From: Bryobacteraceae bacterium
GTDB taxonomy: Bacteria > Acidobacteriota > Terriglobia > Bryobacterales > Bryobacteraceae
DNA: 60,443 nucleotides
Reading direction: 5' to 3'
NCBI GenBank assembly: GCA_049686695.1
Contig: JBAVIH010000097.1
Coordinates: 1-60,443, forward strand
A program made the translations under genes and the position numbers. Each line of letters begins with the position of its first letter. Position 1 is the stretch's first letter. The notes beneath the pieces were generated by a model. It made no database searches and was not told the origin of the DNA. It saw only the letters and a list, made by a program, of their open reading frames with translations. Below are positions 1 through 60,443 of the stretch, piece after piece.

Positions 1-57
1 CTGTCTCACCGGCACTTCGACGGCAGAGTGGGACAGACGCTTTCGTCTGTCAACCTC

Positions 58-714
58 TCAGTGCGTGGGCTCGGCGCCGTCCACGCGCGGCTGGCCGTTG
101 CGCAACTCCATCGATTCGGCCGCGTCGAAGACGAAGCGCCCGGCCAGCAGATCGCGCACCGCATAGGCGGCTTTACCGATGCCCTCGGGACTGTGGTGCG
201 GGCTCCGGGTGAAAATGTGATACAGTTCGTGCGCCAGCACTCTGGCCACCGCGCGTCCGAAAACCAGATCCCGATCGCCGGCCGGCACACCCAGCAGGTC
301 CACCTGGAGGAAGGTGCGGATGCGATCGCAATCCACCGCGCCGAACGGCAGGATGACGCCGTCGCTCTCGTGGGTCCATCCCAGCGCTCCGGGCTGCACC
401 CGGTGCGGGCTGAGGCCGCTCACGTCGCATCGGCCCCGGAAGCGGATCACCGCCAGTTGGGCCGACACTTCGTTGCCGGTCGCAGCCGCCAGCGAGCGCC
501 ATTCCAGGCCGATTCCCAGGCGCCCCATAATGGCTTCCGTTTCGCCGCGAATCGAATCCATCACCGCCGCCGGCGGCTGTCGCTGAAACTCGATGTACAG
601 GGTTGCCGGTGAAACCGGCGGACTCGATTGCGCCCATAATGCCGCGGCGCCCGCCAGGGACACGAACACGAACCCGAGGCGCGGCAGCGGCTTCGTGGCC
701 CTACCCGCAAACAA
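58..714 (-). CDS. Secreted hypothetical protein with HExxH motif (possible zinc metallopeptidase-like)
   Basis: 218-aa ORF. N-terminal hydrophobic signal-like segment (LGFVFVSLAGAAALWA). 'AHELYH' HExxH motif near the C-terminus. No family recognised by eye. Confidence 0.55.
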   Translation of the reverse strand: MFAGRATKPLPRLGFVFVSLAGAAALWAQSSPPVSPATLYIEFQRQPPAAVMDSIRGETEAIMGRLGIGLEWRSLAAATGNEVSAQLAVIRFRGRCDVSGLSPHRVQPGALGWTHESDGVILPFGAVDCDRIRTFLQVDLLGVPAGDRDLVFGRAVARVLAHELYHIFTRSPHHSPEGIGKAAYAVRDLLAGRFVFDAAESMELRNGQPRVDGAEPTH

Positions 715-742
715 GGCGCAACCCCCTTCCGTCGGTCTCCCG

Positions 743-1300
743 CTACCGGGCGGGCCGGCCAGTCGATTCAGACAGGCCGGAAATCAATCCCCGATGCTCG
801 CGGAGCATTTTCCTGGCTGTGTGGCAAGCGAAGCAGATCGGGTTCGCCGCATCCAGCGTTTCCTGCAGCTCCTCCGCCGGGATCTCACTCCATTCCACCG
901 ACACTCCGTCGCCGCGCAGCACGGCGGGTTTGGCGCCGGCCACCGAGATCTCGCCGATCGGCATGCCGCAGGAATGGCAATCCTTGCCTCGATACCAATT
1001 CAACAAGATATTGCGAACCATGCAGCTTTCCGGCGAAGCTTCGATCTGGCTCAGACACTCCTGGCCGCAGCCGCCCTTTTCCGGCCAGCGGGAACAGGAT
1101 TCCAGGCGCAATTGCGGCGATTTTCCCAGCGCCGTCAGCATGATCAGATGCGAATCCAGTGTTACCCCAGCGGGATGCCGATTCTCCGGACAGGTCACTA
1201 CCCGGCGGCCTCTGAACTTCCACCAGGCGCCGGCCAGCCGCCACGCCAGGATGCCGCACACCACCGCGACGATTCCGACCACCAGATACGGCACAGCCAT
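743..1300 (-). CDS. Membrane-anchored cysteine-rich protein (putative metal/Fe-S binding)
   Basis: 185-aa ORF. N-terminal TM helix (VPYLVVGIVAVVCGILAW). Cys motifs CSRWPEKGGCGQEC, CHSCG and CFACH. Lies 28 nt upstream of, and co-oriented with, the 58..714 gene. An AT-rich promoter-like region follows at 1301-1400. Confidence 0.55.
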   Translation of the reverse strand: MAVPYLVVGIVAVVCGILAWRLAGAWWKFRGRRVVTCPENRHPAGVTLDSHLIMLTALGKSPQLRLESCSRWPEKGGCGQECLSQIEASPESCMVRNILLNWYRGKDCHSCGMPIGEISVAGAKPAVLRGDGVSVEWSEIPAEELQETLDAANPICFACHTARKMLREHRGLISGLSESTGRPAR

Positions 1301-1500
1301 ATTAAGCTCCCTTTTTAACTGAATTGCAACATTACAACCGTTAGTAGTTTGCCCGGATACAAAAGTAAACTCGTTGAGACGAAACGGCCGGCGCCGCGGT
1401 CATTTCACTCAACCAGCACAGGAAAGAGCGCCTGCCCCCAGCCCGCTGCGTGCTTTCACCCGATGCGGAAGGGTGCAAAAACCGAAACTCGGACCTCGCT

Positions 1501-2796
1501 TCAGGCAGAAAGTTGGCTTCTCTTCCGGTAGCTTCGTGCCAGCTCCATGTAGACGCCTAAGTCGCGGTCCAGGTCGGATTGGGTGCCGTCGAAATAAAAA
1601 TTGCGGATGGGGATGCCGCCCAGGTCGCGGCTCAGGCGGGGATAGATGGCTTCGCAGACGATGCCGTTCATGCAGGTGAAAGGGCTGATGTCGATGATGC
1701 CGGCGGCGCCTTTCTTCGCCAGGTAAACGGCCTTGCCGACGTTGAGCACCATTTCGCCGAAAGCGCCTTCGCGCGGCAGGTAGGGGCGCGCGCATTCCAG
1801 GACCTCGTAGATATCGGGCTCTTCGCGGCCGGCGAAATCCTCGCCGAAGACTTCCACCAGGCGGTTCTCGTCGTGCTTCTGCACGCGCTGGCGAATCCAC
1901 GAGCCGAGCGCTTCCAGGCTCCAGATGCGGTTTTCGAGCTTGAGCTTGCGGAACACCTCGGAGTTGGTGTACCAGACCCATTCGACGATATCGGAGAGCC
2001 AGGCTTCGGCGCCGTACTGTTCGAGCGAGCCGATCAGGTTCTCGTTGGAAAACGTGTTGAGGCGGCAGAAGATCTCGCCGACGATGCCGATGAGAGGCTG
2101 TTCGCGGTCGCGGCGGGCATCCAGTTTGCGGAAGCGGTCGCGCGCGCGCAGCATGGATTGTTCGAGAGCCGCCAATTGCTCGCCCGGCTCGACCGTGGTG
2201 GTTTCGATGGTGCGGCACAAGTCGGCGAGGCTCTCTTCGTAAGCCCCTTCGGCGTCGCCACGGGCCTGCTCATAGGGCCGGCGCATCAGCAGCAGCTTTT
2301 CCAGCAGGTCGGCGCACAGCAGCGCGCGCCAGCCGCTGCGCACGAACGGTTTGGCCAGGGTGCCCAGCCCATCGTAGGAATTTCCGCTGCTGGGAGAGAG
2401 AATCTGCACTGCCTGGTAGCCGTTCGTATCCAGCACGTGGCGCAGGTAGGGCGCATACTGGCCGAAGCGGCAGGGGCCTTCGGCGGTGGGCATGAAGAAG
2501 GCGATCCGGGTGGGGTCCACCGGCGAATCTTCCAGCAGCTTCATGAAATCGCCAACGGTGACTTTGGCGGGATAGCATTCGTCGCCGGAAGTGTAGCGCG
2601 CGCCGAGCTCGCGGGTGCGGTGGTCGGAGGGCGGCGTGGGTTCGGCGTCCAGACCGATGGCGCGGAAGGCGGCGGCAAAGGCGCGCGCACTGCCGGTGGC
2701 CATCGGCGGAATGTAGATGCGCTTGCCGCTTACTGAATCGCCGGCGGGGCCGCTTGGGCTTCCGGCGGTGCGGGCGGGGTCGAGGACTGGTAGCAT
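1501..2796 (-). CDS. CoA-enzyme activase-associated DUF2229/HgdB-like subunit (C-terminal module of fused activases)
   Basis: The frame contains 'RIYIPPMATGSARAFAAAFRAIGLDAEPTPPSD...GARYTSGDECYPAKV' and 'ISPFTCMNG', typical of the module that follows BcrAD_BadFG ATPase domains in long activase proteins. Start is uncertain: ATG 2796 overlaps the upstream gene by 67 nt; ATG 2703 is the alternative. Confidence 0.7.
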   Translation of the reverse strand: MLPVLDPARTAGSPSGPAGDSVSGKRIYIPPMATGSARAFAAAFRAIGLDAEPTPPSDHRTRELGARYTSGDECYPAKVTVGDFMKLLEDSPVDPTRIAFFMPTAEGPCRFGQYAPYLRHVLDTNGYQAVQILSPSSGNSYDGLGTLAKPFVRSGWRALLCADLLEKLLLMRRPYEQARGDAEGAYEESLADLCRTIETTTVEPGEQLAALEQSMLRARDRFRKLDARRDREQPLIGIVGEIFCRLNTFSNENLIGSLEQYGAEAWLSDIVEWVWYTNSEVFRKLKLENRIWSLEALGSWIRQRVQKHDENRLVEVFGEDFAGREEPDIYEVLECARPYLPREGAFGEMVLNVGKAVYLAKKGAAGIIDISPFTCMNGIVCEAIYPRLSRDLGGIPIRNFYFDGTQSDLDRDLGVYMELARSYRKRSQLSA

Positions 2797-5795
2797 CGCA
2801 GAATTCCTTTGCTGTCGAGGTAGGCTTCGCAGCGCGTCATGTAGCCCGCATCGTTGCCGTGGCCGTCGAACTGGAGGATCAGCAGCGGCGCGCCGGCGGC
2901 CTGGCGGGCGAAGTGCTTGATGTAGGACTCGGGCCCGCACTTGAAGTTGGTGATATAGACCAGGTGCAGATTGGGACGCGCGGCGGCCTGGCGCGCGGCT
3001 TCCAGTATTTTGCGGCCGGAGATCCAGAACATGTTCGAGCCGAGGCCGGCCATCGATTCGCGGCCGGTCACCAGGAAATCGAGCGGAATCACGTTGGCGC
3101 CGTAACGGTGGCGCAGCTTGCGCGGGATGTCGCAGTTCACGCCGCGGTCATAGATGTTGTAGCCGCGTCCGGCCAGCACCAGGCCGGGTTCGCCGGTTTC
3201 ATCCAGCGTGGCGATGGCGCGGCGGCCGGCTGCGATCAGCTTGTCCTGGAAGCCGCGCTGTTCGGCGAAGGCGGCATCCACCGCGCGGTCGCTCGCCCGG
3301 CGCTTGATGCCGATGCGGCCCATGGTCTCGGCCAGCGCCTTCTTGATCTGCCCAGGCCCAAGCTGGAAGTGCAGCGTCGGAATCAGGAAGCGGTGCTGGT
3401 GCGGCTCGAGGGCCGGCACGGCGCGCAGCACCCAGGGCAGGGTCTGGCTCCAGGGGCAGTAGTGCGCGGCGCCGGAGTTCTCGCCGGAATCGGCATCCAC
3501 CAGGTTGGGCAGCAGGATGTAATCGACGCCCTGGTTGATCAGCGCCTGCACGTGGCCGTGCGCCACCTGCACCGGGTAGCAGGGCTGCGCTACCGCCATT
3601 TCGATGCCATTTGCGGAAATGCGCGGGTCGGTCACCGGCGAAAGCACGGTGGGGATGCCCAACTCGGCGAAGTAGCGGCGCCAGAACGGCTGGTTGTCGA
3701 GCATCGCCATGGCTCGCGGCAGGCCCACCCGGAACGGGCCCCCGGTCGCGTTGGGAAGCGCCTCGAGCAGTTGCTCGCGGTAGGCGAACAGGTCATCGAT
3801 CACCGGCTTGCGGCCGGTGGGCGAAGGCTTGCGGAACTTGTCCGAGCATTTGTCGCCCCAGTAGCTCTTCTGCCCCTCGATGACAAACTCCTTCATGTCG
3901 CATAAGTTGGAGCAGGCCTTGCAAACGAAGTCGCGGCTCGAGAGTTCCAGCTTCTGCAAATCGTAACCGCGGAAGCGGCTCTTGCCTCCGGTGGCCTGGT
4001 GCCATTGGCGCGCGATGAGTGCCATTCCGATGGCACCCATCACCCCGTTGTACGGCGGCACGGTGATCTTCTTTTCGAGTGTGCTGGCGAAGGCGGCGGT
4101 GACGGCATCGTTGTACGCCGTGCCGCCCTGGAAGTAGATCACTTTCCCGATCTTGCGCCCGCGCACCACCCGGTTCAGATAATTGAGCGCGATCGAATAC
4201 GCCAGGCCGGCCACCAGGTTGGGCACGGTTTCGCCCTTGTGCAGCCAGCCGGTGACGTCGCGCTCCATGAAGACCGTGCAGCGCTCGCCCAGGCGGGTTG
4301 GGCTGGCGGCAGCAAGCGCCAGCTTGGCGAACTCGCCCTTGATGTTGACGCCCAGCTTCTCGGCCTGCTCCTCGAGGAACGAACCGGTGCCCGCCGCGCA
4401 AGCCTCGTTCATGGCGAAATCCACCACCACGCCGTGTTCGATCGAGATGAACTTGGAATCCTGGCCGCCGATCTCGAAAATGGTGTCCACCGGCTCGCCG
4501 CCGAGCGTGCTCGAGATGTGGATGGCGCCGGTTTTGTGCGCGGTGATTTCGTCGTTGACCGAATCGGCGCCGACGAATTCGGCGATCAGTTCGCGCCCGC
4601 TCCCGGTGGTGCCCACGCCGCGAATCTCCAGCCGGTCGCCCCACAGCTTTTCGACCTCGCTCAGGCCCTGCTGCACGGCCTCGATGGGCCGGCCGGCGGT
4701 GCGCAGATATACGTCGTGGATCACCGTGCCGTTTTCGTCGATCGCCACCACGTTGGTGGAAACCGAGCCGATATCCAGGCCCAGGTACGCCGGGATGGGT
4801 TTTCCATCGGGAGGCGGAGTGTAGACGCCCACGCGGTCGCGCAGCTGGATCACGTTTTCGGTCGCCAGTGGTTTCGAATCCTGCACCGGGACTTCGGAAT
4901 CGTGCTGGGCCAGCCGGTGTATTTCCAGAATCGAGCGCTTGCGCGTCTCTTCGGCCTCGAGAATGGCCGTGCCAATGGCGCCGCACCAGGCGTATTGTTC
5001 GGGGATGAGCAGCTCTTCCGGGCGCAGGTTGAAGGCTTCCGCCAGCGCCCTGGTGACGCCTGCGTTTTGGGAAACCGCGCCGATCAGCGCCACCGGCGCT
5101 TCCACCTTGCGGCCTTTGACGATGGAGCTCTTGAAATTGCGCGCCACCGCGTCGCACAGGCCGCGCAGAATTTCGGCCGGCTGGTAACCCTTCTGCTGGG
5201 CGTGGATCATGTCGCTCTTGGCGAACACCGAGCAGCGGCCGGCAATCCGGGCGGAGGAGCAGGCACCGCACACCAGGCCGCCTACCTCTTCCACCGAATA
5301 CTCCATGCGCAGCGCCTGCTGGTCGAGGAAGGAACCCGTGCCGGCGGCGCATTCGCCGGAGCGGTCGTAATCCTGGATGCCGGTCGCATCCAGGCGCATG
5401 TACTTCGAGCTTTCGCCGCCGATTTCGAACACCGTGCGGACCTGCGGGAAGAAGGCCGCCATCATGCGTGCGATGGCTTTGAATTCGTTCTCGAAGAACA
5501 GGCCCAGCACCTTGGCGATGGTGCGGCTGCCCGAGCCGGTGACGCGGATGCCTTCCACCCGTACCTCGGGAACGGTTTCGTAAAACTCGTCCAGCAGGTC
5601 GTAGGTGGATTGGATCGGACTGCCCGAGATGCGGCGGTAATCGGACAGCACCAGCGGGCGCCCATCGAACTCCGTCAGGCGGAATTCCGGGCGGGCGGCG
5701 CAGAGGCTCTCCAGGATCGGCCGGTCGGCGGTTTTACCCAGGGCAGCGAGCTTGAGGCTGATGGCCCCAATGTCCAGCCCGAGATTGATACCCAT
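2730..5795 (-). CDS. BadF/BadG/BcrA/BcrD-type double-ATPase CoA-substrate-specific enzyme activase fused to an HgdB-like domain
   Basis: 1021-aa ORF. Two acetate/sugar-kinase-fold ATPase repeats ('GINLGLDIGAISLK...', 'YLGLDIGSVSTNVV...') each carry a 'EIGGQDSK'/'EIGGESSK' motif and a cluster-ligand-like 'CAAGTGSFL' motif. C-terminal dehydratase-component-like region. Confidence 0.85.
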   Translation of the reverse strand: MGINLGLDIGAISLKLAALGKTADRPILESLCAARPEFRLTEFDGRPLVLSDYRRISGSPIQSTYDLLDEFYETVPEVRVEGIRVTGSGSRTIAKVLGLFFENEFKAIARMMAAFFPQVRTVFEIGGESSKYMRLDATGIQDYDRSGECAAGTGSFLDQQALRMEYSVEEVGGLVCGACSSARIAGRCSVFAKSDMIHAQQKGYQPAEILRGLCDAVARNFKSSIVKGRKVEAPVALIGAVSQNAGVTRALAEAFNLRPEELLIPEQYAWCGAIGTAILEAEETRKRSILEIHRLAQHDSEVPVQDSKPLATENVIQLRDRVGVYTPPPDGKPIPAYLGLDIGSVSTNVVAIDENGTVIHDVYLRTAGRPIEAVQQGLSEVEKLWGDRLEIRGVGTTGSGRELIAEFVGADSVNDEITAHKTGAIHISSTLGGEPVDTIFEIGGQDSKFISIEHGVVVDFAMNEACAAGTGSFLEEQAEKLGVNIKGEFAKLALAAASPTRLGERCTVFMERDVTGWLHKGETVPNLVAGLAYSIALNYLNRVVRGRKIGKVIYFQGGTAYNDAVTAAFASTLEKKITVPPYNGVMGAIGMALIARQWHQATGGKSRFRGYDLQKLELSSRDFVCKACSNLCDMKEFVIEGQKSYWGDKCSDKFRKPSPTGRKPVIDDLFAYREQLLEALPNATGGPFRVGLPRAMAMLDNQPFWRRYFAELGIPTVLSPVTDPRISANGIEMAVAQPCYPVQVAHGHVQALINQGVDYILLPNLVDADSGENSGAAHYCPWSQTLPWVLRAVPALEPHQHRFLIPTLHFQLGPGQIKKALAETMGRIGIKRRASDRAVDAAFAEQRGFQDKLIAAGRRAIATLDETGEPGLVLAGRGYNIYDRGVNCDIPRKLRHRYGANVIPLDFLVTGRESMAGLGSNMFWISGRKILEAARQAAARPNLHLVYITNFKCGPESYIKHFARQAAGAPLLILQFDGHGNDAGYMTRCEAYLDSKGILRCYQSSTPPAPPEAQAAPPAIQ

Positions 5796-5975
5796 TCTCT
5801 ACAGTGTGGAGCGGAAAGCCGCAAGTTTTCAATCAAACAGACCCGAATTGCCGAAATCGGGGCCTGAACGGGGTAGGGTGAAGGGCGGAGGGGTTGGCGC
5901 GGGTGTAGGATTTCCCGGCAAGCGCGTAGAGCTTCATCCGACAGGGGCTCTGGGCCCTGATCTTCCGTCGACCTC

Positions 5976-6278
5976 CTAGGCGGCTTCGGACCGCGGCGTG
6001 ACCGCCTTCTCGATCTCTCGTTGCCTGGCCTGCCGGGTGGTGCGTAGGTCGTACTCGAGCTGGAGACCGAGCCAGAATTCGGCAGAGGTTCCCAGGTAGC
6101 GCGCCAGGCGGAGGGCGGTATCGGCCGTAATTCCCCTGCGGCCACGCACGACATCGTTGAGGCGGGTCGCAGTGATGCCCAATGCTTTGGCGAGTTGGTT
6201 CACGCTCATGCCCAGCGGCTCGAGGACATCCTCGCGTATGGACTCGCCGGGATGGGGAACTGTTATCGGATTAGCCAT
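5976..6278 (-). CDS. higA: HigA-type antitoxin (XRE-family HTH)
   Basis: 100 aa. 'HPGE...LEPLGMSVNQLAKALGITATRLNDVVRGRRGITADTALRLARYLGTSAEFWLGLQ..YDL' is the classic HigA/VapI signature. Lies immediately downstream of higB. Confidence 0.85.
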   Translation of the reverse strand: MANPITVPHPGESIREDVLEPLGMSVNQLAKALGITATRLNDVVRGRRGITADTALRLARYLGTSAEFWLGLQLEYDLRTTRQARQREIEKAVTPRSEAA

Positions 6279-6290
6279 AACACTATGCTC

Positions 6291-6569
6291 CTAATGGTAG
6301 TCGGTGATCTCCGCGTCGAAGGCGTCGCCATCTTTCCAGTTAAAACAGATGCGGTATTGGTCGTTGACCCGTATGCTGTGTTGCCCCTTCCTGGTGCCCT
6401 TCAGGGCTTCCAAGCGATGGCCGGGAATCGCCGCCAAATCGCTCAGCGAGGTCGCCCGGTTCAGATGAATGAGCTTGCGGAGCGCGGTCTTTTCGATGGA
6501 GCGAAACTGCTTCGACGACTGCTGCAGAAACACCCTTTCCGTTTCGCCGTCTCGAAAAGATCGAATCAC
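6291..6569 (-). CDS. higB: HigB-type toxin (RelE/ParE superfamily, plasmid maintenance killer protein)
   Basis: 92 aa from GTG at 6569 ('VIRSFRDGETERVF...HRLEALKGTRKGQHSIRVNDQYRICFNWKDGDAFDAEITDYH'). Same length and motifs as the second copy at 23161. The longer ORF to 6818 has no support. Confidence 0.85.
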   Translation of the reverse strand: MIRSFRDGETERVFLQQSSKQFRSIEKTALRKLIHLNRATSLSDLAAIPGHRLEALKGTRKGQHSIRVNDQYRICFNWKDGDAFDAEITDYH

Positions 6570-6574
6570 AAATA

Positions 6575-6596
6575 TATCGTATACCGGTATACGATA
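6575..6596. promoter_or_regulatory. 22-bp perfect palindrome, candidate HigA/HigBA operator
   Basis: 'tatcgtataccggtatacgata' is its own reverse complement. It begins 6 nt upstream of the higB GTG start, in the 104-bp divergent intergenic region. Confidence 0.5.
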
Positions 6597-6672
6597 AATT
6601 GCAAGGTGGGACCGTGCGGCAGTACGACGCATTCGTTCACGCCGCTGTCGGCTATGCTGGAACTTCCTCTTC

Positions 6673-7080
6673 ATGCGCCGGTACGTCATTCTCAGCAACC
6701 CGAAGCGGGTGATCATCGCGCTCGTGCACACGGTGGCGTTTCTGCTGCTGGCCGTGTACACGGGGACGCTGCTGGTGCGGCCGTTGCACGCCGGTTCGCC
6801 CGCATCGGGGTGGATCATAATGGGCGTCTACGTTGCCATCACCTCCGCGCTGCTGGTGCTGGCCGCGGTCAGCGGCAATGCCATCGAGCGGGTCTATTTC
6901 GGGCTCTGCACGACCAGCGCCGGGTTCGGGTTGGCGCGGCAAATTCTTGGCGATGTGGGCATCCCCGCCGCGGTCTATGTGCGGGTGGCGATGCTGGCCT
7001 GCGCGGTGGCGATGGGAGCGGTGATCCTGCGCGAATACCGTAGCGGCACCGCAGCCAGCAGACGCTCACCCGCCGACTAG
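6673..7080 (+). CDS. Small integral membrane protein (about 4 TM helices), unknown function
   Basis: 135-aa ORF with four hydrophobic stretches and GC-rich third codon positions. No recognisable family. Confidence 0.45.
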   Translation: MRRYVILSNPKRVIIALVHTVAFLLLAVYTGTLLVRPLHAGSPASGWIIMGVYVAITSALLVLAAVSGNAIERVYFGLCTTSAGFGLARQILGDVGIPAAVYVRVAMLACAVAMGAVILREYRSGTAASRRSPAD

Positions 7081-7105
7081 CCAGTGTTGGAATACCAGAT
7101 TTTCG

Positions 7106-7122
7106 TGTCTGAAAATCAGACA
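7106..7122 (+). terminator. Short hairpin downstream of 6673..7080 (weak terminator candidate)
   Basis: 'tgtctga-aaa-tcagaca' forms a 7-bp stem. An overlapping alternative stem is gattttc/gaaaatc (7098..7117). No clear T-tract. Confidence 0.2.
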
Positions 7123-7207
7123 TAACCAAGCCTTCCACACAGCCTAACTCAATTCCTTTCAGCACGGCCATTCTCGTGCAGTGATCCGTTACGGAAGGAG
7201 AAGTATC

Positions 7208-7486
7208 TTGAGCGATTCATCTACTTACTGGCTGACCATTACCAACATCGGGTTGGGTGTGGTGACGCTGATTTGCTGCATCGCGGTGGCCTTCGGAGTG
7301 GTACAGGAACTGGCCGCCAAACGGAAGAAGAAGGCGGCGCTATCGGCGCTCGACAATGAGGTGTCCGACCTGGCTGCCTCGTTCGGCGACGGGCACGCAT
7401 TTCAATTCCCGCAACTCGGGCTGACCATGGCGGATGGCGGCGAGCCAACCGGCGAGAAGCAAGCCCCGAAAGAAAAAGAGCGGTAG
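7208..7486 (+). CDS. Small single-pass membrane protein, first gene of the cytochrome/NrfD operon
   Basis: TTG at 7208 is preceded by GGAAGGAG (7193-7200). TM helix 'WLTITNIGLGVVTLICCIAVAFGVV' is followed by a Lys-rich and an acidic tail. The ORF track starts at GTG 7181. Confidence 0.45.
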   Translation: MSDSSTYWLTITNIGLGVVTLICCIAVAFGVVQELAAKRKKKAALSALDNEVSDLAASFGDGHAFQFPQLGLTMADGGEPTGEKQAPKEKER

Positions 7487-7490
7487 CCGC

Positions 7491-8375
7491 ATGACCTGCC
7501 CCTTCCTCAGAGAAGCGCAAGTCAAATTCTGCCACGCTTCCAGCGTGCGGAAGCTGATTCCGCTGAGCGTGGGGCCGGCTGGCGGAGGGCGCGCGGAGGA
7601 AAAATGTTCCTCGGCCGCCTATCTCACCTGCCGGGTGTATCAATCGCACGCCATGGAAGGACCCGCGGACGGCCCATGCCCGTGCCTGGGAGAGTCGCTG
7701 ATGCAATACTGCGCGGCGGCGCCGGTGGCGAAGCTGGTGCCGTTCAGCGAATCGCTGCTTTCCCGCTGCGGCACGGACAGCCACCGTTACTGCGAACTCT
7801 ACGGTTCGATGGCGCACCCGGTGGCGGCCGGCGACGAAGTGGACGGGATCGCCATGCCGGCCGAGCTGCGCTACGCGGCCAACCATATGTGGCTGGAGGT
7901 GGGCGAGGGCGGCCAATGCCACGCCGGCATCGACGCCTTTCTGAGCCGCGCCATCGGCAACGTGGAGCGCGTTCAGTATGTGTGGCAGCAGGGGCTGCAC
8001 CGCCCGGCGGCGATTCTGACGGCGGGCGGAACCGATTGGGAAGTGGTGTTCCCCAATCCGCTGCTGCTGACTGCCTGCAACCTGTACCTGCGCGCCAACC
8101 CGGCCCGCCTCAATTCCGAACCGTACACGGCAGGATGGCTGTTCGAAGGGAACCTGGCCGAAGGCACCACCGACAACCTGATGCAAGGCGCGCCGGCCAG
8201 GGAGTGGATGGAGCACGACCTGCAGCGCATCCACGAATCTTTGCAGCGCGGCTCCGGCATGGCCGCCGACGGCGGGTTGTTCGTCGCGGGCGTGTTGAGC
8301 AGCCTGGACCGCGAATCCAGGCCGGCGCTGTTTCACGAGTTTTTCTCGCCGTTCGCGAGCGGGAAGAGGATCTGA
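7491..8375 (+). CDS. Cys-rich protein with two tandem CPxL...C modules and a C-terminal glycine-cleavage-H-like (GcvH-fold) domain
   Basis: 294 aa from ATG 7491. Duplicated module: 'CPFLREAQVKFCHASSVRKLIPLS...C...YLTCRVY' and 'CPCLGESLMQYCAAAPVAKLVPFS...C...RYCELY'. The C-terminal half, 'HMWLEVGEGGQCHAGIDAF...NP.RLNSEPYTAGWLFEG', resembles GcvH. Confidence 0.7.
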   Translation: MTCPFLREAQVKFCHASSVRKLIPLSVGPAGGGRAEEKCSSAAYLTCRVYQSHAMEGPADGPCPCLGESLMQYCAAAPVAKLVPFSESLLSRCGTDSHRYCELYGSMAHPVAAGDEVDGIAMPAELRYAANHMWLEVGEGGQCHAGIDAFLSRAIGNVERVQYVWQQGLHRPAAILTAGGTDWEVVFPNPLLLTACNLYLRANPARLNSEPYTAGWLFEGNLAEGTTDNLMQGAPAREWMEHDLQRIHESLQRGSGMAADGGLFVAGVLSSLDRESRPALFHEFFSPFASGKRI

Positions 8376-8957
8376 ATGATCGGCGGCAAAATCGCGTTTG
8401 CGTCGGGAATGCTGGTAGCGCTCGCTGGCGGCTGGCTGGCATTCCCGCACATCCTCTATCAAACCCGGCTGCAGCCGGTCGATTTCAGCCACAAGATACA
8501 CGCCGATAAGGCCGGCGCCAAGTGCGAGGATTGCCACTCGTTCCGCGATGACGGAACCTATGCCGGCATCCCCACGCTGGATAAGTGCTCGGGTTGTCAC
8601 ACCGCCGCCATGGGCGCCACGGCGGAGGAGAAGAATTTCATCGACCGGTACGTGACGCCCAATCGCGAGCCGCAATGGCTGAGCTACGCGGGGCAACCGG
8701 AGAATGTCTACTTTTCGCACGTCTCGCACGTCAAGCTGGGCCACGTGAAATGCGAGCAGTGCCACGGCAACGAAGGCGGCACTGGCGGCCTGCGGCCGTA
8801 CCAGCGGGACCCCATCAGCGGCTACTCGCGCGACATCTGGGGGCGGCCAGTGAACCGGATTGCGCTGCGGACCGAAGGCGGAATGAAGATGGACGATTGC
8901 GTGAACTGCCACCGCCGGCAGGGCCTGGAATACAGTTGCCTGGGGTGTCACAAATGA
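8376..8957 (+). CDS. Membrane-anchored pentaheme cytochrome c (ActA/QrcA-like)
   Basis: 193 aa. N-terminal TM helix. Five CxxCH motifs (CEDCH, CSGCH, CEQCH, CVNCH, CLGCH). The start codon directly follows the upstream stop. Confidence 0.9.
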   Translation: MIGGKIAFASGMLVALAGGWLAFPHILYQTRLQPVDFSHKIHADKAGAKCEDCHSFRDDGTYAGIPTLDKCSGCHTAAMGATAEEKNFIDRYVTPNREPQWLSYAGQPENVYFSHVSHVKLGHVKCEQCHGNEGGTGGLRPYQRDPISGYSRDIWGRPVNRIALRTEGGMKMDDCVNCHRRQGLEYSCLGCHK

Positions 8958-10738
8958 CCACGACACGGCGTAATCTCCTGAAATTCGTGGGCGGCGGAGC
9001 GGCGGGCGCGCTGCTGACGCCGGCGCCGTGGCGGCTGATCACGGACACCGCGCTGTGGAGCGAAAACTGGCCGGGAATTCCGCGGCCGGCGCGCGGCGAG
9101 ATTCGCGCCCGCTTCACCCACTGCACGCTGTGCCCGGCCGGATGCGCGGTGCGCGCGCGATGTGTCAACGGGCAGCCGGTCTCGCTCACCGGCGTGAAAC
9201 CGCACCCCATCAGCCATGGCGCGCTGTGCCCGTGGGGGATCGCGGGACATCATCTGCCTTACCATCCGGCGCGCGTGCGGCAGGGGCCGGTGAAGGAAGC
9301 TCTGGCGGCGGTGGCGCGGGCGATTTCGCAGCGAGGCGCCGGCGAGCGTGTCGCGATGCTCGATTTGCGCCCAGGCCGCACGGTGTCCTGGACCTATCGC
9401 CGCTGCATGGCCGCGATGGATGGCGGCCTCTACCTGACGCCGCGCCAACCCGATTACGCGATCGACCTGGCCGCGGCCCAAACCGTGGTGAGCTTCGGAG
9501 CGCCGCTCTTCGATGGGTGGGGCACGCCGGGCAATGTGTTCGCCGCACGCGCCAATTTCCGCCTGGTCCAAATCGAACCGGTGGAAACGCGGACGGCGGC
9601 GCTGGCGGATGTGTGGCTGCCCATCCGGCCGGGCGCCGAAACGGCAATTGCGGCTGCGCTCGCCGGAGAGACCACAATCGCGGAAGCCGCGCGCGCGACC
9701 GGCGTGGAAGAGCAAGCCCTCGGCGCGGTGAAAGAAGCTATCGGGAGTGGCGCGGCGGTAGCGCTGGCCGCGGACCCTGCCTCGCCGCTGATGAGTCTAA
9801 ACGCGAAATTCAAAGCGCTGGGGCACACCGTGGTGGCGCGGCGCGAAGCGCCGGTGCCCGACGCGTGGAAGAAAGCCGCGCCGGTTGGCGAAATGGCCGC
9901 CGCGCCGGATGGGGCCATTCGCGTCCTGCTGATCGACGAATCGCTGCCCGGCGGGTACGTGCCGTGGCGGGACATTCAACCGAAGCTGGCGCCGGATGCG
10001 GTGGTGGTGGTGTTCGGTTCCTCGAGCGAGGGCTACGCGCGGCACGCCCAGTACGTGCTGCCGGCGCCGGTGTATCCGGAAGCGGCCGAAGACGTTGGGC
10101 CGGCCATCGATACGGTGGCCGCGGTGTTTCGGATTGCCGCGCCGCTGATTGCGCCGGCCGTCCCGGTGGTGAATCCGGGCGAGCTGTTGGCGCGGATCGC
10201 CGGCCTGCCGGCATCCGATCCGCTGCGCGAGCGGGCCGACGCTATTCACAAAGCCGGTCACGGGTCGCTGCTTGGCTATGCGGACAGAAAATCGACGCTC
10301 GTGAAGGACGTTGCGGCGGACGATTTCTGGAAGACTCTCAACCAGGGCGGGTGCTGGATGGACGCGACGGGCAAGAAAGCGGCGCCGGGAAAGCTCGCGT
10401 TCCGCGCTTCCGGCGAGCAGCCGCATGACGATCTGCCGCTGGCCGTGGTGGCGGCGGAGGCGAGGCGAGGCGGTCTCGAATCGCCGCTGATGTCGAAACT
10501 CGAGCGCGAGTCGAACCTGCGCTTGTCCGCCAACGGGCTGGCGCTTTCGCCCGCGGATGCCCGCGCGAACGGGATCGAAAATGGCGGCCGTTGCCTGCTC
10601 GAAACGGCTTGCGGACGCTTGAGCGTGGTGGCCACCATCGATGCGGGCGTGCCGTCCGGCGTGGTGGAAGTCTCGGGCGGACCGCGGATGGCCGATTTGT
10701 GCAGCGGGAGCCAGCGTGCCAGGGTGGTGCGGATATGA
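8954..10738 (+). CDS. TAT-exported molybdopterin-oxidoreductase-family subunit, unusually short (ActB1/QrcB/PsrA-like)
   Basis: 594 aa from ATG 8954, with an ATGA overlap on the cytochrome stop. Twin-arginine signal 'TTRRNLLKFVGGGAAGA'. N-terminal Fe-S motif 'HCTLCPAGCAVRARC'. C-terminal Molydop_binding-like barrel ('LSPADARANGIENGGRCLLETACGRLSVVATIDAGVPSGVVEV'). Confidence 0.85.
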   Translation: MTTTRRNLLKFVGGGAAGALLTPAPWRLITDTALWSENWPGIPRPARGEIRARFTHCTLCPAGCAVRARCVNGQPVSLTGVKPHPISHGALCPWGIAGHHLPYHPARVRQGPVKEALAAVARAISQRGAGERVAMLDLRPGRTVSWTYRRCMAAMDGGLYLTPRQPDYAIDLAAAQTVVSFGAPLFDGWGTPGNVFAARANFRLVQIEPVETRTAALADVWLPIRPGAETAIAAALAGETTIAEAARATGVEEQALGAVKEAIGSGAAVALAADPASPLMSLNAKFKALGHTVVARREAPVPDAWKKAAPVGEMAAAPDGAIRVLLIDESLPGGYVPWRDIQPKLAPDAVVVVFGSSSEGYARHAQYVLPAPVYPEAAEDVGPAIDTVAAVFRIAAPLIAPAVPVVNPGELLARIAGLPASDPLRERADAIHKAGHGSLLGYADRKSTLVKDVAADDFWKTLNQGGCWMDATGKKAAPGKLAFRASGEQPHDDLPLAVVAAEARRGGLESPLMSKLERESNLRLSANGLALSPADARANGIENGGRCLLETACGRLSVVATIDAGVPSGVVEVSGGPRMADLCSGSQRARVVRI

Positions 10739-11493
10739 CCGCGCCAAAGCTCTACGGCATGTCGATCGATATCGACAAGTGCAACGGCTGCGGCGCCTGC
10801 ATGATGGCTTGCGCGGTCGAAAACAATATCCCGCCGGCGCCGGAATCCGCCAACGATCGCAAGGGCATCACCTGGATTCGAGTCTACAAAGTGGATAACC
10901 ACCGCGCCTATCCGGAACGGCGCTCGGCGTTTGTGCCGGTGCTCTGCCAGCAGTGCGGCCACGACACGCCTTGCGTCCACGTCTGCCCGCAGCAGGCGGT
11001 GGATGTGGATCCGGCCACCGGCATCGTGGGCCAGATGCCGGAGCGCTGCCTGGGCTGCCGTTATTGCATGGTGGCTTGCCCGTATCACGCGCGCTATTTC
11101 AACTGGTGGGACCCGGCGTGGCCGGCCGGCATGGAGAAAACGCTCAACCCCGACGTCGCGCCGCGCATGCGGGGCGTGGTCGAGAAATGTAATTTCTGCC
11201 ACGGCCGCTGGCATGCCGCGCAGCAGAAAGCGGCGGCGGCCGGTCAACGCGAAATCGATGCGGCCGATTACGTCCCCGCCTGCGTGGAAGCCTGCCCCAC
11301 CGGCGCCCTCCGCTTCGGCGATCTCAACGATTCGTCGAGCGAGGTCGCGCAGGACGCTCGACGCCCGGAGAGCTTCCGCCTGCTCGAAAAGATCGGCACC
11401 GAGCCGAAGATTCATTACCGCTCCCGCCGCGACTGGGTGCGCGAGATCGCGAGCGCTCCGCGGCCCGAAGGAAAGGATGGCATCCGTGGATAA
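10735..11493 (+). CDS. 4Fe-4S ferredoxin-type subunit (HybA/PsrB/ActB2/QrcC-like)
   Basis: 252 aa, with an ATGA overlap on the upstream gene. Motifs 'CNGCGACMMAC', 'CQQCGHDTPCVHVCP', 'CLGCRYCMVACPY' and 'CNFC...CVEACPTGA'. Confidence 0.9.
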   Translation: MTAPKLYGMSIDIDKCNGCGACMMACAVENNIPPAPESANDRKGITWIRVYKVDNHRAYPERRSAFVPVLCQQCGHDTPCVHVCPQQAVDVDPATGIVGQMPERCLGCRYCMVACPYHARYFNWWDPAWPAGMEKTLNPDVAPRMRGVVEKCNFCHGRWHAAQQKAAAAGQREIDAADYVPACVEACPTGALRFGDLNDSSSEVAQDARRPESFRLLEKIGTEPKIHYRSRRDWVREIASAPRPEGKDGIRG

Positions 11494-12760
11494 GGAACTC
11501 ATCCCGCGCGGCCTGCGGCGCTCCTCCACCGGACGATTCCTGCTGTGGATTCTTCCCTGGGCGGCCTTGCTCGGGTTCGGCCTGTACTGCGCCGGGTTGT
11601 GCCTGGTGAAGGGCCTCAACCAGACCAACATGGACAACCGCTTCGCTTTCGGCCTCTGGATCTTCCTCGATCTGACCGTGATCGCGCTGGGCGCGGGCGC
11701 GTTCTTCACCGGGTTCCTGCTCTACATTTTGAAAATCGGCGAGATGCGCTCGGTAATCAACAGCGCCGTGGTGATCGGCCTGGTGTGCTACAGCGGCGCG
11801 ATGGCCGCGCTGGCGGTGGATGTCGGCCAGCCGCTGCGATCGTGGTTCACCTTCTGGTACCCCAACGTGCATTCCATGCTGACGGAAGTCACCTTCTGCA
11901 TCAGTTGCTACCTCACCGTGCTGCTGATCGAATACCTGCCCATCGTGCTGCGCAACCGGAAGCTGCACGAGGTGCCGTCGTTCCTGGTGTTCGAATACGA
12001 ATTGCATAAGGTGACCTACGTGCTGGCCGGCGTGGGCACGTTCCTTTCGTTCTTCCATCAGGGCTCGCTGGGCGGATTGTATGGCGTGCTGCGCGGCCGT
12101 CCGTTCGCGTTCCGGGAAGGGTTGGCGGTGTGGCCCACCACATTCTTCCTGTTTATTCTGTCGGCGGCGGCGGTGGGGCCGAGCTTCATCCTGCTGACCA
12201 CCTGGGCGGTCGAGAAGCTTTCGCGCAAGCGGCTGGTGAGGCCCGAGGTGTTCCGGCGGCTGGCGGGCATTTCCGGCCTGCTGTTGGCGGTGTACGTGCT
12301 GGCCAAGGCGTTGGACACGCTGGTCTGGATCAACCGCACCTCGCCGGGGACCGGTTTTGAGGCTTGGCAGTATTACAGTTGGAAACCGTTCGGCACCTGG
12401 ATCCTGTTCGCCGAAATCGCGCTCTTCGGTCTGCTGCCCGCGCTGGTGATGCTGACCCCGCGGCTGCGCGCGCACACCGGCTGGCTGGTAGCGGCGGCGG
12501 CGATGGCCTGCTGCGGCGTGACGCTCAACCGTTTCGTGATGACGGTGCAGACGCTGGCGCTGCCCACACTGTCGTTCGATCCTTACCTTTCGTACTTTCC
12601 GAGCTGGCAGGAAATCGGGACTTTCCTGGCGGTGGTGGCGTATGGAGTTCTGGTGTATTCATTTTCGTTCCGCTACTTCAATCTGTTCCCGGAAGAGCGC
12701 GAACTGAAACTCGAAGCGGCGGCGCAGGAAGAAGAAACCGCGCTGGCCGGGAGGTATTAA
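11477..12760 (+). CDS. NrfD/HybB/PsrC-family integral membrane quinone-interacting subunit
   Basis: 427 aa and polytopic. 'NMDNRFAFGLWIFLDLTVIALGAGAFFTG' is typical of the NrfD/HybB family. Overlaps the upstream gene by 17 nt; an alternative GTG start lies at 11486. Confidence 0.9.
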   Translation: MASVDKELIPRGLRRSSTGRFLLWILPWAALLGFGLYCAGLCLVKGLNQTNMDNRFAFGLWIFLDLTVIALGAGAFFTGFLLYILKIGEMRSVINSAVVIGLVCYSGAMAALAVDVGQPLRSWFTFWYPNVHSMLTEVTFCISCYLTVLLIEYLPIVLRNRKLHEVPSFLVFEYELHKVTYVLAGVGTFLSFFHQGSLGGLYGVLRGRPFAFREGLAVWPTTFFLFILSAAAVGPSFILLTTWAVEKLSRKRLVRPEVFRRLAGISGLLLAVYVLAKALDTLVWINRTSPGTGFEAWQYYSWKPFGTWILFAEIALFGLLPALVMLTPRLRAHTGWLVAAAAMACCGVTLNRFVMTVQTLALPTLSFDPYLSYFPSWQEIGTFLAVVAYGVLVYSFSFRYFNLFPEERELKLEAAAQEEETALAGRY

Positions 12761-13594
12761 GTGTTGCCGTGGAACTATGGGTTCGACTGGAATGCCGGTC
12801 ATATCATCTTCCTGGGCGCTTTCTACGCCGTGCTGGCGGTGGTGGCGTCGACGGTGGCCTGGGCGGGCGTCCGCTCAGGGCGCGCGCTGCGCTCGGGCCA
12901 GGTGGATGCGATCCGCTGGCATTCCGATTTTGCCAGCCTGCCTTGCAGCGAACGGGTGTGCCGCCACGTCCTGACCGGTGAGTTCCAGCATCGGCAGTGC
13001 CAGCGCGCGTTCTGCTGCGGGGGATGCGAAGCGCACGCCAGGCTAATCGAGCGGCACCCGCTGCCACGAGTGGAAGAGCCGCAGGAAGAGGTATGCGGAA
13101 TGACGTTTCCGCTGGACCGCTTCTACCATCGCGGCCACACCTGGGCGCGGCTGGATCGGGATGGAACCGTGCTGGTGGGGCTGGACGAGTTAGGCAAGCG
13201 CCTGCTGGGCCAGCCGGATGCGCTGCGGTTGCCAAGACCCGGCCGCCGCGTCCACGCCAACGGCGCCGCGTTTCGGGTGCGCCGCCGCAACGCCAAGGTA
13301 CGCGTGATGTGCCCGGTGGACGGCAAAGTGGTGGAAACCGGGAGCGCGGAGCGCGGCTGGTACCTGCGGATCAAGCCGGACAGCAACAATGTGCAGGCGT
13401 TTCAGCACCTGTTGCGCGGCGCTGAAATCAAACCCTGGATCCAGCACGAAATGGAGCGCCTGCAACTGGCGCTCACCGCCGAAGGCGCAGCCCCAGCGCT
13501 GGCCGATGGCGGCGTCCCGGTCAACGACATCGCCGCCGCCTACCCCGCCGCCGATTGGGACGCGGTCTGCGGCGATATGTTCCTCGAAGGGTAA
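12761..13594 (+). CDS. Membrane-anchored Cys-rich protein with C-terminal GcvH-like domain (second GcvH-fold gene of the operon)
   Basis: 277 aa from GTG 12761, directly after the nrfD-like stop. TM helix 'HIIFLGAFYAVLAVVASTVAW'. Cys cluster 'CSERVCRH...CQRAFCCGGCEAH'. GcvH-like 'FYHRGHTWARLDRDGTVLVGLDELGKRLLG...PVDGKVVE...GWYLRIKP'. Confidence 0.7.
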   Translation: MLPWNYGFDWNAGHIIFLGAFYAVLAVVASTVAWAGVRSGRALRSGQVDAIRWHSDFASLPCSERVCRHVLTGEFQHRQCQRAFCCGGCEAHARLIERHPLPRVEEPQEEVCGMTFPLDRFYHRGHTWARLDRDGTVLVGLDELGKRLLGQPDALRLPRPGRRVHANGAAFRVRRRNAKVRVMCPVDGKVVETGSAERGWYLRIKPDSNNVQAFQHLLRGAEIKPWIQHEMERLQLALTAEGAAPALADGGVPVNDIAAAYPAADWDAVCGDMFLEG

Positions 13595-13656
13595 GACCGC
13601 CATCTGGTGCTGGCGTGAATTACCCGACCTACGCGTTCACCCATTAGCCGCGTGGG

Positions 13657-13694
13657 GCGGACGCCCTCGTCCGCGCGCGACCCCCAGGTCGCGC
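13657..13694. terminator. Two tandem GC-rich hairpins between convergent genes (possible bidirectional terminator / REP-like)
   Basis: 'gcggacg-ccct-cgtccgc' is immediately followed by 'gcgcgac-ccccag-gtcgcgc', then 'tctt'. They sit between the convergent gene ends at 13594 and 13706. Confidence 0.35.
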
Positions 13695-13705
13695 TCTTGC
13701 TCGTC

Positions 13706-14275
13706 CTACGCGAAGTCCCCGCCCAGCTCGGCCAGTTGCGCCCCGGTGAGCGGCTGTTCGGCCCGGAAGCTCGGGTGGTCAATCACAATCCGTGCGCCGC
13801 TCGTCCAGCGCACCCGCTGCTCCGGCGTCAGCGGGAACTTGATGTATTGCACCGAGCTCAGCCGGTCGGTCGAAATCTGCCGCGTGTCGAACCTGGCGCG
13901 CGTGGATGGCAGATCCGCCACCGCGATCCAGACATGCTCTTCGAAACCGCGCAGCTCGCGCAGCCGGACATCGCGCTCGCGCGGCGATTCGTATTCGATC
14001 AGCAGGCAGGCGGAGAGATCTCCCGGGCCGGGAATCAGCTCGTTGTAGGTTTCCACCTCGTGCCGGATTGCCTCGGGAAAGACCATCCGCTCAATCCGCA
14101 CCATTTCCTGGATCTGGTAGCGCACGGTCTCGCGGTTTTCGAAAAGAAACGTCAGGTGCCCGCCCACCAAAACGCGCCGGCGGTCCTTGAGCGCCATCAT
14201 TTTCGGCCGCAATTCGGGGCGTTCCAACTCGTATTCGGCGATGTTGAGGATTTCGGAAACGTCAATCGGCTTCAT
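13706..14275 (-). CDS. DUF3501-like protein
   Basis: 189 aa from ATG 14275, with an ATGA overlap on the upstream stop. I recall the sequence type ('...VGGHLTFLFENRETVRYQIQEMVRIE...LLIEYE...') as the DUF3501 family that accompanies rubrerythrin and HdrD-like genes. The call is by memory only. Confidence 0.6.
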   Translation of the reverse strand: MKPIDVSEILNIAEYELERPELRPKMMALKDRRRVLVGGHLTFLFENRETVRYQIQEMVRIERMVFPEAIRHEVETYNELIPGPGDLSACLLIEYESPRERDVRLRELRGFEEHVWIAVADLPSTRARFDTRQISTDRLSSVQYIKFPLTPEQRVRWTSGARIVIDHPSFRAEQPLTGAQLAELGGDFA

Positions 14276-15591
14276 TCCGGTTTTGCCTCCACGGGATTGG
14301 GAAAGCCATCGGCGCGATAGGCGCGCTCGAGCACCTGGATGGGATGCACCGGCCGCCGCCCGAGCGCCTGTTGGATCTGGATGGAGGCCAACGGGCAATC
14401 GCTGGCCCAGACGTCGGCCCCGGCCTCGCTGAAGGCGTCGAAAGCCTTCTTGCCCGCCAGCAGCGAAAGCGGGAAGAACTCGCGCTTCATGGCCCAGGTG
14501 CCGTCGTGCCCGGAGCACTGCTCGATCAACGTGATTTTGGTTCCCGGAATCAGCCGCATCATATCGCGCGAGCGGTACCCGACGTTCTGCGCGCGCAAGT
14601 GGCACGGCAGATGATAGGCGATGCTGCCCGGCGAGGAGCGGAAATCGCGGTTGAATTTGCCCTGCTGCTTGAGCTCGAAGAGGAATTCGCAGATATCGCG
14701 CGCCGCCGCACCCACCTCGCGCGCCTCCGGCGTGCCCACCAGTTCGGCATATTCCTTGCGCAGCATGTACGAGCAGGTGGGATCGATGGCGACCACCTTC
14801 TTGCCCGCGCGCACCTCGGGCAGCAGCGCCGCCACGTTTTGCTCCGCCATCTTCCTGGCCAGCTCGAGATCGCCGGACTCGATGGCCGGCATGCCGCAGC
14901 AGTTCTGCCGCGGAACGCCCAGCGACACGCCGTTTTTCGAAAACACGGCGATGGCGGCCTTGCCGATTTCGGGGTCGTTATAATTCACCGAGCAGGTATA
15001 GAAGAGCACCGCCTGGCGAGGATCGCCCGCCGGCGCAGGCTGCTTGCGGTACCAGTCTTCGAAAGTCTCGCCGTGAAACTCGGGCAGGATCTTTTCGCGG
15101 TGGATGCCGAGCACTTTTTCCAAACCCACCCGCAACAGCGGCTGGCGATTGGCCCAGTTCGACAGGCCCGGCGTTATCCCGGCCATCCGGCCGATCCTCT
15201 CCGGCTGCGCCAGCAACCGGTTCCGCAGCGGGATGCCACGCTCCTTGCGGCGCACCGCGTTGGCGCGGATCATCAGGCGCGGAAAATCCAGTTGAAACTC
15301 GTGCTTGTCATCCGGCGTGTAGGGACACTTCACGTAGCAGATCTTGCATTGGAAGCAGAGGTCGATGACGCGATCGGTTTCGTCGCGCTGGAGCTGGCGG
15401 ACGTCGCCCGTGCGCTCGACCGCCTGGAACAGCGCGGGAAAGCTGGAGCAGAGATTGAAACACAGGCGGCAGCCGCTGCAGATTTCGAACACACGGTCGA
15501 TTTCCTGCTGCAAGGCGGGCTTGTCCCAGTAAACGGGCTGGTTGGGGTTGTAGCACAGGCCGGCGGTCGGCGTGCCTTTAATGACGGACAT
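14272..15591 (-). CDS. (Fe-S)-binding protein, HdrD/GlpC-like (two 4Fe-4S motifs plus CCG domains)
   Basis: 439 aa from ATG 15591, with GGAG upstream. Motifs 'CSGCRLCFNLC' and 'CFQCKICYVKCPY'. C-terminal CCG-type motifs ('NCCGMP', 'CHLRAQ', 'QCSGHDG'). Confidence 0.85.
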   Translation of the reverse strand: MSVIKGTPTAGLCYNPNQPVYWDKPALQQEIDRVFEICSGCRLCFNLCSSFPALFQAVERTGDVRQLQRDETDRVIDLCFQCKICYVKCPYTPDDKHEFQLDFPRLMIRANAVRRKERGIPLRNRLLAQPERIGRMAGITPGLSNWANRQPLLRVGLEKVLGIHREKILPEFHGETFEDWYRKQPAPAGDPRQAVLFYTCSVNYNDPEIGKAAIAVFSKNGVSLGVPRQNCCGMPAIESGDLELARKMAEQNVAALLPEVRAGKKVVAIDPTCSYMLRKEYAELVGTPEAREVGAAARDICEFLFELKQQGKFNRDFRSSPGSIAYHLPCHLRAQNVGYRSRDMMRLIPGTKITLIEQCSGHDGTWAMKREFFPLSLLAGKKAFDAFSEAGADVWASDCPLASIQIQQALGRRPVHPIQVLERAYRADGFPNPVEAKPE

Positions 15592-15712
15592 GTATGACTC
15601 CAGGCCGTCGCGGACCGCTTGCGCGCGGCCGCGGCGGCACGGTATTTCTTCATCGTCTGGCCGCAACTGCCAGACAGCGGTTGGCCACAACGGGCAAACC
15701 GCCGGATCGGCG

Positions 15713-16132
15713 CTAGGCGATCGACTTCAGCCCCTGCGCGAAGCGCCCGGCGTGCGATTTCTCGGCCTTGGCCAAGGTCTCGAACCAGTCGGCGATCTCG
15801 GCGAAGCCCTCTTCGCGGGCGGCTTTGGCCATGCCCGGATACATGTCGGTGTATTCATGGGTCTCGCCGGCGATGGCCGCCTCGAGGTTGGTGGCGGTAT
15901 CGCCGATGGGAAGGTCCGTGGCGGGGTCGCCGACCGGCTTCAAATAATCCAGGTGGCCGTGCGCGTGGCCGGTTTCGCCTTCCGCCGTGTCGCGGAACAG
16001 CCCCGCGATATCCGGGTAGCCCTCCACATCGGCCTGCTTGGCGAAATACAGGTAGCGGCGGTTGGCCTGCGATTCGCCGGCGAACGCCGCCTTCAGATTC
16101 TCGTGAGTCTTGGTGCCTTTCAATGTAGCCAT
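15713..16132 (-). CDS. Rubrerythrin-family diiron protein (no rubredoxin domain)
   Basis: 139 aa. '[33 protein letters not shown]' and '[11 protein letters not shown]...[14 protein letters not shown]...AEKSHAGRF' give the ExxH pairs of the ferritin-like four-helix bundle. Confidence 0.9.
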
Positions 16133-16224
16133 AGTTGTGCTTCCTTCGTTCGAAATGAATCGCGCGCGGGTTCTGCTGAAAACCTTGCGCCCCCGCACCC
16201 ATCAGGTTATCTCAAACCCCAGCC

Positions 16225-16248
16225 GGTGGGGCATGCTTTTAGCTTGCC
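16225..16248. repeat. REP-like unit 'ggtggggcatgcttttagcttgcc' (single copy)
   Basis: Same motif family as 17646, 50204/50247 and 55065/55109. Intergenic, between the rubrerythrin gene and the FMN-reductase gene. Confidence 0.6.
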
Positions 16249-16296
16249 AACGCCCGCTTGCGGTGAGTGTTTCAGAGCATCCGGCCGCGCCGTACA

Positions 16297-16851
16297 CTAC
16301 TTCAGCTTGCGCGTCCACGCCGCCAGCGCGGCCAGCAGCTTCCGGATCGACTCCCCGGTATGCTCGTCGGTCAGGTTCCCCGCCGCGTCGAACTTCTGCG
16401 CCGCGCCGCTAATCATGACTTCCGGCTTGTTCAACGGGTGCATATCGAGGAAAACGAAGCACTGCCGCAAATGGTATTGCGCTCGCGCCGTCCCAAACGG
16501 GCCCGGCGACGCGCCCATCACCGCGACCGGTTTCCCCTGCCAGCAACTGTCGCCATAGGGCCGCGAGCCCCAGTCAATCGCGTTTTTCAGCACGCCCGGA
16601 ATCGAGTAGTTAAACTCGGGCGTAACGAACAGAACCGCGTCCGCCGCGCGCACCCGCTCCTTCAATTCGGCTACGCACGCCGGCGTCGTGGTCTCGTCAT
16701 CCTGGTTGTAAAGGGGAATTTGGTCGAGATCGAAAATCTCCACCTTCACTCCCTCCGGCGCCAGCGCCTGTGCCGCGCGCAGCGCGGCGCGGTTCAACGA
16801 GCCCTTGCGCAGGCTCCCCGCAATTCCCAAAACCGTCACTGTAGATTCCAT
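16297..16851 (-). CDS. NAD(P)H-dependent FMN reductase (flavodoxin-like fold, ChrR/YieF-type)
   Basis: 184 aa from ATG 16851. Motifs 'VLGIAGSLRKGSLNRA' and 'FVTPEFNYSIPGVLKNAIDW'. Confidence 0.85.
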   Translation of the reverse strand: MESTVTVLGIAGSLRKGSLNRAALRAAQALAPEGVKVEIFDLDQIPLYNQDDETTTPACVAELKERVRAADAVLFVTPEFNYSIPGVLKNAIDWGSRPYGDSCWQGKPVAVMGASPGPFGTARAQYHLRQCFVFLDMHPLNKPEVMISGAAQKFDAAGNLTDEHTGESIRKLLAALAAWTRKLK

Positions 16852-16863
16852 CACTTCAGTAGG

Positions 16864-17406
16864 ATGCGCGCTATCATCGAAAAGATGCGGGCGCGGGCGT
16901 TCTGGAAGGCGGTGACTGTGGACCATAGCGACTTCTTAGATTCGCTGATCGCACTCTTGGCCGAGGGCGGTTTCCGCTATTGCGTGATCGGCGGGCAAGC
17001 CGTCAATGCGTATGTCGAGCCGCTGGTCAGTCTCGACCTGGACCTCGTGGTGGCGGTGGATCAAATCGCCGGGGCTGAGACCATGCTGCGCGAACGCTTC
17101 AAGGTCGAGCGCTTCCCGCACAGCCTGAATATCGAATCCGCCGGCTCCGACCTCCGCGTGCAGGTCCAGACCGATCCGCGGTACTTTGCGTTCCTCGACC
17201 GCGCCGAATCTCACGAAGTGCTCGGCGTGACGCTTCCCGTGGCCGCGCTGGAGGATGTTTTGCAGGGCAAGATCTGGGCAACTTCCGATCCTCAACGGCG
17301 CCCCAGCAAGCGGCGCAAAGATCTGCTGGACATCGAGCGCATTCTGGAAAGTCAGCCGAGCTTGCGGGCGCTGGTCCCGGCCGCCATCCTCGACCGCTTG
17401 GCGTGA
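16864..17406 (+). CDS. Nucleotidyltransferase-fold protein (orphan, MNT/AbiEii-like)
   Basis: About 180 aa. 'CVIGGQAVNAYVEPLVSLDLDLVV' fits the GG-x(n)-D-x-D minimal nucleotidyltransferase motif. Alternative start at 16885. No partner gene seen. Confidence 0.55.
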   Translation: MRAIIEKMRARAFWKAVTVDHSDFLDSLIALLAEGGFRYCVIGGQAVNAYVEPLVSLDLDLVVAVDQIAGAETMLRERFKVERFPHSLNIESAGSDLRVQVQTDPRYFAFLDRAESHEVLGVTLPVAALEDVLQGKIWATSDPQRRPSKRRKDLLDIERILESQPSLRALVPAAILDRLA

Positions 17407-17468
17407 GCGCTGTTTCCAAGGCCCCCTCCACCCGCGCACGCTATCATAAATAGGAAAGACCTCCCGCA

Positions 17469-20400
17469 ATGGCTGTAAAACCCGATCCGCAAATGGGCGT
17501 CAATAGCTGGCTCGAAGAAGAGCTCTATCAGCAATACCTTCGCGACCGGTCGGCCGTCGACGAAAGCTGGAAGGAAGTGTTTGACTCGAGCGGCGCAAGC
17601 GTCGCTCCAGCGCCCGCGAAGCCCGCCGCCGGTCAGTTGCAGCCTGGTGGGGCAGGCTTCAGCCTGCCAACCCCCGCCCTCGAGCCGCCCGCCGGCGGCC
17701 AGTTGCAGCCCCTGCGCGGCGCCGCCGGCCGCATCGCCGAGAACATGGCGGCCAGCGTTTCCATCCCGCTCGCCTCCTCGCAGCGCACCATCGCCGTCAA
17801 GGTGATGGACGAGAACCGCCGCATCATCAACCAGCACCGCACCATCCTGGGCTTGAGCAAGGTGTCCTACACCCACTTGATCGGCTGGGCGCTGGTCAAG
17901 GCGCTCGAGGAGATGCCCGGCCTCAACCAGGCTTACGTCGAAAGGGATGGCGCGGCCTACCGCGTGGTGCATCCACACATCCATCTCGGCATCGCGGTGG
18001 ACGCCGCCGGCAAGGATGGCGCGCGCAACCTGCTGGTGCCCAACATCAAGAACGCCGGCGCGCTGAATTTCCAGGAATACCTGAACGGCTTCGACGACCT
18101 GGTCGCCCGCGCGCGCACTGGCAAGCTGATCACCGCGGATTTTCAGGGCACCACCATTTCGCTCACCAACCCCGGTACCGTGGGCACCATGTCTTCCAGC
18201 CCGCGCCTGATGCCCGGCCAGGGCGCCATCATCGCCACCGGCGCCATCGACTATCCGGCCGAATTCCATGGCACCGCCGCGGAAACGCGCGCCCTCATCG
18301 GCATCAGCAAGGTGATGACCCTCACCTGCGCCTACGATCACCGCATCATTCAGGGCGCCGAATCGGGCGCGTTCCTGGGCAAGGTGCAGGCGCTGCTCGA
18401 TGGCGCCGACAGCTTCTACGAAGAGATCTTCGATCATCTGCGGATCCCGCACCAGCCGGTGCATTGGGAGACCGACCGCCGGCCGCGCCTGGCCGGCGCC
18501 GCTTCCACGCGCACCGCCGAGATCGCCAAGGAAGCCGCCATCATGCAGATGATCAACGCCTATCGCGTGCGCGGTCATCTCATCGCCGACCTCGACCCGC
18601 TCGGCCACGAGCCCAGCTATCACGCCGAACTCGATCCGGAGACCTACGGCCTCACCATCTGGGACCTGGACCGCGAATTCCTGACCGGCAGCCTGGGCGA
18701 AGCCATCGGCGAGGCCGGCCCCAAGCCGCTCGCCACCCTGCGCGAGATCCTCGAAACCCTGCGCGAGACTTACTGCGGCAAAATCGGCTGCGAGTACATG
18801 AACATCCAGGTGCCGGAGCAGAAACGCTGGCTCCAGCAGCGCATGGAGCCGGTCAAGAACCACTGGCCGCTGGCCCCCGAAACCCGCCTCCGCGTTCTGC
18901 GCAACCTCGCCGCCGCGGAGGGCTTCGAACATTTCCTGCACTCCCGCTTCGTGGGCCAGAAACGCTTCGCGCTGGAAGGCGGCGAAACCGCCATCGCCAT
19001 TCTGGAAGAGATCCTCGAGCGCTCCAGCGCCGGCAATGTCAACGAGATCGTCATCGGCATGGCGCACCGCGGCCGTCTCAACGTCCTCGCCAACGTGGTG
19101 GGCAAGGATCTCAAGCAGATCTTCTCCGAATTCGAAGGCGACATCGATCCATCGAGCACCCAGGGCTCCGGCGACGTGAAGTACCACCTGGGCGCGCACG
19201 GCGTGCGCCGCTGCGAAAACGGCCGGGAAATCGCGGTCTCGGTCGCTCCCAACCCCAGCCATCTGGAAGCGGTGGACCCCGTGGTCGAAGGCATCGTGCG
19301 CCCCAAGCAGGACCACCTCGGCGACACCGCCCGCGAGCGCGTCATCCCGCTGCTGATTCACGGCGACGCCGCCTTCGCCGGCCAGGGCGTGGTGGCCGAG
19401 ACGCTCAACCTCTCGCGGCTCGACGGCTATTCGACCGGCGGCACCATTCACCTGATCATCGACAACCAGATCGGCTTCACCACGCTGCCCGACGAATCGC
19501 GCTCCACGCCATACTCGACCGACGTCGCGCGCGGCGTGCAGGCGCCCATCTTCCACGTCAACGGCGATAGCCCGCAGGCCGCCGTACGCGTGGCGCAGAT
19601 CGCTTTCGATTACCGCCAGAAATTCAAGACCGACGTGGTGATCGATATGATCTGCTACCGCCGCCACGGGCACAACGAAGCCGACGATCCCAGCTACACG
19701 CAGCCCATCCTCTACCGCAAGATCAAAGAGCATCCCTCGGTGGCCACCCTCTACGCCGGCCGCCTGGTGCGCGAGGGCGTGGCGACCGCCGAGGAAGTCG
19801 CCGCCATTCGCCAGCAGATCAGCCAGCGCCTGGCCGCCGGCTATGACGCCGCGCAGGCGCAGGCCGAGCATTACGAACTGCAGGAGCTGAGCGCGGTGCC
19901 CACCGGCGAGATCTCCGGCTTCTGCCCGCGCACCGCCGTCAACCAGCAGATCCTCGAGCGCGTGATTCGCGGCATCACCAATTTCCCGGACACCTTTCAC
20001 ACGCATCCCAAGCTGCGCGGCTTCCTCGAGAAGCGCCGCAACTCGATCGCCCAGGGAACGCCGCTCGATTGGGCGCTCGGCGAATCGCTCGCCTTCGGCA
20101 CGCTGGCGCTGGAAGGCACCGCCGTCCGCCTCAGCGGCCAGGATTCCGGCCGCGGCACTTTCAGCCAACGCCATCTGGCGTTTTACGATTTCGAGACCGG
20201 CAAGCGCTACATTCCCATGCAGCACATCTCGCCGGACCAGGCCCGCTTCGATGTCTTCGACAGCTCGCTGAGCGAATACGCCGTGCTGGGTTTCGAATTC
20301 GGCTACAGCGTGGCCGATCCGCTCACGCTGGTCATCTGGGAAGCCCAGTTCGGCGACTTCGCCAACGGCGCGCAGATCATGATCGACCAGTTCATCTCCT

Positions 20401-21158
20401 GCGCCGAATCCAAATGGGGACAACCGAGCGGCCTGGTGATGTTACTGCCGCACGGCTTCGAAGGGCAGGGCCCCGAACATTCGAGCGCCCGCATCGAACG
20501 CTACTTAGTCCTCTGCGCCGAAAATAACATGCAGGTTTGTAACTGCACAACGCCGGCGCAGTACTTCCACTTACTGCGCCGCCAGATGTACGGGGGCTCC
20601 GACCGCCGCGGCGTGCGCAAGCCGCTGATCGTCTTCACCCCCAAGAGCCTGCTCCGCCATCCGCGCGCCGTTTCCACCGTGCACGATTTCTCGACCGGCG
20701 GCTTCATCGAGATCCTGGATGACTCGGTTGCCGATCCGCAGCGGGTTTCCCGCGTGGTCTTCTGCTCTGGCAAGATCTATTACGACTTACTGCAAGGCCG
20801 CGAGGAGCGCAAAGCCGAGCACGTCGCACTGGTCCGCGTCGAGCAGCTTTACCCGTTTGCATCCGGCCAGGCCGCCGAAATCCTGGCGCGCTATGCGCCC
20901 ACCGCCGAAATCGTCTGGGCGCAGGAAGAGCCCAGAAACATGGGCGCCTGGCGTCACATGCACGAGCAGATGCAGCCCCTCGCAGAGCCCACCCGCCGCG
21001 AAATCCGCTACGTAGGCCGCGCCGAATCCGCCAGCCCCGCCACCGGCTCCGGCAAGCGCCACCAGCAAGAACAGCACGAAATCGTCGACGACGCGCTGAC
21101 GCCCGGCGCCATCTCCCAAACCAAACGGGTGAGGCTGGTGGCGAAGAGGAAGAAGTAG
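17469..21158 (+). CDS. sucA: 2-oxoglutarate dehydrogenase E1 component, long Kgd-type with N-terminal E2-like (succinyltransferase) segment
   Basis: 1229 aa. N-terminal 'MGVNSWLEEELYQQY'. Acyltransferase-like 'TISLTNPGTVGT...TLTCAYDHRIIQGAESG'. E1 motifs 'GMAHRGRLNVLANV', 'GDVKYHLG', 'HGDAAFAGQGVV' and 'LLPHGFEGQGPEHSSARIERYL'. Confidence 0.95.
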   Translation: MAVKPDPQMGVNSWLEEELYQQYLRDRSAVDESWKEVFDSSGASVAPAPAKPAAGQLQPGGAGFSLPTPALEPPAGGQLQPLRGAAGRIAENMAASVSIPLASSQRTIAVKVMDENRRIINQHRTILGLSKVSYTHLIGWALVKALEEMPGLNQAYVERDGAAYRVVHPHIHLGIAVDAAGKDGARNLLVPNIKNAGALNFQEYLNGFDDLVARARTGKLITADFQGTTISLTNPGTVGTMSSSPRLMPGQGAIIATGAIDYPAEFHGTAAETRALIGISKVMTLTCAYDHRIIQGAESGAFLGKVQALLDGADSFYEEIFDHLRIPHQPVHWETDRRPRLAGAASTRTAEIAKEAAIMQMINAYRVRGHLIADLDPLGHEPSYHAELDPETYGLTIWDLDREFLTGSLGEAIGEAGPKPLATLREILETLRETYCGKIGCEYMNIQVPEQKRWLQQRMEPVKNHWPLAPETRLRVLRNLAAAEGFEHFLHSRFVGQKRFALEGGETAIAILEEILERSSAGNVNEIVIGMAHRGRLNVLANVVGKDLKQIFSEFEGDIDPSSTQGSGDVKYHLGAHGVRRCENGREIAVSVAPNPSHLEAVDPVVEGIVRPKQDHLGDTARERVIPLLIHGDAAFAGQGVVAETLNLSRLDGYSTGGTIHLIIDNQIGFTTLPDESRSTPYSTDVARGVQAPIFHVNGDSPQAAVRVAQIAFDYRQKFKTDVVIDMICYRRHGHNEADDPSYTQPILYRKIKEHPSVATLYAGRLVREGVATAEEVAAIRQQISQRLAAGYDAAQAQAEHYELQELSAVPTGEISGFCPRTAVNQQILERVIRGITNFPDTFHTHPKLRGFLEKRRNSIAQGTPLDWALGESLAFGTLALEGTAVRLSGQDSGRGTFSQRHLAFYDFETGKRYIPMQHISPDQARFDVFDSSLSEYAVLGFEFGYSVADPLTLVIWEAQFGDFANGAQIMIDQFISCAESKWGQPSGLVMLLPHGFEGQGPEHSSARIERYLVLCAENNMQVCNCTTPAQYFHLLRRQMYGGSDRRGVRKPLIVFTPKSLLRHPRAVSTVHDFSTGGFIEILDDSVADPQRVSRVVFCSGKIYYDLLQGREERKAEHVALVRVEQLYPFASGQAAEILARYAPTAEIVWAQEEPRNMGAWRHMHEQMQPLAEPTRREIRYVGRAESASPATGSGKRHQQEQHEIVDDALTPGAISQTKRVRLVAKRKK
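17646..17668. repeat. REP-like hairpin unit inside the sucA coding sequence
   Basis: 'ggtggggcaggcttcagcctgcc' contains the perfect 8-bp stem ggcaggct/agcctgcc. It lies in a 66-bp in-frame segment flanked by near-identical 14-bp direct repeats (17631-17644 and 17697-17710). Confidence 0.6.
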
Positions 21159-21362
21159 GGGGAGGAGGATCGATCCTGCGGTTCTAATGCCAAGAGATGA
21201 GTATACCGGCCTTCGGCTGAATTGTGAGGTCCGCTGCTGCCCTCGGATATCTGATCGGACTTTCGGCCGTCTGATTTCCCAGCTTTAACGCCGAAATCTT
21301 CTTTTCTTGCATGGCCGGCCCGCCGGTCACCGGGGCAGGAGAAATGCGGGCGGCGTTTATTT

Positions 21363-21767
21363 TCAGTGGTTTGCATCGTCGGAAGCGCTGAGTGCGTACG
21401 CCGCTCGTTCGACTATATGGTTGGCGGGCGGATTGCAAGGTAACTCTACAGGGAAGTCAAACTCCGTCCGATATGGTACCTGAGGTGGAGCGAATTCCAT
21501 GTTAACTTCTTGCGCATCCGGCATTTCGACGCTAGAATCGTCTCTACAGTCCTCGTCGGCATTGGTTTGGGCGGAGTCATTTTCGCGAATGGAGGGCTTT
21601 AAGGTGAACGCCAGCGTGAACGTCAGAATCGAACTCTGCAATTTCGGGTCTTGCTCGTCGAGCGTCGGGCCGGCGCCGGCGGAACTGCAACTACCGCCGA
21701 AGGAATCGACGCCACGACCGCCGTACACGTTTCCTAAGCCTGTCGCCGTCTGGGAAGCGGATACCAT
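21363..21767 (-). CDS. Hypothetical small Ser/Gly/Asp-rich protein downstream of the SDH protease
   Basis: 134 aa from ATG 21767, preceded by GAGG, 16 nt after the protease stop. Lower-GC composition. No recognisable domain. Confidence 0.35.
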   Translation of the reverse strand: MVSASQTATGLGNVYGGRGVDSFGGSCSSAGAGPTLDEQDPKLQSSILTFTLAFTLKPSIRENDSAQTNADEDCRDDSSVEMPDAQEVNMEFAPPQVPYRTEFDFPVELPCNPPANHIVERAAYALSASDDANH

Positions 21768-21783
21768 AACCTCAGCGGCTGAG

Positions 21784-22956
21784 CTATAGCGGCTTCCACT
21801 GGGCACCCTCGGCTTTCGACTCGACCCTTTCAACGGGTGACTGGCGAGCAATTTCCTGAATTATGGTTTGCTGGATCTGTTGCGAACCCGCCGTGAGCAA
21901 CTGCTGGATCGCGTTCTGCGCAGCTTGCGGCAGCTGGGCGGCATCTATTCCGGCGGGAAGCTGCAACTGTATGTTGAGGTTAATTGTCGGCTGAGATGGC
22001 ACACGCCGCACGCGTCGGATCAAAAGCGTTCCAGAGAACGCATGGCTCAACGCAGACGACTCAACAAACCCGCCGGCCGTGTCCGGCACGCGAAGTTCGT
22101 CAGCACCGGCCGGGAGCAGCGACTCGAAGTCGTGGGTTTCTCCGAGGCATAGTTCCTGCTCGTACTCACAAAAGAGCCCCCATATCTCCCGCTCGGCCTC
22201 TTCGTCAACGAGTTCGACCTGCATACCAAGCTGTTTCGCTTCGTCGCGTCCGATTCCATGGTTGTGAACGTACGTCTTCTCAGTCAGGGCCTCGATAACC
22301 GCAGTCACGATCCTGTCCTCAAGAGCAGGCTTGCGAAGGTCCAAGAGTTTTCGAGACACGAGGCGAATATGCGAATAGACTCTCTCGACGCGGCCCAACA
22401 GTGGCGGAGTCAGCGTCGTTGCCAAGACTGAAATCAGCTGGCTAAGAGCCGCCTGGTCGGTCAGGCCGGCACGATTCCGCAGAAACGAGACGTAGGAGGC
22501 TACGTCCTCCACCCCCAAGTCTCGCAGCACCAATGTTTGGGGCGCTCCATTTTGGGGGTTGATCATCAGGCTGGGATCAACGGGGCCTAGTTCCGACTTC
22601 CGGGTCATTAGGATGCGGTCGGCCCCCATGCAGATCATGGTCGCAGCGCTATATGCCTTGTAGGGAACAATCACCTCAAACGTGTCGCAGAACTGGCGAA
22701 TCATGTTTACAATTTTCCAAGGAACTTCGGTTTGCCCACCCAAGCTGTAAAGAAACAACTGCAGCTTCGGCACCCGGCCGATACGGAGGAGGTGGTCGTA
22801 CATCGGACGAACGCAATCGTCGGCGATCTGAAGGGGAAACAGCGGCCGGTCTCCCAAGATCAGCGTCAGGACCTTTGATTCAAACCGCTGCTCAATCGCG
22901 TTGATCAGCGGAACCCTGGAATCTCTGCTCACTTTTCTAACCCCACGCGTCAGCAC
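21784..22956 (-). CDS. SDH-family (serine dehydrogenase proteinase, ClpP/SppA-fold) serine protease
   Basis: 390 aa. 'LFLYSLGGQTEVPWKIVNMIRQF...VIVPYKAYSAATMICMGADRILMTRKSELGPVDPSL' matches the SDH_sah/Clp-fold core. Starts at GTG 22956, with an alternative GTG at 22932. The gene is visibly more AT-rich than its flanks. Confidence 0.7.
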   Translation of the reverse strand: MLTRGVRKVSRDSRVPLINAIEQRFESKVLTLILGDRPLFPLQIADDCVRPMYDHLLRIGRVPKLQLFLYSLGGQTEVPWKIVNMIRQFCDTFEVIVPYKAYSAATMICMGADRILMTRKSELGPVDPSLMINPQNGAPQTLVLRDLGVEDVASYVSFLRNRAGLTDQAALSQLISVLATTLTPPLLGRVERVYSHIRLVSRKLLDLRKPALEDRIVTAVIEALTEKTYVHNHGIGRDEAKQLGMQVELVDEEAEREIWGLFCEYEQELCLGETHDFESLLPAGADELRVPDTAGGFVESSALSHAFSGTLLIRRVRRVPSQPTINLNIQLQLPAGIDAAQLPQAAQNAIQQLLTAGSQQIQQTIIQEIARQSPVERVESKAEGAQWKPL

Positions 22957-23160
22957 TAAGCCTGTCTATCAGCTTACGACCAGACTCTGCCGCGTTTCAA
23001 ACATTTTTAACCACCTTTGTTTTCAGTGTGTTGTGATGTGGAGATAAACCACAATCTCTGTGCCCGCAGCGTTTGCCGCCGGCGTCACCAGCATGCCGCC
23101 ACGGCAATAGTCGTCCAGTCCGCTTGACTGACTACTCCGCGCATAGTACCTTTAACGTGT

Positions 23161-23439
23161 ATGATCCGCTCGTTCCGCTGCCAGGAAACCAGGGCGATCC
23201 ACAACGGGTATAGTAGCCGGAGGTTTCACGGGATCGACGAACCGGCGCGCAAGCGGTTGCGCTGGCTTGATGCAGCTACCAGCCTCACCGATCTTGGGGC
23301 TATTCGAGGCAACCGGCTGGAAGCCTTGAAAGGCGATCGCGCCGGCCAGCACAGCATTCGGATTAATGACCGCTGGCGGATCTGCTTTTCCTGGCGCGAT
23401 GGGAACGCATACGATGTCGAAATCGTGGACTACCACTAA
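23161..23439 (+). CDS. higB: HigB-type toxin (second copy)
   Basis: 92 aa: 'MIRSFRCQETRAI...NRLEALKGDRAGQHSIRINDRWRICFSWRDGNAYDVEIVDYH'. A diverged paralog of 6291..6569, clearly alignable by eye (identity not computed). Confidence 0.85.
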   Translation: MIRSFRCQETRAIHNGYSSRRFHGIDEPARKRLRWLDAATSLTDLGAIRGNRLEALKGDRAGQHSIRINDRWRICFSWRDGNAYDVEIVDYH

Positions 23440-23454
23440 GGAAGGGAGAGAATT

Positions 23455-23757
23455 ATGCCGCAGAGAAAGAAACTGCCGCCCATCCATCCGGGCGAATTGC
23501 TCCGCGACGAGCTCAACGAGATTGGGGTCAGCCTGAACGAGCTCGCGCGTGCGCTCAGGGTCCCGATGAACCGGATCAGCGCCATCGTCAATGGAAAGAG
23601 AGCCATCACCGTGGACACCGCCATGCGCCTGGCCCGGTACTTCGGCACTTCGCCACAATATTGGCTGAATCTTCAGACCGCCTACGATCTCGAGGTCGCC
23701 GCCCAGGAGATCCGTCCCAAGATCGAAAGGGAAGTCCTCCCGCGAAACGCGGCCTGA
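23455..23757 (+). CDS. higA: HigA-type antitoxin (second copy)
   Basis: 100 aa: 'IHPGELLRDELNEIGVSLNELARALRVPMNRISAIVNGKRAITVDTAMRLARYFGTSPQYWLNLQ'. Confidence 0.85.
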   Translation: MPQRKKLPPIHPGELLRDELNEIGVSLNELARALRVPMNRISAIVNGKRAITVDTAMRLARYFGTSPQYWLNLQTAYDLEVAAQEIRPKIEREVLPRNAA

Positions 23758-23786
23758 CCCAGGCCCCCCAAAAGGGCGCGTTTTTC

Positions 23787-24917
23787 CTAGTGCGGTTCGG
23801 CTGCGGTGCCGTGCGCCACGCGCGAGATGGCGTTGACCATTTTGCGATAGGGAATCGCGGAGAAATCCTCAAAGGCCAGCCATTCGCCGTCGCGCCAGGT
23901 GGAATAATACCAGCGCGCGATCAGCGCCAGCGATTCCTGCCGCTCCCGCGTGCTCCACTGCCGCGGTTCGAGCGTCACCAGCAGGTCGCGCAGCTTCTGG
24001 TCGAGCGACACCGGCTTGCCTTCCTCGACTTCGAACCCCAGCCGCATGGAGGGTTGCAGATGGCCGCCGGCCACGAACCACAGCTCGACGGCGGCGGGCG
24101 CGGCGGAGGGTAGGATAGCCACGCCGTGCAGCCGGTCGATATCGCGCGCCAGTTCGTCGCGCAGCTTCAGCACGTCCTGCACCTTCTCCAGGCGTTTATG
24201 CTGGCGGGCGGCTTCTTCGAACTGCATCTGCTCGCTCAGCCGGTCGCGCGAGTTTGCGATCGCGCCGACCAGCGATTGGCCGTCGCTGCGCAGGAATTCG
24301 AGCACCCGGTCCACTTCGTTGCGGTATTCGGCCGGCCCCACCACCTGCTGGCACGGCCGCAGGCACAGGTTCATTTCGCCGTAGATGCAGCCGGGATGCT
24401 GCGAGGACGGCGCCAGGTCCTCCTGGCAGCGGCGCATTTGGAACAGGTCCAGGAACTGCGATTCGAACCGCTCCGCCGAAGCGCGCGAGCGGAACGGCCC
24501 GAAGTACAATCCCGGCGCGCGGGAAAGGTGTGCCGCGATCAGGCTGCGCGGGTACTCGTTCTGCAGCACGATTTTCACGTATGGCGGCATGCGCAGCTTG
24601 AGCAGCTTCAGGTAGCGATCCGGGAAAAGGCGCCGCGCCTGCCGGTAGAGCACCACCGCCGATTCGAAGGCCGAGCCGGTGATCTGGTATTCGATGCGGC
24701 GGACCGTCTGCCGCAGGTTGAGCATGCGGGAGGGGCGCTCGCGTTCCGCCAGTAAGCGCAATAGGCGGCGGCGCAGCATGCCGGTCTTCGACAGGTACGG
24801 CTCGCCCTCCGCCGGCCAGAGCGCGAACACCGCCGGTAGATTGGGCAACCCGGCGAGCAGCGCGTCGAGGCCGGCGAGATCGTGCCCCGTTTCGACCGCG
24901 TGGGTGAGGCTTTCCAT
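23787..24917 (-). CDS. UvrC/Cho-like protein (N-terminal half only: degenerate GIY-YIG region, Cys-rich region, UVR motif)
   Basis: 376 aa. 'RRCQEDLAPSSQHPGCIYGEMNLCLRPCQQVV' resembles the UvrC 4-Cys region. 'FEEAARQHKRLEKVQDV' resembles the UVR domain. No C-terminal RNase H-like or HhH endonuclease half. Confidence 0.6.
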   Translation of the reverse strand: MESLTHAVETGHDLAGLDALLAGLPNLPAVFALWPAEGEPYLSKTGMLRRRLLRLLAERERPSRMLNLRQTVRRIEYQITGSAFESAVVLYRQARRLFPDRYLKLLKLRMPPYVKIVLQNEYPRSLIAAHLSRAPGLYFGPFRSRASAERFESQFLDLFQMRRCQEDLAPSSQHPGCIYGEMNLCLRPCQQVVGPAEYRNEVDRVLEFLRSDGQSLVGAIANSRDRLSEQMQFEEAARQHKRLEKVQDVLKLRDELARDIDRLHGVAILPSAAPAAVELWFVAGGHLQPSMRLGFEVEEGKPVSLDQKLRDLLVTLEPRQWSTRERQESLALIARWYYSTWRDGEWLAFEDFSAIPYRKMVNAISRVAHGTAAEPH

Positions 24918-25011
24918 CCGGATGTGCTCTGTGGGCAGGTCGATAACCTGCGCGCCGATCGCTAATCGGCGCGACCGGGCGAAGCCTGGCCGGTTTTCGC
25001 GGAACCCGCCC

Positions 25012-25347
25012 TCAGTGCCCAGCCCCGGGCGGCACGAAATCCGCCGGCAGCGCCGCCCCTTCGCCGAAGAAGTAGTTGTCCATCTGCTGGATCAGAAACT
25101 CCTGCGCCTGTTGCGTGCCCAGGTTGAGCCGGTACTCGTTCATGAGCATCTTCATGTGCTCGACCCACATTTTCCAGGCGTCCTTGGACACGTTCTCGTA
25201 AATCTTCTTGCCCAGCGGATGCCCGTCGAACGGCACCTCGTCCAGGCCCTCCATCTCGCGCTGGAACTTCACGCAGAATACCATCCGCTTGCCCGCCGGA
25301 TTGGTGCCCGGACTCTGGTTCGCCCCGCTTCCTCCCGCACTTCCCAT
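25012..25347 (-). CDS. yggX: YggX-family Fe(2+)-trafficking / oxidative-damage protection protein
   Basis: 'MVFCVKFQREMEGLDEVPF.GHPLGKKIYENVSKDAWKMWVEHMKMLMNEYRLNL' aligns with E. coli YggX. The true start may be the internal ATG at 25284. Confidence 0.8.
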   Translation of the reverse strand: MGSAGGSGANQSPGTNPAGKRMVFCVKFQREMEGLDEVPFDGHPLGKKIYENVSKDAWKMWVEHMKMLMNEYRLNLGTQQAQEFLIQQMDNYFFGEGAALPADFVPPGAGH

Positions 25348-25439
25348 GTTGTCGATCGCCGCTCCTCAGGTTTAGGATACAACGGGCGGGAGGGGCGGTA
25401 ACGGCGTTGTAGGTTAGGGAAGCGGACGAACAGGTGAAG

Positions 25440-26171
25440 CTATTCGGCTTCGGATAGGGGCGAGTCCGGGTCGGCGGGGTTGCGAAAGCGATAGCCTACC
25501 CAGGGTTCGGTGACGATGTATTCCGGTTGCGACGGATCGTCTTCGATCTTCTTGCGGAGCATTCTCACATACGACCTGAGATACTCCAGCTCGCCGCCGT
25601 ACTCGGCGCCCCAAACGTTCTGTAACAGCTTGGAGTGAGTGATCAGCGCCCCCTGATGTCGGAACAAATATGACAGCAGGTCGTACTCTTTAGGCGAGAG
25701 ATGAATTTCGGCGCCGGCCTTGGTCAATACCCGCCGCTCCGAATCCAGTTCCAAAGTCCCAACCCGGAACACGGTCGCGGGAGAGTTTTCAGACGCGTGC
25801 AGCCTGCGTCTCACCGCGTGCATGCGCGCGGTCATTTCCCGCAAACGGTACGGCTTGGTCACAAAGTCATCGGCTCCCGCTTCGAGGGCCTGGACTTTGT
25901 CTTCTTCGGCATCCCGCACGGTCACCATCAGGATGCCGATGTTCGGGGAAAGGCACCTGATCTTGCGGCATGTCTCGATACCGCTCATGCCTGGCATGTT
26001 GATATCCAACAACACGATGTCGCCGGGCTTCTCGCGCAGAACGAGGAGCGCTTCCTCCCCGTTGCGCGCATCCGAGACATCGAATCCGCTGGCGGCAAGC
26101 GCCGTCCGGAGTGCCCGGCGGAACACGGGATCGTCGTCGACAATCAGGACTCTGCACTGATCACTCGGCAA
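25440..26171 (-). CDS. OmpR/KdpE-family response regulator
   Basis: 243 aa from TTG 26171, with GAGG 8 nt upstream. Receiver domain 'RVLIVDDDPVFRR...DIVLLDINMPGMSG...ADDFVTKP'. Winged-helix 'LSPKEYDLLSYL...EYLRSYVRMLRKKIE...I.TEPWVGYRF'. Confidence 0.85.
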   Translation of the reverse strand: MPSDQCRVLIVDDDPVFRRALRTALAASGFDVSDARNGEEALLVLREKPGDIVLLDINMPGMSGIETCRKIRCLSPNIGILMVTVRDAEEDKVQALEAGADDFVTKPYRLREMTARMHAVRRRLHASENSPATVFRVGTLELDSERRVLTKAGAEIHLSPKEYDLLSYLFRHQGALITHSKLLQNVWGAEYGGELEYLRSYVRMLRKKIEDDPSQPEYIVTEPWVGYRFRNPADPDSPLSEAE

Positions 26172-27618
26172 TAGACGCCTCACTATTCGAAAGCGGCAGA
26201 GTAAGACGGAAGGCCACGCCGTCCCCTTCGGTGTCCACCAGGGCCAGGTCGCCTCCATGGGCCAACGCGATCTTGCGCGCGACGTATAGCCCGAGCCCCG
26301 ATCCCGCAGTGGTTCGCTGCGCAGCCGTCCCCCGGTAAAACCGGTCGAAGATGCGGTTCCGCTCGTTCGGCGGGATGGGGTCGCCGTCGTTCCAGACGTC
26401 GAGCGCGGCGCCGTTTTCGCCGGTCGATGACTCGACGAGGATTCGCGCATCCAGCCGCGAGTATTTGCAGGCGTTTTCCAGGAGCTGGCTGATCGCCAGG
26501 CTCATCAGTTCGGGATCCACCCGCACTTCGCGCGCCTCGCCGAGCCTCCGGAACGAGATTTGGCGGTCGGGCCAAAGCTTTTCGAACCGGCGGGCCGATC
26601 CCTGGGCGATCTCGGCCGCATCGGCCGGCTCCAGGCGGGGCTTGACTTCTTCCTTGTCCAGCCGCGCCAGCCGAAGCAGCCGCGAGGTCAGGTCACCCAA
26701 GCGCGAGGCTTCGCTCTCTATCATCCCAGCCAATTCCTCCTGGTCGGGCGGCATAGGTCCGGTGGCGCGCAGGCCGCCCGCCGCAGTCACAATGGTGGCC
26801 AGTGGAGTCTTGATTTCGTGAGCCAGGGCATCCAGGATTGCGGAGCGCAGTGTCTCGGCTTGGGCATTGGCGGCTGCTATCGCAGCCGAGCGAAACATCC
26901 GCGACCTCTCGAGGGCGGACGCCGCGAAACCGGCCAGCGCCGGCGCCATCAGGTCCGGGTTGCGCAATCCCTCGAAGCCGATCGCGCCCAGAATCGCATC
27001 CCGCTCCCGCAGGCAGTGAACCACCACCCCAAGCTCCGGATACGCTCGATTGCGGCCCGAGATGTATCCATCGCGGGTCTTCGAAGCCAAGTCGCGGCGG
27101 GACGTTCCTATCTCGTGCAGTTCCATCGTGGCCTGATCGAACAGGCAAACTGCATCCAGATCGAGGCGCGTCCAGAAGGGCCGCAGCAACGCCGGTCCCG
27201 GTGTGGCGGACGGCGCTTGGGCGAACAACTCCATGCCGACCTGGTAGAGCCTTTCCATATTCTCCCGCTGGACCCTCGACTCGCGCGCCTCCGACCGGCT
27301 TCGGGACTGAATTCTGGTCACCACCAGCGAGACGATCATCAGGCAAAACAAAGTGACCACATCCAGGCCGTGGGCCACCCTGAAGGTGAAAAGCGGGTCG
27401 ATGAAGAACCAGTCCAGGCTCGCGGTGGCCAGCACACAGACGATGGCTGCCTCCCAAAAGCCGCAATCCAGAGATTGCAGAACTATCGCTATCAGGAAGA
27501 GTAACGCCGTGGACGCCGAATTGAGGTGGATTCGATAACAGACCACCGTGACGGTGGCGATCAATGCAGCGCCGCGCACCAGGACCAGGATGCGGCGCAA
27601 TGCATAGCTGAGCGACAT
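26161..27618 (-). CDS. Sensor histidine kinase, KdpD C-terminal type (DUF4118 membrane domain + HisKA + HATPase_c)
   Basis: 485 aa. N-terminal 4-TM block, H-box 'HEIKTPLATI', and G-boxes 'DRFYRG...GSGLGLYVARKIALAHGG'. Lacks the N-terminal KdpD sensor/Usp domains. No kdpFABC genes in the window. Confidence 0.85.
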   Translation of the reverse strand: MSLSYALRRILVLVRGAALIATVTVVCYRIHLNSASTALLFLIAIVLQSLDCGFWEAAIVCVLATASLDWFFIDPLFTFRVAHGLDVVTLFCLMIVSLVVTRIQSRSRSEARESRVQRENMERLYQVGMELFAQAPSATPGPALLRPFWTRLDLDAVCLFDQATMELHEIGTSRRDLASKTRDGYISGRNRAYPELGVVVHCLRERDAILGAIGFEGLRNPDLMAPALAGFAASALERSRMFRSAAIAAANAQAETLRSAILDALAHEIKTPLATIVTAAGGLRATGPMPPDQEELAGMIESEASRLGDLTSRLLRLARLDKEEVKPRLEPADAAEIAQGSARRFEKLWPDRQISFRRLGEAREVRVDPELMSLAISQLLENACKYSRLDARILVESSTGENGAALDVWNDGDPIPPNERNRIFDRFYRGTAAQRTTAGSGLGLYVARKIALAHGGDLALVDTEGDGVAFRLTLPLSNSEASIAE

Positions 27619-27674
27619 TCGATATCGGGTCGGCTTCAGCCCTATTATACTGCCGCGGCGAAAAGCCGCCGCTG

Positions 27675-28595
27675 TCAGCGGGCGGCTGCCTGGGCAATCA
27701 CCGGACGTTCCGCGGCGGCTTCCTGCCGTAACAGTTCCAGGAAGACTCGAGTGGCCAGGTTGAACGTCTTGCGGCGGCGGTGGATGATGCCCAGCGGCCG
27801 GGCGAGCGCGCAGCCCTCGATGGGGATCGCGATCAGGCGGCCTTCTTCGATGTCGTTGCGCAACACCCGCACCGGCACGATGCTGATGCCGGCGCCCAAA
27901 ATGACGGCCTCTTTCAGCGTCTGGGTGTTGTCGAAGTGCATCACGCCGTTTACCTGAATTCCGGTCTCGCGCAAATAGCGTTTCACTTCGCGGCCCACCC
28001 GAAGATCGTCGTCGAAAGCCACGAAGTCCCGCTGCGCCAGGTCGGACGGGAGCAGCTTTTCCTTGGCCGCCAAAGCATGAGACGGAGCGGCCACAACCAT
28101 CATCTTGTCCTCGCGCCAGGGGATCACGGTAATCTCCCGGTTGGATTCGGGGTAGCTCACCAAGCCCAGGTCGGCCTGGTCCGTGATCACCGCGTCGTAG
28201 ACTTTCTCCGGCCGCAGATACTCCACCAGCAGTTGCGCTTCCGGCATTCGCACGCTCACCTCCAGCTCGAGGCGCGCCATATCGGAAATTCCGACCGAGT
28301 AGATCGCCGCAACCCTGACCGCGCCTTGGACCCGGCCTTTGAGTTTGTCCAGTTGCCGGTCGAATTCCTCCTTGCGGCGCAGCACGTCGCGACAGAACTC
28401 GTAGTAGAGACGCCCGGCTTCGGTCAGCTCGAAAGGCCGCGTGCGGCGGTCCAGGAGATCGACTCCCAACAGGCGTTCCGCTTCCTGCAACTGCTGGCTG
28501 GCCGCGGACTGGCTTACGCCGCAGATCTCAGCCCCACGGGTCATATTCCGGGCCAGGGCGACGTCCCGGAAAAGCTTGAGGTGGTCGAGGGTCAT
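27675..28595 (-). CDS. LysR-family transcriptional regulator
   Basis: 306 aa. 'LDHLKLFRDVALARNMTRGAEICGVSQSAASQQLQEAERLLGVDLLDRRTRPFELTEAGR' is the canonical LTTR HTH. Divergent from the hdr/glt/metF operon. Confidence 0.9.
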   Translation of the reverse strand: MTLDHLKLFRDVALARNMTRGAEICGVSQSAASQQLQEAERLLGVDLLDRRTRPFELTEAGRLYYEFCRDVLRRKEEFDRQLDKLKGRVQGAVRVAAIYSVGISDMARLELEVSVRMPEAQLLVEYLRPEKVYDAVITDQADLGLVSYPESNREITVIPWREDKMMVVAAPSHALAAKEKLLPSDLAQRDFVAFDDDLRVGREVKRYLRETGIQVNGVMHFDNTQTLKEAVILGAGISIVPVRVLRNDIEEGRLIAIPIEGCALARPLGIIHRRRKTFNLATRVFLELLRQEAAAERPVIAQAAAR

Positions 28596-28603
28596 CGGAT
28601 CAC

Positions 28604-28618
28604 ATTATAAGCCATAAT
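28604..28618. promoter_or_regulatory. Candidate LysR box (T-N11-A dyad ATTAT-N5-ATAAT) in an AT-rich divergent promoter region
   Basis: 'attataagccataat' lies 9 nt upstream of the lysR start. An extended -10-like 'tggtatact' (28657-28665) faces the operon, with a weak -35. Confidence 0.3.
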
Positions 28619-28700
28619 GATAGTTTCAAATATCAATACCATTTTATCTGAAAGTCTGGTATACTCCTGCCTTCCCTCTCTGAAGCGGGATTTTTCCCTT

Positions 28701-29312
28701 ATGAAACCGGACGCCGGAGCCTTAGGTATACAGCCGCAGGGCGCTTACGAGCAGGCGCCGCCCCAGCCGGCAATCACGGTTTTTCTGTGCGCCAACTGCG
28801 CCCGCCCAGCGCGGGCGGCCACCTCGGCTGGCCACCAGCGGCCGGTGGTGCCGGATTTTGCCTGGCCCTGGCCGGTGCGGCAAGCCCTGGTTTCCTGCAC
28901 CGGGCGGCTACAGCCGGAGCACGTTCTGAAAGCGTTCGAATCGGGCTCCGAGGCCGTCTGCATGGTTGCCTGTCAGGACGATAACTGCCATCATCTCGAA
29001 GGCAGCAAGCGGTGCGCGCGCCGTGCGGCCTTCCTCCGCTCCCTCCTGGAGGAGATCGGCTTGGGCGGCGAGCGTTTGATGCTCTTCCACCTGCCCGGCA
29101 CGGCGGCGGAAGACATGGCGCTGGCGTCCGGAAGAACCGTGGAAGCGCTTGCCGCCGCGGCTTCCGACGCCCAGGCGGTTGCCATCCGCGATCGGGTAAT
29201 CGGGGCCTTGCGACACCTGCCCCCCAGCCCTCTGAACAAAGCTCCCGTGGCCGGAGCGGACGACAATTCCCACCAGGAAGTGGAGTTGGGCAATGACGAC
29301 AACGAACAGTAG
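28701..29312 (+). CDS. MvhD/FlpD-like iron-sulfur protein (first copy)
   Basis: 203 aa from ATG 28701. 'ITVFLCANCA...VSCTGRLQPEHVLKAFESGSEAVCMVACQDDNCHHLEGSKRCARR...EIGLGGERLMLFHL' matches the methyl-viologen-reducing hydrogenase delta-subunit family. Confidence 0.75.
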   Translation: MKPDAGALGIQPQGAYEQAPPQPAITVFLCANCARPARAATSAGHQRPVVPDFAWPWPVRQALVSCTGRLQPEHVLKAFESGSEAVCMVACQDDNCHHLEGSKRCARRAAFLRSLLEEIGLGGERLMLFHLPGTAAEDMALASGRTVEALAAAASDAQAVAIRDRVIGALRHLPPSPLNKAPVAGADDNSHQEVELGNDDNEQ

Positions 29313-30168
29313 ACTTGGTCAGGCGCTTGGTTCCGGCCGGCTGGCTCTCACGGCTGAGTGCCTGCCGCCACGCGGCGGCGACCGTGGCGCGGTGAAGAAG
29401 CTCTCCTCCATCCTTCCAGCCCACCTCGATGCGGTGGTGGTGGCGGATAACGCTGGTGGGATTCACGGCTCGGCCCTGGCGTGCGCTGGGTTGCTGGCGG
29501 GCGAAGGCCGCCCCGCCGTGCTATCCATGGTGACGCGGGACCGCAACCGCATCGCGCTCGAGAGCGACGCTCATGGGGCGGCGGCCCTCGGCGTCGAAGC
29601 CATCTTCTGCTTGAGCGGCGACCACCAGTCTTTGGGCGTCTGTCCGCAGGCGGCCGGCGTCTACGACATCGACTCCATCCAGCTCACCCAGGCTCTTAAG
29701 AAATGGATGAGCGAGGGCCCGCTGCCGGAGTTGCCGATCGGTGCGGCCGCCCAACCCTATCAGCAGCCTCTCGAGTTGAACCTGCTCCGCCTGCGAAAAA
29801 AGATTGCGGCTGGAGCCAGCTTCGTGTTGACGCAGGCGGTATTCGACCTGGCGGGTTTCGCCAAGTGGATGGATGCCGTTCGCGCGGCCGGGCTGGACCG
29901 GCAGGTGGCGATCCTCTCGAGCGTGCTGCCGCTGACCAGTGTCGAGCAGGCCAGGGTTCTCGACGGGCGGCGCACTTACGGACCAGTGCCGGAGAGCGTA
30001 ATTGCCCGGCTGAGCGGCGCAGCGGATCCGGCCAACGAGGGAATCGAAATCGCCGCGGAAATGGCGATTCAACTCAAAGCCATCCCCGGCGTCCGCGGCA
30101 TTCACGTCCTCTGCGGCGGGTGCGAATCGGCAGCCGCCGCCGTGATCCGGAAAGCCGGGTTGGACTAG
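29293..30168 (+). CDS. metF: Methylenetetrahydrofolate reductase (MetF-family TIM barrel)
   Basis: 291 aa. Motifs 'LTAECLPPRG', 'VVVADNAGG', 'AIFCLSGDH' and 'KIAAGASFVLTQAVFD' are typical of the acetogen/anaerobe-type small MetF. Overlaps the upstream gene by 20 nt. Confidence 0.8.
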   Translation: MTTTNSRLGQALGSGRLALTAECLPPRGGDRGAVKKLSSILPAHLDAVVVADNAGGIHGSALACAGLLAGEGRPAVLSMVTRDRNRIALESDAHGAAALGVEAIFCLSGDHQSLGVCPQAAGVYDIDSIQLTQALKKWMSEGPLPELPIGAAAQPYQQPLELNLLRLRKKIAAGASFVLTQAVFDLAGFAKWMDAVRAAGLDRQVAILSSVLPLTSVEQARVLDGRRTYGPVPESVIARLSGAADPANEGIEIAAEMAIQLKAIPGVRGIHVLCGGCESAAAAVIRKAGLD

Positions 30169-30191
30169 GCGAGGCCTGAGCGAGACTCGAT

Positions 30192-31640
30192 ATGCCCGAT
30201 CGGTATCACATTCACACCGCCGCGACGCCCGGATGGTTCCGCCGGATCGGCAAATTCGCCAATGTCGATTGGCGCGAGGACTGCTCCCGCTGCAGCAATT
30301 GCGTCAAGCTTCGCTGTCTCTACGACGTCTACCGGCACGAATCGGCATTCAACCGCGACCCGATGGCGCCGGGCGCGACCCTGGACGAATGCAAAGCCTG
30401 CCTCTCCTGCGTCCAGGGCTGCACCAAGGGGCTGCTGGATGTCTCGGTGAACCCGGAATTCCTGGACATGGGCGACGCATACTGGACGCCCGGCATTATC
30501 CTCACTACCTGGAACCAGGCGGATACCGGCAGGATCCCGGTTTCGGGGGCGGGCTATCGCGGCCGGTTTCACGGTCCCGGTTTCGACTCGATCTGGACGG
30601 ACATGTCGGAAATCGTCCGGCCCACCCGCGACGGCATTCACGGGCGCGAGTACATCTCGACCAGCGTGGATATCGGTCCCAAGCCGCTGCGCCTGGAGTT
30701 CACGCCCGACGGCCGGATGTTGACGCCGCCCTTGCGGCTGCTCGAGATTCAGCTTCCGGTAATTCTCGACGTAGCGGCCTGGCGGGAGCAGGGCGCGCGC
30801 CTGGCCGCCGCACGCATCTCGGCGGCGCAGGAGCTCAAGACGCTGGCCGTGGTCCGCGCCGGCGAGGCCGTCCAGGCGCTGCCCAAGCAATTGCCGTTTG
30901 TGGTGCCCGTGGTGGCCAGGGAAGACATCGGCAATTGCCGGGACATTCTCGAGGGCGTGCGGCTGGCGCAATTGCGGGACGGCCCGGACGTTGCGGTCCT
31001 GGCCGCCGAGTTGCGCTTGATCAACGAGAAGCTGACCGTCGCGGTCCGATTGCCGCTTTCACCCGCCGCGGCCGATCGGATCCTCGAGTTGAACCGCGCC
31101 GGCATCAAGGTGTTCCAACTGTGCGCCGACCAGCACGGCCGCGAAAGGCTGGGCAACGGGCGGCACGGCCGTCATGTTAAGGACGCCCTGCGCGAAGTTC
31201 ACGGGCGGTTGGTCAAGGAAGGACTGCGCGACGAGATCACGTTGATCGTGTCCGGCGGAATTGCATTGGCGGAGCACATGGCCAAGGCGATCATCTGCGG
31301 GGCCGATCTGGTGGCCGTGGACACGGCGCTGCTGGTGGCTCTCGGCTGCCGGGTTTGCCGCGAGGCTCATCCCAGGAACCCGGAGGGCGAGGCCATGTGC
31401 GGCTCGGGCGAGTTGTGCCCCGCCGAAACCGATTCATCCGACCACGCCTACGCCACGCAGCGGATGGTAAACCTGATGGGCGCCTGGCACAGCCAGTTGA
31501 TCGAGGTTCTGGGCGCCATGGGTATCCGCGAGGTTCGCCGTCTGCGCGGCGAGGTGGGGAGGGCCATCTTCATGGAAGACATCGAGAAGGAGGCGTTCGG
31601 CGACCTCTGCCGCGTGCCTCGGTCACAGGTGAGCGCATGA
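30192..31640 (+). CDS. Glutamate-synthase FMN-domain paralog, apparently degenerate (ferredoxin-like N-terminus retained)
   Basis: 482 aa. Its N-terminal third is paralogous to the 31637 gene ('ILTTWNQADTGR' versus 'ILATWHQAATGR'). Cys motifs 'CSRCSNCVKLRC' and 'CKACLSCVQGC'. C-terminal 'IVSGGIALAEHMAKAIICGADLVAVDTALLVALGCRVC'. I cannot find the 'GGMSFG', 'TGEGG' or 'QGAKPG' motifs. Confidence 0.65.
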   Translation: MPDRYHIHTAATPGWFRRIGKFANVDWREDCSRCSNCVKLRCLYDVYRHESAFNRDPMAPGATLDECKACLSCVQGCTKGLLDVSVNPEFLDMGDAYWTPGIILTTWNQADTGRIPVSGAGYRGRFHGPGFDSIWTDMSEIVRPTRDGIHGREYISTSVDIGPKPLRLEFTPDGRMLTPPLRLLEIQLPVILDVAAWREQGARLAAARISAAQELKTLAVVRAGEAVQALPKQLPFVVPVVAREDIGNCRDILEGVRLAQLRDGPDVAVLAAELRLINEKLTVAVRLPLSPAAADRILELNRAGIKVFQLCADQHGRERLGNGRHGRHVKDALREVHGRLVKEGLRDEITLIVSGGIALAEHMAKAIICGADLVAVDTALLVALGCRVCREAHPRNPEGEAMCGSGELCPAETDSSDHAYATQRMVNLMGAWHSQLIEVLGAMGIREVRRLRGEVGRAIFMEDIEKEAFGDLCRVPRSQVSA

Positions 31641-33244
31641 CCGCAACTGATGCCGCCGTCCAAGCGCCGGTTCGGGTCCACCCGCCGGAGCCCCATTCTC
31701 CGCAACCGGTCTTCAGCGACTGGCCGCAGGAAAGCGTGGCCCGCGAAATTCGCCTCGCGCCGGACCGCTATCGCAACGCCCTGGGCAAGTACAAGGTCGA
31801 CCGGAGCGCGGCGTGCGCCTCCTGCGGAAAATGCGTGGAAGCCTGCCCGTACGGAGTGCACAGCAAGCCTGAGGGCTACGCCCTGACCCTGCGGCCGCGC
31901 GACAATTTCTGCATCGGCCCGGCCTGTGCCGAAACCCCCGAGTCCTGCGTTTCCCAGTGCCCGCAGCATGGCATCACCGTGCGGCCCAACCCCAGCGCCG
32001 AGTGCATGGGCGATCCGCGCTGGTCGAGCGATTTGATCCTGGCGACCTGGCATCAGGCCGCCACCGGGCGGCCCGCCCCGCCGCATCTGGAAAGCCGGAC
32101 GGGCGCCGCGGGCGGTGGGTTCGATAGCCTCCGGTTCAAGTTCGAGGTCCCGGGCTTCGAGCCGGGCCCGCGCCTCCCATCGGGCACCGAAATCGACACC
32201 GGCCTCGACCTGAACCATCGCGGCGATGGCCGGCCGCAGATCCACATCGACCTCCCCATCTATGGCGGCGGGATGAGCTTTGGGTCGGTCAGCATCCACA
32301 CGATTCTGGGCAAAGCCCGCGCGGCCGCGGCCTGGAACACGTTCACCTGCACTGGCGAGGGCGGATATCACGACCGTCTGAAACCCTACGACGACCACGT
32401 GATCACGCAGGTGGCCACCGGCCTCTTTGGCGTGCGCGAGGATACCATCCAGCGCGTGCGGATCGTCGAGTTCAAATATGCCCAGGGCGCCAAACCCGGC
32501 CTGGGAGGACACCTGCTGGGCGACAAGAACACCCCCGCCGTCGCGCGCATGCGCGAGGCCGTGGCGGGCAACGCGCTGTTCAGCCCCTTCCCCTTCCACA
32601 GCGTCTACAGCGTGGAAGACCACAAGAAACACGTGGATTGGATCAAGGAAGTGAATCGCCACTGCCTGGTGAGCGTGAAGGTCTCGACGCCCACCGACGT
32701 GGACATGGTGGCGGTGGGCAGCTACTGCGCGGGTGCCCATATCATCCACCTGGACGGCAGCTATGGCGGCACCGGCGCCGCGCCGGACATCGCCAAGAAG
32801 AACATCGCGATGCCCATCGAGTACGCCGTCCCGAAGGTGCACAAGTTTCTCGCTGCCGAAGGCATCCGGGACAAAGTGACGCTGATCGCCTCGGGCGGCA
32901 TCCGCACCGCGTACGACGCGCTGAAGACGATCGCCCTGGGCGCCGACGGCGTGGTGGTCGGCACGGTGGAAATGGTGGCCTTGGGGTGCGTGCGCTGCGC
33001 CTGCTGCGAAAGCGGGCGGGGCTGCCCGCGCGGCATCGCCTCCACCGATCCCGAGCTGATGATGCAGATGAGCCTGGAGTGGGCCTCCCAGCGGCTGATC
33101 AATCTCAATTTTGCCTGGCGCGAGCAGATGGCCGACGCGCTGTCGCGACTCGGAATGACATCCATCCGCGAACTCCGCGGGCGCACCGACGTGCTGTGCT
33201 ACCTCAGCGACGATGCGGTCTCCGCGGCGGAGGTCTCCTCATGA
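31637..33244 (+). CDS. gltB: Archaeal-type glutamate synthase large-subunit domain 2 (FMN/3Fe-4S domain) with N-terminal 2x[4Fe-4S] ferredoxin domain
   Basis: 535 aa, ATGA overlap. Motifs 'CASCGKCVEACPYGV', 'IYGGGMSFGSVS', 'CTGEGGY', 'KYAQGAKPGLGGHLLG', 'IHLDGSYGGTGAAP', 'IASGGIRTAYDALKTIALGADGVVVGT' and 'LGCVRCACCESGRGCPRGIAS'. Confidence 0.85.
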   Translation: MTATDAAVQAPVRVHPPEPHSPQPVFSDWPQESVAREIRLAPDRYRNALGKYKVDRSAACASCGKCVEACPYGVHSKPEGYALTLRPRDNFCIGPACAETPESCVSQCPQHGITVRPNPSAECMGDPRWSSDLILATWHQAATGRPAPPHLESRTGAAGGGFDSLRFKFEVPGFEPGPRLPSGTEIDTGLDLNHRGDGRPQIHIDLPIYGGGMSFGSVSIHTILGKARAAAAWNTFTCTGEGGYHDRLKPYDDHVITQVATGLFGVREDTIQRVRIVEFKYAQGAKPGLGGHLLGDKNTPAVARMREAVAGNALFSPFPFHSVYSVEDHKKHVDWIKEVNRHCLVSVKVSTPTDVDMVAVGSYCAGAHIIHLDGSYGGTGAAPDIAKKNIAMPIEYAVPKVHKFLAAEGIRDKVTLIASGGIRTAYDALKTIALGADGVVVGTVEMVALGCVRCACCESGRGCPRGIASTDPELMMQMSLEWASQRLINLNFAWREQMADALSRLGMTSIRELRGRTDVLCYLSDDAVSAAEVSS

Positions 33245-35829
33245 GCGACTTTGCCGAACGGCTGCTGGCCAGCCGGTCGCAGATGTACTCCGATCTCGAG
33301 CGGTTGCCGGAACGGGAGGAAGAAGGCGGCTGCGGCGTCACCGGATTTGCCTGCAGCGTTCCCGTCAAGGGACGGTTCATCTACGAGCCCTCCATCCAGA
33401 TGCAGAACCGCGGCAATGGAAAAGGAGGCGGCATCGCGGCCGTCGGCCTGGTGCCCGAGCAGATCGGCGTCTCCCGCGAGGCGCTCGAAAGCCACTACCT
33501 GCTGCAGATCGCCTTGCTCGATTCCGAGGCCCACGCCGAGGTCGAGCGGCAGTTCGTGCTGCCCCACTTCGACATCGCTCTGTCCACGCGGCAGCCCCAC
33601 ATCGGCGATTACCGCGACCTGCCCGGACTCCAGGTTCGCCCGCCGGATGTTCACCGGTACGTCGTCCGCGTCAAGCCGGACGTTCTGGATGCCTTTGCGC
33701 GCACGGCCGGGCTGCAGGGCTTGGCGCCTCGCCAGTTGGAAGATGAGTTCGTGTACCGGAACTCCTACCGGCTCAATGAAGCCTTCTACGCATCTCTGGG
33801 CGAAAAGCGGGCCTTCGTTCTTTCGCACGGCAGGAACCAACTGGTCTTCAAAATGGTCGGCTACGCCGAGCAGAACGTCGAGTATTACCAGCTTCAGGAT
33901 TTCGCCGCCCACGTGTGGATCGCTCATCAGCGCTATCCCACCAAAGGCCGAGTGTGGCACCCCGGCGGGGCGCACCCGTTCACCGGGCTGAACGAGGCGC
34001 TGGTGCACAACGGCGACTTCGCCAACTACCACTCCGTGTGCGAGTACCTGCGCCAGCGCAACATCCGCCAGCAGTTCCTCACCGACACGGAGGTTTCCGT
34101 CCAGCTCTTCGACCTGTGGGACCGCGTCTACCAATATCCGCTGGAGTACATCATCGAGGCGCTGGCCCCCACCACGGAGCTCGATTTCGACCAGTTGCCG
34201 CCCGAGAAGCAGGCGATCTACCGGCAGATCCAGGCCACCCACGTTCATGCCTCGCCGGATGGCCCGTGGTTCTTCATCATCGCGCGCACCCATCAGGACC
34301 GGTTCCAGTTGCTGGGAATCACCGACACCGCGATGCTGCGGCCGCAGGTGTTCGCCTTCTCCGATAGCGGCGACGTCCAGATCGGGCTGATCTGCTCGGA
34401 GAAGCAGGCCATCGACGCTACCCTGCGCAGCCTGGCCAAAGAGGATCCGCGGTTCTGCCCCGTGGCGGACAAGTATTGGAACGCCCGCGGCGGGTCCAGC
34501 AGCGATGGCGGCGCGTTCGTCTTCACCGTGTCGCCGGACGAGAACGGCGGCAAGCGGCTCTCCTGCGCGGACAAGTTCGGCCGCGCGGTGAAACTGGAGG
34601 GCGGCTCGGTTCGCTGCGACCTGGGGAGCTTCGAGGTAAACGGCAACGGAACGTCCGGCGCCGTGAAGGAGATGCAGCAGACCGGCGACGTGGAGGGCCT
34701 TTTCGGGTACGCGCTCGGCCTGGCTGCCTGGCCGGCCGGCCAGTTGCGGCAGTTCTGCCAGGGCTTGGTGCGGGGAGCCGGCAGCGTGGTATCCCGCGCG
34801 GCTGCCCTCGAGGCGCTAACGCTGTTGCATGACCGCCGCTTCGACACCGGCGACAAGCGCCGCGCCACGGCGATTCAGGTAATCGAGGAGGCCATCGACC
34901 GCCTGCTCGACTCCGCTCCGCTGTTTGGCGAGCCGCCGGCTCACCTGTGGCGGCGGATTACCTGGGCCACGCGCGACCGCCTCGCCGCCCCGCGCTCCGG
35001 CGAGGACCTGCTGGTGATCGACGCCCAGGGCTTCCCTCCCGAGGGCGAGGACTGCGATGCCAGGCTGCTCCGCCGCGCTTACGAAACCGGTTGGAAGCGT
35101 TTTGCCGTCTACCGGCTGCGCGGCCAGCGTTTCCATGGAGCGGGCCTGGGCGCCGCCACCGACGGCGTTCGGATCGACCTCTACGGCTCCAATGGCGATT
35201 ACGCCGCCAGCGGCATGGATGGCCTCGAGATCCGCATCCACGGCAATGCCCAGGACCAGGTGGCGCAGATCGCCAAGCGCGGAAAGCTGGTCATCTACGG
35301 CGACGTTGGCCAGACCTTCATGTACGGCGCCAAGGGAGGCGAGGTCTACGTTCTCGGCAACGCCGCGGGCCGCCCCCTGATCAACGCGGTGGGACGCCCG
35401 CGCGTGGTGATCAACGGAACCTGCCTGGATTTCCTGGCCGAGTCGTTCATGGCCGGCGATCCGCTGGCCGGCGGCGGCTTCGTCATCCTCAACGGCATCG
35501 AGTTCGACTCGACCGGCCGCCTCACACCACTGGCCGCGCCCTATCCGGGGGCCAACCTGTTCTCGCTTGCCAGCGGCGGGGCCATCTACATCCGCGATCC
35601 GCACCAACACGTAGTCGAGCGCCAGCTTAACGGCGGCGTCTTCGGCCCGGTCACCGACAAGGACTGGCGCTTGATCCGCCCGTACCTGGAGGAGAACGAG
35701 CGGCTGTTCGGCATACCGGTGCGGGAGTTGCTGACCGTGGATGGCCACGCCGCTGCGCCGGGGGACGTGTATCGCAAGGTCTGCGCCGTGAAACTCTCGG
35801 TGCTGGCCGGTTCGGAGAAAAAGAAATGA
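33241..35829 (+). CDS. Fusion of class-II (Ntn) glutamine amidotransferase domain and GXGXG domain (glutamate synthase domains 1 + 3)
   Basis: 862 aa, ATGA overlap. 'EEGGCGVTGFACS' gives a putative Cys nucleophile after a roughly 30-aa propeptide. 'HQRYPTKG...HPF...LVHNGDFANY'. C-terminal 'VYRLRGQRFHGAGL...IRIHGNAQDQVA...LVIYGDVGQTFMYGAKGGEVYVLGNAAGRP' is a GXGXG beta-helix. Confidence 0.8.
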   Translation: MSDFAERLLASRSQMYSDLERLPEREEEGGCGVTGFACSVPVKGRFIYEPSIQMQNRGNGKGGGIAAVGLVPEQIGVSREALESHYLLQIALLDSEAHAEVERQFVLPHFDIALSTRQPHIGDYRDLPGLQVRPPDVHRYVVRVKPDVLDAFARTAGLQGLAPRQLEDEFVYRNSYRLNEAFYASLGEKRAFVLSHGRNQLVFKMVGYAEQNVEYYQLQDFAAHVWIAHQRYPTKGRVWHPGGAHPFTGLNEALVHNGDFANYHSVCEYLRQRNIRQQFLTDTEVSVQLFDLWDRVYQYPLEYIIEALAPTTELDFDQLPPEKQAIYRQIQATHVHASPDGPWFFIIARTHQDRFQLLGITDTAMLRPQVFAFSDSGDVQIGLICSEKQAIDATLRSLAKEDPRFCPVADKYWNARGGSSSDGGAFVFTVSPDENGGKRLSCADKFGRAVKLEGGSVRCDLGSFEVNGNGTSGAVKEMQQTGDVEGLFGYALGLAAWPAGQLRQFCQGLVRGAGSVVSRAAALEALTLLHDRRFDTGDKRRATAIQVIEEAIDRLLDSAPLFGEPPAHLWRRITWATRDRLAAPRSGEDLLVIDAQGFPPEGEDCDARLLRRAYETGWKRFAVYRLRGQRFHGAGLGAATDGVRIDLYGSNGDYAASGMDGLEIRIHGNAQDQVAQIAKRGKLVIYGDVGQTFMYGAKGGEVYVLGNAAGRPLINAVGRPRVVINGTCLDFLAESFMAGDPLAGGGFVILNGIEFDSTGRLTPLAAPYPGANLFSLASGGAIYIRDPHQHVVERQLNGGVFGPVTDKDWRLIRPYLEENERLFGIPVRELLTVDGHAAAPGDVYRKVCAVKLSVLAGSEKKK

Positions 35830-36401
35830 CGGGCGACATCGCACCTCCAATCGAAATCGAGAGCATCGGCGGCGGCCTGGCTCTTGAGGTGCACGAGCGC
35901 AGCGGGGCCTCGCCCATGAGCTGCTACCAGTGCGCCAAGTGCTCCAGCGGCTGCCCGGTTGCGGCCGGAAGCGATTTCAGGCCCCACCAACTGGTGCGCA
36001 TGGTGCAGACGAATCAGCATCAGGCGGTTCTCTCCAGCCGTTTCCTCTGGCAGTGCACGTCCTGCCAGACCTGCACCACGCGTTGTCCGCAGCAGGTCGA
36101 TATCGCCGGCATGATCGACGCTCTGCGCGCCATCAGCCGCAGCGCTGGATCGGCCGAGCCCGCCGCCGCCGTTCCGATCTTCAACGATATCTTCCTCGCT
36201 GCCGTCCGCGAGCGCGGGCGAATCTTCGAGCTGGGCCTGATGGTCCAGTTCAAACTCCGCACCAAGCGGCTGTTCGAGGACGCGGGCAAAGCGCCGATGA
36301 TGCTGCGCAAGGGCAAGCTGCCGCTCTCCGCTCCGCGGGTGGACGGGAAGGACGAGCGCGAGGCCCTGTTCGGCCGGGCCGCCGAGGGAGGCGCCAAGTG
36401 A
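35826..36401 (+). CDS. hdrC: Heterodisulfide reductase subunit C-like (2x[4Fe-4S])
   Basis: 191 aa, ATGA overlap. Motifs 'CYQCAKCSSGCP' and 'CTSCQTCTTRCP'. Confidence 0.85.
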   Translation: MTGDIAPPIEIESIGGGLALEVHERSGASPMSCYQCAKCSSGCPVAAGSDFRPHQLVRMVQTNQHQAVLSSRFLWQCTSCQTCTTRCPQQVDIAGMIDALRAISRSAGSAEPAAAVPIFNDIFLAAVRERGRIFELGLMVQFKLRTKRLFEDAGKAPMMLRKGKLPLSAPRVDGKDEREALFGRAAEGGAK

Positions 36402-37264
36402 GCTACGCGTTTTTTCCGGGCTGTTCGCTGGACGGCGCCGCCAAGGATTACCATCGCTCGACGCTCGCGGTGGCCGCCAGGCTGGGCCTGGAAATGCCCG
36501 AGCTGAAGGACTGGATCTGCTGCGGCTCGACGGCGGCTCACGCGAGCGACCCGCTGCTGGCCGATGCTCTGCCGGCCAAGAGCCTCTCCGGCGCCGGCGG
36601 CAGCACGGTCGCGGTGGCCTGCGCCGCCTGCTACAGCCGGCTCAAGACGGCGAACCACCATATCGCGGGAGATGCCGCCCTGCGCGCCCGCGTGGCGCAC
36701 GTGGTCGGGCGCGACTATGACGGCCGGACTCCGGTCCTGCACCTGCTCGAAATCCTCTGCCGCGACATTGGCCTGGCGCGGGTCGCGGCAGCCGTTCGCC
36801 GCCCGCTCACCGGGCTGAAGGTGGCCTGCTACTACGGATGTCTGCTCGCGCGTCCGCCGGAGATCACCAATTTCGACGACCCCGAAAACCCCACGCTGAT
36901 GGATCGGCTCATCGAAGCCGCCGGGGCGGAGCCGCTCGATTGGCCGCACAAGACCGAGTGCTGCGGCGCCAGCTTCTCGATCACCGATTCGAGCGTCGTG
37001 CTGGAGCTTGGCAACCGGATTCTCGCCATGGCGCAGGCGGCCGGAGCCGATTGCATCGCCACCGCCTGCCCCCTGTGCCAACTGAACCTGGACATGCGGC
37101 AGAAGGATATGGAGCGCAAGTTCGGACGCCGGTACAATCTGCCGGTGTTCTATTTCACCCAGTTGCTGGGCCTGGCGATGGGTTGCCGGCCGGACGAACT
37201 ATCCTTGGACAGCCTGATCGTGGGACCAAAGGAGTTGCTCGAAGCCAAGGGAATCGGACGCTGA
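36398..37264 (+). CDS. hdrB: Heterodisulfide reductase subunit B-like (two CCG domains)
   Basis: 288 aa from GTG 36398, with a GTGA overlap. Motifs 'YAFFPGCSL', 'WICCGST', 'VACYYGCLL', 'TECCGAS' and 'ATACPLCQLNLD'. Confidence 0.9.
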   Translation: MSYAFFPGCSLDGAAKDYHRSTLAVAARLGLEMPELKDWICCGSTAAHASDPLLADALPAKSLSGAGGSTVAVACAACYSRLKTANHHIAGDAALRARVAHVVGRDYDGRTPVLHLLEILCRDIGLARVAAAVRRPLTGLKVACYYGCLLARPPEITNFDDPENPTLMDRLIEAAGAEPLDWPHKTECCGASFSITDSSVVLELGNRILAMAQAAGADCIATACPLCQLNLDMRQKDMERKFGRRYNLPVFYFTQLLGLAMGCRPDELSLDSLIVGPKELLEAKGIGR

Positions 37265-37267
37265 GGC

Positions 37268-40200
37268 ATGACGATGATCGCGAACAATGGGAATGGGCAT
37301 AAGCCCGAAGCTGTCGGCGCAGTGCTGGTTTGCGGGGCCGGCGTCACCGGCATCCAGGCCTCTCTCGATCTCGCCGGGAGCGGATTCAAGGTCTATCTTC
37401 TGGATTCCTCCCCCGCCATCGGCGGGCGCATGGCCCAACTCGACAAGACCTTCCCCACCGGCGATTGCGCCATGTGCATCCTTTCGCCCAAGTTGGTGGA
37501 GTGCGCGCGGAACAAGAACATCGAGATCATCACCCTGGCGGACGTGGAGGGGATCTCGGGCGAGCCCGGTCATTTCCAGGTCAAGATCCGCCAGAACCCG
37601 CGCTACGTGGATACGGCCAAGTGCAACGCGTGCGGCGAATGCAGCGAGGCCTGTCCGGTCAGCCTGCGCAGCGAGTTCGACCGCAACCTGGGGACGCGCA
37701 AGGCCATCTTCCGGCCTTACCCTCAGGCCATTCCCAACGTATTCGGCATTTCCAAAGCCGCCGGGCCCGCGCCCTGCAAATCCGCCTGCCCGGCCGGCGT
37801 AAACGCCCAGGGGTACGTGGCCCTGGTTGCGGCCGGCAAGTTCCCGGAAGCCTACGCTCTGATCCGCCAGCGCTGCCCGCTCCCGGCGGCTTGCGGGCGC
37901 GTATGCCAGCATCCCTGCGAGGACAACTGCAACCGCGGCGAAATCGACGAGGCCGTCTCGGTCCGCGATCTGAAGCGCTTCGTTGCCGACTACATCCACG
38001 CGAACCCTAGCCAGTATCCGCCCGCGAAGGCGGCTGCCGCCAGGCTGGATTCGAGGGTCGCCATCATCGGGGGCGGCCCGGCCGGCTTGACCGTGGCTGC
38101 CGATCTTGCCCTGCGCGGCCATCGCATCACGCTATTCGAGGCGCAGTCGCACCTGGGCGGCATGCTCCGCTACGGCATTCCCGATTACCGGCTGCCCGAG
38201 GATGTCCTGGATCGCGAGATTCAATACATCCTGGACTTGGGCGTAGAGGCCAGAACCGGTGAGCGGGTGGCCGATCCGAAAAGCCTCTTAAGAGTGGCCG
38301 GCGCGGATTCTCCGGCGGCGCAGTTCGACGCCGTCTTCGTGGCTCCCGGCGCATGGCTCGGCCGCAAGATGGGCATTCCGGGCGAAGACGCCCAGGGCGT
38401 CTGGGAAGCGCTCGACTTCCTCTACAAGGTCAACGACGGGAAGCCGCCGGCCATCGGCCCCAACGTGGTGGTGATCGGCGGCGGCGATGTGGCGATGGAC
38501 GCGGCCCGCTGCGCGCGGCGGCTGCCCGGAGTTCAATCGGTCACAGTGGCCTACCGCAGAAGCCGTGCGGAAATGCCGGCCCATTCCTGGGAAGCGGCCG
38601 AAGCTCTCGAAGAAGGCGTGGTCTTCCACACCGATCTGGGACCGGCCCGGATCGAGACGGCGGACGGAAAGGTTTCCGCCATCGCGTTCCACCCGCGCAT
38701 CGCCGGCTCCGGCCCGACCAGGCGGACCGAGCCGCGCTTCGACGAATCGCAGACCACCGTCCTCAAAGCGGACACCGTTATCGCAGCCATCGGCCAGGCC
38801 ATCGACTCGGCCGGCATGGGCGTCGCCACCGGATCGAGCGGCCGGATCGCCGCTGACAAGAGCACGCTGGCCACCAGCATCGCCGGCATCTTCGCGGGCG
38901 GAGACGCCGTGCTGGGTCCGGCCTCCATCGCCGATGCGATGGGCCAGGGCCACGTGGCAGCCGAGGCCATCGATGCCTACCTTCGCGGCGGCAAAGCGGC
39001 CAATGCGCCATCGGCTACCGCGCAGGCCGCCCCGGCCCGCAATCCCAAGCCGGGCGCGCCGCGGGAAGACCGCGTCAAGATGGCGCAGACGGACATGGCC
39101 ACGCGGCAGCGCGCCTTCACCGAGATCAACCGGGGCTATACCGCGGAGCAGGCCATTGCCGAAGCCAAACGCTGCCTGGCGTGCGGCCTGTGCAGCGAGT
39201 GCATGGAGTGCGTGAAAGTCTGTTCGCCCGGCGCCATATTCCACAATCAGCAGGCCCAGGAACGCCAGATCGACGTCGGCAGCGTGATTCTCACCCCCGG
39301 CTTCGAGGAGTTCCAGGCGTCGCTGCGCGGCGAGTTCGGCCACGGCCGCTATTCGAACGTGCTCTCGAGCGTCCAGTTCGAGCGAATGCTCTCCGCGGCC
39401 GGTCCCACCGGCGGTGTCATCGAGCGCCCATCGGATGGCGGCGCGGTCAGCCGCATCGCTTTCATCCAATGCGTGGGCAGCCGCGATACGGCCCGCGGCG
39501 CGGGCTACTGCTCGTCCATCTGCTGCATGAGCGCCACCAAAGAGGCGATGGTCGCGCTCGAGCACGCGCACGGGCGGAAACTCGAAATTTCGATTTTCTG
39601 TATGGACGTGCGGGCGTTCGGCAAGGAGTTCGATAGCTACGTCAACCGCGCCCGCGACGAGCACGGCGTGAAGTTCATCCGGGCCATCCCCTCCCGTGTG
39701 GTCGAGATGCCCGGCGACCGGACACCGCGCATTCGCTACTTCGACCAGGACGGCGCAGAACAGCAGCGGGATTTCGACCTCGTGGTGCTCAGCGTGGGGC
39801 TGCGGCCCTCCGCCGGCGTGAAGGAAATGGCTGGCCGGCTGGGGGTGGAGCTCAACGAGTTCGGTTTCAGCCGGACCGGGCGGCTGGCTCCGCTGGCCAC
39901 ATCCAAGCCGGGCATATACGTGGCCGGGGCATTCCAGGAGCCCAAGGACATTCCCGAATCGGTGGCCCAGGCCTCCGCGGCCGCCGCTTGCGCCATGGGC
40001 CAGCTCGCGCCTTCCCGCGGCACCATGATCCAGCGCCACGAATACCCCTGGGAGCGGGATATCACCGACGAGAGCCCGCGCGTGGGCGTGTTCATCTGCC
40101 ACTGCGGCCACAACATCGCTTCGGTCATCGACGTGAAACAGGTGGCCGATAAAGCCGCCGGCATGCCCCACGTCTGCCACTCCGAAGCCAACCTGTACAC

Positions 40201-41764
40201 CTGCTCGGATACCAACCAGCAGCACATCAGGAACATGATCGCCAAGCACCGGCTCAACCGCCTGGTGGTGTCCTCCTGCTCGCCGCGGACTCACGAGATG
40301 CTCTTCCAGGAGACGCTCCGCGAGAGCGGGCTGAACCAGTATCTCTTCGCCATGACCAATATTCGGGACCAGTGCTCCTGGGTCCACCGGGACGATCCCG
40401 AGGCGGCCACCGCGAAAGCGCTGGAACTGACCTCGATGGCGGTTGCCCGGGCGCGGCACGTGAAAGCCCTTCCGACGGGCCGGTTGCCCGTGACGGCATC
40501 TGCCCTGGTCATCGGCGGCGGCCTGGCCGGCATGACCGCGGCCCTGGGCCTCGCCGAGCAGGGGTTCGCAGTTCACCTGGCGGAGAAAGAGCCGCAGTTG
40601 GGCGGCCTGCTCCGCGGCGTCAACAGCTCGCTCGAAGGGGCCGATGTGCAGAACTACCTGCACCAGCTCGTGGCCCGCGTCCAGTCTCACGAGAAGATCC
40701 ACCTGTACCTGAATGCCACGCCTGCCGCGATTAGCGGCCACGTGGGCAATTTCAAGAGCATCCTGAGAGTGGCCGGGCGCGAACAGCCCGTCAGCCACGG
40801 GGTGGTGATCGTGGCGGTTGGCGGGCAGCGGAGAGAGACGGCGATGTACCTCCACGGCCAGAACCCACACGTGACCACGCAGGCCGGGCTAGAGACTTCG
40901 CTCAAGGGCGGAAATCTGCCGCCGGAACTGGCGGGCAAGCCGGATCCTACCGTGGTCATGATTCAGTGCGTCGAAAGCCGCAACGGCCAGCACCCCTATT
41001 GCAGCCGGATCTGCTGTTCGGAAGCGGTTCAGAACGCGCTGGAGATCAAGCGCCGCCTGCCGCTGGCCAAGGTGGCTGTGCTGGGCCGCGACATCCGCAC
41101 CTACGGGTTCCGCGAGGTGTACTTTCAGAAGGCCCGCGAGGCCGGGGTGCTGTTCATCCGCTATCCGGACGGGAGCGACCCGGTGGTGACCGAGGAAGGC
41201 GGCCGGCTCAAGGTGACCGTCCACGATATCGGGAGCAACCGCGACCTGGTTCTGCGCCCGGACCTGCTCGCCTTGGCGACCGGCATCGCTCCGGCCGCCG
41301 ACAACCCGGCGCTCTCGATGTTGCTGCGCAGCGCCCTGACCGCCGACGGCTTCTTCCTCGAGGCCCACCCGAAGCTCCGCCCGGTGGATCTGGCCAATGA
41401 GGGCGAATTCCTCTGCGGGCTGGCACACTCGCCCCGATTCATCGACGAGACCATTGCACAGGCTCAGGCAGCCGCGGGGCGGGCCGCCACCATCCTGTCC
41501 AAGACTCACCTGGAGGTTCCCGGCCAGGTCGCCCGCGTCAACCCGGAGAACTGCGTCGCTTGCGCCACCTGCGTGAAGGTCTGCCCGTACGGGGCGCCGG
41601 CGATCAACAACCTCAACAAGGCCGAAATCCAGAGCGCCAAGTGCATGGGGTGCGGAAGCTGCGCGGCGGCCTGCCCAGCCAGGACCATCGTCCTCCAGCA
41701 CCAGGAAGACCAAGCCTTGGTGGCGATGCTCGACGAGTTGCTCGTCGCCGGAGTCAACGCATGA
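37268..41764 (+). CDS. hdrA: Giant HdrA-type flavoprotein: HdrA module with inserted GltD/NfnB-like NAD(P)H domain, second HdrA module, C-terminal ferredoxin (HdrL-like)
   Basis: 1498 aa. HdrA motifs: 'VLVCGAGVTGIQASLDLA', 'DKTFPTGDCAMCIL', 'IAFIQCVGSRD...YCSSICCM'. GltD-like motifs: 'CQHPCEDNCNRGEIDEAVSVRDLKRF', 'VAIIGGGPAGLTVAADLALRGHRITLFE..HLGGMLRYGIPDYRLP'. Second HdrA module: 'ALVIGGGLAGMTAALGLAEQG' and 'VMIQCVESRN...YCSRICCS'. C-terminal 'CVACATCVKVCPYGAP' and 'CMGCGSCAAACP'. Confidence 0.9.
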   Translation: MTMIANNGNGHKPEAVGAVLVCGAGVTGIQASLDLAGSGFKVYLLDSSPAIGGRMAQLDKTFPTGDCAMCILSPKLVECARNKNIEIITLADVEGISGEPGHFQVKIRQNPRYVDTAKCNACGECSEACPVSLRSEFDRNLGTRKAIFRPYPQAIPNVFGISKAAGPAPCKSACPAGVNAQGYVALVAAGKFPEAYALIRQRCPLPAACGRVCQHPCEDNCNRGEIDEAVSVRDLKRFVADYIHANPSQYPPAKAAAARLDSRVAIIGGGPAGLTVAADLALRGHRITLFEAQSHLGGMLRYGIPDYRLPEDVLDREIQYILDLGVEARTGERVADPKSLLRVAGADSPAAQFDAVFVAPGAWLGRKMGIPGEDAQGVWEALDFLYKVNDGKPPAIGPNVVVIGGGDVAMDAARCARRLPGVQSVTVAYRRSRAEMPAHSWEAAEALEEGVVFHTDLGPARIETADGKVSAIAFHPRIAGSGPTRRTEPRFDESQTTVLKADTVIAAIGQAIDSAGMGVATGSSGRIAADKSTLATSIAGIFAGGDAVLGPASIADAMGQGHVAAEAIDAYLRGGKAANAPSATAQAAPARNPKPGAPREDRVKMAQTDMATRQRAFTEINRGYTAEQAIAEAKRCLACGLCSECMECVKVCSPGAIFHNQQAQERQIDVGSVILTPGFEEFQASLRGEFGHGRYSNVLSSVQFERMLSAAGPTGGVIERPSDGGAVSRIAFIQCVGSRDTARGAGYCSSICCMSATKEAMVALEHAHGRKLEISIFCMDVRAFGKEFDSYVNRARDEHGVKFIRAIPSRVVEMPGDRTPRIRYFDQDGAEQQRDFDLVVLSVGLRPSAGVKEMAGRLGVELNEFGFSRTGRLAPLATSKPGIYVAGAFQEPKDIPESVAQASAAAACAMGQLAPSRGTMIQRHEYPWERDITDESPRVGVFICHCGHNIASVIDVKQVADKAAGMPHVCHSEANLYTCSDTNQQHIRNMIAKHRLNRLVVSSCSPRTHEMLFQETLRESGLNQYLFAMTNIRDQCSWVHRDDPEAATAKALELTSMAVARARHVKALPTGRLPVTASALVIGGGLAGMTAALGLAEQGFAVHLAEKEPQLGGLLRGVNSSLEGADVQNYLHQLVARVQSHEKIHLYLNATPAAISGHVGNFKSILRVAGREQPVSHGVVIVAVGGQRRETAMYLHGQNPHVTTQAGLETSLKGGNLPPELAGKPDPTVVMIQCVESRNGQHPYCSRICCSEAVQNALEIKRRLPLAKVAVLGRDIRTYGFREVYFQKAREAGVLFIRYPDGSDPVVTEEGGRLKVTVHDIGSNRDLVLRPDLLALATGIAPAADNPALSMLLRSALTADGFFLEAHPKLRPVDLANEGEFLCGLAHSPRFIDETIAQAQAAAGRAATILSKTHLEVPGQVARVNPENCVACATCVKVCPYGAPAINNLNKAEIQSAKCMGCGSCAAACPARTIVLQHQEDQALVAMLDELLVAGVNA

Positions 41765-42243
41765 TTCAACCGGATTTGGAACCAATCGCGAGCGCCGTTC
41801 CCGCCGCGCGATGGGAGCCGCGCATACTCGCCTTCTGCTGCAACTTCTGCGCTTATGCGGCAGCCGACCTGGCGGGATCCAAGCGCATGCAGTATCCCGT
41901 CAACGTGCGAATCGTCCACACGCCCTGCACGGGCAAGATCGAAATGGAACACGTCCTCGACGCCTTCGAGAAGGGCATCGACGGAATTCTCGTGGCCGGA
42001 TGCCTGGAAGGCGGCTGCCACTTCCTGGAGGGCAACCTCCGGGCGCGCAAGCACACCGGCCGCATCCGGGAGATTCTCGATGAAATCGGCGTCGGCGCCG
42101 AGCGGCTCAAGATGGTGAACCTCTCGGCCGCCATGGCGCCTACGTTCGTCGAGCGCGTCCAGGAGATCGTCGAAACCGTCCGCGCGCTGGGCCCCAGTCC
42201 GCTGAAACCGTCCAGCCGGAAAGAGAGTGCAGGAGAGCCATGA
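41761..42243 (+). CDS. mvhD: MvhD/FlpD (methyl-viologen-reducing hydrogenase delta subunit-like) protein, second copy
   Basis: 160 aa, ATGA overlap. 'ILAFCCNFCAYAAADLAG...VRIVHTPCTGKIEMEHVLDAFEKGIDGILVAGCLEGGCHFLEGN'. Confidence 0.9.
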   Translation: MIQPDLEPIASAVPAARWEPRILAFCCNFCAYAAADLAGSKRMQYPVNVRIVHTPCTGKIEMEHVLDAFEKGIDGILVAGCLEGGCHFLEGNLRARKHTGRIREILDEIGVGAERLKMVNLSAAMAPTFVERVQEIVETVRALGPSPLKPSSRKESAGEP

Positions 42244-42908
42244 TCGTCGCTTCCCCCAAGTCCGTTACGGAACTCAAGAACCTCGTCGCGTCCCACCACA
42301 AGGTCCTTTTTGTGGGCTGTGGAACCTGCGTCACGGTCTGCTTGGCCGGCGGCGAGCGCGAGGTGGGTATCGCCTCCTATGCCGTTCGCATGGCTCGCAA
42401 AATCGAAGGGAAGCCTCTCGAACTCATTCAGATCACGATTGAACGCCAGTGCGAGAACGAGTTCATCAAGGACCTCGCGGAACCGGCGTCCAAAGCCGAC
42501 GCCATCGTGTCTTTCGGCTGCGGCGCGGGCGTGCAGGCGATCACCGAGCGGTTCCCCGGCAAACCGGTCTACCCCGCGCTGAATACGCAGTTTCTCGGCA
42601 TCCTCGAGGAACAGGCGGTCTGGACGGAGAAGTGCCTGGGCTGTGGCGACTGCATGCTGGCGCAGTTCGGCGGCATCTGCCCGCTGACCCGGTGCGCCAA
42701 GCGCGTGCTCAACGGTCCCTGCGGCGGCTCGACCGAAACCGGGTGCGAGGTGGACGACGGCCGCCCTTGCGCCTGGCAGCTCATCTTCCAGCGCCTCAAG
42801 GGCATCGATCAACTCGACCGCCTGGACGCCATCGTCCCACCCAAGGATTGGCGCCCCAGTTGGCACGGCAGCCCCCGCAAGATCGTCCGCGAAGAGCATA
42901 GAGTGTAA
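42240..42908 (+). CDS. metV: MetV-like protein (MTHFR C-terminal/zinc-ribbon-type Fe-S domain)
   Basis: 222 aa, ATGA overlap. 'FVGCGTCVTVC', 'CLGCGDCMLAQFGGICPLTRCAKRVLNGPCGG' and 'CAWQLI' match the MTHFR_C / MetV family. Confidence 0.8.
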   Translation: MIVASPKSVTELKNLVASHHKVLFVGCGTCVTVCLAGGEREVGIASYAVRMARKIEGKPLELIQITIERQCENEFIKDLAEPASKADAIVSFGCGAGVQAITERFPGKPVYPALNTQFLGILEEQAVWTEKCLGCGDCMLAQFGGICPLTRCAKRVLNGPCGGSTETGCEVDDGRPCAWQLIFQRLKGIDQLDRLDAIVPPKDWRPSWHGSPRKIVREEHRV

Positions 42909-43042
42909 ACGGCTTCACTGCGGAATCCACAGAAGTCTCCAGAATCGGCAGCCCCGTCTCCGGCGCGCGCTGCCGCGAACCCGGGAGGAAGCATACTCGT
43001 ACTAGACTTAGGAGAAAGCGCGCTGCCCATCGCGGAAGGTTT

Positions 43043-44338
43043 ATGAAGATCCTCGCGCTCACCGCCGGCGCCGCACGAATGTACTGCGGCAGTTGCCTCC
43101 GCGACAATTCGCTCGCGGCGGAACTCAGGAGGCAGGGCCACGACATCACTCTGCTCCCGCTCTACACGCCCACGCGCACGGACGAGCCGAACGTCAGCGA
43201 GCCGAGGGTTTTCCTGAACGGGATCAGCGTCTGCCTCGACCAGGAGGCGGCGTTCTTCCGGAAGACGCACAAACTGCTGGACCGGCTGTGGGATGCGCCG
43301 TGGATGCTGAAACTGGCGTCGCGAACCTCGATCCGGGTCGATCCGCACCGGCTGGGCGCAATGACGGTTTCCATGCTGCGCGGGGAAGAAGGCTATCAGC
43401 TCAAGGAGATCCGTCAGTTGACCGACTGGCTGCGGGGTGAAGAACCGCCCGATATCGTGACCCTGCCCAATTCTCTGCTGATCGGGTTGGCGCGGCCCGT
43501 CCGCGAAGCATTGCGCCGGCCGGTGTGCTGCACGTTGCAGGGCGAGGATCTCTTCCTCAGCCAGTTATGCGAACCGTATCGAACGCAGGCGCTGGAACTG
43601 ATCCGCGCCAAGATCGGGGATGTGGACGGCTTTGTGGCGATCAGCCAATTCTGCGCGGACTACTGGCGGCGTCAATTGGGAATTTCCGACCGGATGATGC
43701 GCGTGGTTCCGCTCGGAATCGATCCGGACGCGTACGGTCCGCCGGCGCGTGTTCCCGGCGCGCCGTTTCGGGTCGGCTTCCTGGCGCGGATCGCGCCGGA
43801 GAAGGGACTCCACCTGCTGGCCGAGAGCTATCTGCGGCTGCGGCGCGAGAGCGATTTCGGAGGTGCGTCGCTGGAGGTGGCCGGTTACCTGGCGCCGGAG
43901 CATCGAGGCTACCTGCGCGGCATCGAACGGCGGATGAAGGCGGCGGGCCTGGCGCACGAATTTCACTTTTCGGGCGAGCTCGACCGGGCGCGGAAGATCG
44001 AGTTTCTGCGCAGGCTCAATGTCCTGAGCGTCCCCAGCACCTACGGCGAGCCGAAGGGAATCTCCCTGCTGGAGGCGATGGCTAGCGGCGTTCCCGTGGT
44101 GCAGCCCCGGCTCGGAGCGTTTCCCGAAATCCTGGAGAGAACCGGAGGCGGAGTCCTGGTGGACCCCGACAGCGCGGTTAGCCTGGCGGACGGCATCTAC
44201 GGTCTGTGGAAAAACCCCGAGCTGGCCGTGGAATTGGGACGCCGGGGCGCGCAGGGCGTTCGCGCCCATTTCAGCGCCGCGCAAATGGCTGCGCGAGCGC
44301 TCGAAGCTTACCAGGCCATCGCGCGCGCCTATGCTTGA
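43043..44338 (+). CDS. Glycosyltransferase family 4 (GT-B fold, group 1)
   Basis: 431 aa. The C-terminal half, 'VGFLARIAPEKGLHLL...LNVLSVPSTYGEPKGISLLEAMASGVPVV', gives the EX7E-type motif. Confidence 0.85.
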   Translation: MKILALTAGAARMYCGSCLRDNSLAAELRRQGHDITLLPLYTPTRTDEPNVSEPRVFLNGISVCLDQEAAFFRKTHKLLDRLWDAPWMLKLASRTSIRVDPHRLGAMTVSMLRGEEGYQLKEIRQLTDWLRGEEPPDIVTLPNSLLIGLARPVREALRRPVCCTLQGEDLFLSQLCEPYRTQALELIRAKIGDVDGFVAISQFCADYWRRQLGISDRMMRVVPLGIDPDAYGPPARVPGAPFRVGFLARIAPEKGLHLLAESYLRLRRESDFGGASLEVAGYLAPEHRGYLRGIERRMKAAGLAHEFHFSGELDRARKIEFLRRLNVLSVPSTYGEPKGISLLEAMASGVPVVQPRLGAFPEILERTGGGVLVDPDSAVSLADGIYGLWKNPELAVELGRRGAQGVRAHFSAAQMAARALEAYQAIARAYA

Positions 44339-45002
44339 AATCTCGAACGTCGGCAAACAATATCCGACGCCGCGCGGGCCGCTGACCGTGCTCGCCGGGG
44401 CGTCGCTCTCCTTGAACCGCGGCGAGGCGGCGGCCATCATGGGTCCATCGGGCTCGGGCAAGAGCACGTTGCTTTACATCGCCGGAGGGTTGGAGCCGCC
44501 CACAAGCGGCACGGTTACCCTCGACGGCGTCAACCCTTACTCCGCTTCGGAAAAGGAGCTGGCGGCATTTCGCAATCAGTCCGTCGGCTTTGTATTCCAG
44601 GACCACTGCCTGCTGCCGCAGTGCTCGGTTCTGGAAAATGTATTGGTGCCAACCTTGGTGGCGGACGATCGAGCCGATCATCCCGCGCGCGCGCGGGAAC
44701 TGCTTCGACAAGTGGGGTTGGAAGACCGGCTGGATCACCGTCCGGCGGAGCTTTCGGGTGGCGAGAAGCAGCGCGTGGCGCTGGCGCGAGCCCTCATCCG
44801 GCAGCCGCGCCTGTTGCTCTGCGACGAGCCGACCGGCAACCTCGATGAAGCTGCGGCGGAAATGGTGGCGTCGCTTCTGCTGGAACTATCCGGGCGGGAG
44901 GAGACCATCCTGATCGTGGTGACTCACAACCCCGCGCTGGCCGCGCGATTTCCCAAGCGATACGAACTGCGCCATGCGAACCTACACCCTGCTGGCGCGT
45001 AA
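44331..45002 (+). CDS. ABC transporter ATP-binding protein (LolD/MacB-type)
   Basis: 223 aa. Walker A 'GPSGSGKST', signature 'LSGGEKQRVALARAL', Walker B 'LLLCDEPTGNLD'. Confidence 0.9.
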   Translation: MLEISNVGKQYPTPRGPLTVLAGASLSLNRGEAAAIMGPSGSGKSTLLYIAGGLEPPTSGTVTLDGVNPYSASEKELAAFRNQSVGFVFQDHCLLPQCSVLENVLVPTLVADDRADHPARARELLRQVGLEDRLDHRPAELSGGEKQRVALARALIRQPRLLLCDEPTGNLDEAAAEMVASLLLELSGREETILIVVTHNPALAARFPKRYELRHANLHPAGA

Positions 45003-48000
45003 CCTCGCGTGGTACTGGCGGACGAACGCGGCGGTGCTACTCGGGGTGGCAACTGCCACGGGTGTGCTCGGCGGCGCGGCCCTGGTGGGCGGATCGGTGC
45101 GCGCTTCCTTGCGCGACCTGGTGCTGGAGCGGCTCGGCAACACCGATTCCATCGTCACCCGCAACGGCTTTTTCCGCGAGCAACTCGCCGGCGCGTTCGA
45201 GCCCGCCGCGCCGATCATCGTCATGGATGGAGTGGTGGAGCACTCAGCGAGCGGCATGCGGGCTTTGGGCGTGCAGGTATACGGCGTCGACGAGGGCTTC
45301 CGGAAACTTCAAGGCCAGCCCGGCGATGCGCCGCACGGCCGTGAGGTTTGGCTTACCGCGGCACTGGCGCGGGAACTGGGGGCCAGGGCCGGGGACGAAA
45401 TCCTGCTGCGCGTTGCGAAGCCTTCGGCGATTCCGCTCGATTCGCTGCATGGCCGTAAGGACGATGCAGGCAGGACCATCCGATTGACCGTGACGCCAGC
45501 CGGCGCGCCGTTCCGCGAATTCTCGCTGCGGCCGCAGCAAGGCGACGTCCGCGCGGCATACGTGCCGCTCGAGCGCCTGCAACGCGACCTGAATCAGGCG
45601 GGAAAGATCAATACGATATTGCTGGGGCGAACTTCGGGCGCAGCCCCTCCGGAACAGCGCCTGAAGCAGCGCTACACCTTGGCTGACGTGGGACTGCGGC
45701 TGCGCACGCTCGAAAAACCCGGCTGCCTTTCGCTCGAGAGCGATAGCGCGGCGATCGGCGACGCGGTAGCCGCGGCGGCATTCTCCGCCGCCAGATCGCT
45801 TGGGTCCATCGCCCAACCGGTGCTGACATATCTGGCCAACTCTATCCGTATCGGGAAACGCGAGATTCCCTATTCGGTGGTGACCGCGCTCGACTCAGGG
45901 TTGGCCCCCGCCGGCGAGTATGGAATCACGCTGAACGATTGGGCGGCCCGCGAACTGGGAGCGAAGGTGGGCGATCCGGCGACGCTCGAATATTACATCT
46001 GGCGCTCCGACGCGCGCCTGCACACGGAGACGGCGCAATTCCGCGTGGAGCGGATTGTACCGCTGGCCGGAGACGCCGCCGACGCAGACTTCGCCCCCGA
46101 CTATCCCGGCATCACGGAATCGAGAAGCCTCCGCGACTGGGACCCGCCCTTCGCGCTCGACATGTCCCGCATCCGGCCGGCCGACGAGCAGTATTGGAAT
46201 CGGTACCGCACCACGCCGAAAGCTTTCGTACGCCTGGCGCGGGGGCGCGCGCTTTGGGGGACGCGCTTCGGCAGCCTGACTTCCATCCGCATCTTTCCAC
46301 CGTCCGCGGCCTATGTCGAGGCGCTGCGCGCCGCGCTTGACCCGGCGCAGGCCGGCCTGATCGCCATCCCCGCAAGAGCCCAGAGCCTGGAGGCGGCGCA
46401 GGGCGCGACGGACTTTGGCGAGTACTTCGTTTACTTCAGCTTTTTCCTGATGGTTTCGGCCCTGCTGTTAACGGGATTGTTCTTCAGGCTTGGCATCGAC
46501 CAGCGGACGCGCGAAATCGGCGTGCTGCGCGCGCTCGGATTTTCGGCGGCGAAGATCCGCGGCATGTTTCTGCTCGAAGGCGCGGTGCTCGCGGTGGCTG
46601 GCGCCGCGATGGGCGTCGGCGCGGCGCTCGCATACGGCGCGCTGATCCTGCTGGGCCTGCGCTCCTGGTGGATCGGCGCGGTGGGGACGCGGCTGCTCTC
46701 TCTGCACGCCTCGGTTCCGGCGCTGGCCCTCGGAGCCGCTGCCGGGACGATCACGGGCCTCGGTTCGGTGGCCTGGACGCTGCGCGGCCTGCAACCGGTT
46801 ACGCCGCGGGGGTTGCTTGCGGGGGAGCGGAAGAGCGCGCGGCTGCGCTGGCGATGGATGGCGGGCGCGACCGCCGTCGCTCTCGCCGCGGCGTTGGCGG
46901 CCGCTGCGCTTTTCGGGAAATTGGACCAGGCCGCCGGCTTCTTCGGCGCAGGCACGCTGCTGCTCATTGCGGCTTTGCTCTTCCAGTCGGTATGGCTGCA
47001 CGCGCGCGGGTTGCGAGCCATCGGCGGGCTGGTAACGCTTGGCATGCGCAGCGTCCAATATCGGCCCGGCCGCAGCGTTCTCTGCATTGCCTTGATCGCC
47101 TCGGCGACGTTTGTGATCGCTTCGCTCGATGCCTTTCGGCGCGATGGTTCTTCGGCTGGCGCGGGCGGGTTCCCACTGCTGGCAAATGCCGAACTGCCGC
47201 TGATTCACGATCCGAACACGGAAGCCGGACGCGCGGCGCTGAACATTCCGCGGCTCGAAGGCGTTCGGTTCATTCCGTTTCGCGTGCGTGCGGGGGATGA
47301 TGCCAGTTGTCTGAATCTCTACCAGCCGCGCAACCCGCGCATTCTGGCGCCTTCTCCGGCTTTTTTGCGCAACGCCCACTTCGCTTTCCAGGGCGCGGTG
47401 GGAAGTGCGGCAAATCCGTGGCTGCTGCTGGAATCGAAGCTCGAGGGCGGCGCCGTTCCAGCCATTGCCGACGCCAATTCGCTTGACTACTCACTGCATC
47501 GGAAGCTGGGCGAGGAGTTCGAACTGGCCGGGGTGCGGTACCGGATCGTGGCGGCGCTCCAGGACAGCGTGTTTCAAGGCGAGCTCATCATCTCGGAGGA
47601 GAACTTCCTGCGGCTGTTCCCGGACTCGCAGGGCTACCGGTTCTTCCTCTTGAACACTCCGCCGGGGAAAGCGGACGAGGTCGCACGCACGCTGGCGGCT
47701 GCCCTTTCCGGTTACGGATTTGACATTCGGCCTACCGCGGCGCTGCTGGCCAGTTTCCACAGAGTTGAGAACACGTACCTCTCGACGTTCCGCGCGCTGG
47801 GCGGTCTCGGGATGGTGCTGGGCACGGTGGGGTTGGCGGCGCTGCTGATGCGGAACGTGCTCGAACGGAGAAGAGAACTGGCCCTGCTGCGCGCGGTCGG
47901 GTACCGCCGGCGGCATCTCTTCCTGATCGTGCTGGCGGAGAACGCATTCCTTCTGCTGATGGGATTGGCGACCGGCGCCGTCTGCGCCGCGCTCGCCACG

Positions 48001-48153
48001 GCGCCGGCGGTTGCCGCGCGCGGCGGTCATGTGCCGATCATGTCGTTGGCCGTTCTGCTGGCCCTGGTGGCGGCCACCGGAATCGCGTCGTCGGCGATTG
48101 CTACCGCAGTGGCTCTCCGCTCTCAGCTACTCGACGCGCTGAAGTCGGAGTAA
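44974..48153 (+). CDS. Large FtsX/MacB-like ABC permease with two FtsX modules
   Basis: 1059 aa. N-terminal TM followed by a large periplasmic domain, a 'REIGVLRALGFSAAKI' FtsX motif, and a second copy 'RELALLRAVGYRRRHL' near the C-terminus. Overlaps the ATPase gene by 29 nt. Confidence 0.85.
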   Translation: MRTYTLLARNLAWYWRTNAAVLLGVATATGVLGGAALVGGSVRASLRDLVLERLGNTDSIVTRNGFFREQLAGAFEPAAPIIVMDGVVEHSASGMRALGVQVYGVDEGFRKLQGQPGDAPHGREVWLTAALARELGARAGDEILLRVAKPSAIPLDSLHGRKDDAGRTIRLTVTPAGAPFREFSLRPQQGDVRAAYVPLERLQRDLNQAGKINTILLGRTSGAAPPEQRLKQRYTLADVGLRLRTLEKPGCLSLESDSAAIGDAVAAAAFSAARSLGSIAQPVLTYLANSIRIGKREIPYSVVTALDSGLAPAGEYGITLNDWAARELGAKVGDPATLEYYIWRSDARLHTETAQFRVERIVPLAGDAADADFAPDYPGITESRSLRDWDPPFALDMSRIRPADEQYWNRYRTTPKAFVRLARGRALWGTRFGSLTSIRIFPPSAAYVEALRAALDPAQAGLIAIPARAQSLEAAQGATDFGEYFVYFSFFLMVSALLLTGLFFRLGIDQRTREIGVLRALGFSAAKIRGMFLLEGAVLAVAGAAMGVGAALAYGALILLGLRSWWIGAVGTRLLSLHASVPALALGAAAGTITGLGSVAWTLRGLQPVTPRGLLAGERKSARLRWRWMAGATAVALAAALAAAALFGKLDQAAGFFGAGTLLLIAALLFQSVWLHARGLRAIGGLVTLGMRSVQYRPGRSVLCIALIASATFVIASLDAFRRDGSSAGAGGFPLLANAELPLIHDPNTEAGRAALNIPRLEGVRFIPFRVRAGDDASCLNLYQPRNPRILAPSPAFLRNAHFAFQGAVGSAANPWLLLESKLEGGAVPAIADANSLDYSLHRKLGEEFELAGVRYRIVAALQDSVFQGELIISEENFLRLFPDSQGYRFFLLNTPPGKADEVARTLAAALSGYGFDIRPTAALLASFHRVENTYLSTFRALGGLGMVLGTVGLAALLMRNVLERRRELALLRAVGYRRRHLFLIVLAENAFLLLMGLATGAVCAALATAPAVAARGGHVPIMSLAVLLALVAATGIASSAIATAVALRSQLLDALKSE

Positions 48154-48166
48154 CGTCGCCCTTCTT

Positions 48167-48357
48167 AAGCCCGGAGGGCGAAAGACGGTAGCCCACGGCG
48201 CCAGCCGTGGGTCCGTGCGACGTCGAGCATAGCCCCGGAACGGGGCGTAAGAATTTCTTCGGCGAGGAAGCCTTTCGCCCCGTTCCGGGGCTTGCCAGTC
48301 GTTCCTGCCATTCCCAAGGCTCACGCCTTGGGCTACTTTCTTCCGCCCTCCGGGCTT
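48167..48357. repeat. About 190-bp nested palindromic (MITE/REP-like) element
   Basis: Outer arms 48167-48211 and 48313-48357 are inverted copies of a roughly 45-bp unit ('aagcccggagggcgaaagacggtagcccacggcgccagccgtggg'). Each arm carries its own 8-bp-stem hairpin. The centre holds a perfect 17-bp inverted repeat (48231-48247 and 48276-48292). Confidence 0.65.
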
Positions 48358-48463
48358 GCCCGGTCAGCACTAAGTTGGAGCGTATGGGGCATGCCCGGCC
48401 CAGCGGCTTGCGCTCCGGAGGCCGGTTGGTCAGATGACCATATCGTCTGTTATCATGAGAATC

Positions 48464-48709
48464 ATGACGGAGCGCGTATTGAGTGCGTCCGAGTTCAAGG
48501 CCAAATGCCTCGCCTGCCTCGGCGAGATCGAACAATTCGGGGAGGCTATCACCATCACGAGGCGGGGTGTCCCCGTGGCTGTGCTCGGCCCTGTAAAGCG
48601 CTCCGGACGGAAGTCGCCCCGCAACAGTTGGGCAGGCAAGGGCAAGATCCTGGGTGACATCGTGAACGTGGATACATCGGCCTTGTGGGAAGTTACCGGA
48701 CCGGGATAG
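48464..48709 (+). CDS. Phd/YefM-family antitoxin
   Basis: About 81 aa. 'VLSASEFKAKCLACLGEIEQFGEAITITRRGVPVAVLGP' is typical of Phd/YefM. The start could be ATG 48455 or 48464. Confidence 0.7.
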   Translation: MTERVLSASEFKAKCLACLGEIEQFGEAITITRRGVPVAVLGPVKRSGRKSPRNSWAGKGKILGDIVNVDTSALWEVTGPG

Positions 48710-48721
48710 GAGCCGCCCCCC

Positions 48722-49123
48722 CTGCTGCCACGTTTACTGTTGGATACGCACGTTCTGATTCGATGGCTGGTCGAAGCCAGAAAGCTCTCCCGGTCACAAC
48801 TGCGTGCGCTCGAATCGGCCGTCCGAAGGGGCGAGCCAGTGGCCCTCAGTGCCGTCAGCCTGCTGGAAATCGCCGTTCTCGCAAGCGGAGAAAAACCGGC
48901 GCTGAAAATCGACCTGGACGAATTCTTCCGGGACTTGAGTGCCAATCCGATCTTTCGCATCGTTCCGTTGACTTACGAAGTGGCCCTGGATGCCGCCTCG
49001 CTGAGTGCTTTGCGGGATCCTGCCGACCGGGCCATTGCCGCCACGGCCCGCGTCCACCGCCTCCGGCTGGTGACCTCGGATCAACGCATCATTGAGTCCC
49101 GGCTTGTCCAAGTAGTCGAATAG
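48722..49123 (+). CDS. vapC: PIN-domain toxin (VapC-like)
   Basis: Motifs 'LLLDTHVLIRWL', 'LSAVSLLEIA', 'RDPADRAIAATA' and 'LVTSDQRI' include the conserved PIN acidic residues. Start uncertain: CTG 48722/48725 or TTG 48740. Same reading frame as the antitoxin, 4-10 codons after its TAG. Confidence 0.7.
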   Translation: MLPRLLLDTHVLIRWLVEARKLSRSQLRALESAVRRGEPVALSAVSLLEIAVLASGEKPALKIDLDEFFRDLSANPIFRIVPLTYEVALDAASLSALRDPADRAIAATARVHRLRLVTSDQRIIESRLVQVVE

Positions 49124-49125
49124 GC

Positions 49126-50247
49126 TTATCGCCCGAAGCAGTATAGCCGGCCATCCTGCGAACCGATCACCACACGGCCTGCGGCTATCGCGGGAGAAGC
49201 CGAGAGCGGCGCGCCGGCTTCGAAATCCCAAAGCTTTTTCCCGGCGGCCAGATCCAGCACGTAGAAATGGCCGTCATTGGAGCCGATGTACACGCGGCCG
49301 TCCGCGATGGCGGGAGAGGAATCGACGCGGGCCTTGGTTGCGAACGTCCAAATTGCTTTGCCGGTGGTTGCGTTCAGGCAATGCACCAGCTTGTCCCGGC
49401 CGCCAACAACGATGCGGTCGCCGGCCGCGGCCGCCGAGGAGTAGAACGGGAACTGGGCGGCCTGGCGCAGGTATCGCCATAGAATGCGTTTCCGGCTTAC
49501 GCTGGCGCCGACCACTTCGTTGTTGAAATTGCCAAACCATGCCCAGTCGCCCAGCAACGCAGGAGAAGCGCCGGAGGGGCCGCCGGCGGGGAAGCGCACC
49601 ACTTCCTTGCCGTCGGCCAGGCGGATTCCGTGGAAGATTTCGTCGCAGCCGGAGACGTACGCGACGCCGCCCTCGAGCGCGGGAGTCCCATGCACGTAGC
49701 TGCCAGTCGTGAACTTCCAGATGAGCTTGCCATCGCGCCGCGAAAGGCAGTAGAGGTTGCCGTCGTAGGAGCCGATCAGCAACCGGTCTCCGGCGATCAC
49801 CGGCGACGAGCGGATTTCGGCCTCGGTCTTGAATGTCCACAGGGCTCTGCCGTTGGCCGCATTCACTGCGTGCAGGACGCCATTCAAGTCGCCCACATAG
49901 ACGATTCCCTCGTATACCAACGGAGAGGATTCGCCGATGGAATCGGTGGCGCGGTACTTCCAGCGCAGCTTTCCGGTTTGGAGGTCGATAGCCAGCAGAT
50001 CCTTCGATTGCGACCCCACGTAGACCGTGCCGGCGGAAATCGCGGCGGAGGATTCGATCGAGTCGCCGGCGTCATAGCTCCAGAGCAGCTTCAGATTTGC
50101 CGGAACGGAACCGGTGGCGACGCCCGTCATTTGCGGGTTTCCGCGGAACTGCGGCCAGTCATCCGCCGCGCTCAGGAGGCCCACGACGAAAAACAAGAGC
50201 AACGGGCAAGCTAAAGCATGTCCCACCAAGGAGCCCGATTTCTTCAT
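49126..50247 (-). CDS. PQQ-like (BamB/PQQ_2-type) beta-propeller repeat protein, secreted
   Basis: 373 aa. Signal peptide '[27 protein letters not shown]', then '[14 protein letters not shown]'. Repeated 'G.VYVGS.DG.LYA(L/V)D..TGK..W' blades. Confidence 0.85.
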
Positions 50248-50272
50248 TGGTGGGGCATGCTTTAGCTTGCCC
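50204..50272. repeat. REP-like 26-bp inverted repeat (1 mismatch) with 17-nt loop, enclosing the start codon of 49126..50247
   Basis: The arms are 'gggcaagctaaagcatgtcccaccaa' (50204-50229) and 'ttggtggggcatgctttagcttgccc' (50247-50272). The ATG (complement of 50245-50247) sits at the loop/stem boundary. Confidence 0.75.
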
Positions 50273-50306
50273 TCGGAATTCGAAACTGCATTCATGAACG
50301 GTGCGC

Positions 50307-51674
50307 TTACGGCTTCCGGGCAATCGCGAAAAGCTGGTTCCGGTTCGTCACAAACAGGGTTCCATTCGCCGGAACCGGAGTGGAGTAGACGTTGCTCCCC
50401 ATGTTCATGGTGGCGATCAGCTTCTCCTGTTTGCCCGCTTCCATCACCAGCACGTCGCCGTCTTCGTCTCCCAGGTACACTTTTCCATCGATCACCATGG
50501 GCGAGCCCCACACGGCAGAGAGGGTGTCGTGCGTCCAGTACGGCTGGCCGGTATTCACGTCCAGGCAGTGGAGATAGCCGGTAAAATCGGCATAGAACAG
50601 GAGCCCGCCGTAAATGGCGCCAGTCGAAATCGAGCGCTTGATTTTGTCGAATTGCCAGAGCCGGCCGCTGGCAGTGATGTCGCCGCGCTTGGTGGCGTCG
50701 ATGGCATAGAGATGCCCGGGGCCCTGGCCGCTTTCGGGGTCCTGGCCATTGGCGATGAACACCTTGTTCTGCCAGATCACCGGCGTGGCGACGATCTCGT
50801 TGCGCGTCTTCGGCCAAACCGAATCCTTGGGGTTGGTGTCGAACTCCCACAGTTTCTTGCCGGTGAGAGCCTCATAACCGCGCACCCAGCCATCGCCTTC
50901 GCCAATCACCACCTGCACCACGCCGCCGATGGAGCCAACCGCGGGAGAGGTCCACTGCCCGTCGAGGATTCGGTCGCCCACCTCATTCACCTGCCAGACC
51001 AGTTTGCCGGTTTCGCGATCGACCGCGATCATGGATGGCGCTTTCGGCGCAGGCACGCTTACGCGGCCCTCATTCCGGCCGTTGGAGGTGCCGGCAAAAA
51101 TCAGGCCGCCGTAGGACGCGGGTGAGGAAGCCGCCTTATCGTGCGGCGACACGCCGAATTCCTGGATCATGTCGAACTTCCAGATCACCCTGGCGTTCCC
51201 TTTGCCGTCGCCGTGCACGTCCAGGCATACCAGTTCGCAACGGTTGTTCACATAGTACAGGCGGTCGCCTTCCACCAGCGGCGCGGAGCAGACTCCGGTT
51301 TCGGGCCAGTCCTTGGTGGAATCCGCGAGCTTCGGGCTGGTGTGCTGCCACAGAAAACGTCCGTCCGACTCGCGGAAACACATCAGCACGCCGCGGTCTC
51401 CGCCTTCCTGCGGGTTGCGCGCCAGCGCGTTGTTGGTGCCGACGTACACCTGTCCGCCGGCCACCACCGGATTGCCGTAGGTTTGCGAACCGAGTTTCGC
51501 CACCCACTTCACGTTCTTGTTGCTTTGGATGTCCCAGGAGATGGGGATGCCCTGCATGGAGGAGACCATGTTGCGGTCTGCCGTGCCGCCCCACATCGGC
51601 CAATCGCCGCCGGAATCGGACCCGGGCAACAGGCAGCCGGAAACCGCGAGACACAGGAGAACGGAGCGCTTCAC
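50307..51674 (-). CDS. PQQ-like beta-propeller repeat lipoprotein
   Basis: 455 aa from GTG 51674, with a GTGA overlap on the upstream stop. Lipobox 'LLCLAVSGC', then 'GGDWPMWGG'. Propeller blades follow. Confidence 0.85.
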
Positions 51675-53029
51675 TTGCTGCCTTCCGTGTTCCCGATGGC
51701 GAACAAATGCCTGGCCCCGCGCACGATCAGCAGATCGTCCGCCCATGCCGGAGTGGCCAGAACAGGCTCGCCAATCGGATTCTTGGCGACCAGTTCAAAC
51801 TGTGGCCCCGCTTTCACGACGAAGACATCCCCATCTTCACTCGCGAGATACAGGTTCCCCGCCGCGGCGACGGGTGACGCGACAAACGAGTCCCCCTCGA
51901 CGCGTTGTTGGTAGAGGCGGTTTCCGGTCTTGGCGTCATAAGCCGCCAATATACCGTTGTTGCCGAGCGTGTAAAGCAGATCGCCGTATAGAATCGGCGA
52001 GGGCAGATATGTGCCGCCGCGTTGCTTGCTCCACGCGACCCGATCGCTCGAATCCTTGCCGGCCTCGAGCGTAAGGTTGCCCGTGGATCCGATCTTGATC
52101 GCATAGATCGGTTGGATTGGCGCATAGCCCGAGGTCACGAAGATCAATCCCTGGCCCGAGACGGGGGTTGTGCAAGGGATCTCGGAATTGGGGCCCAGCG
52201 TCCACAGCTCTTTCCCGGTATCCGCGTCGTAGCCGCGAATCGCTTTGGCTCCATTCGTAACCACTTCCGTGCGGTCCTTGCCTGCGACGACCGTCGGCGT
52301 GCCCCAGGTCGGAAGTTCCGCCCGCGCCGTACGCCAGAGCTCTTTGCCGTCCTTCAGATCGAAGGCGGCGATGAACGAATCTTTCTGGCGGTCGCAGAGC
52401 ACGATTACGGAGTTCTTGTAGAGCACGGGCGAACTGCCCGCTCCCCATTCCGAATCGGGGTCGAAGAACCATCCCGCATTCTGAAGCCCCAAGTCTTTCT
52501 GCCAGAGCAGCTTCCCGCCGGGCGAATAGGCGTACAGCCCTTCGGAACCGAAATAGGCGACTACCACGCTGCCATTGGCCGCGGGAGACGGCGAGGCCTG
52601 CGACGATTTTGGATGGCGCTTGGTCCTGGGAACGCCTTCGTGCGCGGTCTGTTGCCACAGCAGTTTCCCGGTGAGCTTGTCCAGCGCCATCACCTTCCAC
52701 TGGTGCGGGCTGCGGTCGTTTGCCGAATCGGTGTCGCCATAAAGGCCGGTGCGGAGCTTCTGCGTGGGGTCGCTTGAGATCGCCGTGGTTACGTATACGC
52801 GGTCGCCCCAGACTATCGGCGAGGACACCGAAAGGCCCGGGATCTCCGCCTTCCAGACAATATTGGTTCCTTTCGCCGCGTCCCAGCGGATGGGCGGCTT
52901 GGCGCCCGAGCCAACGCCCGAAGCCGATGGCCCCCGGAATTGCGGCCAGTCCGCCGCCGTGGCAAGGCTGGCCGCAGCCATCGTGCCGAGAGCGAGCCAG
53001 CGCCAGGATGCGCGTCCGTGCCGGTTCAT
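51671..53029 (-). CDS. PQQ-like beta-propeller repeat protein, secreted
   Basis: 452 aa. Signal peptide, then 'AADWPQFRGPSASG'. Repeated blade motifs. ATGA overlap with the ankyrin gene stop. Confidence 0.85.
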   Translation of the reverse strand: MNRHGRASWRWLALGTMAAASLATAADWPQFRGPSASGVGSGAKPPIRWDAAKGTNIVWKAEIPGLSVSSPIVWGDRVYVTTAISSDPTQKLRTGLYGDTDSANDRSPHQWKVMALDKLTGKLLWQQTAHEGVPRTKRHPKSSQASPSPAANGSVVVAYFGSEGLYAYSPGGKLLWQKDLGLQNAGWFFDPDSEWGAGSSPVLYKNSVIVLCDRQKDSFIAAFDLKDGKELWRTARAELPTWGTPTVVAGKDRTEVVTNGAKAIRGYDADTGKELWTLGPNSEIPCTTPVSGQGLIFVTSGYAPIQPIYAIKIGSTGNLTLEAGKDSSDRVAWSKQRGGTYLPSPILYGDLLYTLGNNGILAAYDAKTGNRLYQQRVEGDSFVASPVAAAGNLYLASEDGDVFVVKAGPQFELVAKNPIGEPVLATPAWADDLLIVRGARHLFAIGNTEGSK

Positions 53030-53811
53030 TGGGTCACCGCTTTCTTGAAACTGTAGCTGGCGCCGCCCTGCTTGAGCGTGAAGCTGGCGGAGGAATCGAA
53101 ATCCACTTCGACCTGGGCCAGCGCGAATTCGAAATGCGTCGCGCTCTTGGGTTTAAGCGCAAACTCGGGTTGGCCGGTGGCCTGCATGTACAGCTTGCCT
53201 TCTTTCGAAAAAACTTTAATGTCGAGCGGGATCTTGTCGGATTTGTAGGTGCCCGCATATGCCTCGAGCGTCTTGGCATCCACCACGAAGGCCGGCGCCG
53301 GTTCGTGCGCTCCCGCCTTTTTCAATAGGGCGGCGACCTCCTTCCGATTGCCGCCGAGCGCCGCCTCATAGCTCTTGTCCAATGCCGGCTGGCTCGGCTT
53401 GCCGGTCTCCAGAAAAGCCTCCACCAGATCGGCATTGCCGGTTGCCGCCACCGATGCCAGAATTGCGTCGGGATTCGCCGTTTCTTTGCGGATCAGCAGT
53501 TTCGCCACGCCATAGTGCTTGCGCATGAGGACAAAATCGAGCATCGACGCATGGTAGAAAGTGTCGCGAACGTCCGGATTGGCGCCCTTGTCCAGTAGAA
53601 AACGGACCACCTCCTCGCGGCCGTTCATGGCCGCCAGGTACAGCGGCGTTTGGCCGTACGCGGTCTTCGTCTCCAGCGCCGCGCCTTTCCCGATCAGTGT
53701 CTGGACGGCGGACAAGTCGCCCGTGCGCGAGGCTTCGAGCAAGTCCTCGTTGACGTCCCCGGCACCGAAGCCAAGGGACGCCGCGAAAATCAGTAATGCG
53801 ATTCTGTGCAT
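53026..53811 (-). CDS. Secreted ankyrin-repeat protein with C-terminal beta-rich (DUF3471-like) domain
   Basis: 261 aa from ATG 53811. Signal 'MHRIALLIFAASLGFGA'. Ankyrin repeats ('DLLEASRTGDLSAVQTLIGKGAALE', 'GQTPLYLAAMNGREEVVRFLLDKGANPD'). Confidence 0.8.
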   Translation of the reverse strand: MHRIALLIFAASLGFGAGDVNEDLLEASRTGDLSAVQTLIGKGAALETKTAYGQTPLYLAAMNGREEVVRFLLDKGANPDVRDTFYHASMLDFVLMRKHYGVAKLLIRKETANPDAILASVAATGNADLVEAFLETGKPSQPALDKSYEAALGGNRKEVAALLKKAGAHEPAPAFVVDAKTLEAYAGTYKSDKIPLDIKVFSKEGKLYMQATGQPEFALKPKSATHFEFALAQVEVDFDSSASFTLKQGGASYSFKKAVTQ

Positions 53812-53816
53812 TCCGC

Positions 53817-55016
53817 TCACCGCTTGATGTCGTAACAGTAAAGATTGTTCTGCTCCCGCAGGTAGAGTTGGCCGTTGGCGATTGCCGGCGGGGTCCATGT
53901 GTTGAAGGGGCCGCGCGGGATCTCGAACCGCGAGACTTCCTTGTAGGCGGCGGGCGTGGGGTCGATCAACCCGACCGCGCCATCCTCGCCCATGCAATAG
54001 AGGCGCTGGCCGGCATAGATGCAATTGCCTTTGCCGACGCTGCGATTCCGCCACGCAACCTTCCCCGTTTTGAATTCCATGGCGGTGAGGATTTCACTCG
54101 AAAAACCGTAAAGGTAGTCCCCCACCAGCACCGAGGTGGTGTAGTGGTTGCGCATGTCCCGGTTGAAATACGCCTCGGCGGTCTTGCCGTCCGGGGTGGG
54201 CTTGAGCAGCACGCAACCCGTGCCGTAATCGGTCGAAAAAAACACGGCCCCATCGTTGGCGATTGGGGTGGCGATGTTCGCCACGCGGTTGGCGACTCGG
54301 GGGTATCGCCACAGCAGCGCGCCATCCTTGGCGTCCAGCCCGATGGCAGCCTCCGCGGTGAGCAGCGCCAGAGCGTGCGTGCCGCCGATATCGAGCGCAA
54401 TCGCGGAGGAATAGCCGGCTCGATCGTTCTGCGACTTCCATACGAGGTTGCCGGTGCTCTTGTTCAGGGCCACCACAGCCGCCGCGGGACCGCCGGGCAT
54501 GACGATGAGGCGGTCGCCATCCACCAGCGGCGATTCGCTGTACCCCCAGTTCGGCTCCCGGCCGGCGAATTGCTCGACCAGATTCAACTCCCAAACGCGT
54601 CTGCCGCTGGCAGTTTCCAGGCACACCAGTGTGCCATCGGCGGACAAGGCGTACAAGCGCGCGCCGTCCACCGTCGGCGTACCCCGGGGACCATGCCCGC
54701 GCTCCCCGTTGAAAGCCTTGCCGGCCGCTGTCTTCCAAAGCTGCCTGCCGTTATGAACGTCGTAGGCCATCACGAACTGCTGCCCACCCCGCTGGCCCTG
54801 AACGTAGAGACGATCGCCGGCGATGGCAGGCCCGGAATAACCATCCCCCAAATCCTGCGCCTTCCAGAGCAGGCGCGGCCCGTCTTTAGGCCACGAGTCG
54901 AGCAAGCCCGTCTCGGCCGACTTTCCATCGCGATTCACACTGCGCCACTGCGGCCAATCGGCCGCCGGCGCAATGACGCCGGAGATAAGCAGAATCAGAC
55001 CGAGATGTCTGGGCAT
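53817..55016 (-). CDS. PQQ-like beta-propeller repeat protein, secreted
   Basis: 399 aa. Signal 'MPRHLGLILLISGVIAPA', then 'ADWPQWRSVNRDG'. Blade repeats. Confidence 0.85.
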   Translation of the reverse strand: MPRHLGLILLISGVIAPAADWPQWRSVNRDGKSAETGLLDSWPKDGPRLLWKAQDLGDGYSGPAIAGDRLYVQGQRGGQQFVMAYDVHNGRQLWKTAAGKAFNGERGHGPRGTPTVDGARLYALSADGTLVCLETASGRRVWELNLVEQFAGREPNWGYSESPLVDGDRLIVMPGGPAAAVVALNKSTGNLVWKSQNDRAGYSSAIALDIGGTHALALLTAEAAIGLDAKDGALLWRYPRVANRVANIATPIANDGAVFFSTDYGTGCVLLKPTPDGKTAEAYFNRDMRNHYTTSVLVGDYLYGFSSEILTAMEFKTGKVAWRNRSVGKGNCIYAGQRLYCMGEDGAVGLIDPTPAAYKEVSRFEIPRGPFNTWTPPAIANGQLYLREQNNLYCYDIKR

Positions 55017-55064
55017 GTCGAGAGGTTAACTTATTGCCGCACATGGCGCAACGTGGGCAAACAC

Positions 55065-55133
55065 GGGCAAGCTAAAGCATGCCCCACCAACAGCTTCGCG
55101 TACCGCCGGGTGGGACATTTTCTAGGTTGCCCC
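55065..55133. repeat. Degenerate REP-like inverted pair in the divergent promoter region
   Basis: 'gggcaagctaaagcatgccccaccaa' (55065-55090) pairs with an imperfect inverted copy 'ggtgggacattttctaggttgcccc' (55109-55133). Confidence 0.5.
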
Positions 55134-55197
55134 GGCCTCACAAACTGTTGTTCTTTTCAACAAAAAGGACCTGAAAAGCTGTAAAATGTAGCTAGAT

Positions 55198-56454
55198 ATG
55201 CTCACGCGGCGTGGTTGGATTATCGGTGCCGGCTCATTAGGGGTTTCCGCGCTGCTGCCGGCGGCGCAAGGGACAGACTGGCCGCAGTTTCGCGGGGCGG
55301 ATCGCAGCAATGTCTCTAGGGAAACTGGACTATTGCATAAATGGCCAGCGGCCGGACCGAAACGCCTGTGGTCGGTACCTGTGGAACAGGGGTATGCCGG
55401 CGCGGCCATCGTCCGGGGCCGTGTCTACCACCACGATTACGACGTGAAAAAGTCGGAGTGGATCGCCAACTGCCGCTCGCTGACCGACGGCAAGCAGATC
55501 TGGCAGTTCCGGGAAGCTCGCGAGATTCGTCCCAACCACGCCATCACGCGGACGGTTCCGGCGGTAGACGGCAGGTTTGTGATTTCGCTCGATCCGAAAG
55601 CCGTGCTGCATTGCCTGGATGCCAAGACGGGCAAGCAGCTCTGGCGCAAGAGCCTGGTCGAGGAATACAAATCCACCATCCCATCGTGGTACAACGGCCA
55701 GAACCCGCTGCAAGAAGAAGACCGGGTGATTGTGGCAACCGGCGGAGCGGCCATCATGGTTGCGCTCGAAAAGGCTACCGGCAAGGAGATCTGGCGCACG
55801 CCGAATCCGGGGCAAGTGATGATGTCGCACGCTTCGGTGATGCCGGCCGTGCTGGGCGGGGTCAGGCAGTATCTCTATGGAACGCTGGCCGGACCGCTGG
55901 GCGTTGCCGCCAGGGATGGCAAGCTGCTGTGGGCGTTTCACCGCAAGTTCAACGTGGCCGTGGCGCCGTCGCCCATCGCCGCCACCGACGAACTGGTGTT
56001 CATGACCGCCAGCTATGACGCGGGCAGCGTGATGGTTCGGGTGCGGCGCACCGGAGACGTCTTCAAAGCCGAGAGCGTCTTCGACATGCAGCACAACGAG
56101 TGGAACTCCGAGGTGCACACGCCAATCGTCTACAAGGGCCACCTGTTCGCCGTCGGGAAAAAGAAGCGCGGCTTGTTCACTTGCCTGAGTTTGGACGGCA
56201 AGGAGGTCTGGACCAGCGAGGGGAAAGCCTCGTTCGGCCTGGGCGGCTTTCTGCTGGCGGATGGCATGTTCTTCGTCATGGATGGCGACACGGGCAAACT
56301 GCACTTGATCGAGGCGAGCACGGCCGGGTACAACGAATTCTCGAGCTCCCCGGTTCTTTCGGGAGAGGAAGTCTGGGGGCCGATGGCATTGTCGGACGGC
56401 AAGCTGGTGGTGCGGGATTTGAACCAGATGATATGTCTTGACGTTAGAGGATGA
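55198..56454 (+). CDS. PQQ-like beta-propeller repeat protein with TAT-like signal
   Basis: 418 aa. 'MLTRRGWIIGAGSLGVSALLPAAQG', then 'TDWPQFRGADRSN'. Blade repeats. Confidence 0.85.
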   Translation: MLTRRGWIIGAGSLGVSALLPAAQGTDWPQFRGADRSNVSRETGLLHKWPAAGPKRLWSVPVEQGYAGAAIVRGRVYHHDYDVKKSEWIANCRSLTDGKQIWQFREAREIRPNHAITRTVPAVDGRFVISLDPKAVLHCLDAKTGKQLWRKSLVEEYKSTIPSWYNGQNPLQEEDRVIVATGGAAIMVALEKATGKEIWRTPNPGQVMMSHASVMPAVLGGVRQYLYGTLAGPLGVAARDGKLLWAFHRKFNVAVAPSPIAATDELVFMTASYDAGSVMVRVRRTGDVFKAESVFDMQHNEWNSEVHTPIVYKGHLFAVGKKKRGLFTCLSLDGKEVWTSEGKASFGLGGFLLADGMFFVMDGDTGKLHLIEASTAGYNEFSSSPVLSGEEVWGPMALSDGKLVVRDLNQMICLDVRG

Positions 56455-56475
56455 TGGGGGAGAGGAGATCGCGCC

Positions 56476-57294
56476 ATGCAATACCGGCACGTTCAGGTCA
56501 TAGGCGGCAAGGGCGCTCCCGACGGATTCACCACCGCGTTGCGGGGCATCGCGGTTGACGCTCGCGGGCAGCTCTATGCCGCCGGCGACGCCGAAATCAA
56601 GGTCTTCGATGGCGCCGGCCGGCTCAAGAAGCGATGGCCGGCCGCGGGCGCGGTGCACTCTGTCGCGGTGGCCAGCGACGGGGCGGTATTCGCCGGCCAA
56701 CTCGGGCAAATCGAGATTTTCGATGGCACTGGAAAGCTCCTCAACACCTGGCGGGACGAAAAACTGCTCGGCCGGGTGACGGCCATCGGCTTCACTAAGG
56801 ACAGCGTGTTGGCTGGGGATGCGGGCGGCCGCGCCATCCGGCGCTTCGACCGCAGCGGCAAATTCGTCAACAACATCGGCAAAGACAACCCGTTAAGCGG
56901 CCTGCTGACCCCGAATGGCGTGGTGGATTTCGCCGTGGACGCGCATGACACAATCTACGCAACCAACCCGGGAAAGCATCGCGTCGAGCGGTATACGCCG
57001 GGCGGCGAGTTGCTCGGCCACATAGGGCGGTTCGACGGGATCGATCCGGCGGGATTCACCGGTTGCTGCAATCCGACCAACGTGGCGGTCCGCGACCAAA
57101 TCTTCACCACGGAAAAGGCCTCGCCGCGCGTCAAAGCTTATGATTTCACCGGGAAACTGCTGGCGGTGATCGCGACGGATCTGTTCGACGCCAACTGCAA
57201 GAACATGAGCATTGCGGTGGATGCGCGCAACCGCGTCTATGTCGTCGATACGGTGAAGCTCGAGATCTTTGTTTTCGAACCGGCGATTGTATGA
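56476..57294 (+). CDS. NHL-repeat beta-propeller protein (no evident signal peptide)
   Basis: 272 aa. Repeated 'G(I/F)AVD..G.(L/I)Y(A/V)(A/T)(D/N)...(I/V).(V/R)(F/Y)' units. A 'GCCNPTN' motif. Confidence 0.7.
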   Translation: MQYRHVQVIGGKGAPDGFTTALRGIAVDARGQLYAAGDAEIKVFDGAGRLKKRWPAAGAVHSVAVASDGAVFAGQLGQIEIFDGTGKLLNTWRDEKLLGRVTAIGFTKDSVLAGDAGGRAIRRFDRSGKFVNNIGKDNPLSGLLTPNGVVDFAVDAHDTIYATNPGKHRVERYTPGGELLGHIGRFDGIDPAGFTGCCNPTNVAVRDQIFTTEKASPRVKAYDFTGKLLAVIATDLFDANCKNMSIAVDARNRVYVVDTVKLEIFVFEPAIV

Positions 57295-57908
57295 GCGAAG
57301 ACCTGACAAGGCGGGACCTGTTCGCCAAGGTGGCACGCGGGACCGTGCTGGCCACGCTGGCCGGGGGCGCGGTCTTCCTGGTCAAGAAGGCCAACGGGCA
57401 GGTGGTGTGGCAGGTGAATGCGTCGCGCTGCATCAACAGCCGGCTGGGCGAGGTCGGCGTGGAGGCGTGCAATCTCTGTACCACCGAGTGCGTGGTGGCG
57501 CTGTCGGCTGTCCGCGCGGTCAATGAGTATTCCAAGTGCGGCCGCTGCAACATCTGCCCGGCGTACTTCAACATCACCAGCGCGGTGAACGAACTGGGGC
57601 AGCCCAGCGAGAAGCTGTGCCCGCGCGACGCGATCGCCCGCAAACCGATCGGCAAGGTGGATCCCGAAGACCCGGCCAACAACTTCTACGAGTACATCAT
57701 CGACGAGGAAAAGTGCGATGGCTGCGGAAAGTGCGTTATGCAATGCAAGGATCCGCTGGGTTTGGGGTCGATCACCTTGCGGATTCGCTATGACAGGTGC
57801 GTCAATTGCAACTCGTGCTCCATATCGAGGGCGTGTCCGCAGAACGCCCTGATGCAACTGCCGGTCGAACAGGCACTCCGGCCGTCCGTGCTCCAGCGAA
57901 CGGGATAG
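57291..57908 (+). CDS. TAT-exported poly-[4Fe-4S] ferredoxin (NapG/MauM-like)
   Basis: 205 aa, ATGA-type overlap. Twin-arginine 'LTRRDLFAKVARG'. Motifs 'CGRCNICPAY', 'CDGCGKCVMQC' and 'CVNCNSCSISRACP'. Confidence 0.8.
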   Translation: MSEDLTRRDLFAKVARGTVLATLAGGAVFLVKKANGQVVWQVNASRCINSRLGEVGVEACNLCTTECVVALSAVRAVNEYSKCGRCNICPAYFNITSAVNELGQPSEKLCPRDAIARKPIGKVDPEDPANNFYEYIIDEEKCDGCGKCVMQCKDPLGLGSITLRIRYDRCVNCNSCSISRACPQNALMQLPVEQALRPSVLQRTG

Positions 57909-57909
57909 C

Positions 57910-58908
57910 ATGAGCGTGCTTCCACAGCTCGGGCGCCGGGCATGGGCTCTTGCGCTGCTCGCCCTCATACTAGGCGCCGTCCGGAGTGCGCCGGCTCAGG
58001 CAATCGATTACCAGCGTCCGGTGGAAACGGCTCCCCAGGCGGATGCCATTGGCGGCGGCTACCAGACGCCCGCGGTGCAGAAGCCGAAACCGCGGGACTA
58101 CTGGCTACAGGTGCTGGATGTGGTGGCGTTGGCCGCCGCGATGGGGGTCTCGGTCTGGCTGGTGCTCAGGCGGCGCAGCCGAAAATGGCTGGTGGCGATC
58201 GCCATCGGCTGCCTCGGGTATTTCGGCTTCTACCGCGAGGGCTGCATCTGCCCGGTCGGATCGCTGCAGAACGTGGTGGTGGCCATCGTGGATCCCAAGT
58301 ATTCCATCCCGATCGTGGTGACGGCGACCTTCGTTTTGCCGCTGGTAGTGGCGTTGTTTTTCGGCCGCGCTTTCTGCGGAGGCGTTTGCGCGCTGGGCGC
58401 GATTCAGGAACTGGTGGTGCTGAAGCCGGTCCAGGTGCCGCGGCGGCTCGACAATGCGCTGGGCTTGCTGAAGTATGTGTACCTGGCGACGGTGATCCTG
58501 TTCGCCGTGAAGCCGGCATTGGGGCGCGATTTTTTGATCTGCCGGTTCGACCCGTTTGTGGGCTTCTTCCGGCGAACGGGCACGCCGCACATGCTGCTGC
58601 TGGGCGGGGCATTTCTGGTGGTGGGCATGTTCGTGGGACGGCCCTATTGCCGCTACCTGTGCCCGTATGGCGGACTGCTCAACTGGTGCGCGCGGCTGGC
58701 CCGCCGCGGTGTGTCGATCACGCCGGACAGGGAACTGGATTGCGGCCTGTGCGCCGGGGCTTGCCCCTACGGCGCCATCGAGCGAATGCGGGCTGTTGGC
58801 CGGAATTGTCTGTACTGTGCGCGATGCTATTCCTGGTGCCCCAACGATCGCGAACTGGCGCACGCCAAGGCGGCATTGGTCCAGGTGTCCGGAGCGACGC
58901 CGTCATGA
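57910..58908 (+). CDS. NapH/MauN/NosR-type membrane-bound 4Fe-4S protein
   Basis: 332 aa. TM helices carrying 'CICPVGSLQN', 'GRAFCGGVCALGAIQE' and 'GRPYCRYLCPYGGLLNW'. C-terminal 'CGLCAGACPYGAI' and 'CLYCARCYSWCP'. Confidence 0.8.
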   Translation: MSVLPQLGRRAWALALLALILGAVRSAPAQAIDYQRPVETAPQADAIGGGYQTPAVQKPKPRDYWLQVLDVVALAAAMGVSVWLVLRRRSRKWLVAIAIGCLGYFGFYREGCICPVGSLQNVVVAIVDPKYSIPIVVTATFVLPLVVALFFGRAFCGGVCALGAIQELVVLKPVQVPRRLDNALGLLKYVYLATVILFAVKPALGRDFLICRFDPFVGFFRRTGTPHMLLLGGAFLVVGMFVGRPYCRYLCPYGGLLNWCARLARRGVSITPDRELDCGLCAGACPYGAIERMRAVGRNCLYCARCYSWCPNDRELAHAKAALVQVSGATPS

Positions 58909-59807
58909 TCGGCGAAGGACAGCGCTCCATCGCGCGAACCGGGAGCCTGATTGCCGGCGCATTGGTCGCGTTGTCGGTGGCCATTCTGCTCACGGACTAC
59001 GTGGTGGCCAGCCGGCGGGCGCCGGGCGACGACAAACTCATCCGGGAGTTGCAGCGACAAACCAGAAACGATGCATCCTTTGCACCCAGACTGGCCGCCG
59101 AGCAGAAAAGAGTTACGGCTGCGCGGCTCGCCCGGAAGAGCCGGGACAACGCCGTTGCGTGGGCGCTGATTTCGGCGGCAAGCGCGTTCCTTGCGTTTGC
59201 CAAGCGAGTGGTGAGGCGGGAGAAACCTGCGGCGCCTGCTGTGCGGGGCGGAGGCGATGGCAAGAGCGCGACCGGGGGGTCGCGCGCGGACGGGCCCAGA
59301 GGGCACCCCGTCCGCCCCACTTTGCCGCCTGAGCTGGATCTGAGCTTCGTGGACCGAATGGTGTGCGAAATCGGCCGCGGCAGAGAAGCGGCCATTCCGT
59401 TGCTGCAAGCCATTCAGGCCCACTATCGCTATCTGCCGGATGAGGCTCTGCGCCGACTCTGCGAGCTGACCGACATCACGCCGGCCGAGGTCGCGGGCAC
59501 GTCGTCGTTCTATGCCAGGTTCCGCCGCTCGCCGGTGGGCGAGCATATCGTCCGCGTCTGCCACGGGACGGCTTGCCACGTATCCGGGGCGCGCCAGATC
59601 ACCGAAGAACTGCGCCGTTATCTGGCGATCCCCGATGGCGAAGACACCGATGCCGCGCGCCTGTTCACGCTCGACGAGGTAGCCTGCCTGGGTTGCTGCA
59701 GCCTGGCGCCGGTCCTGATGGTGGATGGCCACACGGCCGGCAAGCTGACCCCCGCCACCGCGTGTGACGCGCTGAAACTCGCCGAGCGGAAAGAGCTGCC
59801 GGCATGA
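58905..59807 (+). CDS. NuoE/HoxE-type [2Fe-2S] protein with an N-terminal membrane-spanning extension of about 170 aa
   Basis: 300 aa, ATGA overlap. Two hydrophobic helices ('SLIAGALVALSVAILLTDYVV', 'AVAWALISAASAFLAFA'). C-terminal 'AIPLLQAIQAHYRYLPDEALRRLCELTDITPAEVAGTSSFYARF...VCHGTACHVSG...CLGCCSLAPVLMVDG'. Confidence 0.8.
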   Translation: MIGEGQRSIARTGSLIAGALVALSVAILLTDYVVASRRAPGDDKLIRELQRQTRNDASFAPRLAAEQKRVTAARLARKSRDNAVAWALISAASAFLAFAKRVVRREKPAAPAVRGGGDGKSATGGSRADGPRGHPVRPTLPPELDLSFVDRMVCEIGRGREAAIPLLQAIQAHYRYLPDEALRRLCELTDITPAEVAGTSSFYARFRRSPVGEHIVRVCHGTACHVSGARQITEELRRYLAIPDGEDTDAARLFTLDEVACLGCCSLAPVLMVDGHTAGKLTPATACDALKLAERKELPA

Positions 59808-60340
59808 GGCGCGTCGCGGTCGAGATTCGGGTCGGCCTCGGTTCCTGCGGCGTCGCCAGCGGCGCCGAGCCGGTGCGCGATGCGCTCGAACGGGCGGCGA
59901 AGGAGGCCGGCGCCAACGGCATCGTTAAGACGGTCGGTTGCAATGGGATGTGCCACCGCGAGCCGCTGGTGGAAGTGGTCGAATCGGACGGCGCCGTCGC
60001 GCTGTATGGCAATGTGACCGCGGAGACCGCCCAGCAGATCGCCCGCAGGCATATCCGCCCCAGACACGTTTCTACTTGGGTGCGATGGAGAGTGGACGGA
60101 CTGAAGGGTTCGCAGGCGGGGTACCCTCTGGGTCCGCCTGTCCCACCTTGGGGATACGGGACTTCCAGATGTGGAGGGCTTGGCCGCGGAAAGTGGTGGA
60201 TGCGCCGGGCCAGGGCTGCAAACCGCGCACGCGATTGTGAATCGACTGCGCGGGCTGGCTCCAGTCCACGATCCCATCTTCTTTCTTCAGCAGGCGTGCG
60301 TAGGTGGCCTGCGATGAGTCCTGCTTCTGAGGAACGATAG
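59804..60340 (+). pseudogene. NuoF/HydB-type N-terminal thioredoxin-like [2Fe-2S] domain; the rest of the ORF is non-homologous (truncated gene remnant?)
   Basis: The first 86 or so aa ('IRVGLGSCGVASGA...VKTVGCNGMCHREPLVEVV...ALYGNVTAETAQQIARRHI') look genuine. Beyond about 60062 the translation is Arg/Trp/Gly-rich nonsense and lies antisense to fmt. No FMN/NADH-binding domain follows. Confidence 0.45.
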
Positions 60341-60443
60341 TCCCGGCCGCCAGGCCGGCGAGCGTTTCCACTAGCAGATCCGCGCCCATGGCGGCCAGGC
60401 GTGCCCCGAGCTCGACGGCGTTCTCATCCGGCCCGATCTCGGT
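60072..60443 (-). CDS. fmt: Methionyl-tRNA formyltransferase, partial (5' end beyond window; 3' end apparently truncated)
   Basis: '...ELGARLAAMGADLLVETLAGLAAGTIVPQKQDSSQATYARLLKKEDGIVDWSQPAQSIHNRVRGLQPWPGASTTFRGQALHIWKSR' matches the Fmt linker and start of the C-terminal domain. Only about 26 aa follow 'IWKSRIP', whereas E. coli Fmt has roughly 65. Confidence 0.75.
   Translation of the reverse strand, partial: TEIGPDENAVELGARLAAMGADLLVETLAGLAAGTIVPQKQDSSQATYARLLKKEDGIVDWSQPAQSIHNRVRGLQPWPGASTTFRGQALHIWKSRIPKVGQADPEGTPPANPSVRPLSIAPK

Follow-up and report, generated by a model that had tools for sequence, protein, structure and literature searches.

The window, a 60,443-nt stretch of a Bryobacteraceae genome, carries seven tightly packed genes (g1-g7) on its forward strand at positions 7208-13594. 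The first starts with a TTG at 7208, preceded 7 nt earlier by a GGAGA ribosome-binding site, and its stop at 7486 is followed by a 4-nt gap and the g2 ATG at 7491. At the other junctions, the g3 ATG at 8376 comes directly after the g2 TGA, which ends at 8375, ATGA overlaps join g3 to g4 at 8954 and g4 to g5 at 10735, g5 and g6 share 17 nt (11477-11493), and the g7 GTG at 12761 comes directly after the g6 TAA, which ends at 12760. Single hydrophobic segments are found in the products of g1 (residues 7-38), g3 (residues 6-24) and g7 (residues 10-37), and topology prediction finds none in g2. What an earlier note on this DNA had read from the letters about junctions, products and topology was borne out on re-reading. 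A putative sigma-54-type -24/-12 promoter element, CGGCCATTCTCGTGCA, lies at 7164-7179 (+), 29 nt upstream of the g1 start. Of 77 related loci, 57 have a YGGY-N8-YGCH element ahead of g1, compared with 17.7% of random 200-nt windows; in the Bryobacterales it is found at about -44. Between 6900 and 13900 we found no sigma-70-like promoter, and terminator-like sites were no more frequent than in shuffled sequence. Given the abutting or overlapping genes, the sigma-54 element before g1, the lack of internal sigma-70-like promoters and the absence of excess terminator-like sites, a single sigma-54-dependent operon is the best explanation for g1-g7.

The four central genes match the subunits of the Qrc complex. 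The product of g3 (8376-8957, +) is a membrane-anchored pentaheme cytochrome c of 193 aa that matches NCBIfam QrcA over its full length (206 bits, cut-off 180); its five CxxCH motifs recur in 74 of 75 homologues. The g4 product (8954-10738, +; 594 aa) is a short, QrcB-like member of the MopB family with an RRNLLK Tat motif (15.4 against a cut-off of 16.7 for the TAT signal model), an N-terminal Fe4S4 domain and a degenerate pterin-binding part (Molybdop_Fe4S4 30.1 bits; Molydop_binding 25.1 bits, under its cut-off), and the Molybdopterin domain (PF00384) was absent in a Pfam search. Its best NCBIfam match is QrcB, at 151.7 bits with a cut-off of 440, its PDB matches are weak, N-terminal and limited to PsrA and FdhA, and it is the most divergent subunit between loci (median identity 35%). 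The QrcC-like iron-sulfur subunit encoded by g5 (10735-11493, +; 252 aa) has no signal peptide of its own, matches multiple Fer4 families in Pfam, as a multi-cluster protein, and scores 353.4 bits over positions 1-234 of 239 of NCBIfam QrcC (cut-off 400), followed by DsrO at 163 bits. The NrfD-family integral membrane subunit encoded by g6 (11477-12760, +; 427 aa) is of the QrcD type, with 565.6 bits over positions 1-407 of 408 (cut-off 570), HmcC second at 125 bits and Pfam NrfD at 54 bits; orthologues at loci L054 and L032 exceed the QrcD cut-off (583 and 576 bits).

Homology thus shows g3-g6 to encode a putative Qrc-type complex. The core is assigned to Qrc and not to ACIII because the MopB-like and Fe-S proteins are encoded separately, there is a single NrfD gene and the best NCBIfam matches are Qrc models. 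Pfam and NCBIfam searches agree with the cytochrome c, MopB-like, Fe-S and NrfD products named in the earlier note, which had called the locus 'ACIII/Qrc-like': the Qrc half of that label stands, with Qrc models ranking first for all four genes, and the ACIII half falls with the separate MopB and Fe-S genes and the lone NrfD.

The genes g2 and g7 bracket this core. In the soluble, 294-aa g2 product (7491-8375, +), two 4-Cys modules come with a GcvH-fold domain that lacks lipoate and a helical extension at the C-terminus containing 'AADGG'. The g7 product (12761-13594, +), a single-pass membrane protein of 277 aa, combines a Cys/His motif with a shortened GcvH-fold domain, also lipoate-less, and a C-terminal extension containing 'LADGG'. 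Both pass the Pfam GCV_H gathering cut-off of 22.2 bits (24.0 for g2, 28.3 for g7). The AF2 model of g2, built from an 85-sequence alignment, has a pLDDT of 91.4 and a pTM of 0.85, and Foldseek returns only H-proteins for it, with TM-scores of 0.83-0.85. Over all structure comparisons with solved H proteins, GcvH-L of S. pyogenes among them, the TM-scores are 0.81-0.85. The two proteins are homologous across the H-fold and the C-terminal extension (hhalign probability 98.2%, E=5e-14; BLASTP 23% identity over 173 aa, E=7e-9). This makes g2 and g7 remote paralogues whose GcvH fold is genuine, and the GcvH-like assignment proposed from the sequence alone holds under profile searches and structure comparison. 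So does the proposal, on alignment, that neither looks fit for lipoylation. In a profile alignment of g2 with E. coli GcvH (E=1e-8), the lipoyl lysine falls opposite G180, which is kept in at least 90% of close relatives; the corresponding g7 residue is N175, with Asn, Asp, Gly or Glu among relatives, and no invariant lysine is present in the alignments of either family.

Outside the H-fold, the two g2 modules (C3/C14/C39/C47 and C63/C74/C93/C101) are repeats of each other, and their eight cysteines are invariant in 85 sequences of 30-91% identity. The N-terminal Cys domain has no Pfam or PDB match, and two further cysteines, C143 and C196, are not kept across the wider family. The g7 motif, C67-x-H69...C80...C86-x2-C89(-x2-H92), is conserved in relatives and follows a helix (residues 10-37) and the stretch RSGRALR, with a predicted N-out/C-in topology; P3, W4, Y6, G7, F8, W10, F17 and G19-Y22, in or beside the helix, are invariant. 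The first gene, g1 (7208-7486, +), encodes a 92-aa single-pass membrane protein with one hydrophobic segment, a C-terminal 'LGLTMADGGE' and no Pfam or NCBIfam match. It too is predicted to be N-out/C-in, since a KRKKK stretch past the helix places the C-terminus in the cytoplasm under the positive-inside rule. The alignment of g1 covered 75 loci; among 25 diverse homologues, W8, N13, L16, G17, G71, T73, D76, G77 and G78 never vary. An [L/M]ADGG motif is common to g1, g2 and g7 and invariant in the homologue alignment of each.

All seven genes are colinear in 62 of 80 related loci, and 14 more are cut by contig ends. Carriers number in the hundreds and are soil and sediment bacteria; the related loci span at least five phyla (Acidobacteriota, Bacteroidota, Ignavibacteriales, Kryptoniota and Eisenbacteria). 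The hosts are mostly not sulfate reducers, and most are not known to respire sulfur compounds; some are Acidobacteriota that metabolise sulfur. The same genes in the same order at 62 of 80 loci mean that the grouping is not chance, and g2, g7 and the small membrane-protein gene g1 are co-conserved with the cytochrome c/MopB/FeS/NrfD core across several phyla, in line with the earlier note's reading; the surroundings of the operon differ from locus to locus. A g1-g2 pair stands alone at L046, and at L061, L068 and L087 such pairs have no adjacent NrfD module and lie beside a kinase/regulator cassette. In a divergent variant, the same three proteins are paired with an HmcBC-type module that has no MopB-like subunit. 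At L083 and L085, the HmcC-like NrfD gene is followed by one whose product has a transmembrane segment, a GcvH domain and 'TMADGGE'. The HmcD model of NCBIfam matches residues 3-37 of the L083 protein (32.6 bits, E=6e-8, cut-off 34), and L085 has the same gene layout and N-terminus; the N-terminus of g7 in the window has no match to this model. HmcD is, by gene name, a subunit of the related Hmc complex.

In published metatranscriptome data for the Bryobacteraceae MAG CO124, operon transcripts occur only under anoxia and g1 and g2 transcripts only in the four samples with qrc transcripts (g2: log2FC -4.7, p = 0.003). Overall counts are very low, and the g7 orthologue has zero reads in 8 of 8 samples. 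One paper's supplementary table lists the partners beside qrcABCD only as 'Glycine cleavage H-protein' or 'hypothetical', and we found no description of g1-, g2- or g7-type Qrc partners in the searchable literature.

We tentatively propose, with confidence a little short of even, that g1, g2 and g7 are cytoplasmic-side accessory subunits of QrcD/HmcC-type quinone modules, encoded here in one sigma-54-dependent Qrc operon. By homology, QrcA, the cofactor-poor QrcB-like scaffold and QrcC lie on the periplasmic side, seated on QrcD, a heme-less NrfD-type membrane subunit that reacts with menaquinone. By analogy with Desulfovibrio Qrc, the core would let periplasmic cytochromes and the menaquinone pool exchange electrons, and quinone protons would be taken up or released on the cytoplasmic side. 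In the g7 protein, a single-helix anchor resembling HmcD may be joined to a metal-binding motif and an H-protein fold without lipoate, and g1 and g2 may be the same design split over two genes, with g1 as the anchor helix and g2 as the Cys-rich H-fold protein. Conserved polar and aromatic residues of the g1 and g7 helices could pack against QrcD, and the common helix-plus-[L/M]ADGG element could tie the three proteins together or to one site. As there is no heme b, a place on the main electron path is unlikely for the three; their predicted Cys4 sites (Fe-S or Zn) would more probably serve to stabilise or gate the cytoplasmic side of the quinone/proton module, or to report on it. The identity of the Qrc core, the single transcription unit, synteny, the tethering of g1 and g7, the Hmc-type variant, the common design and co-expression argue for accessory subunits; the g1-g2 pairs that lack an adjacent NrfD module, the missing HmcD match of g7 in the window and its zero reads in CO124 argue against them, as does the fact that Desulfovibrio Qrc was purified, reconstituted and complemented as four subunits only.

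A regulatory role is one alternative. In 39 of 80 loci the operon has a histidine kinase/M54 peptidase/sigma-54 regulator cassette as a neighbour, invariably on the opposite strand, with the regulator 66-87% identical across phyla, and at L061, L068 and L087 g1-g2 remain beside it although no NrfD module is adjacent. The two proteins, perhaps with g7, could act as a redox or metal sensor that signals to the kinase or regulator, controlling the operon instead of belonging to the enzyme. In one such scheme, g1 would keep g2 at the membrane, and an oxygen- or redox-labile Cys4 centre in g2 would modulate the HAMP kinase. The sigma-54 promoter, the anoxic transcription in CO124 and the eight invariant g2 cysteines would suit such a role. 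However, no cassette lies within 9 kb of the operon in the window or in its closest relatives (L003-L006), profile searches detect no known sensor domain, and g2 abuts qrcA and g7 abuts qrcD, the layout expected for stoichiometric co-production. Moreover, g7 always follows the NrfD gene and carries an HmcD-like anchor in the Hmc-type variant. We regard a sensor as less likely than accessory subunits. Slightly less probable is a role in maturation, in which membrane-proximal chaperones or Fe-S donors would hold the Tat substrate QrcB and its passenger QrcC until cluster insertion and export, and be absent from the mature complex. The Tat signal of QrcB and the lack of a signal peptide on multi-cluster QrcC imply that the pair is assembled in the cytoplasm, where the Cys-rich accessory proteins are predicted to reside, and private operon-encoded chaperones (TorD, DmsD, NapD, NapF) are common for MopB-family enzymes. 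The three proteins nevertheless lack similarity to those families, and two of them have conserved transmembrane helices, unlike the soluble Tat chaperones known so far. Maturation of Desulfovibrio Qrc does without g1, g2 and g7, the three also occur with an HmcBC-type module, where a MopB-like subunit is missing, and g1-g2 pairs exist on their own.

The H-protein fold is itself a swinging-arm carrier fold, and with conserved cysteines in g2 and g7 and sulfur-metabolising Acidobacteriota among the hosts, the two could carry another prosthetic group or sulfur (a persulfide or thiol relay, cf. LbpA, DsrC, TusA) and bring electrons from a cytoplasmic substrate to the quinone pool. We consider this improbable: the hairpin tip has Gly or Asn and no conserved Lys or Cys, C143 and C196 of g2 vary across the wider family, no ligase or sulfurtransferase gene is co-conserved, neither heme b nor another route leads electrons from the cytoplasm to a P-side quinone site, and sulfur respiration is not known in most hosts. 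Automatic annotation names a 'glycine cleavage system H (lipoate-binding) protein', but ordinary H proteins, or chance neighbours of qrc, deserve almost no credence and are refuted by the missing lipoyl Lys, by lengths of 277-294 aa, by the additional domains and TM helix, by the absence of gcvT/gcvP from the operon and by synteny with qrc across phyla despite unrelated flanks.

Several known systems can be set beside the operon and its products. GcvH, LbpA and GcvH-L share the fold, and their core motifs 'NHxW', 'GxD' and 'PYxxGW' are conserved here; the proteins differ in lacking the lipoyl Lys, in their N-terminal Cys modules or TM anchor and C-terminal ADGG extension, and in an operon without gcvT/gcvP or sHdr genes. 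NqrA and RnfC are peripheral cytoplasmic subunits of respiratory membrane complexes, and their N-terminal barrel-sandwich hybrid domains have a lipoyl-like fold without a cofactor. The g7-like protein of L083 has weak, sub-threshold Pfam matches to NQRA_N (E=0.01) and RnfC_N (E=0.036), although no further Nqr/Rnf domains occur in the proteins here and their partner complexes are different ones. Hmc/Nhc and DsrMKJOP likewise combine an NrfD-type quinone module with a small single-helix subunit (HmcD) and cytoplasm-facing Cys-rich proteins, and the HmcD-like helix at L083 lies beside HmcB-like and HmcC-like genes. However, the route of Hmc and Dsr to the cytoplasm runs through a heme-b subunit, HmcE or DsrM, and a CCG-domain protein, HmcF or DsrK, both absent here, where the cytoplasmic domains are H-protein folds with new Cys modules.

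ACIII (ActABCDEF), found in the same phyla, shares the pentaheme cytochrome c, the cofactor-less MopB-like module, the Fe-S module and an NrfD-type subunit. It differs in the fusion of the MopB-like and Fe-S modules in ActB, which are two genes here, and in having two NrfD-type subunits (ActC, ActF) plus ActD and ActE; the operon here has one NrfD gene, scoring as QrcD and not as an Act protein, and no ActD or ActE equivalents. The four-part core and its gene order are those of QrcABCD, the menaquinone reductase of the Desulfobacterota (Desulfovibrio / Nitratidesulfovibrio vulgaris). In contrast to that four-subunit complex, QrcB is much shorter and more divergent here, QrcB and QrcC score under the NCBIfam cut-offs, control is predicted to involve sigma-54 and a two-component system, and the hosts are Acidobacteriota, Bacteroidota, Ignavibacteriales and others that mostly do not reduce sulfate. 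To the four Qrc genes, the seven-gene operon of these bacteria adds three for conserved proteins, undescribed in the searchable literature and predicted to face the cytoplasm.

Seven genes, here called g1 to g7 in order, occupy positions 7208-13594 of the forward strand with almost no intergenic space. The first starts at TTG 7208, downstream of a GGAGA site, and g2 begins 4 nt past its stop codon. The ATG of g3 (8376) directly follows the TGA of g2, ATGA overlaps join g3 to g4 (at 8954) and g4 to g5 (at 10735), g5 and g6 share 17 nt, and the GTG of g7 (12761) directly follows the TAA of g6. The tight same-strand packing claimed in the earlier note, with zero-gap or overlapping junctions, is thus seen across the seven genes. 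A sigma-54-type -24/-12 element lies upstream of g1 at 7164-7179; between 6900 and 13900 no sigma-70-like promoter was found and terminator-like sites are no commoner than in shuffled sequence. The neighbouring genes are on the reverse strand: a HigB-like toxin/HTH antitoxin pair directly upstream of the operon (5976-6818), a 1,021-aa double BcrAD_BadFG + DUF2229 activase-like ATPase (2730-5795) and, convergent with the operon, an oxidative-stress or redox gene set (13706-16926) encoding DUF3501, a CCG/Fer4 Fe-S oxidoreductase, rubrerythrin and an FMN reductase.

By its profile matches, the g3-g6 core is Qrc-type, not ACIII. The cytochrome g3 covers the whole NCBIfam QrcA model at 206 bits (cut-off 180), and its five CxxCH motifs are kept in 74 of 75 homologues. 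The NrfD-family protein g6 matches QrcD over its full length at 565.6 bits (cut-off 570), with HmcC as runner-up at 125 bits, and orthologues in a Bacteroidota MAG (583 bits) and in Paludibaculum fermentans (576 bits) pass that cut-off. The best NCBIfam models for the MopB-like g4 (8954-10738) and the Fe-S protein g5 (10735-11493), both on the forward strand, are QrcB (151.7 bits against a cut-off of 440; relatives, 222-300) and QrcC (353.4 against 400; relatives, 318-366). An RRNLLK Tat motif and an Fe4S4 domain are present in g4, and several Fer4 families are matched by g5. A Pfam search did not detect the pterin domain PF00384 in g4, as would fit a cofactor-less protein. The complex had been described as "ACIII/Qrc-like"; the Qrc half of that label stands, as Qrc models are the best for all four proteins, and an ACIII identity is ruled out. 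In ACIII, the MopB-like and Fe-S parts are fused in ActB, and two NrfD-type subunits (ActC and ActF) are joined by ActD and ActE, whereas here g4 and g5 are two unfused genes, g6 alone matches NrfD, and the operon has neither an ActD-like gene nor a monoheme ActE-like one.

The proteins g2 (soluble) and g7 (membrane-anchored) had been assigned to the GcvH fold without a lipoylatable Lys, and both points are upheld. Pfam GCV_H matches exceed the cut-off of 22.2 bits for g2 (24.0) and g7 (28.3), while the GcvH equivalog model TIGR00527 gives 28.9 and 25.7 bits for the two proteins against a cut-off of 115.85. The g2 family profile also matches solved GcvH structures (E=1e-8), and Foldseek with an AlphaFold2 model of g2 built from an 85-sequence alignment (pLDDT 91.4, pTM 0.85) returns only H proteins, at TM 0.83-0.85, with no match to the N-terminal or C-terminal parts. 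This model supersedes an earlier one from 25 close homologues (pLDDT 50, below 35 at the N-terminus). In the profile alignment, the lipoyl Lys of Escherichia coli GcvH falls opposite G180 of g2, a residue kept in at least 90% of close relatives; the corresponding position in g7 is N175, with N, D, G or E among relatives, and neither family alignment contains an invariant Lys. The similarity between g2 and g7 (BLASTP E=7e-9; hhalign 98.2%, E=5e-14) marks the two as paralogues across the H-fold and a helical C-terminal extension. Among the family representatives, the longer proteins prove to be gene-call fusions or frameshifts; one has a NUDIX-like N-terminus.

Each H-fold protein carries a Cys motif of its own. 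The N-terminus of g2 consists of two repeats of a module of about 45 residues, CP(F/Y)L-x-E-x5-C...C-x7-C, in which all eight Cys are invariant across 85 sequences at 30-91% identity, and this domain has no match in Pfam or the PDB. After its helix, g7 has C67-R-H69...C80...C86-R-x-C89, kept across phyla, for which Pfam and the PDB gave nothing except a sub-threshold ATPase-cat_bd match. An ADGG motif, as read from the alignments, is common to all three accessory proteins: g1, a single-pass protein of 92 residues, ends in an almost invariant LG(L/V/I)TMADGGE, and g2 and g7 contain AADGG and LADGG, with D-G-G invariant among the close relatives of each and A248 of g7 likewise invariant. That g1 is homologous to the C-terminal extension of g2 and g7 is not established, given that hhalign aligns the motif alone, at a probability of 9-14%, and the profile similarity is at motif level only. 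Basic residues follow the helix in both g1 and g7, so that an N-out/C-in orientation is predicted by the positive-inside rule, and in this predicted topology the H-folds, Cys sites and ADGG motifs would all face the cytoplasm. Combined, g1 and g2 have the same layout as g7.

The g2 profile recovers 1,963 mostly full-length representatives at 50% clustering, 198 of them at E<1e-30, and a genome scan with one genome per species, queried with a 14-sequence alignment, gave at least 522 loci. Gene content and synteny were counted in the best 80 of these, whose hosts are Acidobacteriota (Bryobacterales, Terriglobales including Ca. Sulfotelmatobacter, Holophagales and Thermoanaerobaculia), Bacteroidota, Ignavibacteriales, Kryptoniota and Eisenbacteria, with Paludibaculum fermentans as the isolate. 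The nearest loci, at 89% identity, are from peat-bog Bryobacterales MAGs. All seven genes are complete and colinear in 62 of the 80 loci; 14 are interrupted by contig ends and consistent as far as readable, one has no detectable g1, and three hold g1-g2 only. The flanking sequence is unrelated from locus to locus. The two bracketing GcvH-like proteins of the earlier note, g2 and g7, are co-conserved with the Qrc core, and so is g1. Median identity to the window is highest for QrcD (70%) and QrcC (68%), followed by QrcA (51%), g7 (46%), g2 (44%), g1 (42%) and QrcB (35%). Two loci titled Ca. Limnocylindrales and Synechococcus sp. have genes 38-59% identical to acidobacterial or Bacteroidota types; these titles probably reflect mis-binning of contigs and not the real hosts. 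An Ignavibacteriales MAG (L060, 15715-16452) has a second, shorter g7-like copy directly after g7.

Upstream of g1, 57 of 77 loci have the -24/-12 element (YGGY-N8-YGCH), compared with 17.7% of random 200-nt windows. On the opposite strand, 39 of the 80 loci carry an orthologous cassette of a HAMP histidine kinase, an M54 peptidase and a sigma-54 response regulator (for example, L009 15009-18558 and L061 9979-13632), with 66-87% identity between phyla for the regulator. The cassette is absent within 9 kb of the operon in the window and its nearest relatives, and clustering of the flanking ORFs found no other co-conserved neighbour. An archaemetzincin-like M54 peptidase is an odd member of a two-component operon. 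A sigma-54 regulator ATPase usually has a Walker-B region of the kind seen as 'ELADGGTLFLDE' in the regulator of locus L083, and we take its resemblance to the ADGG motif as coincidence. Transcription can be followed in CO124, a sulfate-reducing Bryobacteraceae MAG in which a 2023 study found qrcABCD to be anoxically transcribed. In its supplementary data, genes 48-54 are g7, qrcD, qrcC, qrcB, qrcA, g2 and g1, and the discussion in that paper covers qrcABCD only. Transcripts of g1 and g2 are confined to the four samples with qrc transcripts; g2 has a log2FC of -4.7 (p = 0.003) at counts that are low throughout, and g7 has no reads in a data set in which all counts are low.

At the far edge of the family, explored with a divergent g2 representative as the starting point, an Hmc-type module takes the place of Qrc beside g1-g2 and the kinase cassette (L083, 4314-8409; L085, 5348-7787; both on the reverse strand). 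This variant comprises an HmcB-like Tat Fe-S protein with a frameshift in its assembled gene, an HmcC-like NrfD protein (502 bits against a cut-off of 550) and a 236-residue TM + GcvH + TMADGGE protein without the Cys motif, and its operon is also preceded by a sigma-54-like element. Residues 3-37 of the g7-like protein in L083 match NCBIfam HmcD at 32.6 bits (E=6e-8; cut-off 34), and neither g7 nor g1 of the window has an HmcD match. A Tat-signal NAD-epimerase-family protein follows the L083 module and could be a periplasmic partner of the variant. Another locus at this edge, L086, is of the ordinary seven-gene type. Pairs of g1-g2 also occur apart from qrc genes: next to the cassette, with no NrfD module adjoining, in L061 (8672-9963), L068 (about 5343-6600) and L087 (8646-9948), and as a lone second pair in L046 (531-1825), whose MAG also has the full operon. 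Just upstream of the L061 pair lies gcvT, on the opposite strand. From the variant and stand-alone loci it follows that g7 accompanies the NrfD gene, and that g1-g2 stay on the side of the promoter and the regulator.

Elsewhere in the window, a forward-strand run at 28617-42908 encodes an MvhD/FlpD-like protein, MetF (MTHFR), two glutamate-synthase-domain proteins, a CCG (HdrD-like) protein, a 1,498-aa fused HdrA/NfnB-like flavo-iron-sulfur protein and MetV (DUF5981). This run resembles a methylene-THF reductase cluster that is linked to Hdr and may be electron-bifurcating, which is unusual in a Bryobacteraceae genome. A 1,229-aa fusion of a 2-oxoacid dehydrogenase acyltransferase (E2 catalytic) domain and 2-oxoglutarate dehydrogenase E1 (17469-21158, forward strand) has the OdhA/Kgd-type architecture known from Actinobacteria. 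Three close-set genes for PQQ_2/BamB-like beta-propeller proteins (50307-56454) are followed by two Fer4 proteins (57291-58908).

What we say of function beyond homology and synteny is inferred throughout. The operon encodes no heme b, so that electrons cannot reach the cytoplasmic Cys sites across the membrane, and we therefore read g1, g2 and g7, tentatively and with somewhat less than even confidence, as cytoplasmic-side accessory subunits of QrcD/HmcC-type modules with a structural, gating or reporting role. Here g7 would be an HmcD-like anchor lengthened by an H-fold, and g1 plus g2 its split counterpart. A sensor or regulator role for g1-g2, for which the stand-alone units with a kinase speak, is unlikely but deserves attention. 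That all three proteins serve as maturation factors for the Tat substrate pair QrcBC we consider more doubtful still. A carrier function of the H-fold proteins is very improbable because the hairpin tip has no conserved Lys or Cys.

A bolder and rather doubtful proposal is that the ADGG proteins form a hitherto unrecognised cytoplasmic module, specific to the QrcD/HmcC branch of NrfD-type quinone subunits, which would equip these complexes without heme b with a metal or redox site on the cytoplasmic side. The module would consist of a small anchoring protein and two lipoate-less H-folds with new putative metal sites of the Cys4 type, and its site might gate a cytoplasmic-side proton path or signal to a dedicated sigma-54 two-component system what state the quinone module is in. 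If true, a quinone module that faces the periplasm would be coupled to the cytoplasm in a new way, and the H-protein fold would have a new use other than as a carrier.

Qrc has so far counted as a complex of four subunits that belongs to sulfate-reducing Desulfobacterota, and a 2021 survey placed QrcD in Deltaproteobacteria only. The Qrc-type operon is now found in Acidobacteriota, Bacteroidota, Ignavibacteriales and others from soil, peat and sediment, and the three conserved partner proteins are almost always present with it; no description of them as Qrc partners was found in the searchable literature. Should they be subunits or sensors, models of energy coupling and regulation in NrfD-type quinone modules would change, and the H-protein fold would gain a lipoate-free role. 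The result bears on the anaerobic respiration of peatland Acidobacteria, in which the operon is transcribed under anoxia, and one carrier, Paludibaculum fermentans, is in culture.

The Desulfovibrio Qrc, a cytochrome c3:menaquinone oxidoreductase, operates as four subunits from a four-gene operon, with QrcD taking quinone protons from the cytoplasm, whereas the window has seven co-conserved, tightly packed genes; going by published descriptions of Qrc, g1, g2 and g7 are absent from the canonical complex. Hmc and DsrMKJOP possess a heme-b subunit (HmcE/DsrM) and a CCG-domain subunit (HmcF/DsrK), neither of which is encoded by g1-g7, and the CCG proteins that the window does encode (14272-15690 and 35930-37264) are part of other gene clusters. 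GcvH and LbpA carry a conserved lipoyl-Lys at the hairpin tip and are encoded with gcvT/gcvP and sHdr, respectively, whereas g2 and g7 are without this Lys and share their operon with no gcvT, gcvP or sHdr gene, standing instead beside a Qrc-type core.

Follow-up and report, generated by a model that had tools for sequence, protein, structure and literature searches.

Genes for a Split Glutamate Synthase, MetFV, and Hdr Share a Bryobacteraceae Gene Cluster: A Candidate Redox-Coupled Complex

We analyzed a 60,443-nucleotide stretch of DNA from a soil acidobacterium of the Bryobacteraceae (the window), in which ten plus-strand genes at 28701–42908 combine three glutamate-synthase (GOGAT) genes, here called C, D, and E, with genes for a MetFV-type methylene-THF reductase (MTHFR) and an Hdr block. 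We lean slightly toward the reading that their products form one multisubunit Fe-S flavoenzyme, in which a split GOGAT would be wired through MvhD and MetV to MetF, with NAD(P)H entering at HdrL, and which would serve nitrogen assimilation redox-coupled to folate one-carbon (C1) metabolism. A literature search found no description of this glt-metFV-hdr combination, in line with an earlier reading of the DNA that had not recognized it as a described system (the sequence-only reading).

Operon Layout and Promoter Region

The sequence-only reading had listed the ten genes in the order mvhD1, metF, C, D, E, hdrC, hdrB, hdrL, mvhD2, and metV. All ten open reading frames were found at the coordinates that it named, and Pfam profile matches confirmed their families, including the GltB/GATase/GXGXG and MetF/MetV assignments. 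The intergenic distances are, in gene order, −20, +23, −4, −4, −4, −4, +3, −4, and −4 nt, exactly the junction pattern described earlier (six 4-nt overlaps, one 20-nt overlap, and gaps of 23 and 3 nt). The overlap codons are ATGA, ATGA, ATGA, and GTGA at junctions 3–6 and ATGA at both junctions 8 and 9. Because the junctions overlap, one conserved promoter region precedes mvhD1, and a scan of 28.9–41.9 kb detected no terminator-like site, it is plausible that the ten genes form a single operon, as had been proposed. Within it, the glt genes are bracketed by MTHFR genes: mvhD1 and metF precede C, and metV lies 12 kb off behind hdrL.

The promoter region (28596–28700, plus strand) is A+T rich and shared. 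In an alignment of eight Bryobacterales loci, the box ATTATAAGCCA at 28604–28614 and an extended −10 box, TCTGGTATACT, at 28655–28665 are conserved; each occurs only once in the window. The operon promoter is σ70-like. A start of mvhD1 at the upstream ATG at 28617 is disfavored, since the context of the ATG at 28701 and the extended −10 box are conserved in the eight-locus alignment. The divergent LysR-family regulator noted earlier lies at 27675–28595 on the minus strand (Pfam HTH_1 and LysR_substrate). The closest Bryobacterales loci keep it ahead of the operon, and homologues with 79–83% identity hold the same place in L004, L005, and L007. The gene reaches no specific NCBIfam family and is not identifiable as GltC (108 bits against a model cut-off of 350). 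The window also codes for an activase of the BcrAD/BadFG type, an enzyme class that requires low-potential electrons.

The Glutamate Synthase Modules

D (31637–33244, plus strand; 535 aa) is the FMN (synthase) subunit, with an N-terminal 2×[4Fe-4S] domain (Fer4; Glu_synthase PF01645, 296 bits). Glutamate synthase large chains top its matches in both NCBIfam and the PDB, and it matches the GltS large chains 1ea0, 2vdc, and 1ofd at 2e-48. The motifs AQGAKPGLGGHLLG, TGEGG, and GGTGAAP and the cluster motif C451-x2-C454-x2-C457-x5-C463-P are invariant in 48 sequences and also occur in A4. Conservation at the 2-oxoglutarate site extends to its Lys and Arg residues and its GEGG motif. D has, then, the FMN synthase domain with 2-oxoglutarate/FMN residues and adjacent Fe-S cluster of a GOGAT. 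Compared with GltS, two active-site positions are changed (GEGGQ to GLGGH), and the Fe-S motif next to the FMN has four Cys, not three.

E (33241–35829, plus strand; 862 aa) fuses an Ntn glutamine amidotransferase (GATase_6) to a GXGXG β-helix, and its identity across the named groups is 59–94%. A propeptide of ∼30 residues precedes Cys31, and the alignment to PurF begins at Cys1. The motif GGC31GVxG is present in 71 of the 71 sequences that cover the position, and R57, HQR(Y)PT(K)G, HNG...N, and TDT are each conserved in 67–74 of 74 sequences from many phyla, so that the catalytic Cys and the oxyanion and substrate motifs of a class II (Ntn) amidotransferase are all in place. The β-helix domain of a GOGAT is found as well (PF01493, 50.6 bits against a cut-off of 32.5) and also matches FwdC (5t5i_C).

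C (30192–31640, plus strand; 482 aa) is a catalytically dead paralogue of the FMN subunit, recognized by Fer4 and by the C-terminal third of Glu_synthase (60 bits) and aligned to D by hhalign over 420 columns (probability 100, E value 1.5e-55). It has lost the ∼44-residue AQGAKPG...SVEDH segment and the GGGMSFGS and TGEGG motifs and retains a 2×[4Fe-4S] ferredoxin domain (CxxCxxCxxxxC and CxxCxxCxxxC), SGGIA..GAD, and an invariant block at residues 113–155. Its predicted structure has a pLDDT of only 50. C is likely an Fe-S wire or docking subunit, and in other lineages its N terminus is fused to a GlcD-like dehydrogenase.

The modules share the Ntn glutaminase, FMN synthase domain, GXGXG domain, Fe-S cluster by the FMN, and a GltD-like domain in the operon with NADPH-dependent GltBD and the split archaeal-type GltB. 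Unlike the latter, which has separate GATase, FMN(+ferredoxin), and GXGXG proteins, the window fuses GATase and GXGXG in the single E protein. It also departs from known glutamate synthases in its extra dead paralogue, in a four-Cys motif that replaces the three-Cys [3Fe-4S] motif, in the placement of the GltD-like domain inside HdrL, and in having MvhD, MetV, and MetF as obligatory neighbors.

The genomic context in relatives is one of nitrogen assimilation. Genes for Amt, P-II, and GlnA directly adjoin the core in 12 of the loci L002–L081, and glnA does so also in L082; CarAB and a PurF-like amidotransferase are encoded downstream of the core in related loci, and the neighbors in other phyla are amtB, glnK, glnA, carAB, and purF. 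Seven type-1b Acidobacteriota loci have σ54 promoters, and an activator gene is found in type-1b Acidobacteriota. The window itself contains no nitrogen-assimilation neighbors of this kind. On the conserved catalytic motifs, the neighbors elsewhere, and the σ54 promoters, the Glt part is most likely a working GOGAT for nitrogen assimilation; the "glutamate-synthase-like reaction" of the sequence-only reading stands as to the Glt families and can be sharpened to what is most likely true glutamine-dependent glutamate synthesis.

N-methylglutamate synthase, an enzyme of a C1 pathway, is likewise assembled from GATase, GXGXG, and FMN subunits. This similar build, the changed active-site positions of D, and its four-Cys motif would fit a different amide transfer or reductive amination, for example one like that of N-methylglutamate synthase, that feeds or draws on the folate C1 pool. 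We hold such a reaction to be very improbable, given the matches of D to glutamate synthase large chains, its conserved 2-oxoglutarate site, and the amtB/glnK/glnA/carAB/purF neighbors. Genes for gmaS or N-methylglutamate dehydrogenase were found neither in the window nor in 80 related loci, and assignment to the MgsABC family was rejected on this ground.

Conserved Linkage to MvhD, MetV, and MetF

MetF (29293–30168, plus strand; 291 aa) matches PF02219 over its full length (79 bits) and, distantly, the Thermus and Escherichia coli MTHFR structures. Comparison with E. coli MetF places its catalytic Glu in LTAECLPP, its Asp in LSGD, and its Gln in LTQAVFD. Its Cys-rich Fe-S partner MetV (42240–42908, plus strand; 222 aa; PF12225, 120 bits) completes the Moorella-type pair of a MetF with MetFV-type active-site motifs and a MetV. 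Of the two MvhD [2Fe-2S] adaptors, mvhD1 (28701–29312, plus strand; 203 aa) encodes a divergent MvhD/FlpD-type protein with a conserved start codon (PF02662, 82 bits), and mvhD2 (41761–42243, plus strand; 160 aa) encodes a canonical one (PF02662, 157 bits).

Hundreds of genomes, spread over at least nine named bacterial groups, share the core of this operon, with loci from Acidobacteriota, Actinomycetota, Myxococcota, Planctomycetota, Desulfobacterota, Dehalococcoidales, Armatimonadota, Poribacteria, and others. The C-D-E order is kept in 60/60 loci with sufficient upstream sequence, and of the 45 related loci that extend 5.5 kb or more upstream and 7.5 kb or more downstream of E, 21 have the complete ten-gene order; therefore, the arrangement is not due to chance. 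Of 54 related loci with sufficient flanking sequence, 51 have mvhD, metF, and metV all beside C-D-E (mvhD is there in 53 and metV in 52), in at least three gene orders: mvhD-metF-C-D-E-(hdr)-metV, mvhD-metV-metF-C-D-E, and mvhD-C-D-E-metV-metF. Clusters L071 and L082, which have no metF, retain metV beside C-D-E; the order in L082 is glnA-mvhD-metV-C-D-E-carA-carB-purF. This linkage, kept through three orders and many phyla and with MvhD and MetV persisting where metF is gone, argues that C-D-E is functionally tied to MvhD, MetV, and MetF. The functional link among Glt-like, MetFV, and Hdr proteins that had been proposed is, thus, supported by synteny across phyla.

The operon could instead encode two independent, cotranscribed enzymes without physical or redox coupling: a ferredoxin-dependent split (archaeal-type) C-D-E and a Moorella-type NAD(P)H-dependent HdrL-HdrBC-MvhD-MetFV. 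Either gene set resembles a known enzyme, the latter the MetFV-HdrABC-MvhD complex of Moorella thermoacetica, for which a further redox partner is unidentified (PMC5861303). A separate hdrCB-hdrL-mvhD-metV-metF cluster adjoins the core in L067 and L074, and C-D-E stands alone in L062. In a MetF tree, moreover, the core-cluster MetFs form no clade of their own and are interleaved with Hdr-linked MetFs, so MetF may do its ordinary job independently. Nevertheless, we consider uncoupled enzymes unlikely. The MTHFR genes bracket the glt genes, with metV 12 kb from metF and mvhD1; clusters without Hdr also keep MvhD, MetV, and MetF with C-D-E through the rearranged orders; MvhD and MetV sit between glnA and C even without metF; and C-D-E has no other candidate electron-input subunit. 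The only GltD-like domain found is within HdrL.

The Hdr Block Is an Accessory Insertion

HdrC (35826–36401, plus strand; 191 aa) is an HdrC-type dicluster 2×[4Fe-4S] subunit (Fer4_8/Fer4_17; TIGR03290, 68 bits), and HdrB (36398–37264, plus strand; 288 aa) has two CCG domains for noncubane [4Fe-4S] clusters, with both CCG and CxxC motifs (PF02754 in two stretches; TIGR03288, 200 bits). The 1498-aa HdrL (37268–41764, plus strand; NF009410, 543 bits against a cut-off of 516) had been read as an HdrA-GltD-HdrA fusion, and the domain analysis agrees: a first HdrA FAD module (residues 19–161 and 641–∼925) is split by an NfnB/GltD-like NAD(P)H/FAD/2×[4Fe-4S] insert (∼168–650) and followed by a complete second module (929–1490). 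HdrA structures (8rvu/5odc) match in four stretches, and the insert matches NfnA (9n5u), the NfnI subunit (5jca_L), and GltD (2vdc_G). The window, thus, has two MvhD genes alongside two HdrA modules.

HdrL proteins of Desulfobacterium autotrophicum HRM2 and Syntrophobacter fumaroxidans are fusions of HdrA with a glutamate-synthase small subunit, have mvhD behind them, and were proposed as sites of NADH entry (PMC2702500, PMC5947623). The window gene agrees with the definition of Strittmatter et al. 2009 (PMC2702500), an HdrA with a glutamate-synthase-small-subunit/NADH domain followed by mvhD. Unlike it, the sulfate-reducer genes adjoin dsr, fdh, or hdrABC, with no reported GltB-type or MetFV link.

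The MetF, MetV, MvhD, HdrB, and HdrC families of the Moorella thermoacetica and Sporomusa ovata complexes are all present, as are the block order hdrC-hdrB-hdrA(L)-mvhD-metV and a pyridine-nucleotide input; we take the Moorella cluster to run hdrCBA-mvhD-metV-metF. In contrast to the Moorella complex, an HdrL stands in for HdrA and brings the NfnB/GltD-like domain and an additional HdrA module, MvhD is encoded twice, metF lies 12 kb upstream, separated from metV by the hdr genes and by three glutamate-synthase genes inside the cluster, and the hosts are soil Acidobacteria rather than acetogens.

Placed before metV, the hdrC-hdrB-hdrL-mvhD2 block is an accessory insertion that this window shares with Actinomycetota, Myxococcota, and Planctomycetota; it is absent from the Desulfobacterota, Dehalococcoidales, and some Acidobacteriota versions, and type-1b loci lack hdrBC. 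Because MvhD, MetF, MetV, C, D, and E persist as an invariant unit without it, the complex is probably not Hdr-centered, contrary to the sequence-only reading.

The same distribution bears on flavin-based bifurcation, whereby NAD(P)H electrons arriving at HdrL would be split at an HdrA flavin, one passing downhill to GOGAT and/or CH2-THF or a disulfide at HdrB and the other uphill to ferredoxin. Bifurcation is known to occur at HdrA flavin, and no second acceptor has been assigned to the Moorella enzyme (PMC5861303); in this scheme, GOGAT would supply the type of second partner that Hdr-MetFV complexes lack. The two HdrA-type modules, the intact CCG motifs of HdrBC, and the activase encoded in the window would also fit. 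However, most lineages do without the block, hdrBC is missing from type-1b loci, and no ferredoxin site is identifiable in the sequence, and we regard this scheme as distinctly unlikely. With both candidate acceptors lying at potentials above that of NAD(P)H, thermodynamics does not demand bifurcation, which is only a possibility.

Proposed Complex and Its Redox Partners

The catalytic heart of the complex that we favor would be a split glutamine-dependent glutamate synthase. The sequences indicate that E frees ammonia from glutamine at its N-terminal-nucleophile Cys, uncovered once the ∼30-residue propeptide is removed, and that D carries the FMN site for reduction of 2-iminoglutarate to glutamate. 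Judging from synteny and fusions, C, with its ferredoxin-type clusters, may serve for electron entry and docking, and this GOGAT, having no pyridine-nucleotide subunit of its own, may be connected to the MetF flavin by the [2Fe-2S] cluster of MvhD and the Fe-S cluster of MetV. In the Bryobacteraceae version, the Moorella-like hdrC-hdrB-hdrL-mvhD2 block would have been inserted just before metV, with the NfnB/GltD-like domain as the putative entry of NAD(P)H. The two HdrA-type modules, with one MvhD each, could then share electrons between two ports, the C/D chain (2-oxoglutarate + glutamine to 2 glutamate) and MetV/MetF (CH2-THF to CH3-THF). Physiologically, such a complex would serve GS-GOGAT nitrogen assimilation with redox coupling to the folate C1 pool.

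A broader proposal, which we put forward tentatively and rate as possible but doubtful, is that GOGAT is a direct redox partner of MetFV-type reductases in general, with the CH3-THF/CH2-THF couple, via MvhD and MetV, and in Hdr-bearing versions also NAD(P)H, by flavin-based bifurcation, coupled to glutamate formation. If true, one enzyme would serve both nitrogen assimilation and folate C1 metabolism, flavoprotein dehydrogenases such as MetF or GlcD-like enzymes would have in GOGAT-type modules a general "plug-in" electron sink, and MetFV/Hdr complexes outside acetogens would gain a concrete candidate for the physiological partner that has long been sought.

The same complex might also run in reverse at MetF, with CH3-THF (E0′ about −200 mV) oxidized, GOGAT taking the electrons in a substrate-coupled reaction independent of pyridine nucleotides, and HdrL only balancing the pool. 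This would provide a sink for electrons too positive to reduce NAD+, and the minimal six-gene clusters have no recognizable NAD(P)H-binding subunit. The alternative partner fused to C/D/E elsewhere is a GlcD-like FAD-linked 2-hydroxyacid dehydrogenase, and such enzymes usually give up electrons at a similar potential. In acetogens, according to one report, no use of NAD(P)H by MetVF-type enzymes was found, and ferredoxin was hypothesized as the donor (PMC8760232). We nonetheless judge reversal improbable: nitrogen-assimilation flux is far below catabolic methyl flux, so this could not be the main route of methyl oxidation, the window gives no sign of methyl-group oxidation by this acidobacterium, its operon has, in a GltD-like NAD(P)H domain, the classical electron donor of GOGAT, and the glutaminase is dead in one GlcD-linked clade.

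For the forward complex, the GlcD-like fusions offer support of another kind. Since other bacteria join C/D/E to a GlcD-like FAD dehydrogenase and Fe-S domain, the partner module appears to be exchangeable. In the uncharacterized mega-fusions (for example, NUM35480.1 from Ca. Brocadiia), C-, D-, and E-like modules are joined to a flavoprotein via Fe-S domains; unlike the window's genes, they have an FAD_binding_4/FAD-oxidase_C partner in place of MvhD-MetV-MetF and form one polypeptide or two or three genes. Glutaminase residues are lost in the one clade, and the fusions P0464 and P0510 are single chains with intact GOGAT motifs.

A probable ten-gene operon and its promoter

Between 28701 and 42908, the plus strand carries all ten ORFs that a sequence-only reading had grouped into one translationally coupled operon (mvhD1, metF, C, D, E, hdrC, hdrB, hdrL, mvhD2, and metV). 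The junctions (−20, +23, −4, −4, −4, −4, +3, −4, and −4 nt) agree with that reading, as does a divergent LysR gene (27675–28595, minus strand); identification of the regulator as GltC was unsupported by NCBIfam. Pfam matches place all ten genes in families: FlpD/MvhD (mvhD1), MTHFR (metF), a ferredoxin domain with only the last third of Glu_synthase (C), a ferredoxin domain with full Glu_synthase (D), GATase_6 and GXGXG (E), a dicluster protein (hdrC), two CCG domains (hdrB), Pyr_redox_2/Fer4_20/Fer4 (the 1498-aa hdrL product), a second FlpD (mvhD2), and PF12225 (metV). NCBIfam holds no specific model for any of the ten proteins, and the sole cutoff passed was that of a generic NAD(P)-binding model on hdrL. 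Source annotations call the cluster proteins "glutamate synthase," "glutamate synthase-related protein," "ferredoxin," or "hypothetical."

In an alignment of eight Bryobacterales loci, an extended −10 box, TCTGGTATACT (28655–28665), a ATTATAAGCCA box 5′ of it, and the ATG at 28701 are all shared, which fixes the mvhD1 start. A σ54 promoter was also considered, as the candidate TGGTATACTCCTGC has the GG-N9-GC spacing, but the alignment identifies the site as the extended −10 box; genuine σ54 boxes were confined to type-1b relatives. A scan of the window found no terminator-like site between ∼28.9 and 41.9 kb, and Rfam searches of the window and seven related loci found no glutamine, SAM, or THF riboswitch near the clusters.

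Probable glutamate synthase subunits

The Glt genes show every sequence-level feature of a glutamate synthase (GOGAT). In E (862 aa; 33241–35829), a GGCGVxG motif puts the Ntn cysteine at residue 31, after a propeptide; the motif is present in 71 of the 71 sequences covering that position, and R57, HQRYPTKG, HNG..N, and TDT are each kept in 67–74 of 74 homologues from many phyla. D (535 aa; 31637–33244) aligns at ∼2e-48 with the synthase domain of Azospirillum, Bacillus, and Synechocystis GltS and has the invariant AQGAKPG, TGEGG, Arg pair, and GGTGAAP. The glutaminase and synthase sites are intact. The cluster motif of D is C-x2-C-x2-C-x5-C-P, and D therefore likely binds a [4Fe-4S] cluster instead of the [3Fe-4S] cluster of GltS. 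A reading of the set as N-methylglutamate synthase was rejected on gene context.

C (482 aa; 30192–31640) had been called a degenerate paralogue, rightly so: hhalign pairs it with D over 420 columns (probability 100, E 1.5e-55), which makes it a full-length paralogue of D, but one without a ∼44-residue piece of the active site and the remaining substrate motifs. This comparison of profiles was used in place of an AlphaFold2 model from a 32-sequence alignment, which was unusable (mean pLDDT 50). Since C has lost its active-site motifs but retains both ferredoxin-type motifs, together with an FMN-phosphate-like SGGIA..GAD, it is best seen as a noncatalytic Fe-S subunit. Residues 113–155 of this otherwise degenerate protein (30528–30656) form a near-invariant block across phyla, PVSGAGYxGxF..GFDxIWTDMSEIVRPTRDGIHGREYI, which could be an interface, part of an ammonia tunnel, or a ligand site.

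Conserved core and accessory Hdr block

At 90% identity, homologues of E fall into more than 7,600 protein clusters, and they occur at more than 531 genome loci in at least nine named groups. An exhaustive HMMER search (E-value up to 1e-30) gave only 305 clusters at 50% identity, and the family is therefore compact and strongly conserved. Matches to a Desulfococcaceae E protein were almost only metagenome-assembled genomes (MAGs).

We fetched 80 of the more than 531 loci, searched them by tblastn with the ten window proteins, and tallied gene orders. The order C-D-E was kept in 60 of 60 loci, and metF, metV, and mvhD adjoined it in 51 of 54. The link between GltB-domain genes and hdr-mvhD-metFV genes proposed from the window recurs elsewhere, with the full ten-gene order in 21 of the 45 fully flanked loci (Acidobacteriota, Actinomycetota, Myxococcota, Planctomycetota, and Armatimonadota). 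Six loci have this order minus hdrCB, and mvhD-metF-C-D-E-metV stands without any hdr gene in two fully flanked loci and three in all (L022, L023, and L025). Eight loci from Desulfobacterales, Dehalococcoidales, Poribacteria, and others read mvhD-metV-metF-C-D-E, and Syntrophobacteraceae-like loci read mvhD-C-D-E-metV-metF. The constant unit thus comprises MvhD, MetFV, C, D, and E; co-occurrence of C-D-E with MvhD, MetV, and MetF is obligatory, and the Hdr block is accessory. The block hdrC-hdrB-hdrL-mvhD2 looks like an insertion before metV, one that recreates the Moorella order hdrCB-hdrA-mvhD-metV. At two loci (L067 and L074), the block has its own metVF and adjoins a complete core.

Hdr and Met proteins

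The window's Hdr and Met genes resemble those of the Moorella and Sporomusa MetFV-HdrABC-MvhD enzymes, but the system cannot simply be counted among them. Both CCG/CxxC sets are present in HdrB. The hdrL product, which fits the published definition of HdrL, aligns with methanogen HdrA as four segments: FAD module 1 (residues 19–161 and 641–860) is split by an NfnB/GltD-like insert (168–650), and module 2 is a complete HdrA bounded by residues 929–1099 and 1356–1490. The two HdrA modules may pair with the products of the two mvhD genes. The Glu, Asp, and Gln motifs of MTHFR catalysis are retained in MetF, as comparison with Escherichia coli MetF indicates, and the protein matches solved MTHFR structures only distantly; the PDB holds no structure of MetV or a MetFV complex. 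In a MetF tree, core-linked and Hdr-linked proteins interleave, and MetF is therefore of the ordinary MetFV type and does not form a clade of its own.

Nitrogen context

When all flanking ORFs were clustered and assigned by Pfam, the sole recurrent neighbors were nitrogen-assimilation genes: ammonium transporters (9 loci), P-II proteins (8), and glutamine synthetase (7), as a rule immediately upstream in the same orientation, as in the ten-gene Actinomycetota loci L020, L024, and L034. Genes carA/carB and a PurF-like amidotransferase lie downstream. On a closed Desulfobacterales chromosome (CP070768.1; L082 4034–18793), the operon is glnA-mvhD-metV-C-D-E-carA-carB-purF-like, so that MvhD and MetV stay with the GOGAT even where metF is missing. 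The neighbors and this operon together point to a genuine GOGAT that works in the GS-GOGAT pathway and has MvhD and MetV among its own subunits.

Perfect σ54 −24/−12 boxes (TGGCAY-N5-TTGCW) stand upstream of mvhD1 in 7 of 10 type-1b loci (which lack hdrBC) and type-1c loci examined (L012 4949, L014 5049, L017 4589, L019 4748, L036 5048, L080 4654, and L028 5503). A σ54 activator gene with an unusual N-terminal domain lies upstream in six type-1b Acidobacteriota loci, and the activator is found in all box-bearing loci but L028 (six of seven). The window's promoter, unlike these, is a σ70 extended −10.

Proposed electron transfer and alternative partners

The products may form one single complex, in which electrons would pass along a wire of MetF flavin, MetV, MvhD, C, and D (FMN). 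In the Bryobacteraceae version, the GltD-like domain of HdrL would be the entry point for NAD(P)H. We lean toward glutamate synthesis driven by NAD(P)H, in which MetF is a second port and yields CH3-THF. Potentials are near −320 mV for NAD(P)H and near −0.13 V for 2-oxoglutarate + NH4+/glutamate. The CH2-THF/CH3-THF couple lies at −200 mV (PMC5861303). Both acceptors are therefore already downhill from NAD(P)H, and the flavin-based bifurcation proposed in the sequence-only reading is not required.

A feasible alternative is that MetF runs in reverse, with CH3-THF as electron donor; it is favored by analogy with the GlcD-like fusions. Several HMMER matches are giant chains of 2,200–3,150 aa that combine GlcD-like FAD_binding_4/FAD-oxidase_C and Fe-S domains with C-, D-, and E-like parts [P0510, P0464 (NUM35480.1, Ca. 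Brocadiia), P0391, P0438, and P0425 (L083 8001–17459)]; the full set of GOGAT catalytic motifs is retained in P0464 and P0510. Two loci (L086 2877–10313 and L087 794–8230) encode a 1110-aa protein with GlcD-Fe-S joined to the N terminus of a C-like part, followed by an IS200-type transposase gene, D, and an E homologue (38% identity) in which the Ntn cysteine, HQRYPT, and HNG are lost, making it a glutaminase-dead derivative. Because GlcD is fused to C-like proteins, this GOGAT type seems to take its partner flavoprotein through the ferredoxin domain of C; of these partners, MetF/MetV/MvhD is the commonest.

The architecture is real, widespread, and built from known modules; the literature searched gave no description of a Glt-MetFV-Hdr cluster, which is apparently undescribed. 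The physiological electron partner of MetFV-type methylene-THF reductases, together with the second acceptor of the Hdr-MetFV complex, has been a standing question since 2014 (PMC5861303 and PMC8760232). A second question, the electron supply of split "archaeal-type" glutamate synthases, is largely unanswered. The conserved cluster hard-links GOGAT and MetFV-type MTHFR, often beside amtB-glnK-glnA, and makes both questions directly testable. Among the organisms with the cluster are abundant Acidobacteria of peat and soil and Desulfobacterota of sediments, so that this enzyme could be a major, currently misannotated route of nitrogen assimilation.

Origin of the window and other genes

The window's E protein recurs unchanged on a 408-kb metagenome contig, and its closest relatives (76–94% identity) are from Bryobacteraceae/Terriglobia MAGs of soil and peat. 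An OdhA/Kgd-type 2-oxoglutarate dehydrogenase with a fused E2 acyltransferase domain (17469–21158, plus strand; NF008907, 1716 bits) has an architecture best known from Actinobacteria, although its host here is an acidobacterium. It is not a sign of actinobacterial origin, which we rejected because homologues and near-identical contigs are Bryobacteraceae/Terriglobia. Over 22.6 kb, the window and the near-identical metagenome contig L001 are essentially the same save nine scattered substitutions (eight at 23.5–25 kb and another near 35 kb) and a single ∼4.4-kb patch (window 27700–32100; L001 4450–8850). Across this patch, which takes in LysR, mvhD1, metF, C, and the first part of D, the two diverge by ∼5%, and 20 single-base indels put the L001 genes out of frame; it reflects either strain-level recombination or a long-read consensus built from mixed strains.

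A group of anaerobe-flavored redox genes (1501–16926) encodes a 1021-aa BcrAD/BadFG-type activase with DUF2229, an alternative-complex-III-like set (cytochrome c7-like, molybdopterin Fe4S4, NrfD, and GCV_H-like proteins), a GlpC-like CCG protein, rubrerythrin, and an FMN reductase. The Acido-Lenti-1 RNA motif (RF01687) occurs twice, on opposite strands, just 3′ of an FtsX-type permease gene (48168–48211, minus, 37 bits; 48313–48356, plus, 44 bits), and five consecutive PQQ_2/BamB-like β-propeller genes occupy both strands at 49126–56454.
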